From Thermodesulfobacteriota bacterium (GTDB lineage Bacteria > Desulfobacterota > WTBG01 > JAGOGO01), in contig CP113000.1 of assembly GCA_026625185.1 (NCBI GenBank), positions 150,001 through 182,000 on the forward strand: 32,000 nt of DNA, written 5' to 3'. Positions within the stretch are counted from its first letter, which is position 1. Each line of letters opens with the position of its first letter. Shown piece after piece: positions 1 through 32,000 of this stretch. The translations under genes were made by a program, and so were the position numbers. Below the pieces are notes generated by a model, which did not search any database, was not told the origin of the DNA, and saw only the letters and a list, made by a program, of their open reading frames with translations.

Positions 1-135
1 ACCGGATACAACTATTTCACCCAGGTCATAGGCGGTAAAATCAGCTTCTTCGTCTTTTTCTGCCGACCATGCCGGGAGGGAAAAAGCAAACAACAAACTA
101 AAACTAATTAATAATAATAAAACTTTTACCCTCAT
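1..135 (-). CDS. N-terminal end of a secreted/outer-membrane protein (possibly a TonB-dependent receptor); the CDS runs off the window start
   Basis: Hand translation of the minus strand; absent from the ORF track because it is truncated. ATG at 135 with GGAGGA at 141-146. MRVKVLLLLISFSLLFAFSLPAWSAEKDEEADFTAYDLGEIVVSG is a signal peptide with an AWS/AE cleavage-type site, followed by an EIVVSG motif like the start of receptor plug regions. Only 45 aa are visible. Confidence 0.4.
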   Translation of the reverse strand, partial: MRVKVLLLLISFSLLFAFSLPAWSAEKDEEADFTAYDLGEIVVSG

Positions 136-163
136 GATACTCCTCCTTTTTTTAATATCGGGG

Positions 164-268
164 CTATCTCAGTTCTAATTCCGAGAGTCCCAGAGCCACT
201 TGATTTTTGAGTAAATCTATTCGACTGATTATCTTATCAGCGAGTTTAAGAAGTTCCATATCATTCAT
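164..268 (-). CDS. small ORF (34 aa), apparently translationally coupled to the upstream 109-aa gene; unknown function
   Basis: Hand translation gives MNDMELLKLADKIISRIDLLKNQVALGLSELELR, ending at TAG (164-166). GGAGG at 276-280 lies 7 nt upstream of the ATG at 268 and overlaps the stop (273-275) of the preceding gene. Too short for the ORF track. No homology recognised. Confidence 0.3.
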   Translation of the reverse strand: MNDMELLKLADKIISRIDLLKNQVALGLSELELR

Positions 269-272
269 ACTC

Positions 273-602
273 TTACCTCCTTTCACACTTTAGAAGTTCA
301 TCCATCTTTAAAGTCCTCTCCACATACTTCCCTCCATCAGAATTTCTCTTATATAACAACAAGTTCAACTTTCCATGTAAGAAAACAAACATACTACAGG
401 CTATATGTCCCATAGTACTTAATCCTGTAGGAAGTATATAATCATCTGGAGAGGAATCCTTTAGTTTCTCAGCGAACAGTCTATAAATCTGAGTTGTTCC
501 ATAACGGGATATTACTCCCTCCGAGAGATATACAAGTTCTCCAAATCTCTCAGCATCTTCGTTATCGTGTCCTCCACGGTTGACAATAAAAACCTTTTTC
601 AT
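273..602 (-). CDS. hypothetical protein, 109 aa
   Basis: ORF track entry. AAAGGA-type RBS upstream of the ATG at 602 and a good sigma-70-type promoter at 717-745. I do not recognise the family (MKKVFIVNRGGHDNEDAERFGELVYLSEG...). Confidence 0.55.
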   Translation of the reverse strand: MKKVFIVNRGGHDNEDAERFGELVYLSEGVISRYGTTQIYRLFAEKLKDSSPDDYILPTGLSTMGHIACSMFVFLHGKLNLLLYKRNSDGGKYVERTLKMDELLKCERR

Positions 603-716
603 GATTAGAATCCTTTCGGTATAGTTGGGATCGAATCTACTGGTTGAAGAGGGTCTATTATCTCAACATTATTTTTTAACTCTTTTTTCTTTTTTAAAAA
701 AAATAATATTTCAGCT

Positions 717-745
717 ATAATATAGCTAAAATATAGCCTTGTCAA
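717..745 (-). promoter_or_regulatory. sigma-70-type promoter (TTGACA-17 nt-TATTAT) for the 273-602 cassette, overlapped by a perfect 15-bp palindrome
   Basis: The minus strand reads TTGACA (745-740), a 17-nt spacer, then TATTAT (722-717). The palindrome AGCTATAATATAGCT (713-727) covers the -10 element. A tandem TAATTACAAA x2 (751-770) sits just upstream of the -35 element. Confidence 0.45.
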
Positions 746-1130
746 GAAAATAATTACAAATAATTACAAATAATATTATCAAACAACTAAAATTACCTTT
801 TTGGATAGACATTATGGGCAATTTATTACTAATGAGTTCCTCTAAAAATGTTTTTCCTGCGAAAGCAGTAATCCAGAACTAATCGAAATTACCGGACTCC
901 CGCACCTGTGCCTTCCAGGGTATTCGCGGGAGTGACAACCTGGGAATTATTAGAGGTGCCCTAATGGGATCCTGAAGGTTGGATTAAAACCGGAAAGAAG
1001 AATAATAATTTTGGTTTTTTAACTACTTGATGATTATTCCCGCACCGCCGGGATGGGGGTTGGTGTGGAAGACATTCAAGGTAAGAGTTTTATAATTTTT
1101 GGGAAGCGTTTGAAGGCAATATAAATGGTG

Positions 1131-2042
1131 CTAAAGTTCCGCCATTACCTTGCCGGTATCTTTGGTATCGTATCCGCCCATTTTGTTTATGCTTTGTTTA
1201 AACTCCGGAGACCGGATTACCTCAACCAGGGAAACTATGGGCTGCGCAGATAAATTTTCTCTGGGAATAACGAAATCATATTGTTCGTTTGTCAGGTGAA
1301 TAAAGGTTAGATTTAACATCTTGGCAGCTGACAAAATGCCTAAGCCCACATCTACTGCCCCGCTGGCAACTGCCATAGCCACTTCAAAATGAGTGTTGAC
1401 TTCTTTTTCATACCCATCAAGCCGCATTGGCTCAATGCCAACTTTCTTACATTCATAATCAAAAAGCACTCTGGTGCCGGATCCTTCTTGCCGGTTAATG
1501 ATTTTGATTGCCGTCCGGGACAAGTCCTTAATGGACAAAATGTTTAAAGGATTTTCCGGCTTTACCATTAAACCAATATCACGATAGGCTAAATTGATGA
1601 CCGTGGTTCTAATCCCCGGGAGATAACGGGAGATGTACGGGACATTGTATTGGCCGGTGTCAGGATCAAAAAGATGGCAGCCGGCTATGTGGCTGTTCCC
1701 CCTGCCCAAGGCAATAAGTCCGGCCAAACTTCCGACGTTCGAAAAAGAAAGACTATATTCAGAAAACCGTCTGCTTAATTCATGCGAGAGCAATTCTACC
1801 GTAAAATCATTGCTTCCCATGATCACGATATGATCTTTCAGCTCTCTCGGTTTGTTTTTGAGGCCGATATTTTCCTTAGCGCTTTCGACGATCCACCCTT
1901 CAACTAATCGCCTCGGAAAAGTCCACTTGCCCGTAACCTTGGTCCCCGGTATTTTCTTTTCCTTTAAAAGTTTATAAACCAGCTTTTCATTTATATTGAG
2001 ATACTCGGCTACCTCTCGGGTATCCATCATTTCTTTGGCCAT
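1131..2042 (-). CDS. transcriptional regulator: excisionase/MerR-type HTH fused to a periplasmic-binding-protein-like (molybdate/tungstate-binding-type) domain (TunR-like architecture)
   Basis: N-terminus TREVAEYLNINEKLVYKLLKEKKIPGTKVTGKWTFPRRLVEGWI is the excisionase-family HTH signature. The remaining ~240 aa (IVIMGSNDF...GNSHIAGCHLFD...INRQEGSGTR...) look like the PBP-like domain typically fused to this HTH. Confidence 0.8.
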   Translation of the reverse strand: MAKEMMDTREVAEYLNINEKLVYKLLKEKKIPGTKVTGKWTFPRRLVEGWIVESAKENIGLKNKPRELKDHIVIMGSNDFTVELLSHELSRRFSEYSLSFSNVGSLAGLIALGRGNSHIAGCHLFDPDTGQYNVPYISRYLPGIRTTVINLAYRDIGLMVKPENPLNILSIKDLSRTAIKIINRQEGSGTRVLFDYECKKVGIEPMRLDGYEKEVNTHFEVAMAVASGAVDVGLGILSAAKMLNLTFIHLTNEQYDFVIPRENLSAQPIVSLVEVIRSPEFKQSINKMGGYDTKDTGKVMAEL

Positions 2043-2133
2043 GGCGTAAAATACCTCTTTGGACTTAAGATGATTTTGAACCTATTGCCTTTTAAAAAAT
2101 AGGTATATTAATACCATGAGGAAGAAAAAAAAG

Positions 2134-2165
2134 CAAAAAAAGCCTGTCAAACGACCGGCTTTTTT
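2134..2165 (-). terminator. terminator-like hairpin in the divergent region upstream of the regulator (orphan terminator or leader attenuator)
   Basis: The minus strand reads AGCCGGTC-GTTT-GACAGGCT (8-bp stem, one mismatch) followed by TTTTTTTGCTTTTTTTT. It lies 92 nt upstream of the regulator ATG (2042) and is near-identical to the terminator at 10781-10811. Confidence 0.35.
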
Positions 2166-2567
2166 GCATACAGCATGAGGTTGGTGTTTTCCTATTACCA
2201 CCCCTCGATCAAATCTTTCCGGCAACACGGAAATCAAAAAACTATGGTCGGGATATACACAATAACTAATTGATAATTTGCCAAAAATTTCTTGACAGGT
2301 ATTTGCTGGGTTTGCTAAAAAAGACATTACATAACTCATTTTTTCCGGATAAGATCTTGTTTATCCCATGATAATCGGTTTTGTAATTTTTGCTTCACGC
2401 CTGAGTGGGGGATCGTTCATCTCTATTCGCTTCTCCCGTTGTCCTTCCATCAGGATGCCCCATCCGCCTTAGCTGCATAATTTTCCCTTTAACCCACACG
2501 TATCTTCAGTCATTGATATTTATTACTTACTTATTTTTCTACCTTACTACAATCGGGGGGAAAGGCC

Positions 2568-5500
2568 ATGACAAACCGAATAGTTTTTCACACAAAGCCT
2601 ATCGTTGTAAGGCTTTATCGGATAGTTGCTCGCTTCTTTAAACTCTTGGTGGGTGATGTTTCGTGGTCTCCTCCTTTCTGGGTAATGGGTATTGAACGAC
2701 TGATCCTTTTTATCGGGGGAAAAATCGCAGCCTGGCAACGCGCTCACCGCAAACCCTTCTGGGTCACCATCGTGGCGCTTATCTTGATTGCCGGAGGAAG
2801 TTATGGAGGATGGAAGTATTACCAGAGTCCTCCCAAACCACAGCGTTTGTCTTTTACCAGCACCTCTCCTTCAACCACGCGTTTAGAAAAAAACGCGCAA
2901 CCAGACAAGTTCTACATTGATTTCAGCGGATCAACCGCGCGCCTTGAACAGGTCGGGGAAAAAGTCACTCAAGGCATCACCATGCTCCCCCCGATAAAAG
3001 GCGAATGGACTTGGGAGACAGATTCACGCCTCTGTTTTTCTCCTCAAGAAGATTGGGCGGTAGGAGGAAAATACACCGTCAGTTTTGCCAAAGAGCTTTT
3101 TCCCAGACATGTGCTTCTGGAAAAATACAAGCTCACATTTTCTTCCGCTCCCTTTGACCTCATCCTTGCCAGCAGTGAATTTTACACCGATCCACGTGAT
3201 CCAAAAATTAAAAAAGCCCTCGTGAGCCTCAAAGCCACCCACCCCATTGACGAAGAAAGTCTTAAAGAGCACATCACGCTGGTTAAAAAAGTTAGACAAG
3301 ATACACATTACGTGCTCACTGATGAGGTCGTTCCCTTTACGCTCTCTTTTGATGAATTTAAAGGCATGGCTTACATTCATTCAGAAACCCTTCCCGTAGC
3401 GCTGGAGGAATATTATGTGGCGGCGAAAGTTTCTAAAGGTGTCCGCTCATCACGGGGAGGTGAGAGGGTGCCCAACGAAGTAAGCGCGGATGTCCGCATT
3501 CCGGGCATGTATGATTATTTTCGCATCAATTCAGCTGAGGTTTCCTTTGTCCGCAATCCTCAGTACGAACCGGAGCAGGTGCTGGTCATAGAAACCACTG
3601 CGGGAGCACGGCAGAAAGATATCGCAAAGAATCTCCAAGTCTATCTTCTTCCTAAAGATCGCCCGGCATTTCAAGGTCAGCCCGCTCAAAAAGACTATCG
3701 ATGGTGGAATGCCTCTGAAATTGGCCCTGAAGTGTTGAACCTCTCCAAAGCTGTTGCCCTTACGCCGATCCCCACAGAACAGGAATTCTCCACCCTCCAT
3801 AGTTTCAACTATCAGGCGGATGTGGGACGTTTTCTGTTTGTGAGAATCAAAAAAGATATCAGGTCATATGGTGATTACATTCTTGCCAAGACATTTGAAG
3901 GAGCATTAAAAGTGCCGGAAATGCCCAAAGAGATTACCATCCTCCACGACGGCTCAATCTTAAGCCTCGCAGGCAAGCACACGATTTCGATCATGGCGCG
4001 GGATGTTGACGCGGTGAAGTTTGATCTGGGGCGGGTCTTACCCAGCCAGATTAACCACCTGGTAAGTCAGACCTACGGCACGTTTCAAAAACCAGATTTT
4101 AACTATAAGTATTATTTCAACGAAGATAACCTGACCGACCGTTTCGAAGAAGTGCGGGCGCTCCAGAAACTCGAAAAAAGGAAATCGCAGTATCTGGCCT
4201 TTGACTTTTCCCCGTACCTCCAGGGCGCGAACAACGAACTGCGGGGATTGTTCTTTTTCAAAGTCAGCGGTTGGGACAGTGAAAAAAAACATGCGACCGA
4301 ACCCGAAGACAAGCGTTTTATCCTTATAACCGACCTAGGCATTGTGGTTAAGACTGCTGTAAATGGCGACAGCGATGTGTTTGTCGTTTCGCTGAGCAGT
4401 GAAAACCCGGTGGAAGGAGCAAGCGTTGACGCACTGGGTAAAAACGGTCTGCCGATCGCGAGCGCCGTTACCGATGCGCTCGGCCACGTAACATTGCCTT
4501 CTCTCAAAAATTTTGAGCGGGAAAAAACCCCGACAGTTTTTCTGGTACGCAAAGGGAAAGACCTTTCATTTATTCCCTACAATCGTAACGACCGGGAGTT
4601 AAACCTTTCCCGCTTTGAGATTGGCGGTCGTTATTCAGCAGAGTCTCCTGATGAGTTGAATGCCTATCTTTTCTCCGATCGCGGCATCTATCGTCCGGGT
4701 GACGCCTTTCACGTCGGCATCATCCTCAAATCGCCCGTCTGGGAGAAAAATATCGCCGGCGTTCCTTTAAAAGTATGCATTATTGATCCGGGAAGCCGTA
4801 AAATTTCAGAAAAAACGATTGCGCTTTCCCCGTCAGGATTTGAAGAAATTGCTTACACAACCCAGGAAAATTCTCCCACCGGAAACTATGAAATATCGGT
4901 TTATATCGTGGATGAGGAAGGGCACCACAAAAAAAAGATCGGCTCCACCACCATCCGGGTCGAGGAATTTCTTCCTGACCACCTTCGTATTTCCGCCCAG
5001 CTCTCGAAGATGAGCGCCGAAGGTTGGGTTTCTCCTCAGGGACTTAAAGGCATGGTAAACTTTCAAAACCTTTTCGGCACACCAGCCACAGACCGGCTGA
5101 TAACCGGAAAAATTCAGCTCCTGCCCTGGTCGCCATCTTTTCGGGCCTACCCGGACTACCTTTTCTTTGATCCTCTCAAAGCCGATCAGGTCTACACCGA
5201 ATCAGTGCCCGAAGGACAGACTGATGAGCAGGGAAACGCGCAGCTTGACCTTGATCTCAAACGGTTTAAGGATGCCACCTATCGCCTTACCTTCCTGGCG
5301 GAAGGGTATGAGGCGGAAGGAGGCCGGGCAGTGAGAGCGCAGATATCAGTCCTGGTCTCACCCAATGAATATCTCATCGGATATAAACCTGATGGCAACT
5401 TAAATTATATTGCCAGAGAGAGCAAGCGGAGTGCCCACCTGATAGCCGTCAACCCGGATTTAAAAATGATATCTGCCCAAAACTTAAAAGCCAATCTGGT

Positions 5501-8399
5501 TGAGCGGCGGTATGTCTCCGTGCTCACAAAACAGGAAAGCGGTGTTTATAAATATCAATCTGTGGAAAAAGAAATCACGGTCAGCAACGAAAAGCTTGTC
5601 ATTCCGGAGCAAGGCCTTCGGTATCAATTTCCTACCAAGCAACCAGGCGACTACGCGCTCATTGTAAAAAACGACCGGGATATTGAGCTTAGCCGCATAC
5701 CGTTTTCAGTAGTCGGCGAAGGCGACCTTTCTCGCAGTCTTGAAAAAAACGCAGAGCTTCAGGTAAAGCTGAACAAAAAAGATTTTGGGCCCGGAGAACA
5801 CATCGAAATGGAAATCAGGGCGCCGGATACCGGTTCCGGTCTCATTACCATCGAACAAGACAAGGTGTACGCTTATAAATGGTTCACAACCAAAAGCACC
5901 AACACCGTTCAAAATATCACCGTGCCGCAGGAACTCGAAGGAAACGCTTATGTCAATGTTTCTTTTGTTCGTGACCTGGACTCGCCGGAGATTTACATGA
6001 GTCCGTTAAGCTATGGTGTGGTTCCTTTCTCCATTAGCCGCGAACGTCGGACCAACAAAGTCACGATAAAGACACCGGTTCTGGCGCTTCCCGGAGAACC
6101 CATGCGCATACGCTATATGACCGAACGACCGAGCAAAATTGTTATTTATGCAGTCGACGAAGGAATACTGCAAGTTGCCCGATATAAGACTCCTAAGCCC
6201 CTTGATTATTTCTTTGCCAAAAAAGCACTGGAGGTCAAAACCTCCCAAATCTTTGACTTGCTCCTTCCCGAGTTTGATATTGCCAGTCAGCTTTCCGCCT
6301 CCGGAGGCGATGCGTAAGGAGGGCTGGGCGCAAACCTAAACCCCTTTAAGCGCAAGCGCCTCAAACCGATGACTTACTGGTCGGGGATCATTGACGCCGG
6401 TCCCCAGGAGCGGGAAGTCTCCTATACAGTGCCGGACTATTTTAGCGGAACAATAAAAGTTATGGCTTTGGCAGTTGCGTAGGATTGCATTGGAGTCGCG
6501 GAACAAAAATCAATTATTCGCGGTCATTTTGTCATCAGTCCAAATGTTCCGACGTTTGTCGCTCCCGGCGACGAATTTGTTGTCAGTGTGGCGGTTGCGA
6601 ATAATGTGAAAGGATCCGGGGAAAAAGCCGCTGTTAATCTTGGGCTGACCACCTCAAATCATGTGGAAGTTCTCGATAAGAGCACCCGGGCACTTACGGT
6701 GACTGAAAACCGGGAGAAAACTGCCACCTATAAACTAAAGACCAAGTCCTTGTTGGGTTCCGCCACCTTAACCTTTCAAGCATCACTGGGCGATAAAACC
6801 AGTACCTACTCTCTTGACTTAAGCGTCCGGCCCCCCAACCCCTATGTTACCAAAGTGCAAACCGGCTATTTCAAAAAAAGGACCGTTAAAATCCCGGTAA
6901 CCCGAGCCATGTACACGGAGTTCCGCACCCTCGAAGCTTCGGCATCGATCCTGCCGGTCGGTCTGGCGCGGGGACTGATAAAGTATTTGGAAAAATTCCC
7001 TTATGGGTGCACCGAACAGGTAGTCAGCCAGGCCTTTCCTGCTCTTATCCTCAACCATCGCCCTGAATTCGGAAATAAACCGGCACAGTTTTAGACGACT
7101 CTGGAAAATACGCTCACTATTTTAAGAGCGCGCCAGAATAATGAAGGGGCCTTCGGGTTCTGGGCGGCAAATTCGTTCGTCGATAATTTTCAAAACGTCT
7201 ATGCCGCGCTTTTTCTTACCGAGGCAAAGGAAAAAGGATATCCGATTCCGCCGGATATGCTTACCAAATCCCTGGAGTATCTCTCCGGACTTCGCAAACA
7301 GATACCCGCATCGTTGTTTGACGCGCGTATCCACGCCTATGCCGTTTACTTAAGGACACGCAACGGCATTGTCACCACCAATGAACTCGATAGTCTTTTG
7401 AACCAGCTCCGGGAAAAATTTCCGGAAACATGGGAAAAAGACTTAACCTCTCTCTACATTGCCTCGACCTTCAAACTTCTTAAAAAGGATATTGAGGCGG
7501 AAAAATTAATCGGTAAGATTAAACTGGAGGCGGTGCAGAAACCGGACTACAATTATTATTACGACAGTCTGACGCACAATGCCCAGGTACTTTATATCCT
7601 TTGCAAAGACTTCCCTGAGCGGACTCGTGCACTGAAAGGCAGTGACCTTGAATGTATTCTTGAACCCCTTATCAAGGAAACCTTTAATACCACCTCATCT
7701 GCCTACGCTATTTTGGCTTTAGATGCTTACGCGGATACCGCCGCTCAAACAGAGACAACCGGTCTCACCATCGCCGAGTTGCTTCCGCAGGGCAAGCGGA
7801 ACCAATTATCTCTGCCCAAGTCGCTTTTCCCAGCGACTTCCTTCTCCCCGCAGGCAGAGGCTATTCAGTTTTCATGCGACCAGGATTACCCCATTTTCTA
7901 TCAGGTCACTGAAGCCGGGTTTGACAAAGAACTTCCCGCGGAAGAGCTGAAGCACAACCTGGAGGTACAGCGTGAGTACTGTGATGAATCAGGAAAACCA
8001 GTAACCAGCGTCAAGCTGGGAGATAAACTCACAGTCCATCTTAAAGTGCGGGCTATCGAAAACGGCTCTTATGAAAATATCGCCGTGGTAGATCTTCTGC
8101 CGGGAGGTTTTGAAGTAGAACTCAACCCCGGCATTGAAAGAACAACCCGAAGCGAAGGGTTATGGGGTGCTTCGCGGCTGCAAAAAATTTACCATTGGGA
8201 ACCGCAGAACGTGGACATCCGGGAAGACCGAGTGGTTGTCTTTGGAGAGGTGAGTCCGGAAGTGGGAGAATATGTCTATACCATTCGCGCGACCAATCAG
8301 GGAACCTATGCCATTCCCCCGGTTTTTGCGGAGTCCATGTATGACCGGTCAATGCAGGCCAAGGGGTTGGGAGGAAAAATTACGGTCGGGGGTCGATGA
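2568..8399 (+). pseudogene. yfhM: bacterial alpha-2-macroglobulin (thioester-containing, YfhM/ECAM-type), interrupted by three in-frame stop codons
   Basis: The ORF-track pieces 2568-6317, 6588-7094 and 7257-8399 are all in the same frame (start coordinates all divisible by 3). The gaps translate as continuous A2M-like sequence (..SGGDA*GGLGANLNPFKRKRLKPMTYWSG..VMALAVA*DCIGVAEQ.. and ..NKPAQF*TTLENTLTILRARQNNEGAFGFW..). Stops: TAA 6315-6317, TAG 6480-6482, TAG 7092-7094. The thioester motif CTEQ (FPYGCTEQVVSQ) is at 7008-7019. There is an N-terminal TM segment, and the gene is classically paired with pbpC. Confidence 0.85.
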
Positions 8400-10755
8400 T
8401 GCTTCGGATTACTCACTATAAAAAATTACTCGGGCTGCTTGTTTGTCTGCCTTTGGCCGTGCTGTTCGCGATTGTGAGCCTCCTGATTATAAGTCCTAAG
8501 CCTGCCCTGCATGATGGGCTTAGCTATTCCACCGCCATATGTGACCGAAACGGCAATCTACTCCGCCTAACCCTTTCGCAAGATGACAAGTATCGTCTCT
8601 GGATACCGCTCAAAGACGTGTCACCTAAAATGATTGAATCAACCCTGCTCTATGAGGATCAGTATTTCTACTGGCATTGCGGTATTAATCCTTTTTCTCT
8701 CTTCCGCGCCATCTGGAAAACCTACCTGACCGGAGGGCAACCTGCCGGAGCCTCGACGATTACCATGCAGCTTGTCAGGATTCGTTTTAAACTCGCGACC
8801 CGCTCCGTCTCCGGGAAGTTCAAGCAAATTTTTAAAGCCCTGCAGCTTGAATGGTACTACACCAAAAATGAAATCCTCGAAGCGTACTTCAATCTGGCTC
8901 CCTATGGCGGAAACATTGAAGGAGTCGGCGCAGCCAGCGAGGTCTATTTTCAAAAACAGGCTAAAAAATTAACGCTTGCCGAATCTCTCTTGTTGACTGT
9001 TATCCCTCAATCTCCTTCCCAGCGCAGTCCTCATCGCAGAAACATCCAATCCACGGTTTTAGTCAGCGTCCGATCTCAGCTTTGGGGGCGCTGGCTGCGA
9101 GAGAACCCACAACATCGCTCGATCGCCCCGGAAATAGAGCTCGCTCGAGTCATGCAACAGCCAAACCAGCTCCCTTTTTGTGCGCCCCATTTAACCGATG
9201 CGGTCATCGCTGAACGACCATTAAAAAGTTCCATGATAACCACCGTGGATTCAGGAATACAGAATACGCTGGAGCATAAAATTAACGAATACATCGAAAG
9301 AAATAAAGCCATCGGTATCCGCAATGCGGCTTCACTTCTCGTTGATTGGCGTTCAATGGAAGTGTTATCACTGGTAGGCTCAGCAAATTTTAACAATCAA
9401 GAGATTCAGGGACAGGTCAATGGCACCCGGGCAAAACGCTCTCCCGGTTCGACCTTGAAGCCTTTTATTTATGCGCTCGCTTTCGAACAGGGGATCATTC
9501 ACCCCATGACCATGCTAAAAGATGCGCCCAGCGCTTTTGGCGAGTTGAGTCCGGAAAACTGTGACCGCGGGTTTGCGGGCCCGATTCATGCCCGGGAGGC
9601 GCTTACCCGAAGCCGTAATGTCCCTGCCGTCACTATAGCCGCCCAGCTCAACAACCCAACCTTATACGAGTTCTTAAAAAATACGGGTATTACCCAGCTC
9701 CGCTCTCCTGATTTTTATGGTTTAGCTCTTGTCCTGGGAGGAGCGGAGATGACCATGGAGGAGTTAGTAACACTCTATGCGGCCCTTGCGAACAGGGGGG
9801 TTCTTAAACCCCTTCGTTTTCTCATGGATGATCCCGCGGTAAATGAAGGCCGTCGTGTTTTATCACCCGAGGTTTGTTGGCTGGTTTTAGATATCCTTAA
9901 GGACGCCCCCCGCCCTGACCAGGGATATGACCGGACATGGGCCATGGATCCCTTACCCCAAGCTGGAAAAAGGGCACCTCCTATTCGTATCGAGGCGCAT
10001 GGTGCATAGGGATCTTTGGCCCTCACGTCCTGGCGGTTTGGATAGGAAATTTTGATGGGGAAAGCAATCCCGCCTTTGTTGGGCGGGAAGCGGCCGCTCC
10101 CCTCTTCTTTGAAATTATAGAAGCATTAAAAGCACATCATAACACTATCCCTCAACCGATACGGAATGCCGGAAAAATCAAACGGGTTGAGGTCTGCACA
10201 GTATCCGGGCAGACGCCGTGGCGTTATTGCAAACAAAAGACACAGACGTGGTTTATACCCGGCATCTCTCCTATCTCAACCTGTGAAATTCACCGGCCGG
10301 TGCTGATTGATAACAAAACGGGTTTCAGGGTTTCTCCCGCCATGAACCTGAAAAATACCCGCACCGAAGTGTTTGAATTCTGGCCCTCAGATCTCTTAAA
10401 ACTCTTTTATCAGGTGGGAATTCCGCGCCGCGTTCCGCCACCCTGGCATCCAGCCTGCTCTTATGTAGTAAAAGGGAACCAAGGGACCCCGCCGAAAATT
10501 AATTCTCCCAGATCCGAAATTGTCTATACAATACGCACGGCCTTCCTTGGGAAAGACACTATTCCCTTTTCTGCCGCCACTGATGCGGATGCTCAAGAAA
10601 TTTTCTGGTTTGTCAACAATGCTTATTTAGGAACGTCATCCTCTACTAGGTCATTTTTCTGGATTCCTAAAGTTCCGGGGAAATTTGTCGTGCAGGCGGT
10701 AGATAATCTAGGACGAACCGATTCGAAAAAAATCCGCATTTCAGTTGTTGAATAG
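8396..10755 (+). pseudogene. pbpC: penicillin-binding protein 1C (class A PBP, glycosyltransferase + transpeptidase), frameshifted
   Basis: GTase motifs EDQYFYWHCGINP, GASTITMQL and ILEAYFNLAPYGGNIEGV. TPase motifs SPGSTLKPF (SxxK) and SRN. The ORF breaks at 10009 and continues in another frame (track ORF 9937-10755), giving ..DPLPQ|SWKKGTSYSYRGAWCIG... This implies a 1-nt deletion within about 9956-9964. The ATGA start/stop overlap with the A2M gene is at 8396-8399. Confidence 0.85.
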
Positions 10756-10780
10756 GCCTAACTTCTACATTGACAAGCAT

Positions 10781-10811
10781 AAAAAAGCCGGTCAAATGAC
10801 CGGCTTTTTTA
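10781..10811. terminator. bidirectional rho-independent terminator shared by the convergent pbpC and glnA genes
   Basis: AAAAAA-GCCGGTC-AAAT-GACCGGC-TTTTTT: a perfect 7-bp GC-rich stem with an A-run on one side and a T-run on the other. It sits between the pbpC stop (10755) and the glnA stop (10842). Confidence 0.75.
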
Positions 10812-10841
10812 TTTGTAAATTAATTTTTAGCTCGCAGCTCA

Positions 10842-12182
10842 TTATAATATCGGCAGATATTTTTCCAATTCGTACTGGCTTATGTGGACCCGATACTTAT
10901 CCCATTCAATTTTCTTGTTGGCAATGAACTTCTCAAAAATATGATCACCGAGCGCTTCGCGCACCAGCGCGCTTTTTTCCGTTTCCGCAATCGCCTCATC
11001 TAAGCTTCCGGGCAGTGAGGGAATGCCTTTCTTTGCGCGCTCCTCAGCGGAAAGTTCAAAAATGTCCTCCTCAACCGGTTCCGGCAGCGCATAGCCTTCT
11101 TGCATACCTTTCATCCCCGCCGCCAGCATGACTGCAAAAGCCAAATAGGGATTACATGCCGGATCAGGGAAACGCACTTCAATGCGGGTTGCGTTAGCCT
11201 TACCAGGCTTATACATCGGCACCCGAACCAGGGTTGATCGGTTTCTCCGTGCCCAAGAGATGTAAACCGGCGCTTCGTATCCCGGCACCAACCGTTTATA
11301 GGAATTCACCCATTGCGCGACTACTGAAGATATTTCCCCGGCATGTTTAAGGATACCGGCAATGTATCCTTTTCCAACCTTGGAAAGGTGATACTTATCG
11401 TTGGGGTCAAAGAATGCGTTTTCTTTTCCTTTGAAAAGGGATTGATGCACGTGCATACCGCTGCCGTTCTGGCCGAAGAGCGGCTTGGGCATAAAGGTAG
11501 CATATACACCGTTTTGCATAGCTACTTCTTTGACCGTCAAACGAAAGGTCATGGCGGAATCCGCCATTGATAACGCATCATTGTAGCGCATATCAATTTC
11601 ATGCTGACTCGGGGCAACTTCGTGGTGGCTGTATTCAATTTTGACTCCCATGCTCTCAAGCGCCAGAACGGTATCTCGTCTCAGATCACTGGCAACATCC
11701 AAAGGGGTTAGGTCAAAATAACCACCCTGGTCTAATACCTGGGGGGGGCCATCCGAGCTTTTGAAGTAAAAGTACTCAAGTTCCGGCCCAACATAAAAAG
11801 TGTAACCAAGGTCGGCTGCTTTCTTTAAATTACGCTTTAGCGCCCAACGAGGATCACCTATATAATGAGTCCCATCAGGGTTAAGCACATCACAAAACAT
11901 CCGTGCCACACCCGCACCATCCTGGGGGCGCCACGGCAGAATAGCAAAGGTACTCGGGTCAGGTTTGGCTACCATATCGCTTTCCTCAATCCGGGCAAAG
12001 CCTTCGATGGATGAACCATCAAAACCCATCCCTTCCTCAAAGGCACCTTCCAACTCTTCCGCAGTGATGGAGAAACTCTTTAATATACCGAGAATGTCGG
12101 TAAACCATATTCGGATAAACTTAATCTTTTTATCCTGTACGATTCTCAGCACATCCTCGCGACCTAACTTTTCCATGACCAT
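10842..12182 (-). CDS. glnA: glutamine synthetase, type I
   Basis: 446 aa with GFDGSSIEGF, ATFMPKPLFGQNGSGMHVHQSL and RVPMYKPGKANATRIEVRFPDPACNPYLAFAVMLAAG. The AAGGAGG RBS is better spaced for the third-codon ATG at 12176 (MEKLG...), so the true start may be 12176. Confidence 0.95.
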   Translation of the reverse strand: MVMEKLGREDVLRIVQDKKIKFIRIWFTDILGILKSFSITAEELEGAFEEGMGFDGSSIEGFARIEESDMVAKPDPSTFAILPWRPQDGAGVARMFCDVLNPDGTHYIGDPRWALKRNLKKAADLGYTFYVGPELEYFYFKSSDGPPQVLDQGGYFDLTPLDVASDLRRDTVLALESMGVKIEYSHHEVAPSQHEIDMRYNDALSMADSAMTFRLTVKEVAMQNGVYATFMPKPLFGQNGSGMHVHQSLFKGKENAFFDPNDKYHLSKVGKGYIAGILKHAGEISSVVAQWVNSYKRLVPGYEAPVYISWARRNRSTLVRVPMYKPGKANATRIEVRFPDPACNPYLAFAVMLAAGMKGMQEGYALPEPVEEDIFELSAEERAKKGIPSLPGSLDEAIAETEKSALVREALGDHIFEKFIANKKIEWDKYRVHISQYELEKYLPIL

Positions 12183-12310
12183 GACCTCCTTATCTTTTTA
12201 CGGTTTATAAGGCTAAAAAATTAACGGCGAATAGTTTTAAACGTACCTACGTTATTCATATTTTTTTTATATTTTTCAATCCGTCAAAACTCAGTAAATT
12301 GTATATCAAA

Positions 12311-12326
12311 AGCAAATCATATGCCA
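12311..12326 (-). promoter_or_regulatory. sigma-54 (-24/-12) promoter of glnA
   Basis: The minus strand reads TGGCATATGATTTGCT, matching TGGCAC-N5-TTGCW with correct GG/GC spacing. It lies about 130 nt upstream of the glnA start. Confidence 0.7.
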
Positions 12327-12513
12327 AAAATAAAAATTGCAACCAGGTAGTAGTATAATATTTTTTATTTAATGCCGATTCCGCTTAATAACTAATCTTA
12401 CCAAATAGTATATAATAAATTAAAAATCCTACAATTAAGTAGATTTTATCTACTCAAAAACCAGGTTTGTGAGGCGATAATCTCTCCTCCACCCGTTCGC
12501 CCAGTCAGGAAAA

Positions 12514-12938
12514 CTAATTCTCAACCTTGACCTCCGCAATATTCTGCCTAAAAATAATAAATTCCTTATTCCCCTCTTTAACCATTACATGGATAAGACC
12601 AATGATTTGGCAGGTTCCGTTTCTTAAATTCGTGGTATCCCAAGGAACGGAAAACCAGTTTGCCCGATCATCTGATTCTCCAATTTTAACCCCCGTCCCA
12701 CTATCTTTCTTTTGGTAATACCAAGGATTGCTTGGCTTTCAAGGGCTCCCCGGAAAATCCAAGTGCATCTAACTCCTTTTTCAAGAGTTTCTCGTCATAC
12801 TTTTCCCCTAAAACAATCCTTCCGGAAAAGTTTTTCAGCTTTTCCGAAGGTACGATAGAAAATGGTCCCCAATTATAGGACGTCGTTACACCTCCTCGTG
12901 CCCACAGAGTTTAAGGTACGTACAGAATAATCCATCAT
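12514..12938 (-). pseudogene. possible small gene (~140 codons) broken by two frameshifts; unknown function
   Basis: Hand translation gives three protein-like minus-strand segments in three frames. (1) MMDYSVRTLNSVGTRRCNDVL*, starting at ATG 12938 with GAGG 8 nt upstream. (2) ..GGVTTSYNWGPFSIVPSEKLKNFSGRIVLGEKYDEKLLKKELDALGFSGEPLKAKQSLV... (3) ..PWYYQKKDSGTGVKIGESDDRANWFSVPWDTTNLRNGTCQIIGLIHVMVKEGNKEFIIFRQNIAEVKVEN*, with its stop at 12514-12516. The total length is not a multiple of 3. No family recognised. Confidence 0.3.
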
Positions 12939-12979
12939 CAGGTGGCCTCTATTTTTTCCTCCATGTTGGACAGGAGGAC

Positions 12980-13666
12980 TTATGACCATCCTTGCGTCTT
13001 AACCACGCCAACAAAGTTACTGTATAGGCTTAGGGCTTGCCGCACAAAATCCACCTCCCGTTTTTTCAGGTGGCGAATCAGCTTTTCTCCTTCCGGTGAT
13101 GAACCGAACCAGTCAGACAAAATCCGAGGGGTAACTTCCACGTGAAACTGCAATCCGTAAGCATTGGAGTAACGGAAAGCCTGGTTAAGACCTGTTGACG
13201 AAGTCGCAAGGAGTTGCCCCCCAACCGGAAGTTCGAAGGTGTCCTCGTGCCATTGGAATACCGGGAGTGTTTCCGAAAAGCCACGAAAAAGCATATCTTT
13301 TTTTCCGGTATCGGTAAGGGAAACCTCGCTCCAGCCTACTTCTTTCTGAGAAGACTTATACACGGATGCACCGCATGACCGCGCTATCATCTGAGCACCA
13401 AGACAAATGCCAAGGACAGGTACCCCACGATCAATTGTCAGTTTAAGAAAGTTTGCCTCGTCACGAAGAAACGGGTATTTTTCATCTTCATAAGCATTCA
13501 TCGGACCACCCATGGTGATTATCGCACCATAGTCATCGAGGGCTTGAGGCAACAAATCATGATCATAGAGTCGTACGGTATGAATATCAACTTTTTTAAA
13601 TAATAGATAGTCTTCTATCGTCCCCGGTCCTTCAGCCGGATCATGCATAATCACCATAACGTTCAT
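12980..13666 (-). CDS. class-I glutamine amidotransferase (GuaA-like stand-alone GATase domain)
   Basis: 228 aa. Nucleophile elbow GICLGAQMIA and His/Glu pair in GLQFHVEVT, with the typical GATase1 fold order. Confidence 0.85.
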   Translation of the reverse strand: MNVMVIMHDPAEGPGTIEDYLLFKKVDIHTVRLYDHDLLPQALDDYGAIITMGGPMNAYEDEKYPFLRDEANFLKLTIDRGVPVLGICLGAQMIARSCGASVYKSSQKEVGWSEVSLTDTGKKDMLFRGFSETLPVFQWHEDTFELPVGGQLLATSSTGLNQAFRYSNAYGLQFHVEVTPRILSDWFGSSPEGEKLIRHLKKREVDFVRQALSLYSNFVGVVKTQGWS

Positions 13667-13726
13667 TGGGAAAGTCCCTTACGAGGTAAAATAACCAAAA
13701 AGCATTTGATCTCTTCTTTACGCAAA

Positions 13727-13742
13727 AGCAAATTATATGCCA
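13727..13742 (-). promoter_or_regulatory. sigma-54 (-24/-12) promoter of the GATase gene
   Basis: The minus strand reads TGGCATATAATTTGCT, differing at one position from the glnA promoter. It lies about 60 nt upstream of the ATG at 13666. Confidence 0.7.
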
Positions 13743-14140
13743 TCAGGCCAAAGTTTAAAAATGTAGTCTTATCAAAAGATTAAAATATTAAGCGAGCTCA
13801 GGAACAAAAGGTAAAAATACCTTTTGGTAGAATTTTTGGAACAATATTTCGATTTAGTATCTGCAAGCTTTTGCCTGCGCAAAAAAAACCAGTTTTAACA
13901 GTCAAAATTTGCTGGCCCACCTGCTCCTGCTAATTTAAAGGAATTGCTCAATATCAGAAGCATAAAGCAAAAGGAAGAGCATAGTGTACTTTTACCGGTC
14001 TTATCGGGGCACCATCCGGATAAGACCCCAGTGACAAGCAACTGCACAAGTCCCATCTTCACCATAAACAATTTCACCCGCAAAAAGCTTCTCTTCCCTT
14101 TATTTTCAAAACGTTAGGCCACCATGACATTAATCGCACA

Positions 14141-15820
14141 TTATGTTTTTTGCATATTATCGTTAGAAAAATCAAGATGAATGAGAAGATCAGTGCGTCC
14201 CCGAAGTTCGGTGATACTCCGCATTCCAAAGCGCAGAAGAATTCCGATTAATTCTTTTCGCCAGGCATTATAAAGGTTGATAATTCGCTGGGTGGCCCAT
14301 TCTACGCTCATTTTAGCTGCCAATTCAATATCGGTAGTGGCAATGCCGCGGGGGCAGCCGCGACCGCTTTCGCAGCGACTGCAGCGCACGCATCCGAGCG
14401 CTACCAGCTCAGCCGTGCCGATTACGACGCCGTCAGCACCAAGAGCGATCGCTTTTGCTACGTCATGGGCAGTACGCACTCCACCACTGGCCATGAGGGT
14501 GACTTTTCCCCGCACCCCCTCTGATGTCAGGAAATCGTGTACTTTGGATATGGCATATTCAATCGGAATAGCAATGTTTTTCTTTGCAATATCGGGCGCG
14601 GCGCCTGTGCCTCCGTAGGCCCCGTCCAGGTGGATAATATGCGTTCCGGCTGCGCAACTTCCAATCGCAACCATATCGACATCCGTGGGCGTTGACACCT
14701 TGGTAGATACCAGAGCTCTCCGGTTAATGTGTTTAATCCAGTCAATGTGTTTCATGTGGTCTTCAATGGAATAAACACTGTGAAATGGAAAGGGGGAAAA
14801 AAGCGGGATCCCCACAACTGCCTCGCGCATGCGGGCTACTGCTTGCGTGTTTTTATCACCCAGCAAGTGTCCTCCAAGACCAGGCTTCGCTCCCTGTGCA
14901 TACTTGAATTCTACAATCCGCACCCGTTGAATCGTTTCTTCCCTGATCCCAAATAGCCCAGTAGCAACCTGAGTAATCATATAATCGTCGTAAGGCTTCA
15001 TGCGCTCCATATACCCACCTTCGCCTGTGCAGGAGAAGGTGTTCCATGCGGCAGCACCACGCACCTTTGCCAGTTGGGTTACATTGCTTACTGACCCGAA
15101 TGACATCCCCCCGCCATACCACGGAACATCGATCCTAATGCAAGGTCGGCGGTCGTTGCGGCGGTTAAGCTCGATCCCTATATCTATGTCATCTTCGTTC
15201 AGTGCCACATCAGGCTTATCTGGAAATTTAAATCGGAGACGATCAAATCCCCCCCCAGAATCACCGCACTGATAATCAAAACCATAGTCTTCCGAGGGAC
15301 TATCCCCCGTTGTCGCCATTTTCCAAGTAGCCAAAATCATGTCCGCAGTCCAGCGAAAATCTCCCAGTGCTCTCATCATGGGATTTTCAACCATCCGCAG
15401 TGCACCCTGAGGGCATAACGCTACACAATAATGATCGGTTTTCTCGCAGCCCGGACCTTTGCAGAAATGGCTTTGAGCACTAGCAAAATATTTGTAACCC
15501 GGCTTCAGCACATGAACATCATAAGGACAAACGTTTACACATTTCCCGCATCGGATACAATCATCATCGCTACGCCGGATAATGTATTTTGCAATTTCAT
15601 TACGATAGCGCGGCGGAGCCAGCTTGATTTCACGGCTTACTTTGACCTGCGGCACAAACGTTTTCCGTGTGTTTTCCGGTAGAACATCATCAAACTTATT
15701 TTTTTGTTCCGAAAATTTTTCCAAAGATTTGTTCCTCAAGTTCTTCAAAAAACATTGCCCGTCCCACATCTCCTCGAAGACGACGGGCTTCCCGCATTCC
15801 CATTGCGCCCATAACTTCAA
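14141..15820 (-). CDS. gltB: glutamate synthase FMN-binding (synthase) domain protein with an N-terminal 2x[4Fe-4S] ferredoxin domain (archaeal-type split GltB)
   Basis: CIRCGKCVNVCPYD / YCVALCPQGA ferredoxin motifs, followed by WYGGGMSFGS, CTGEGG, KYAQGAKPGLGGHL, SPFPFHSVYSIEDH, LDGAYGGTGAAP, ASGGVRTAHDVAKAIALGADGV and the cluster cysteines CVRCSRCESGRGC. The track start at 15820 is a TTG and overlaps the upstream gene. Alternative starts are ATG 15769, TTG 15724 (GAGGAA 7 nt upstream) and GTG 15655. Confidence 0.9.
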   Translation of the reverse strand: MKLWAQWECGKPVVFEEMWDGQCFLKNLRNKSLEKFSEQKNKFDDVLPENTRKTFVPQVKVSREIKLAPPRYRNEIAKYIIRRSDDDCIRCGKCVNVCPYDVHVLKPGYKYFASAQSHFCKGPGCEKTDHYCVALCPQGALRMVENPMMRALGDFRWTADMILATWKMATTGDSPSEDYGFDYQCGDSGGGFDRLRFKFPDKPDVALNEDDIDIGIELNRRNDRRPCIRIDVPWYGGGMSFGSVSNVTQLAKVRGAAAWNTFSCTGEGGYMERMKPYDDYMITQVATGLFGIREETIQRVRIVEFKYAQGAKPGLGGHLLGDKNTQAVARMREAVVGIPLFSPFPFHSVYSIEDHMKHIDWIKHINRRALVSTKVSTPTDVDMVAIGSCAAGTHIIHLDGAYGGTGAAPDIAKKNIAIPIEYAISKVHDFLTSEGVRGKVTLMASGGVRTAHDVAKAIALGADGVVIGTAELVALGCVRCSRCESGRGCPRGIATTDIELAAKMSVEWATQRIINLYNAWRKELIGILLRFGMRSITELRGRTDLLIHLDFSNDNMQKT

Positions 15821-17099
15821 TCAGCTGTAAATGCCACGCCGAGACTAAATTAGTCATCCGACCCACGCTGTAATCGAAGGGAATATCTTCGAGTTTCGCC
15901 GGACACGAAAAACCCGTTTCACAAGAGTCACACAGATGACACTCGAGAGCAATCATAAAAGGCAGGTTGGTGGTTACCAGATCGGCACCGCAGATTATCG
16001 CCTTTGCCATATGCTCTGCCAAGGCTATTCCTCCGCCAGCCATGATCGTGACTTCATCCCTTTTACCGATTTCTATAAGCGTGGTATGTATCTGACGGAT
16101 CATATCTTTGATAAAACGGGGATTTTCGGCTCCAATCTCATTGCCGTTAAGATCAGCAACCACATGGATCACCTCCATGGTTTCCTCCTGGGCAAGGGCG
16201 ACAGCCCTCTCTACACCATGCGAATCTAATTTAAGTCTCACTGCCGCGACAAGATCAGGGTGCATGTCCTTGAGTTTCTTTATCCACGTGATCACGCCAT
16301 CATGGTCGGCTATTTCCACCAGCTTTGTTTTTTTCAGCACTTCCCTGGGCACGCCGGGTGAATCGGGGCGCAAAAAAAATGCCACATGAGGCAGATGCCG
16401 ATCTTCATCAATATTTTCAAGAGGCCATTGGTCAGCGTCAAGAATACTAATTAAACCAGTGCGCGCTGCGGTCTCCACAAAAATAGGCTCAAGCTTTGGC
16501 AAACGGTAACCATGTGGTCGATTATCAATAATCAAGGGCAAAGGCAGGGAAATCAGCGGCGGTTGAGCAGTGACCAGATTTTTTTCGTCGAAAGACAGGA
16601 CTGCCGGTTTCCTCCCCAGATCGACTGAGGTGCTAATATATTCGCGGCCATGGATCCCATCTCGCGTGGGACGAACAATTTCAGACATATCGGTCCACAT
16701 GGAATCAAAACCAGGACCGGAAAATTTTCCTTTATATCCTGCTCCCGAAACCGGCACCTTACCGGTCTCCGCCTGTAGCCAAGTTGATAAAATAATATCA
16801 GGAGTCCAGTAATTGTTACCCAGCTGTTCATATACAGGATTGATGGTGAGGGAGAGGAGACCTTTGGTGCAATCTTGCACGCAGGAAAAACAGCCCATGC
16901 AATCAAAAAACAGATCATCCACGTCCTTGAGATTTCTGATGTATTCGGTTTCCTGCCGATGGCGATCGTAGACACAGGCCTTTTTTACACAGTTATGACA
17001 CCGCGCGCAGTCTTCCCGCCAATCTACAATGCCGTGCTTTCCAATGCGCGGGAGCCGCGGTGGAACCGGAGTAGTGTTAATGTGGTATTTCTTTGGCAT
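15696..17099 (-). CDS. glutamate-synthase-related TIM-barrel protein: a degenerate paralogue of the FMN domain with an N-terminal Cys-rich ferredoxin-like region
   Basis: 467 aa. CARCHNCVKKAC / CMGCFSCVQDC at the N-terminus. The C-terminal part MAGGGIALAEHMAKAIICGADLV...ALECHLCDSCETGFSCP parallels ASGGVRTAHDVAKAIALGADGV...CVRCSRCESGRGCP of the downstream protein. I cannot find GEGG or K-x-AQGAKPG-type motifs. Confidence 0.75.
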   Translation of the reverse strand: MPKKYHINTTPVPPRLPRIGKHGIVDWREDCARCHNCVKKACVYDRHRQETEYIRNLKDVDDLFFDCMGCFSCVQDCTKGLLSLTINPVYEQLGNNYWTPDIILSTWLQAETGKVPVSGAGYKGKFSGPGFDSMWTDMSEIVRPTRDGIHGREYISTSVDLGRKPAVLSFDEKNLVTAQPPLISLPLPLIIDNRPHGYRLPKLEPIFVETAARTGLISILDADQWPLENIDEDRHLPHVAFFLRPDSPGVPREVLKKTKLVEIADHDGVITWIKKLKDMHPDLVAAVRLKLDSHGVERAVALAQEETMEVIHVVADLNGNEIGAENPRFIKDMIRQIHTTLIEIGKRDEVTIMAGGGIALAEHMAKAIICGADLVTTNLPFMIALECHLCDSCETGFSCPAKLEDIPFDYSVGRMTNLVSAWHLQLIEVMGAMGMREARRLRGDVGRAMFFEELEEQIFGKIFGTKK

Positions 17100-17143
17100 A
17101 ATTTAGAATTGGTTATTTTCTAGTGATAATTTTTTTGTTCCTG

Positions 17144-18082
17144 TTACTTGGTTGCGACCATCAGCTCGGGCAGGACAGATTCCTTTCCGCCGGAAAGAAT
17201 ATGTATTCCCCGAAGGCCTTTCATTCCTCTAATTTTCTTGATTACTTCCCTGCAAATGGCAAGTCCTTCTTTTTTCTGGGCTTTCTCATCGCCGGCCGCT
17301 TTCAAGCGTTCGATTACCTGTTCTGGAATAGATAAATCAGTTAAAGTATCACGCAACTTCTCTGCTTCCCCAACGCTTTCTAAAGGTCGCACGCCTGCCA
17401 GAATAGCGACTTTCTCAGTAATGCCCTCCTCGCGGGCTGCTTCGAGCCACTGCTGAAAGCGCTCGGTATCAAATACTGCCTGAGTCTGGATAAATCGCGC
17501 ACCCCCCGCCACCTTTTTGGTAACTCGAAGAATATTGAGTTCCAGAGGAGCCAGGTAAGGATTTGCTACTGCCCCTATAAGCATTGAAAATCTTCCTTCA
17601 ATTCTGTTTCCATCAAGAAGGACTCCTTGTTCGTTCATTTTCTTTATCGCCGCAATGAGTTGAATCGAGTCAATGTCAAAAGAATTACCGGCTTCAAATG
17701 ATGTGGTCAGGGTTTGGTGGTATCCGGACAGGCAGAGAACGTTTCTGATTCCTAAATAGGCTGCCCCAAGAAGATCGGACTGGAGGGCAATGCGGTTTCG
17801 GTCGCGGGTAACAAGCTGGTAGATTGGTTCTATATTCTCCCGAATCAAAGCAACTGACCCTACAAGACTCGACAGGACCGGACCATGAGGATTGTCAGCC
17901 ACATTGACTGCTATCGGTCCATCTTTTAGGACACCGAACACCTTTTCAATTACCGTGAGCTCCGCAGTAGCGTGTGGCAGAAGCTCTGCGGTAACAATAA
18001 AAGCTCCCTTCTCTATCGCCTGTGCAAGTTTACTATCCTGTGTCATACGGTCATCTCCCTCCCCGACCAAAGCCGGAGACAA
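17144..18082 (-). CDS. metF: methylenetetrahydrofolate reductase (acetogen/sulfate-reducer MetF type)
   Basis: FIVTAELLPH..., VNVADNPHG, QLVTRDRNRIALQSDLLGAAYLGIRNVLCLSGYH, ARFIQTQAVFD. Adjacent to metV and mvhD. The start could also be the ATG at 18046 (MTQDSK...). Confidence 0.85.
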   Translation of the reverse strand: MSPALVGEGDDRMTQDSKLAQAIEKGAFIVTAELLPHATAELTVIEKVFGVLKDGPIAVNVADNPHGPVLSSLVGSVALIRENIEPIYQLVTRDRNRIALQSDLLGAAYLGIRNVLCLSGYHQTLTTSFEAGNSFDIDSIQLIAAIKKMNEQGVLLDGNRIEGRFSMLIGAVANPYLAPLELNILRVTKKVAGGARFIQTQAVFDTERFQQWLEAAREEGITEKVAILAGVRPLESVGEAEKLRDTLTDLSIPEQVIERLKAAGDEKAQKKEGLAICREVIKKIRGMKGLRGIHILSGGKESVLPELMVATK

Positions 18083-18100
18083 AAAAACTTTCGAAAGGTT

Positions 18101-18508
18101 TCATTGAGAATTTGAACAAGCCAAGCCGCTAATCTTAGCGCGAAAATTATCTACTTCACGAATAATCTGTTCTACGTCAACTTCTTCTTTTGGTTTAATA
18201 ACCTTTATTCTTCCTCTGCCCAGTCCGATCTCCTCAAGAAGTGAGTCTACTGCCTCCACTCTCCGCGCTGCCCGCAGATTTCCCTCAAGGTAACGACAAG
18301 CATCCTGTTTGCAGGTTATCACCATCACGCCATCTGCTCCGGTTTCAAACGCTTTAATCAAATAAAGCAGGTCCACCTTCCCGGAACAAGGCAAGCTGAT
18401 CGCTTTCAGCTCCTCACCTTCTCGTGCAGCACAGTAACGTCGTGCGGTATCAGTATCAAAACTATTAGAACAAAAAAATAAATATATTTTTAAAGGTCGA
18501 TTATCCAT
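18101..18508 (-). CDS. mvhD: MvhD/FlpD-like iron-sulfur protein (methyl-viologen-reducing hydrogenase delta-subunit family), copy 2
   Basis: KIYLFFCSNS...SLPCSGKVDLLYLIKAFETGADGVMVITCKQDACRYLEGNLRAARRV is the diagnostic MvhD pattern. Confidence 0.85.
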   Translation of the reverse strand: MDNRPLKIYLFFCSNSFDTDTARRYCAAREGEELKAISLPCSGKVDLLYLIKAFETGADGVMVITCKQDACRYLEGNLRAARRVEAVDSLLEEIGLGRGRIKVIKPKEEVDVEQIIREVDNFRAKISGLACSNSQ

Positions 18509-18513
18509 AACAC

Positions 18514-19182
18514 TTAGATCCTGTGGTCCTCCCGGACGATAACCCGAAGTCCGCCATGAATGCTCGCGTTCCAGTTTTTCGGTGGCTTAATTTGTTTAAG
18601 GCGGTCAAGCTGCCCAATGCCTTTGAGCCGCTGATAGATAAGTTGCCAGGCGCAGGGGCGGTCGGGCAAGACCTCACAACGGTCTTCCCGGGAACCACCG
18701 CAGGGGCCATTAAGCATATGCTTGGCGCACCGGGTAATCGGGCAGATACCGCCGTATTCGTGCAGCACACAGGCGCCGCAGGCAACGCATTTCTCCGTCC
18801 AGACCGCCCTTTCTTCAAGAATGCCCAGGAAAGCGGTGTTCAGTCCGGCATAAACCGGCTTTGCAGGATAACGTTCCGCAATGGCTTGAACGCCAGCACC
18901 GCACCCGAGAGAAAGCACCGCATCATTTCTCTCGATTGCTTCGGCAGCTTTCTCGATAAACACGTTGTCACACTGACGCTCGATGGTAAGCTCCTCAATC
19001 TGGAGAGAAAAGCCGGCTAATCGCGAAGCTATTCGTAGCGCCGAAGAAATAATGCTCACCTCACGTTCACCACCAGCAAGGCAAACCGTAACACAGGTGC
19101 CGCATCCCAGCACTAAAACTTTTTTTTGGCCTTTTAATATCTCGATAAGTTCAGGTATAGTTTTTCTTTCTGCAACGATCAT
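18514..19182 (-). CDS. metV: MetV (zinc/iron-sulfur partner subunit of MetF; carries the MTHFR C-terminal-domain family)
   Basis: The C-terminal half CVACGACVLHEYGGICPITRCAKHMLNGPCGGSREDRCEV...DRPCAW is the characteristic LNGPCGG MetV signature. The N-terminal half carries VLVLGCGTCVTVCLAGG. Confidence 0.75.
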   Translation of the reverse strand: MIVAERKTIPELIEILKGQKKVLVLGCGTCVTVCLAGGEREVSIISSALRIASRLAGFSLQIEELTIERQCDNVFIEKAAEAIERNDAVLSLGCGAGVQAIAERYPAKPVYAGLNTAFLGILEERAVWTEKCVACGACVLHEYGGICPITRCAKHMLNGPCGGSREDRCEVLPDRPCAWQLIYQRLKGIGQLDRLKQIKPPKNWNASIHGGLRVIVREDHRI

Positions 19183-19283
19183 GCGAGGGCCTCCGCTCTA
19201 TGAATGACGTTTTAAAAATTTCCGGGTAGCACTATCTTAAATTTTTGTTACACCGGATGGCGAATGTAAGCGTAAAACAGCGT

Positions 19284-19742
19284 TTATATCTGAACAAAAT
19301 CCTTCTGCTCTTTTTTGTTCCCACTCGTCGACTTTAAGGGATTAGGGCCAAGCTCGCGAACAGTTTTAATCATGTCAGTAATAATATCCGCCAAAGGGCG
19401 TCCCATGGCGGCAGAAATATTAACCATTCGCAAACGCTCCTTTTCAATTCCAATTTCTGCCAAAAGATCCCGGGTCTGATTGACCCGGCGTTTTGCCACC
19501 AGATTCCCTTCGATAAAATGGCATCCGCCCTCAAGACACCCCGCAACCAGCACGCCGTCCGCCCCGTTTTCAAACGCCCTTAAATAAAAATCAACCTCCA
19601 GTCTACCCGTACACGGCGTGCGAATAATGCGTATGTTTGGCGGATACTGAAGCCGCATCGAACCAGCCAGGTCCGCGGAAGCATAGGCACAGTAATGACA
19701 AAAAAAACCTACAATCAATGGTTCAAAGGCATGTGCATTCAT
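19284..19742 (-). CDS. mvhD: MvhD/FlpD-like iron-sulfur protein, copy 1
   Basis: IVGFFCHYCAY...RTPCTGRLEVDFYLRAFENGADGVLVAGCLEGGCHFIEGNLVAKRRV. The ATGA overlap (19739-19742) with the HdrA-like gene suggests translational coupling. Confidence 0.85.
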   Translation of the reverse strand: MNAHAFEPLIVGFFCHYCAYASADLAGSMRLQYPPNIRIIRTPCTGRLEVDFYLRAFENGADGVLVAGCLEGGCHFIEGNLVAKRRVNQTRDLLAEIGIEKERLRMVNISAAMGRPLADIITDMIKTVRELGPNPLKSTSGNKKEQKDFVQI

Positions 19743-22700
19743 GATGAATTTCCAGCTGCTAATAAGTTATCAAGCATCATACAAAACTGACCGGTCTCAA
19801 AATGGCTCAGCTGGATTGCACGAGCCGGACACTCGGCGGCACAAATACCACACCCCATGCATTTGGCTCCGATAATCTCCGCCTTTTGATCCCGGTTTAC
19901 CAGAGGCGCTCCATAAGGACATACTTTCAAACAGGTCATGCACGAGATACATTTATTCTGGTTGACATGCGATACCTGAGCGCCGACATCAAGATACGTC
20001 TTTGAAAGCACGGTGGCTGCCCGCGCAGCCGCAGCCCTGGCTTGAGAAATATTTTCGTCAACGAATTTTGGCGAGTGAGCAAGTCCGCACAGGAAAATAC
20101 CCTCACTGGCAAAATCAACCGGCCGTAGCTTCAAATGAGCTTCCACGTAAAAACCATCGGCATTAAGGGGAACCTTAAGCATGTCAGCAATAACCTTATT
20201 ATCTTCACCCGGTATAATACCGGTGCTGAGCACGACACGATCAGCTTCCATCTCAAGTGACTCTGGAAAGTCAGGACTGTCCACGGTGATAACCAGACCA
20301 TGGGCATCAGAAATTTTCGGAGGGGAATCCTGATGGTAGCGGATAAAGACAACCCCGGCTTCCCGTGCTTTTTTATAGTACGTTTCCCGAAACCCGTACG
20401 TCCTTACATCCCGGTAAAGAATAAATACCTGTGCATCCGGATCCTTCTCCTTGATACTAAGCGCATTCTTAACCGCCCTAGAACAGCAAAGTCGACTACA
20501 ATAGGGGCGTTCGGGATTGCGGGATCCCACGCATTGAATCATGACCACGTTCCCACCGCCCGTAGAAAACGTTTTTTCATGGAGCTGTTTTTCTAATTCA
20601 CCTTGGGTCAGCACCTGTTGAGATTTACCATATAGAAACTCTGAGGTTCCTGCCGGTTTGGCGCCCGTAGCTACTATCAGGGCACCGCAAGAAACCTCGA
20701 TCCTTTCCTCATTCCGGGAAAGGGTGACCAAGAAATTGCCGATATGTCCGGCAACACGGGCAAGCTCTGTTTCCCGGTAAACATTAATATTGGGATGATT
20801 TTCAACTCGCTGGATGAGCCCAGCGGTAAAAGCAGGGATGTCATCCTTTTCCAGGGTACTGTATAAGTTGAGAAGATTTCCCCCCAGACGATCAGCACAC
20901 TCAACAAGGTTGATTTTAAAGCCCTGGTCTGCTAATGAAAGGGCCGCCGTCATGCCGCTCATTCCTCCTCCAATAACCAAGCCGGTTTGATTAATTTCAA
21001 GCGATTCTCCTCCCAGCGGAGCCAGAGAATGTGCCCGGGCAATAGACATGCGCACCAGCTCAATTGCTTTTTTCGTGGCCTCCTTCGGGTTTAATGAGTG
21101 CACCCATGAGCACTGGTCCCGAATGTTGGCGAGCTCGAATAAATAGGGATTGAGACCTGCTTCGCGGAGTGTTTCCCGAAACAAGGGCTCGTGGGTTCGG
21201 GGGGTGCACGAAGCAACAACAATCCGGTTCAGCCGGTATTCACGAATTTTCTCCTTGATTTCTGACAGGCTGGTATCTGAACAGGTGAACATGCTATCTT
21301 TGGCAAAAACAACCCCCTCCTGAGATTTAATACTATCAACTACCTGAGTAACATCTACGACCGACGCAATGTTTATTCCGCAGTGGCACACAAACACCCC
21401 AATCCTCGGCTCTTCGTCGGTAATGTCGCGTTCGTTAGGGTAGGTTTTTTTGGTAACCAGAGTATTGCGGGAATCTGCCAGCAATTCCATGGCCATGGAT
21501 GCTGCACCACTTGCCTGGGTAACGGTTTCCGGAATATCTTTAGGCTCCTGGAACGCACCGGCAACAAAAACCCCAGGCCGGGATGTTGTCAGTGGAAGAA
21601 GGCGATTCGTCGCACAAAAGCCGAACCCGTTAAGCTCTATCCCCAAGCGGGATACCCTTTCCGTGACCGATGTTTTCGGCTCAATGCCCGTGGCCAGCAC
21701 CACCAGATCAAACTCTTGTTCCTCAAATTTCCGATTTTCATTTACAAATCGTACCCGAAGATTTCTGGTGTCCGGGACCTGCACAATCCGTGACGGCATA
21801 CTGCGGACAAAGTGGATACTCGTTTCACCGCGAGCGCGTTCATAATACTGGTCAAAATCTTTTCCATGGGCACGAATATCCATATAAAAAATGGTCGCTT
21901 CCAGACCTTCTAAATGTTCGCGGGCAACCAAAGCTTGTTTTATCGTCGCCATGCAGCAAACCGATGAACAGTAGTCGTTGCCGCAGTTGCTGTCTCGCGA
22001 ACCCACGCACTGAATAAAAGCAATACGTTTCGCTTCGCCACCGCCTGCCGGTCGCACAATATGCCCTTCAAAGGGGCCCGCAGCAGAAAGCATGCGCTCA
22101 AATTGCACATTGGTAATCACGTTATCATAACGGCCAAAGCCAAACTCTCCTTTTTTGGCAGCAGGAAACTCCTCGAAACCGGGAGTAAGGATAACCGCGC
22201 CCACTTCAAGTTCGATCATCTGCACTTCCCTGGCATGATTGATCGCGTTCTTCTCGCAGGCGGCCACACACTCCCGGCATTCGGAGCACAAAGCGCAGTT
22301 GAGACATCGCTCGGTTTCGGCCAGAGCATCTTCTTCGGAAAAGGCTTCTTCGACCTCAGCAAAGTTGTTGATTCTTTGTTCCAGCGGCAGTTCCGGAGTC
22401 TGGGCACGCGGTCTTTTTTCCACCTCTGCTAATGAGGGAAGAAGTTCCTCGGCAACCGGAGCGATCGTATTTTCAAAACGGGCAGTCCGCGGATCTTCCT
22501 TTCTCACGTACCGGTCAATCGATTCCGCCGCTCGCTTGCCGGCAGCAACCGCTTCAATGACCGTCGCGGGGCCGGTAACAATATCCCCACCGGCGAAAAC
22601 CCCGTCTTTCTCAGTGAGTCCGTATTGGTCAACGATGATGTTTCCCCGCTGGTTTACCGGTAAAAACGCCGCAGTGCCGAAAAAAGACGGATCGGAACGG

Positions 22701-24241
22701 CTTCCGATAGCCAAAATCACCATGGCGGTTTTAAAATCCTTGGTTTCGTTTTCATTATAGGTCGGATTAAATCGTTTTTGCTCATCGAAGACTGCCGTGC
22801 ATTTCTTTAGTTCAATACCGTTTACCATCCCTTCGGAACCTTTAATTCTTTTTGGTCCCCAGGAGGTGTGGACCGTAATCCCTTCTTCAAGCGCCTGCTT
22901 TTTCTCTTCTTCATTGGCGGGCATCTCTTCCCACGATTCCAGACAGGCCATCTGCACATCTTTGGCCCCAAGTCTCTTGGCGCTTAACGCCACGTCAATC
23001 GCCACGTTTCCGCCGCCGATGACAAACACCCTATCTTTGATGTCCGCTGTCCCCTCTTTGACGGCCCTGAGGAAATCGAGCCCCTGAACGACTCCGTTAA
23101 GATTCTCACCTTCCACATTCAGGATGCTGCCTTTCTGTAAGCCCATGCCGATAAAGACCGCAGCATGGTCTGCGCGCAGCTTATCAATGGTGATGTCTTT
23201 GCCCACCTGGCAGTTAAACACAAAGGTAACTCCTTTGCGTCGAATAAGCTCGATTTCATAATCCAGGACCTTCTCGGGAAGGCGGTATTCAGGAATCCCC
23301 CAACGAAGCATTCCGCCCGCAGCAGGGCGAGCTTCGTAAACAATCACAGCATACCCACGATCAGCAAGGTCCTGGGCTACCGTCAGGCCGGAAGGGCCGG
23401 CACCGACAACGGCAATTTTCCGGGCTTCCGGTGGAGGTGTTTTTTCCGCGGGAAGAGTGAGCTGCCCTGACTCCACCATTTCCATTTCCTTGTCTGAGGC
23501 GAAGCGTTTTAATTGCCGAATGGCAACCGGCGCATCAACCTGACCCCGGGTGCACGCGGTTTCGCAGGGATGAGTACAAACGCGTCCACAGATAGCAGAA
23601 AGGGGATTTCTTTCCCTGATCAGGTTTACAGCCTTGATATATTCTTTTTTCTTGATAAGTTGAATATAGCCCTGCACATTTATGTTTGCCGGACATGTCG
23701 TTTTACACGGAGAGTGCCCCAGCTTAAGAATGCTGGGAAGGTTGGGCACTGCCTGAACATACTGTTTGGCAATCGCTTTGCGAGTCCCTAAACCGCGATT
23801 GAACCGGTCAGAAATTTCAACCGGACAAACCGTGGTGCAGTCTCCGCAGGCATTACAGATTTTTTCATCCACATAACGGGGAGATTTTTTAACGGTAACC
23901 GTAAATCGGCCGGGGTCTCCCTCGATGCGGTCAAGTTCTGATAAAGTCAAAATTTCTATGTTCAGGTTTCGGGCACATTCAACCAGTTTAGGCGAAACTA
24001 TGCAGGTGGCGCAATCGCCCGTGGGAAAAGTCTTATCCAGTTGAGCCATCATTCCACCGATGGCAGCCGATCGCTCAATGAGGTAAACCTTGAAACCAGA
24101 GTTGGCCAGATCGAGCGCCGCCTGCACTCCGGCAATGCCGGCGCCTTGTACCAGGACTGCACCGATTTTATTATTGTTGTTATTGTTATTATTGTTGTTA
24201 TTCATCTTCAGTTTTTTTACCTTAATCGAGTCAAAAACCAT
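19739..24241 (-). CDS. hdrA: giant HdrA-family flavoprotein (1500 aa): two HdrA units in tandem, with a GltD/NfnB-type NAD(P)H oxidoreductase module inserted in the first unit (HdrL-like architecture)
   Basis: Unit 1: VLVQGAGIAGVQAALDLA...DKTFPTGDCATCI, then IQCVGSRDSNCGNDYCSSVCC. Insert (aa ~175-580, nt ~22500-23720): CPANINVQGYI...ICGRVCTHPCETACTRG, KIAVVGAGPSGLTVAQDLA, GGMLRWGIPEYRLP, VFVIGGGNVAIDVA, GVFAGGDIVTGPATVIEAVAAGKRAA. Unit 2: IGVFVCHCGINIA, GLVIGGGMSGMTAALSLA, IQCVGSRNPERPYCSRLCC, and C-terminal CISCMTCLKVCPYGAP / CMGCGICAAECPARAI. GAGGGGG RBS 7 nt upstream of the ATG at 24241. Confidence 0.9.
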   Translation of the reverse strand: MVFDSIKVKKLKMNNNNNNNNNNNKIGAVLVQGAGIAGVQAALDLANSGFKVYLIERSAAIGGMMAQLDKTFPTGDCATCIVSPKLVECARNLNIEILTLSELDRIEGDPGRFTVTVKKSPRYVDEKICNACGDCTTVCPVEISDRFNRGLGTRKAIAKQYVQAVPNLPSILKLGHSPCKTTCPANINVQGYIQLIKKKEYIKAVNLIRERNPLSAICGRVCTHPCETACTRGQVDAPVAIRQLKRFASDKEMEMVESGQLTLPAEKTPPPEARKIAVVGAGPSGLTVAQDLADRGYAVIVYEARPAAGGMLRWGIPEYRLPEKVLDYEIELIRRKGVTFVFNCQVGKDITIDKLRADHAAVFIGMGLQKGSILNVEGENLNGVVQGLDFLRAVKEGTADIKDRVFVIGGGNVAIDVALSAKRLGAKDVQMACLESWEEMPANEEEKKQALEEGITVHTSWGPKRIKGSEGMVNGIELKKCTAVFDEQKRFNPTYNENETKDFKTAMVILAIGSRSDPSFFGTAAFLPVNQRGNIIVDQYGLTEKDGVFAGGDIVTGPATVIEAVAAGKRAAESIDRYVRKEDPRTARFENTIAPVAEELLPSLAEVEKRPRAQTPELPLEQRINNFAEVEEAFSEEDALAETERCLNCALCSECRECVAACEKNAINHAREVQMIELEVGAVILTPGFEEFPAAKKGEFGFGRYDNVITNVQFERMLSAAGPFEGHIVRPAGGGEAKRIAFIQCVGSRDSNCGNDYCSSVCCMATIKQALVAREHLEGLEATIFYMDIRAHGKDFDQYYERARGETSIHFVRSMPSRIVQVPDTRNLRVRFVNENRKFEEQEFDLVVLATGIEPKTSVTERVSRLGIELNGFGFCATNRLLPLTTSRPGVFVAGAFQEPKDIPETVTQASGAASMAMELLADSRNTLVTKKTYPNERDITDEEPRIGVFVCHCGINIASVVDVTQVVDSIKSQEGVVFAKDSMFTCSDTSLSEIKEKIREYRLNRIVVASCTPRTHEPLFRETLREAGLNPYLFELANIRDQCSWVHSLNPKEATKKAIELVRMSIARAHSLAPLGGESLEINQTGLVIGGGMSGMTAALSLADQGFKINLVECADRLGGNLLNLYSTLEKDDIPAFTAGLIQRVENHPNINVYRETELARVAGHIGNFLVTLSRNEERIEVSCGALIVATGAKPAGTSEFLYGKSQQVLTQGELEKQLHEKTFSTGGGNVVMIQCVGSRNPERPYCSRLCCSRAVKNALSIKEKDPDAQVFILYRDVRTYGFRETYYKKAREAGVVFIRYHQDSPPKISDAHGLVITVDSPDFPESLEMEADRVVLSTGIIPGEDNKVIADMLKVPLNADGFYVEAHLKLRPVDFASEGIFLCGLAHSPKFVDENISQARAAAARAATVLSKTYLDVGAQVSHVNQNKCISCMTCLKVCPYGAPLVNRDQKAEIIGAKCMGCGICAAECPARAIQLSHFETGQFCMMLDNLLAAGNSS
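24170..24202 (-). repeat. imperfect trinucleotide repeat (AAT/AAC)x11 encoding an Asn11 tract in the N-terminal extension of the HdrA-like protein
   Basis: The plus strand reads att att gtt gtt att gtt att att gtt gtt att. The protein begins MVFDSIKVKKLKM-N11-KIGAVLVQGAG. Confidence 0.9.
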
Positions 24242-24257
24242 TTTAAAACCCCCTCAA

Positions 24258-24312
24258 TCCCCCTTTACAAAAGGAAGATGACAACAGGCTTCTCCCCTTT
24301 AGAAAAGGGAAG
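24258..24312 (-). repeat. two ~20-nt direct repeats, each able to form a small triloop hairpin, in the hdrB-hdrA intercistronic spacer
   Basis: Plus strand: TCCCCCTTTACAAAAGGAAG (24258-24277) and TCCCCTTTAGAAAAGGGAAG (24293-24312). Each contains CC(C)TTT-NNN-AAAGG(G), a 5-6 bp stem. Confidence 0.6.
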
Positions 24313-24391
24313 TCACAGGGGATTAGTTTAAATTTTTGCTCAATTTAGTCTTTTTTTGTTCTCATCCAGCTAGTCAATCAAGTTCCTCCGT

Positions 24392-25255
24392 TCACGTTAA
24401 GCGCTGAACAATCCTCTCGGGAGAGACCATGAGTTTTTCCAAACCAAGTTTATCGGCAGAAATGCCGAGGCAAAGCCCAAGTAATTGGGTAATATAGATA
24501 ATCGGCAGGTTGTGGTCTCTGCCGGTTTCTTTTTTAATGTCACTCTGTCGCAAGTCCAGATTTATCTGACACATAGGACAGGCCACCGCCACGCACTCTG
24601 CACCCGCAGCCCGGGCCATCGTCAAAACAGCATCAGAGAGCTTTACCACGACATCGCTCCGGGTGAGGGAAAGAGCTCCCCCGCAGCATTCAACCTTGTG
24701 GGGCCAGTCAAGACTTTCCCCTCCTATGGCAGTAACCAGACGATCCAGGGAAACGGGATTTTCCGGATTATCAAACCGATTTACTTCCGGTGGACGCACC
24801 AGCAGACAACCATAGTAACACGCCACCTTAAGCCCGTTAAGAGAGCGCTTGAGAGCTTTTTTGATTCTGTCAATCTCCACATCTTCAAGAAGCACTTCTA
24901 CGAAATGGCGCACCCGCACCGAGCCGTCATAATCATGACCAAGCGCTTCACCCACATGCTCACGAATTTTGGGGTGACGCAGAACTTCGTAGTTCGCCAT
25001 TTTCAGCATGCTGTAACAGGCAGCGCAGGTAACGACAACATCAAGCCCCATTTTCTGCGCCCGAGCCAGATTGGCTGCCGGCAATGAGGCCGACAGCACC
25101 CGGTCAGTCTGGTGAGCCGGGGTGGTGCCGCAACAGGTCCACCCTTCGATCTCGGTCAAATCAATCCCCAGGGCGCGGGCGACGGCTGAACATGATGCAT
25201 GCTGTTCCCGCGCGGTGGAATCAGATGCGCATCCGGGATAATATGCGTATTTCAT
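24392..25255 (-). CDS. hdrB: heterodisulfide reductase subunit B-like protein (two CCG domains)
   Basis: MKYAYYPGCA..., EIEGWTCCGTTPAH, ACYYGC, KVECCGGALS, VACPMCQINLD. Confidence 0.9.
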   Translation of the reverse strand: MKYAYYPGCASDSTAREQHASCSAVARALGIDLTEIEGWTCCGTTPAHQTDRVLSASLPAANLARAQKMGLDVVVTCAACYSMLKMANYEVLRHPKIREHVGEALGHDYDGSVRVRHFVEVLLEDVEIDRIKKALKRSLNGLKVACYYGCLLVRPPEVNRFDNPENPVSLDRLVTAIGGESLDWPHKVECCGGALSLTRSDVVVKLSDAVLTMARAAGAECVAVACPMCQINLDLRQSDIKKETGRDHNLPIIYITQLLGLCLGISADKLGLEKLMVSPERIVQRLT

Positions 25256-25830
25256 TTTTGCTTTTCCTTCGCTCGCCTCACTGAATCAAAAATGCGTTTT
25301 ACCATTTTCCGGTCAGCCCCCCGGGGAGGCAAAAGCGCAATTTTTCTCTTTCTGAGCATACCCGGGAATTTCTCCGCGTCTTTCATATAAGTTTTCGTGC
25401 CGATCTTATGAGCAACGATCATGCCCAGGTCATAGGTGCGTCCAAACATTTCTACAGTTTTAAGAAAGACCCGGTTAAAAAGCGGCATGTTGCCTTCCGG
25501 GGCTGGTGTTTTCTGCTCCACGGCTAAGCCCCGCAAGGCGTCAATTACCGAGGGAATATCGATTCCCATGGGGCACCGGACAAAACAGGTTTCACAGGAT
25601 ACACACATCCACACCAGATCGCTGGCAAGCAACTCATTTCCTGCGCACAAGTGTAACCGGCGCAGGATCTCCGAAGGTGGAGCCCCGGTAAGGTTGGACA
25701 CGGGACAACCACTGTCACACTTCTTACATTGGAAGCAAACGCTCAAATCAACGTCCGCCAATTTTTCCACCGTGCGAAGGAGCCCTGGAGATGTTTTGTC
25801 TTTCTTAATCCTGATGGTCATGATGTTCAT
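25252..25830 (-). CDS. hdrC: heterodisulfide reductase subunit C-like protein (2x[4Fe-4S])
   Basis: CFQCKKCDSGCPVSN and CVSCETCFVRCPMGID. The track ORF extends to 25971, but that part lies inside the upstream gene. I place the start at ATG 25830 (4 nt after the upstream TAG), or at ATG 25821, which has AGGGAAA 9 nt upstream. A 4-nt overlap with hdrB is at 25252-25255. Confidence 0.85.
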   Translation of the reverse strand: MNIMTIRIKKDKTSPGLLRTVEKLADVDLSVCFQCKKCDSGCPVSNLTGAPPSEILRRLHLCAGNELLASDLVWMCVSCETCFVRCPMGIDIPSVIDALRGLAVEQKTPAPEGNMPLFNRVFLKTVEMFGRTYDLGMIVAHKIGTKTYMKDAEKFPGMLRKRKIALLPPRGADRKMVKRIFDSVRRAKEKQK

Positions 25831-25834
25831 TTCC

Positions 25835-28531
25835 CTAATCGCTAATAGTCTCCGGTTCTGTCGGACCTTCTTCATCCCAGTAGACTTCGGTTGTTTCAGA
25901 AGCTGATTGATCACCCGTGCTGGGGACGACTTTGCGATAAACTTGTTCCGGTGATCGGCGCGCCCCATCAACCGTCAAGAGCTCATCCACTTTGATGCCA
26001 AAGAGACGCTCATTTTCAACCAGGTAAGGAAGAATTAAATTCCAGTCCTTCCTGGTGAGCGGGAGAAACACCCCTCCGTTTAATTGCTCATCCACAAGTA
26101 TTTTATTGGGATCACGAATAAAAGCCGCCCCCCCTGATGATAACGAAAAGAGATTGCTCCCCGGATAGGGTTCCGCCAAAGAAATAATCTGTCCCTCGTC
26201 ATCAAAGGTTACGGCATTTAGTATAACAAATCCCCCGCCATTATGAGGGTCACCAGCCATAAAGGACTCGCCCAGAAAATCAAGACAGGTTTGATTAATA
26301 ACGACCCGTGGTCTCCCCACTGAATTAATAAGGGGCCGACCGGCTGCGTTCCCCAGTACATAAACCTCGCCTCCTTTGGCACCATACATAAAAGTCTGAC
26401 CGACATCGCCGTGCACAACAAGTTTACCGGCCTTTATAATCTGCCCAAGCTGGTCCTGAGCGTTACCGTGCACCGTGACCGTCAACCCATCGATGCCTGA
26501 GCCCAGATAATCTCCTGAGCTGCCGTAAACGTCTATAACCACATTGTCGGTTTCCGGCCCCAGACCACAGCCGATAAATCGCTGGCCGGAACAGCCGAAA
26601 GAAATAAAATGCCGCCACCCTTTCTTCATATAGGCATCCAAAAGAAGCGACGCGTCAGATTCATTTCCTTCAGGAGGAAATTTTTTTGCGTTTATTACCA
26701 ATGTCTTCTCATCGCGGCGCGGCGCCCGTAACTTTTTACGGGTCTCAAAGTCGATGAGTCGATAAAGCTTCGGCTCACCATCCTGGTCATCCAGGCCGGG
26801 GAGGCTGCTGAAGAACCGGTCTAAGGCGCTACGCACCATGTGGAGAAGGTGATTGCGTTTTTTTTCACCCGTCTGGTATTTGCGGTCATTAAGAAGGGTA
26901 AGCCCCTGAATCGCGGTGGCCGTGTAGTTTGAATCTTTTGCCAGACCAATAATGATTTCACACGCTGTCCAGATATCGTCAAAAGACCAGGCGGGAATTT
27001 TGTCGCAGACATACTCAAAGAGAGCGAGCGGGTTTCCGGTTTCCAGGCGCATCCGCAGCTCTCTTTCCAGCTCGCTGTCTTTCGGGGCCGTAAAAATCCG
27101 TTCCCGGGTAAAATCGCACGATTCAGTTTTCTTCGGCATGGGAACCGGTTTCCCGAATTTGTCAGTACAGGTCATGCGCATCTTCCCGGCGGCGTCGGGA
27201 GAAACGTTAAAGATAAACGCTCCGCCGTCGGTGTGGCTTCCGCCCCGTGCGTTCCAGTACCGGTCAGCCACCGGACAAATCCGCTTATCTTGCCTGGAGA
27301 GACTGATAAGGGTCGCGTCAATCGCCTGCTTTTCAGAACAGATCAGCCCTACCTGGACCTCACCGTCGGAAAAAGAGAACACCTGGGGCCGTAACATCGC
27401 GGTGTCGGTAATGCCCAGAAGTTGAAAGGTTTTTTGTTCCGGAATAGTGCGGGTGATGATGAAGAACCAGGGCCCGTCCGGGGAGCCATGGATATGGCTC
27501 GCCTGTATTGATCGGTAGATCGCCTGCTTATCCCGGGGAAGACGGTCAAAGTCAAGTTCGGTTGTGGGCGCGATCGCCTCGATTATGTATTCCAGAGGAT
27601 AATGATACGTCCTGCTCAAGAGGTCGAATAAAAGCGCAGAAACCTCGGTGTCGGTGAGAAACTGCGGATAAATATGCCGTTGTTTAAGATACTCAGTAAC
27701 CGAGTGATAATTTGCAAAATCACCATTATGAACCAGTGCCATATTGATGCCGGCAAAAGGATGGGCACCACCCGGATGCCATACCCGTCCCTTGGTCGGG
27801 AAACGCTGGTGTGCGATCCATGCGTGGGCTGCAAGGTCCTCAATCTGGTAATATTTTACTATTGCCTCTGCAAAACCAACCACCTTGAGAATCATGATAT
27901 CCCGGCCGTGAGACAGGACAAAAGCCTTTTGATCCCCCAGGGAAGCATAGTATTCCTGATTAATTCGGAAACTGTTTTGGTTTATAAATTCGTCTTCCGC
28001 TTCGCGACGGGTGATTGCGGTGAGCTGATTTTGAGCAATAAAGGCGTCCAGTACGCTTCTTTTTACCCGCACAAAGTAGCGCCACACATCAGGTGGCTTT
28101 ACTTCCAGTCCTTCCACTGAATGCCAATCATCAACTGACTTAAGTTCGCTGGAAGCGGCAACATCAAACTGCGGAGTGATAAAACGTTTTTCCAGCTTTT
28201 CCCGACCACCCGGCTTGATAAAAGCCACGTGGAGCATATAATACTCATCCAGTATTTCCCGGCTCACCCCCAGCTGCTCAGGAACAAACCCGACCGCTGC
28301 AATGCCTCCGCCTTTTCCGTTACCCCGGTTGTGCATCAGGCAGGAAGGCTCATAAATATGGCGGCCCGGAACCGGTTCGGTACAACAAAAACCAACAACG
28401 CCGCATCCGCCTTCTTCCTCGCTTTTTTTTACAACCTGACGAAGATTAAACTCATTAATGAGTAGTTTTTTTGAATCCAAAAGTTGTCGTATTCTTTCAC
28501 TCTTCATTTTATTCAAAACAATTTCATTCAC
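25835..28531 (-). CDS. gltB: glutamate synthase large-subunit-like fusion: class-II (Ntn) glutamine amidotransferase domain + C-terminal GXGXG domain, with no FMN domain
   Basis: 898 aa. GG-C43-GVVGF...HNRGNGKGGGIAAVGF and QRFPTKGRVWHPGGAHPFAG...ALVHNGDFANY form the GATase-II part, with a 42-aa propeptide before the nucleophile Cys. CSGQRFIGCGLGPE...VYGSSGDYLGSGIDGLTVTVHGNAQDQLGQIIKAGKLVVHGDVGQTFMYGAKGGEVYVLGNAAGRPLIN is the GXGXG beta-helix domain. The track start at 28531 is a GTG; the ATG at 28507 is an alternative. Confidence 0.9.
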   Translation of the reverse strand: MNEIVLNKMKSERIRQLLDSKKLLINEFNLRQVVKKSEEEGGCGVVGFCCTEPVPGRHIYEPSCLMHNRGNGKGGGIAAVGFVPEQLGVSREILDEYYMLHVAFIKPGGREKLEKRFITPQFDVAASSELKSVDDWHSVEGLEVKPPDVWRYFVRVKRSVLDAFIAQNQLTAITRREAEDEFINQNSFRINQEYYASLGDQKAFVLSHGRDIMILKVVGFAEAIVKYYQIEDLAAHAWIAHQRFPTKGRVWHPGGAHPFAGINMALVHNGDFANYHSVTEYLKQRHIYPQFLTDTEVSALLFDLLSRTYHYPLEYIIEAIAPTTELDFDRLPRDKQAIYRSIQASHIHGSPDGPWFFIITRTIPEQKTFQLLGITDTAMLRPQVFSFSDGEVQVGLICSEKQAIDATLISLSRQDKRICPVADRYWNARGGSHTDGGAFIFNVSPDAAGKMRMTCTDKFGKPVPMPKKTESCDFTRERIFTAPKDSELERELRMRLETGNPLALFEYVCDKIPAWSFDDIWTACEIIIGLAKDSNYTATAIQGLTLLNDRKYQTGEKKRNHLLHMVRSALDRFFSSLPGLDDQDGEPKLYRLIDFETRKKLRAPRRDEKTLVINAKKFPPEGNESDASLLLDAYMKKGWRHFISFGCSGQRFIGCGLGPETDNVVIDVYGSSGDYLGSGIDGLTVTVHGNAQDQLGQIIKAGKLVVHGDVGQTFMYGAKGGEVYVLGNAAGRPLINSVGRPRVVINQTCLDFLGESFMAGDPHNGGGFVILNAVTFDDEGQIISLAEPYPGSNLFSLSSGGAAFIRDPNKILVDEQLNGGVFLPLTRKDWNLILPYLVENERLFGIKVDELLTVDGARRSPEQVYRKVVPSTGDQSASETTEVYWDEEGPTEPETISD

Positions 28532-28895
28532 GGTAAAACCCGTTATATAGTAAATATCTAACGGAGTAAGCGGTGCATTTCTAACGGGATAAAGGAGTCA
28601 TACACCTAAAATTATATCCATTTGGATTTGTTTCAATCTTTTCCTACCAATCGAGAGTGATAAAACGTTTAATTAACAATCAGTTAATAATTTCTTATGT
28701 CATAAATTCTTTTTTTTGTTCTTGTCATAAAATATTTTAATATATTACCATTTTTTTCTTGAAAACTAAATTAAGCTATATTAAAATATTTAATAAGGAT
28801 TAATTATTAAGTCAAGTAAAAATAAAGAATTTTTTTGAAAAAATAAAAAAATTAAGTAAAATTAAATATTACCTAACCATATTTACAGAAAGGAA

Positions 28896-29966
28896 ATGAT
28901 GGGAGAAGTGATAAGTTGTGGGATACCATACTTAGATAAAATCATGGGGGGATACTTCCTCGGCGAAAACATAGTCTGGGTTTTAAGGCCCGGAACCGAC
29001 TTTGACATCTTCTTGGAAGCCTTTCTTACAAAAAAAAAGGAACCTCCTTTTAAAACTGTTTATGTCAGCTTTGATTTTCCTCCCCAAAAAATATTAAACC
29101 GATATGAAAAATTTTTTAAACCTGAAGACTTCATTTTGGTAGATGCCTTTACTTTTGGAAAAGGAAATAGCGATAGATTTTTCCAATCATTTTATCAGGG
29201 TGAAACTATCCGATCAAAACCATTTCGGATTAATTGCATAAAGGATTTAACTGAGCCGAGTGAATTTATTAGGATCATGAACAGTCTCCAGGAAGAGTTT
29301 AAAACCGACATTGCTTGCAAATATTTCTTTGGTAGCTTGAGCGGAATGCAAGAACTTTGGGGTGAACGAGATACCCTCCATTTTTTTACCTTTGCCTGCC
29401 CTAAACTTTTTGAACTCAAGGCGTTAGCCTACTGGCCTTTGGTAAAAGAGGCCCATAGCAAATCATTTTTAGCTAATATTAGCTATATTACCCAAATTGT
29501 CGTCAGCCTGAGTTTTGAAGAGGGAAATCCCTGTTCACTCAGATTCTTAAAATTGGAGGGGAGACCATCGAAACTGCTTAATACAACGCATTATTATAAT
29601 GTGCAGGAAAAAGATATCGATTTTGTTAATCCGTTAGAACCAGCAGAAATTGCAGATAAATTTGGAACGCAAAAACTACCAGGGCTGGAAAAATCACCAG
29701 AGGCTCACCCCGGTTTTTTAGACACTAAGGAGCCAATCCGGATTGGCGGCCGAATCCGGGACTTTCGTTTACGCAAAAACCTTTCCCAGGTAGAATTAGC
29801 AAAGAGACTAAAAATAACTCCAAGCGCCTTATCTCAAATAGAAAACAACCAAAGCCTCCCCTCTTTGCCACTTTTTATCCAAATTGCGCGCTTTTTCGGG
29901 AAGTCTTTAGATTCGTTCTTTGCACCCGAGCAAAAAAAAATGGAAGTCAAAACAATCAATCAGTAA
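28896..29966 (+). CDS. transcriptional regulator: KaiC/RecA-like domain with a degenerate Walker A, plus a C-terminal XRE-family HTH
   Basis: The N-terminus ISCGIPYLDKIMGGYFLGENIVWVLRPGTDFD aligns by eye with the KaiC-like GIPGLD..LGGG.P.G...L..G.PG.GKT, but the GKT is replaced by TDFD. The C-terminus IGGRIRDFRLRKNLSQVELAKRLKITPSALSQIENNQSLPSLPLFIQIARFFGKSLD is a canonical XRE HTH. AGGAA RBS. A possible TTGAAA-16-TAAAAT promoter lies at 28835-28862. Confidence 0.75.
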   Translation: MMGEVISCGIPYLDKIMGGYFLGENIVWVLRPGTDFDIFLEAFLTKKKEPPFKTVYVSFDFPPQKILNRYEKFFKPEDFILVDAFTFGKGNSDRFFQSFYQGETIRSKPFRINCIKDLTEPSEFIRIMNSLQEEFKTDIACKYFFGSLSGMQELWGERDTLHFFTFACPKLFELKALAYWPLVKEAHSKSFLANISYITQIVVSLSFEEGNPCSLRFLKLEGRPSKLLNTTHYYNVQEKDIDFVNPLEPAEIADKFGTQKLPGLEKSPEAHPGFLDTKEPIRIGGRIRDFRLRKNLSQVELAKRLKITPSALSQIENNQSLPSLPLFIQIARFFGKSLDSFFAPEQKKMEVKTINQ

Positions 29967-30219
29967 ATTTACCTGGAAAAATCTGGAAGCGCTTACCACA
30001 ATTTTTCCACCCCAAAAACCCATGGCCTTGGTACCCCTCAGCCTTTCCCAGAAAAACATCTTGTAACCCGCCAAACGACTTTTTTTGGTCCTCCTCATAA
30101 ACTTTTAAGACCTTCTCAATATACTCCGATGATAAAATTACATCATCATGAAAATAAAAGATGGTATCCCCCTGAGCAACCTTAGTGCCCACGTTTCGTG
30201 ATTCGGTCAGAGCAGGTTT
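29956..30219 (-). pseudogene. family-2 glycosyltransferase fragment (5'-truncated, probably also 3'-degraded)
   Basis: The reading frame opens immediately after the dinB stop: KPALTESRNVGTKVAQGDTIFYFHDDVILSSEYIEKV. This is the GT2 A(R)N.G...A.G..I.F.D.D segment without the ~60 aa that normally precede it. The downstream part appears frameshifted: GFWGGK... continues in the frame of track ORF 29907-30098. Confidence 0.5.
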
Positions 30220-30825
30220 TTATTTTTTAAGTAAGGTTCCTGGAAGGATGGCGCCCTCGCCGAATTTTTCTTGAATCGCATCAATTGTCTTATGAAGTCG
30301 CTTGGTTTTCTGCGCACCTGGGTGGCGAGGAAAAAGAGCGAGCTGTTTTACTTCCGAACTCGTTAAATGAGAAACCGATACCCCTAAGAGCCTTATCGGC
30401 TTTCTCCCAACTTCAGTTTTTTTCAGAAGAAGATAGCAAGCCTTCGTGATTTCTCCGCCGTGGTTCGTGGGTTCTACTATAGTTAGGGAACGTGTTATCT
30501 GGACAAAGTCATAGTACTTTACTTTTAACGTAATGGTCTTTCCCCGCAATCCTTCTTTTCGCAAGCGCCGACCTACTTTAGTAGATAGGGAAAGAATTTC
30601 TCGCTTGGCTATTTCCTCGTCAATGACATCTTCCGCAAAGGTCTCTTCCTGGCCGATTGATTTAACCTCATCTTCTATTTCAACCTCACGTTCATCTATT
30701 CCCCGGGAAAGCAGGTGGAGGTGGAGTCCCATTAACCGATTTCCATTTCAAGCTGGGATTATCTATTAACTCCACTGAAGCATAGAAGGCATCCATATCC
30801 AGATGGATTATTTTTTGGGTTCCAT
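30220..30825 (-). pseudogene. dinB: DNA polymerase IV remnant: frameshift near the start plus an internal deletion of roughly 190 codons
   Basis: The N-terminal piece ..KIIHLDMDAFYASVELIDNPSLKWKSV (within 30733-30813) is joined directly to the C-terminal piece GLHLHLLSRGIDEREVEIEDEVKSIGQEETF...little-finger domain (track ORF 30220-30732). No S(I/L)DEA(Y/F)LD catalytic segment is present. The likely original start, ATG 30825 (MEPKK-IIHLD), is out of frame by 1 nt at the T6/A6 run 30811-30816. Confidence 0.75.
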
Positions 30826-30845
30826 TTTCGTTCCATAAATAGTAA

Positions 30846-32000
30846 TCAGACCGCGGCACAAAGAAGTTCCCGGTCTTTAAACCGCACATACCCGCTATGA
30901 GTAATGCGAAGATGAGGGATAGCAGCAGTCCCAAGAACATCAATCGTAAGGAGCGGGTTTGCCCAGGGCACCCCATTACCCTGCAAAGCGGTTTCAAGTT
31001 TTTTAATCTCTTTCCCTAACACCTCCATGGGTTTTAAAGAGGCCATACCGCACAGAGGAGCTGGAAATTCAGCAATCACTTCATTGCCAATAGCATACAC
31101 TGCTCCGCCGTTAATTTCTTGTAATCTTCCCACGACGGTCTCCATGGATTGCCGGTCACATCCTGCAATGATCATATCAACTGAATCCCAGCAAATGGTG
31201 GAACCACATGCTCCTCGTTGCAAACCAAAGCCCTTAAGAAAACCCAGGAATTTCTCTCCGCTTCCAAGCCGGTTTAAGGCAAGAAGCATGATAACATCCC
31301 GGGCTGTTTCCGGGTCTTTCAAATCCACCACCCGTTCTCTGGTAACTAACCCCGTAACAAGATCCATAACCCGGACCTTCCCTTCTTGAGGTCTCATCGG
31401 GAAGTCAAAGCCATTCAAGGCAACTGTGTGAAACATATACTCAGGGCAGGAAACCTTTTTTGGTTCGGTCAGGTTGCGGCCATACTGAAAAATTATTTTT
31501 CCATTACACATAACTATTTGAGGTGAATATTCCTTTGGTGAAGGTATGAGCACTATATCAGCCATTTTTCCGGGAGCAAGAGACCCGATAAAGTTATCCA
31601 GATGGAAATGTTCAGCTACATTAATCGTTACCATCTGAAAAGCCACTTCCGGCGGAACACCAAGACTGAGAGCTTTTTTCAGCCCGGCATCAAGAAACCC
31701 TTTTCTGATGAATCCTTCGGGATCCGAGCCGTCAGTGGTTAATGTTAATTTTCGAAAATCAATATCCTTGGTGAAAATATTTTTTATTGCCTCGAGCTCT
31801 TCCCTTACAGCGCCTTCCCGGATCATTACCCAATACCCAAGCCGCAGTCTTTCCAAAACCTCCTCTTCTGTGGTCGCTTCATGACAGGAGGAAACGCCAA
31901 AATTGGTATATGCCTGAAGCCTTTTCCCTTTTGCGCCCGCAGAATGCCCCTCAATCGGCTTCCCCAGAGCCAATCCTAGGTCCGCCAGTTCTCTTACCCG
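30846..32000 (-). CDS. ade: adenine deaminase (C-terminal ~385 aa; the N-terminus lies beyond the window end)
   Basis: IEGHSAGAKGKRLQAYTNFGVSSCHEATTEEEVLERLRLGYWVMIREGAV... matches the adenine deaminase GH..G......Y...G...HE..T.EEALE.LR.G..+MIREGS region. The frame stays open from 31973 to 32000 (RVRELADLGLALGKPIEGH). Confidence 0.8.
   Translation of the reverse strand, partial: RVRELADLGLALGKPIEGHSAGAKGKRLQAYTNFGVSSCHEATTEEEVLERLRLGYWVMIREGAVREELEAIKNIFTKDIDFRKLTLTTDGSDPEGFIRKGFLDAGLKKALSLGVPPEVAFQMVTINVAEHFHLDNFIGSLAPGKMADIVLIPSPKEYSPQIVMCNGKIIFQYGRNLTEPKKVSCPEYMFHTVALNGFDFPMRPQEGKVRVMDLVTGLVTRERVVDLKDPETARDVIMLLALNRLGSGEKFLGFLKGFGLQRGACGSTICWDSVDMIIAGCDRQSMETVVGRLQEINGGAVYAIGNEVIAEFPAPLCGMASLKPMEVLGKEIKKLETALQGNGVPWANPLLTIDVLGTAAIPHLRITHSGYVRFKDRELLCAAV

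What the first reader, a model, noticed from the sequence alone, without database searches (positions are those of the whole stretch)
14141..28531. Split glutamate synthase genes bracket a complete HdrCBA-MvhD-MetVF module in one co-directional 14.4 kb gene string
Seen: eleven minus-strand CDSs, with no opposite-strand gene and no recognisable terminator between them. Order and spacing: [GATase-II+GXGXG, 898 aa] -4 nt- hdrC -(4-nt overlap)- hdrB -150 nt- tandem HdrA with embedded GltD-like module -(4-nt overlap)- mvhD -101 nt- metV -5 nt- mvhD -18 nt- metF -44 nt- FMN-domain paralogue -(abutting or overlapping)- ferredoxin+FMN synthase domain. The catalytic pieces of glutamate synthase therefore sit at the two ends, and the middle is the MetFV-HdrABC-MvhD gene set. 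No free-standing gltD exists here; the only GltD/NfnB-type NAD(P)H module is inside the HdrA-like protein. Immediately downstream are sigma-54-driven GATase and glnA genes. Established: a MetFV-HdrABC-MvhD methylene-THF reductase complex has been described for Moorella thermoacetica, and its second redox partner has remained unclear. Large HdrA-like (HdrL) proteins next to metF are known from Desulfobacteraceae genomes, and split GltB domain proteins are known from archaea. Inference: GOGAT may be wired to an Hdr-type flavin-based electron-bifurcating core, coupling glutamine/2-oxoglutarate amination to the methylene-/methyl-THF couple. Alternatively, GOGAT may be the missing partner reaction of such a complex. 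I cannot tell from memory whether this exact linkage has been described.
Basis: partly seen in the sequence, partly recalled or inferred. Interest (0 to 1): 0.85.

Follow-up and report, generated by a model that had tools for sequence, protein, structure and literature searches.

The report
Glutamate synthase wired to Hdr/MetFV core
Ten co-directional genes join a split, non-canonical glutamate synthase to a heterodisulfide-reductase/MetFV electron-transfer set, and the same ten genes travel together in anaerobes of at least nine phyla, which points to an undescribed and possibly energy-conserving way of powering nitrogen assimilation.

Summary

- **Conservation.** 80 genome loci with a homologue of the 898-aa protein were compared. 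Of the 45 with enough flank, 44 also carry MetF, MetV and MvhD, and 38 carry HdrC, HdrB and HdrL. The usual order is MvhD2-MetF-FMNp-FMN-G13-HdrC-HdrB-HdrL-MvhD1-MetV. The window is a circular permutation of that order, so the "bracketing" is lineage-specific while the linkage is deep.
- **Fusions.** Rare megaproteins fuse a GlcD-like dehydrogenase, Fe-S, FMNp, FMN and G13 in one chain. The GOGAT-like trio is therefore one enzyme with exchangeable electron-input modules.
- **GOGAT signatures.** The glutaminase and 2-oxoglutarate residues are intact, and the G13 model matches GltS alpha subunits best.
- **MetF.** It has lost the catalytic Asp120 (Tyr here; Y/F/H in 38 of 41 Hdr-linked clusters). 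Asp is kept in clusters without Hdr and in 93 of 96 other MetFs.

Best reading (about 0.5): an NADH-fed, Hdr-type, possibly bifurcating glutamate synthase, with MetFV kept as an electron relay. Direct coupling to methyl-THF is more plausible for the reduced clusters. No description was found in the searchable literature. All function is inferred.

The parts
25835..28531 (-). G13: 898-aa fusion of an Ntn (class II) glutaminase domain, a helical linker (about residues 480-640) and a GXGXG beta-helix domain. It corresponds to GltB domains 1 and 4 in one chain.
   Evidence: Pfam GATase_6 and GXGXG. Invariant 'EEGGC43GVVGF' follows a roughly 42-aa propeptide, and R243, N269-G270 and D294 align with GlmS R73, N98-G99 and D123. 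The AF2 model (pLDDT 74) matches GltS alpha subunits 7MFM, 6S6S, 1EA0 and 1OFD best.
25252..25830 (-). hdrC, 2x[4Fe-4S]. The ATG lies 4 nt after the G13 stop; NCBI's call uses the ATG at 25821.
   Evidence: Fer4_8 and Fer4_17, TIGR03290. Sequence at the junction. Cys 30/33/36/40 and 74/77/80/84.
24392..25255 (-). hdrB with both CCG (non-cubane cluster) motifs intact. It overlaps hdrC by 4 nt.
   Evidence: PF02754 in two stretches, TIGR03288. C9..C41C42..C77xxC80 and C150..C190C191..C226xxC229.
19739..24241 (-). hdrL: tandem HdrA (two thioredoxin-reductase-like FAD units). A complete GltD/NfnB-like NAD(P)H module is inserted in the first unit (residues 163-579, nt 22505-23755). The C-terminus is a 2x[4Fe-4S] ferredoxin domain.
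   Evidence: NCBIfam HdrA2/HdrA in four stretches, Pfam Fer4_20 and Pyr_redox_2. 30% identity to E. coli GltD residues 39-470, E 6e-54. The NADPH-site 'AYRRDEE' reads 'ACLESWE' here. Motif map.
19284..19742 (-). mvhD1 ([2Fe-2S] connector). It overlaps hdrL by 4 nt.
   Evidence: PF02662 at 1e-48. It follows HdrL in all Hdr-containing loci.
18514..19182 (-). metV. This is the most conserved protein of the set (mean 79% identity across phyla).
   Evidence: PF12225 at 7e-37. Identities.
18101..18508 (-). mvhD2, a second and more divergent MvhD. It travels with metF and FMNp.
   Evidence: PF02662 at 9e-25. Gene orders.
17144..18082 (-). metF-like flavoprotein. It keeps the E. coli Glu28 and Gln183 equivalents but has Tyr (residue 121, nt 17720-17722) in place of catalytic Asp120.
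   Evidence: PF02219 at 3e-27. Alignments with E. coli MetF and with 96 other MetFs.
15696..17099 (-). FMNp: a full-length but degenerate paralogue of the synthase subunit. It keeps the N-terminal 2x[4Fe-4S] domain, the C-terminal 4-Cys motif and 'MAGGG'. It lacks the QGAKPG and GGTGA motifs.
   Evidence: 27% identity to the 559-aa protein over the whole length. Sequence. Present in every cluster variant. Fused to FMN and G13 in the megaproteins.
14141..15820 (-). FMN: archaeal-type glutamate synthase (synthase/FMN) subunit with an N-terminal 2x[4Fe-4S] domain. The true start is probably 15724-15769.
   Evidence: PF01645 at 1e-87. The alignment to A. brasilense GltB keeps the Q-G-A-K-P-G ... 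R-x-R 2-oxoglutarate motif. The cluster motif is CxxCxxCx5CP. Start candidates.
13727..13742 (-). Sigma-54-type -24/-12 element in front of the class-I GATase gene (12980-13666). It marks a separate downstream transcription unit.
   Evidence: TGGCATATAATTTGCT, one mismatch. Pfam GATase.
10842..12326 (-). glnA (type I glutamine synthetase, 10842-12182) with its own sigma-54-type element at 12311-12326.
   Evidence: TIGR00653 at 538 bits, above cut-off. TGGCATATGATTTGCT.
28896..29966 (+). Divergently transcribed HTH_3 regulator. It is syntenic with the cluster in related Desulfobacterota loci.
   Evidence: Pfam HTH_3. Homologues lie next to the cluster in L002, L024, L006, L073 and L040.

Best explanation
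The ten genes encode one conserved redox enzyme system.

Catalytic core (shown at sequence level). The core is a non-canonical, split glutamate synthase.
- G13 hydrolyses glutamine.
- The FMN subunit reductively aminates 2-oxoglutarate.
- FMNp is a degenerate paralogue that serves as Fe-S scaffold and partner.

Electron supply (inferred). This enzyme has no GltD subunit. I infer that electrons come from an Hdr-type module.
- NADH enters at the GltD-like insertion of the tandem-HdrA protein HdrL. NADH is more likely than NADPH because the Arg-Arg 2'-phosphate motif is replaced by Leu-Glu.
- HdrC/HdrB, the two MvhD proteins and MetV/MetF then relay electrons to the Fe-S domains of FMNp and FMN.
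- NADH-driven glutamate synthesis is strongly exergonic (roughly -45 to -50 kJ/mol from textbook potentials).
- The HdrA flavins could therefore bifurcate. One electron path would run downhill to the synthase site. The other would run uphill to ferredoxin, through the C-terminal ferredoxin domain of HdrL. Nitrogen assimilation would then conserve energy.

MetF (inferred). In this window's clade MetF has lost Asp120. It most likely acts as an FMN/Fe-S relay rather than as a folate reductase. In the reduced clusters without Hdr, MetF is intact and may feed methyl-THF electrons to the same core.
For: - Domains and residues.
- The G13 model matches GltS alpha subunits best, at E 1e-11 to 1e-8.
- Co-inheritance: 80 loci carrying at least nine phylum-level labels. 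28 loci show the full dominant order and 7 show the window's permuted order. 44 of 45 well-flanked loci carry MetF, MetV and MvhD, and 38 of 45 carry HdrC, HdrB and HdrL.
- All ten proteins keep narrow identity ranges across phyla (G13 64-72%, MetV 74-85%).
- In L083 the ten genes form a discrete unit between unrelated genes such as a cellulase and ALAD.
- Rosetta-stone megaproteins (2.2-3.2 kaa) fuse a GlcD-like FAD dehydrogenase, Fe-S, FMNp, FMN and G13.
- MetF Asp120 is Y/F/H in 38 of 41 Hdr-linked clusters. It is D in 14 of 15 Hdr-less clusters and in 93 of 96 other MetFs.
- Nitrogen context: glnA and a GATase with sigma-54 elements lie downstream, and glnA neighbours the cluster in several other loci.
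- A canonical gltB-gltD pair sits beside the cluster in L006, so this is a second isoenzyme.
Against: - There are no expression, interaction or activity data. Everything about the complex and the electron path is inferred from gene linkage and sequence.
- HdrB keeps both CCG motifs. It may therefore reduce an unknown disulfide rather than relay electrons.
- MetF remains well conserved (55-67%) and keeps Glu28. It may still bind a folate or another substrate.
- Three deep-branching Hdr-linked clusters keep Asp120.
- No sigma-54 site or riboswitch links the cluster itself to nitrogen control.
- I could not obtain the MetF sequence of the biochemically studied Moorella enzyme.
- The NADH-versus-NADPH call rests on a motif rule.
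Confidence: 0.5

Rival explanations
1. Dual-output complex. One Hdr/MvhD core serves two active terminal reductases, glutamate synthase and a MetFV methylene-THF reductase. Both use NADH, possibly with ferredoxin.
For: All six gene families of the Moorella-type Met complex are present. MetF keeps Glu28 and, in the window, Gln183. It is under clear purifying selection. MetV is the most conserved subunit.
Against: Asp120 is replaced by Tyr, Phe or His in 38 of 41 such clusters, although 93 of 96 other MetFs keep it. By my knowledge of E. coli MetF, Asp120 is needed for folate binding and catalysis. Gln183 varies (Q/H/S) within the clade. Many host lineages are fermenters not known to run a Wood-Ljungdahl pathway (own knowledge), and no such genes flank the cluster.
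Confidence: 0.2
2. Methyl-THF oxidised at MetF is the electron donor for glutamate synthesis, or GOGAT is the pulling reaction for methyl-THF oxidation.
For: Reduced clusters (MvhD-MetV-MetF-FMNp-FMN-G13) have no NAD(P)H module and keep Asp120. The megaproteins pair the same core with a GlcD-like dehydrogenase, whose substrates have a similar potential of about -190 mV. The reaction is thermodynamically downhill (textbook potentials).
Against: In the window's clade the folate catalytic Asp is lost and an NADH module is present. Anabolic glutamate flux cannot absorb a catabolic methyl flux. Ferredoxin entering at the Fer4 domains is an equally simple donor for the reduced clusters.
Confidence: 0.1
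3. The GltB-like trio is not a glutamate synthase. It is a related amidotransferase/reductive aminase that uses another amide donor or 2-oxo acid, for example like N-methylglutamate synthase.
For: The N-terminal domain misses the GltB-specific Pfam model GATase_2 and hits only GATase_6 weakly. Motif differences exist (PGLGGH against PGEGGQ; a 4-Cys cluster). The system coexists with canonical gltBD in L006. An extra paralogue, FMNp, is present.
Against: The glutamine-binding Arg/Asn-Gly/Asp and the 2-oxoglutarate Lys/Arg are conserved. GltS alpha subunits are the best structural matches. glnA next door is a true type I GS, not a gamma-glutamylmethylamide synthetase. No N-methylglutamate dehydrogenase genes are present.
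Confidence: 0.1
4. Two independent enzymes (a ferredoxin-type GOGAT and a MetFV-Hdr reductase) merely share an operon.
For: Operons can group unrelated anabolic functions. There is no direct interaction evidence.
Against: The linkage survives three different gene orders and transfer across at least nine phylum-level groups. MetVF and MvhD stay attached to the trio even when Hdr is absent. The fusion proteins show the trio works with an attached donor module. No other reductant-input subunit for the GOGAT-like core is encoded nearby.
Confidence: 0.05

Closest known systems
MetFV-HdrABC-MvhD methylene-THF reductase of Moorella thermoacetica (Mock et al. 2014, as summarised in PMC6085437)
   Same: Same six gene families (metF, metV, mvhD, hdrA, hdrB, hdrC). 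The HdrA flavin is a candidate bifurcation site. The second redox partner is unknown.
   Different: HdrA is a 1500-aa tandem with an inserted GltD-like module. There is a second MvhD. MetF lacks Asp120. The genes are not in a Wood-Ljungdahl gene context. They are always co-inherited with three GOGAT-like genes.
Glutamate synthase: bacterial NADPH-GltS (GltB/GltD; 1EA0, 6S6S, 7MFM), Fd-GltS (1OFD) and archaeal-type split GltB domain proteins
   Same: Ntn glutaminase with an N-terminal Cys after a propeptide. FMN/synthase domain with the 2-oxoglutarate Lys/Arg. GXGXG beta-helix. N-terminal 2x[4Fe-4S] domain on the synthase subunit, as in archaeal-type enzymes (own knowledge).
   Different: Domains 1 and 4 are fused with a novel helical linker. 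A degenerate synthase paralogue (FMNp) replaces the central domain. The cluster motif has four Cys instead of the three of the 3Fe-4S site. There is no free GltD. The GltB-specific Pfam model GATase_2 is not matched.
HdrL of Desulfobacterium autotrophicum (PMC2702500) and type II/III HdrA of methane-metabolising archaea (PMC12054007)
   Same: A large HdrA fused to a glutamate-synthase-small-subunit-like NAD(P)H domain and followed by mvhD. A tandem thioredoxin-reductase-like unit (type II) combined with a GltD insertion (type III).
   Different: Here both features occur in one protein. It sits in a fixed ten-gene set with GOGAT-like and MetVF genes, a context not reported in those papers.
NfnAB / GltD-family NAD(P)H:Fe-S modules
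   Same: The inserted module has the Fer4_20 domain plus FAD and NAD(P)H Rossmann folds of GltD/NfnB.
   Different: It is embedded in HdrA. The Arg-Arg NADPH motif is replaced by Leu-Glu.
N-methylglutamate synthase (MgsABC) of methylotrophs (own knowledge)
   Same: It is built from three GltB-domain homologues.
   Different: It has no Fer4 domains, no domain-1/4 fusion and no FMNp. Its partners GmaS and MgdABCD are absent here, and the neighbouring glnA is a true GS I.

Membership tests
Glutamate synthase (GOGAT/GltS) | PurF-type Ntn glutaminase domain with a catalytic N-terminal Cys and glutamine-binding Arg, Asn-Gly and Asp | tested here: met
   C43 is invariant after a propeptide. R243, N269-G270 and D294 align with GlmS R73, N98-G99 and D123. 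The 'CG..G...HNRG' signature parallels E. coli GltB.
Glutamate synthase (GOGAT/GltS) | Match to the GltB-specific amidotransferase model (Pfam GATase_2, PF00310) | tested here: not met
   Only GATase_6 is hit, at 28.8 bits (cut-off 27). Canonical GltB in L006 hits GATase_2 at 4.5e-171.
Glutamate synthase (GOGAT/GltS) | FMN/synthase domain (PF01645) with the 2-oxoglutarate-binding Lys and Arg | tested here: met
   PF01645 at 1.3e-87. The QGAKPG and R-x-R motifs are conserved against A. brasilense GltB.
Glutamate synthase (GOGAT/GltS) | C-terminal GXGXG beta-helix and an overall GltS-alpha-like fold | tested here: met
   PF01493 at 1e-13. Foldseek top hits are 7MFM, 6S6S, 2VDC, 1EA0 and 1OFD at probability 1.0.
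Glutamate synthase (GOGAT/GltS) | Dedicated reductant-input subunit (GltD) or a ferredoxin site | tested here: inconclusive
   There is no free gltD. A GltD-like module exists only inside HdrL. Fer4 domains on FMN and FMNp could accept ferredoxin.
Glutamate synthase (GOGAT/GltS) | Glutamine- and 2-oxoglutarate-dependent glutamate formation | not testable with these tools
   An enzyme assay is needed.
MetFV-HdrABC-MvhD methylene-THF reductase | Genes for MetF, MetV, MvhD, HdrA, HdrB and HdrC together | tested here: met
   HdrA is present as HdrL.
MetFV-HdrABC-MvhD methylene-THF reductase | MetF with the folate-catalytic residues (E. coli Glu28, Asp120, Gln183) | tested here: not met
   Glu28 and Gln183 are present in the window, but Asp120 is Tyr. 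It is Y/F/H in 38 of 41 Hdr-linked clusters, against D in 93 of 96 other MetFs.
MetFV-HdrABC-MvhD methylene-THF reductase | Association with Wood-Ljungdahl (acs/fhs/folD) genes | tested here: not met
   There are none in the 32-kb window or in the flanks of L083. The rest of the genome was not searched.
HdrL / type II+III HdrA | HdrA core with an inserted GltD-like NAD(P)H domain and/or a second thioredoxin-reductase-like unit, followed by mvhD | tested here: met
   Definitions are from PMC2702500 and PMC12054007.
HdrABC heterodisulfide reductase | HdrB with two CX31-39CCX35-36CXXC motifs | tested here: met
   The substrate is unknown.
N-methylglutamate synthase (MgsABC) | Co-occurrence with gamma-glutamylmethylamide synthetase and N-methylglutamate dehydrogenase | tested here: not met
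   glnA scores above the type I GS cut-off. No Mgd-like genes are present.

The most novel reading that the evidence does not exclude
The ten proteins form one supercomplex that is the first electron-bifurcating glutamate synthase. NADH is oxidised at the GltD-like insert of HdrL. The strongly exergonic reductive amination of 2-oxoglutarate pulls the simultaneous reduction of ferredoxin. Nitrogen assimilation would then yield low-potential reductant in anaerobes of at least nine phyla. MetF has been exapted from a folate reductase into an electron-relay flavoprotein. The same GOGAT core plugs into other donor modules: intact MetVF (methyl-THF) in reduced clusters, and a GlcD-like 2-hydroxyacid dehydrogenase in megaproteins.
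Probability: 0.3. Interest if true: 0.9.

Novelty: new variant of a known kind. Interest (0 to 1): 0.8.

Why it matters
- **Two open questions meet in one testable object.** One is what donates electrons to split, archaeal-type glutamate synthases. The other is what Hdr/MetFV-type complexes outside methanogens really reduce.
- **Abundance.** The gene set is common in anoxic peat, sediment and groundwater metagenomes. The two marker proteins each have more than 7,600 non-redundant relatives. The set is shared by Verrucomicrobiota, Planctomycetota, Chloroflexota, Bacteroidota, Desulfobacterota and others. A new mode of ammonium assimilation here would therefore matter for nitrogen and energy budgets of anaerobic communities.
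- **Annotation.** Many genes annotated 'methylenetetrahydrofolate reductase' and 'heterodisulfide reductase' in metagenome-assembled genomes may not report C1 or sulfur metabolism at all.

Tried and rejected
- **Selenocysteine in HdrL.** tblastn hits started at residue 44, which suggested a recoded stop. The cause was low-complexity masking of a poly-Asn/Gly-rich N-terminus. There is no in-frame stop.
- **Riboswitch or leader RNA.** No Rfam hit at gathering score in the window or in five related loci.
- **Sigma-54 promoter in front of the cluster.** None in the window, and only 3 of 65 loci have a weak match.
- **First AF2 model of G13.** With a 12-sequence alignment it was too poor to use (pLDDT 54). 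A 75-sequence alignment gave pLDDT 74.
- **N-methylglutamate pathway reading.** Rejected because glnA is a true GS I and no Mgd genes are present.
- **The Cys49-Cys50 pair next to the catalytic Cys of G13 as the HdrB disulfide substrate.** Either Cys can be Ala or Ile in relatives, so the idea was not pursued.
- **The hairpin in the hdrB-hdrL gap as a repeat element.** It occurs once in the window.
- **Literature.** Ten full-text searches found no description of GOGAT-like genes linked to MetFV or Hdr. Mock 2014, Bertsch 2015 and Pereira 2011 are not held. Subscription literature therefore remains unchecked.
- **Moorella MetF sequence.** It could not be obtained. A Desulfotomaculum MetV-MetF pair and 95 other MetFs served as proxies.
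Full report
**Source.** The window is identical to contig JARDUJ010000013 of assembly GCA_029216095.1. Its closest relatives among species-representative genomes are Thermodesulfobacteriota / "delta proteobacterium" metagenome-assembled genomes at 90-92% protein identity.

**Observation.**
- I count ten genes, not eleven. I call them G13 (898 aa, class II glutaminase plus GXGXG), hdrC, hdrB, hdrL (1500 aa), mvhD1, metV, mvhD2, metF, FMNp (467 aa) and FMN (559 aa).
- The quoted gaps and overlaps are right.
- The FMNp/FMN junction is a genuine overlap of uncertain length. There is no in-frame start just after the FMNp stop. Candidate starts lie at 15820, 15769 and 15724. Gene callers in another genome give a 35-nt overlap.
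- The consensus scan puts no terminator in the intergenic gaps. However, the 150-nt hdrB-hdrL gap folds into a long hairpin followed by GUUUU. This hairpin is absent from a 90% relative, where the gap is about 52 nt.
- A stem followed by U8 at about 13881-13889 may end the unit.
- Downstream, a class-I GATase gene and glnA each have a near-consensus sigma-54 element. glnA is a true type I glutamine synthetase.

**Is the linkage real?**
- An alignment of G13 homologues was used to scan one genome per species. At least 558 relatives were found and the best 80 loci were kept.
- I mapped all twelve window proteins onto these loci by tblastn.
- 28 loci show the complete order MvhD2-MetF-FMNp-FMN-G13-HdrC-HdrB-HdrL-MvhD1-MetV. 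Many more show truncated versions of it.
- Seven Desulfobacterota loci show the window's order, G13-HdrC-HdrB-HdrL-MvhD1-MetV-MvhD2-MetF-FMNp(-FMN). This is a circular permutation of the same ten genes.
- Two reduced orders exist without Hdr: MvhD-MetV-MetF-FMNp-FMN-G13 and MvhD-FMNp-FMN-G13-MetV-MetF.
- Among 45 loci with at least 6 kb upstream and 7.5 kb downstream, 44 carry MetF, MetV and MvhD, and 38 carry HdrC, HdrB and HdrL. The single exception has only FMNp-FMN-G13.
- The record titles name Verrucomicrobiota, Planctomycetota (Sedimentisphaerales, Phycisphaerae, Pirellulales), Chloroflexota, Bacteroidota, Ignavibacteriae, Leptospiraceae, Latescibacterota, Poribacteria and many Desulfobacterota lineages.
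- Identity to the window is flat across these phyla: G13 64-72%, MetV 74-85%, MetF 55-67%. This fits transfer of the whole set as a unit.
- In L083 the ten genes sit as a discrete block between a cellulase gene and unrelated genes.

**The GOGAT-like trio.**
- *G13, sequence.* It has an invariant Cys43 in "EEGGCGVVGF" after a roughly 42-residue leader, as in GltB propeptides. It also has the Arg, Asn-Gly and Asp that bind glutamine in GlmS (E. coli GltB N-terminus).
- *G13, model.* A model from a 75-sequence alignment (pLDDT 74, pTM 0.75) finds glutamate synthase alpha subunits as its five best PDB matches, ahead of GlmS, PurF and AsnB. Residues of about 480-640 form a confident helical domain with no Pfam match.
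- *FMN.* It aligns with the synthase domain of A. brasilense GltB and keeps the QGAKPG...RxR 2-oxoglutarate motif. The cluster site reads CxxCxxCx5CP, with four Cys.
- *FMNp.* It is a full-length 27% paralogue of FMN. It keeps both Fe-S regions and "MAGGG" but has lost the substrate and GGTGA motifs. I read it as a non-catalytic Fe-S partner. It would be analogous to the degenerate central domain of GltB (own knowledge of the GltS structure).
- *Fusions.* An exhaustive profile-free search found only 288 family representatives at E <= 1e-30. Among them are rare bacterial megaproteins of 2.2-3.2 kaa (Ca. Brocadiia and others). These carry, in one chain, a GlcD-like FAD_binding_4/FAD-oxidase_C dehydrogenase, Fer4, FMNp, FMN and G13. 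One of them has the permuted order. These fusions show that the trio is one enzyme and that it is fed by an attached dehydrogenase module.
- *A second isoenzyme.* In L006 a canonical gltB (1518 aa, all four Pfam domains) and gltD lie divergently next to the cluster. The system is therefore a second, distinct isoenzyme and not simply "the" GOGAT.

**The redox genes.**
- HdrL is a tandem HdrA. Residues 163-579 of the first unit align with almost the whole of E. coli GltD (E 6e-54). The NADPH-site "AYRRDEE" is "ACLESWE" here. By the usual Rossmann-fold rule this suggests NADH. That is an inference.
- This architecture combines the "type II" (tandem) and "type III" (GltD-inserted) HdrA classes described in 2025. 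For type III, NADH was proposed as the mid-potential substrate (PMC12054007). It also matches the HdrL of D. autotrophicum (PMC2702500).
- HdrB keeps both CCG motifs and HdrC keeps two 4-Cys motifs.
- Variants exist with a tandem HdrA that lacks the GltD insert and lacks HdrBC (L053, L075, L077).

**MetF.**
- Aligned with E. coli MetF, Glu28 is kept in 55 of 56 cluster MetFs.
- Asp120 is Tyr in the window. It is Y, F or H in 38 of 41 MetFs from Hdr-linked clusters. It is Asp in 14 of 15 Hdr-less clusters.
- It is also Asp in 93 of 96 other MetF homologues. These include a free-standing MetV-MetF pair of Desulfotomaculum copahuensis.
- Gln183 varies (Q/H/S) in the cluster clade.
- In E. coli, Asp120 has a major role in folate binding and catalysis (own knowledge). 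Its replacement by residues as different as Phe and His argues that folate chemistry is no longer the selected function in this clade.
- Three deep-branching Hdr-linked clusters still have Asp. This suggests an order of events: first a MetVF-GOGAT unit, then recruitment of Hdr, then loss of the Asp.

**Mechanism proposed.**
- *Shown:* domain content, conserved residues, co-inheritance, fusions.
- *Inferred:* NADH enters at the GltD-like insert. The HdrA flavins, HdrCB, the two MvhD proteins and MetV/MetF carry electrons to the Fe-S domains of FMNp and FMN, and then to the FMN that reduces 2-iminoglutarate formed with ammonia from G13.
- Textbook potentials are NAD -0.32 V, 2-oxoglutarate+NH4/glutamate about -0.14 V, plus glutamine hydrolysis. 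They leave roughly 45-50 kJ/mol. That is enough for an HdrA-type bifurcation that also reduces ferredoxin.
- Whether bifurcation occurs, what HdrB does and whether MetF still binds a folate are all open.
- For reduced clusters, methyl-THF (-0.2 V) or ferredoxin are the plausible donors. The GlcD-like fusions, whose likely substrates have a similar potential, make the "moderate-potential donor to GOGAT sink" logic attractive.

**Known or new?** Ten full-text searches and several papers read found HdrL, type III HdrA, the Moorella Met complex (second acceptor "yet to be identified", PMC6085437) and F420-linked GOGAT variants (PMC9012536). None described GOGAT-like genes joined to MetFV or Hdr. 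Key subscription papers are not held, so prior description cannot be excluded.

**Verdict.**
The wiring to an Hdr core is supported. The THF coupling in this window is doubtful.
- I classify it as a new variant of known kinds (GOGAT and Hdr-type complexes).
- It is widespread and experimentally tractable.

Noticed in passing
P0146, P0168, P0186, P0219, P0263, P0272 (not in the window): Bacterial megaproteins of 2.2-3.2 kaa fuse a GlcD-like FAD-linked 2-hydroxyacid dehydrogenase, Fe-S domains, FMNp, FMN and G13 in one chain. They may be a hydroxyacid-driven glutamate synthase, possibly using D-2-hydroxyglutarate. One of them has the permuted domain order.
   Followed up: partly
window 24242-24391 (-): The hdrB-hdrL gap holds a roughly 78-nt imperfect hairpin (-39 kcal/mol, not significant against shuffles) followed by GUUUU. 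It is absent from the 90%-identical relative L002 and occurs once in the window. It could be an attenuator, a processing site or an inserted element.
   Followed up: partly
window 24170-24205 (-), HdrL residues 14-24: A run of eleven Asn codons lies at the N-terminus of HdrL, just before the FAD-binding GxGxxG. It is also present in L002 and absent in other phyla.
   Followed up: no
window 15696-15820 (-): The FMNp and FMN reading frames overlap by up to 125 nt, and the overlap recurs in other phyla. No in-frame start follows the FMNp stop. Translational coupling, or a frameshift fusion of the two paralogues, is conceivable.
   Followed up: partly
window 28896-29966 (+): A divergent 356-aa regulator has a C-terminal HTH_3 and an N-terminal domain with only a weak KaiC/ATPase hit. 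It is syntenic in L002 and L024 (two tandem copies). 31-35% homologues lie next to the cluster in L006, L073 and L040.
   Followed up: partly
window 12980-13666 (-): A 228-aa class-I glutamine amidotransferase of unknown role has its own sigma-54 element. Homologues recur beside the cluster in Syntrophorhabdus-type loci (L043-L048, L078) and in L069.
   Followed up: partly
L006 1270-9602: A canonical gltB-gltD pair, a GAF-ANTAR antiterminator-type regulator and an HTH_3-cupin regulator lie divergently next to the G13 cluster. Together they form a nitrogen-assimilation island.
   Followed up: partly
window 2568-10755 (+): The bacterial alpha-2-macroglobulin gene is split into three ORFs (1249, 168 and 380 aa) with no recognisable thioester domain. 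The adjacent pbpC is split into two overlapping ORFs. These are frameshifts, pseudogenes or assembly errors.
   Followed up: no
window 30220-30732 (-): Only the C-terminal part of a DNA polymerase IV (DinB) gene is present as an ORF (170 aa, matching profile positions of about 220-420).
   Followed up: no
window 28532-28895: The 364-nt region upstream of G13 is very AT-rich (GC about 0.38 over 28001-30000, against about 0.50 in the cluster). It has several sigma-70-like hexamer pairs and no sigma-54 element.
   Followed up: no
window 28382-28405 (-), G13 residues 43-50: A Cys-Cys pair (C49-C50) sits six residues after the catalytic Cys43. At least one of the two is always kept, but either can be replaced in relatives. 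Its role is unknown.
   Followed up: partly
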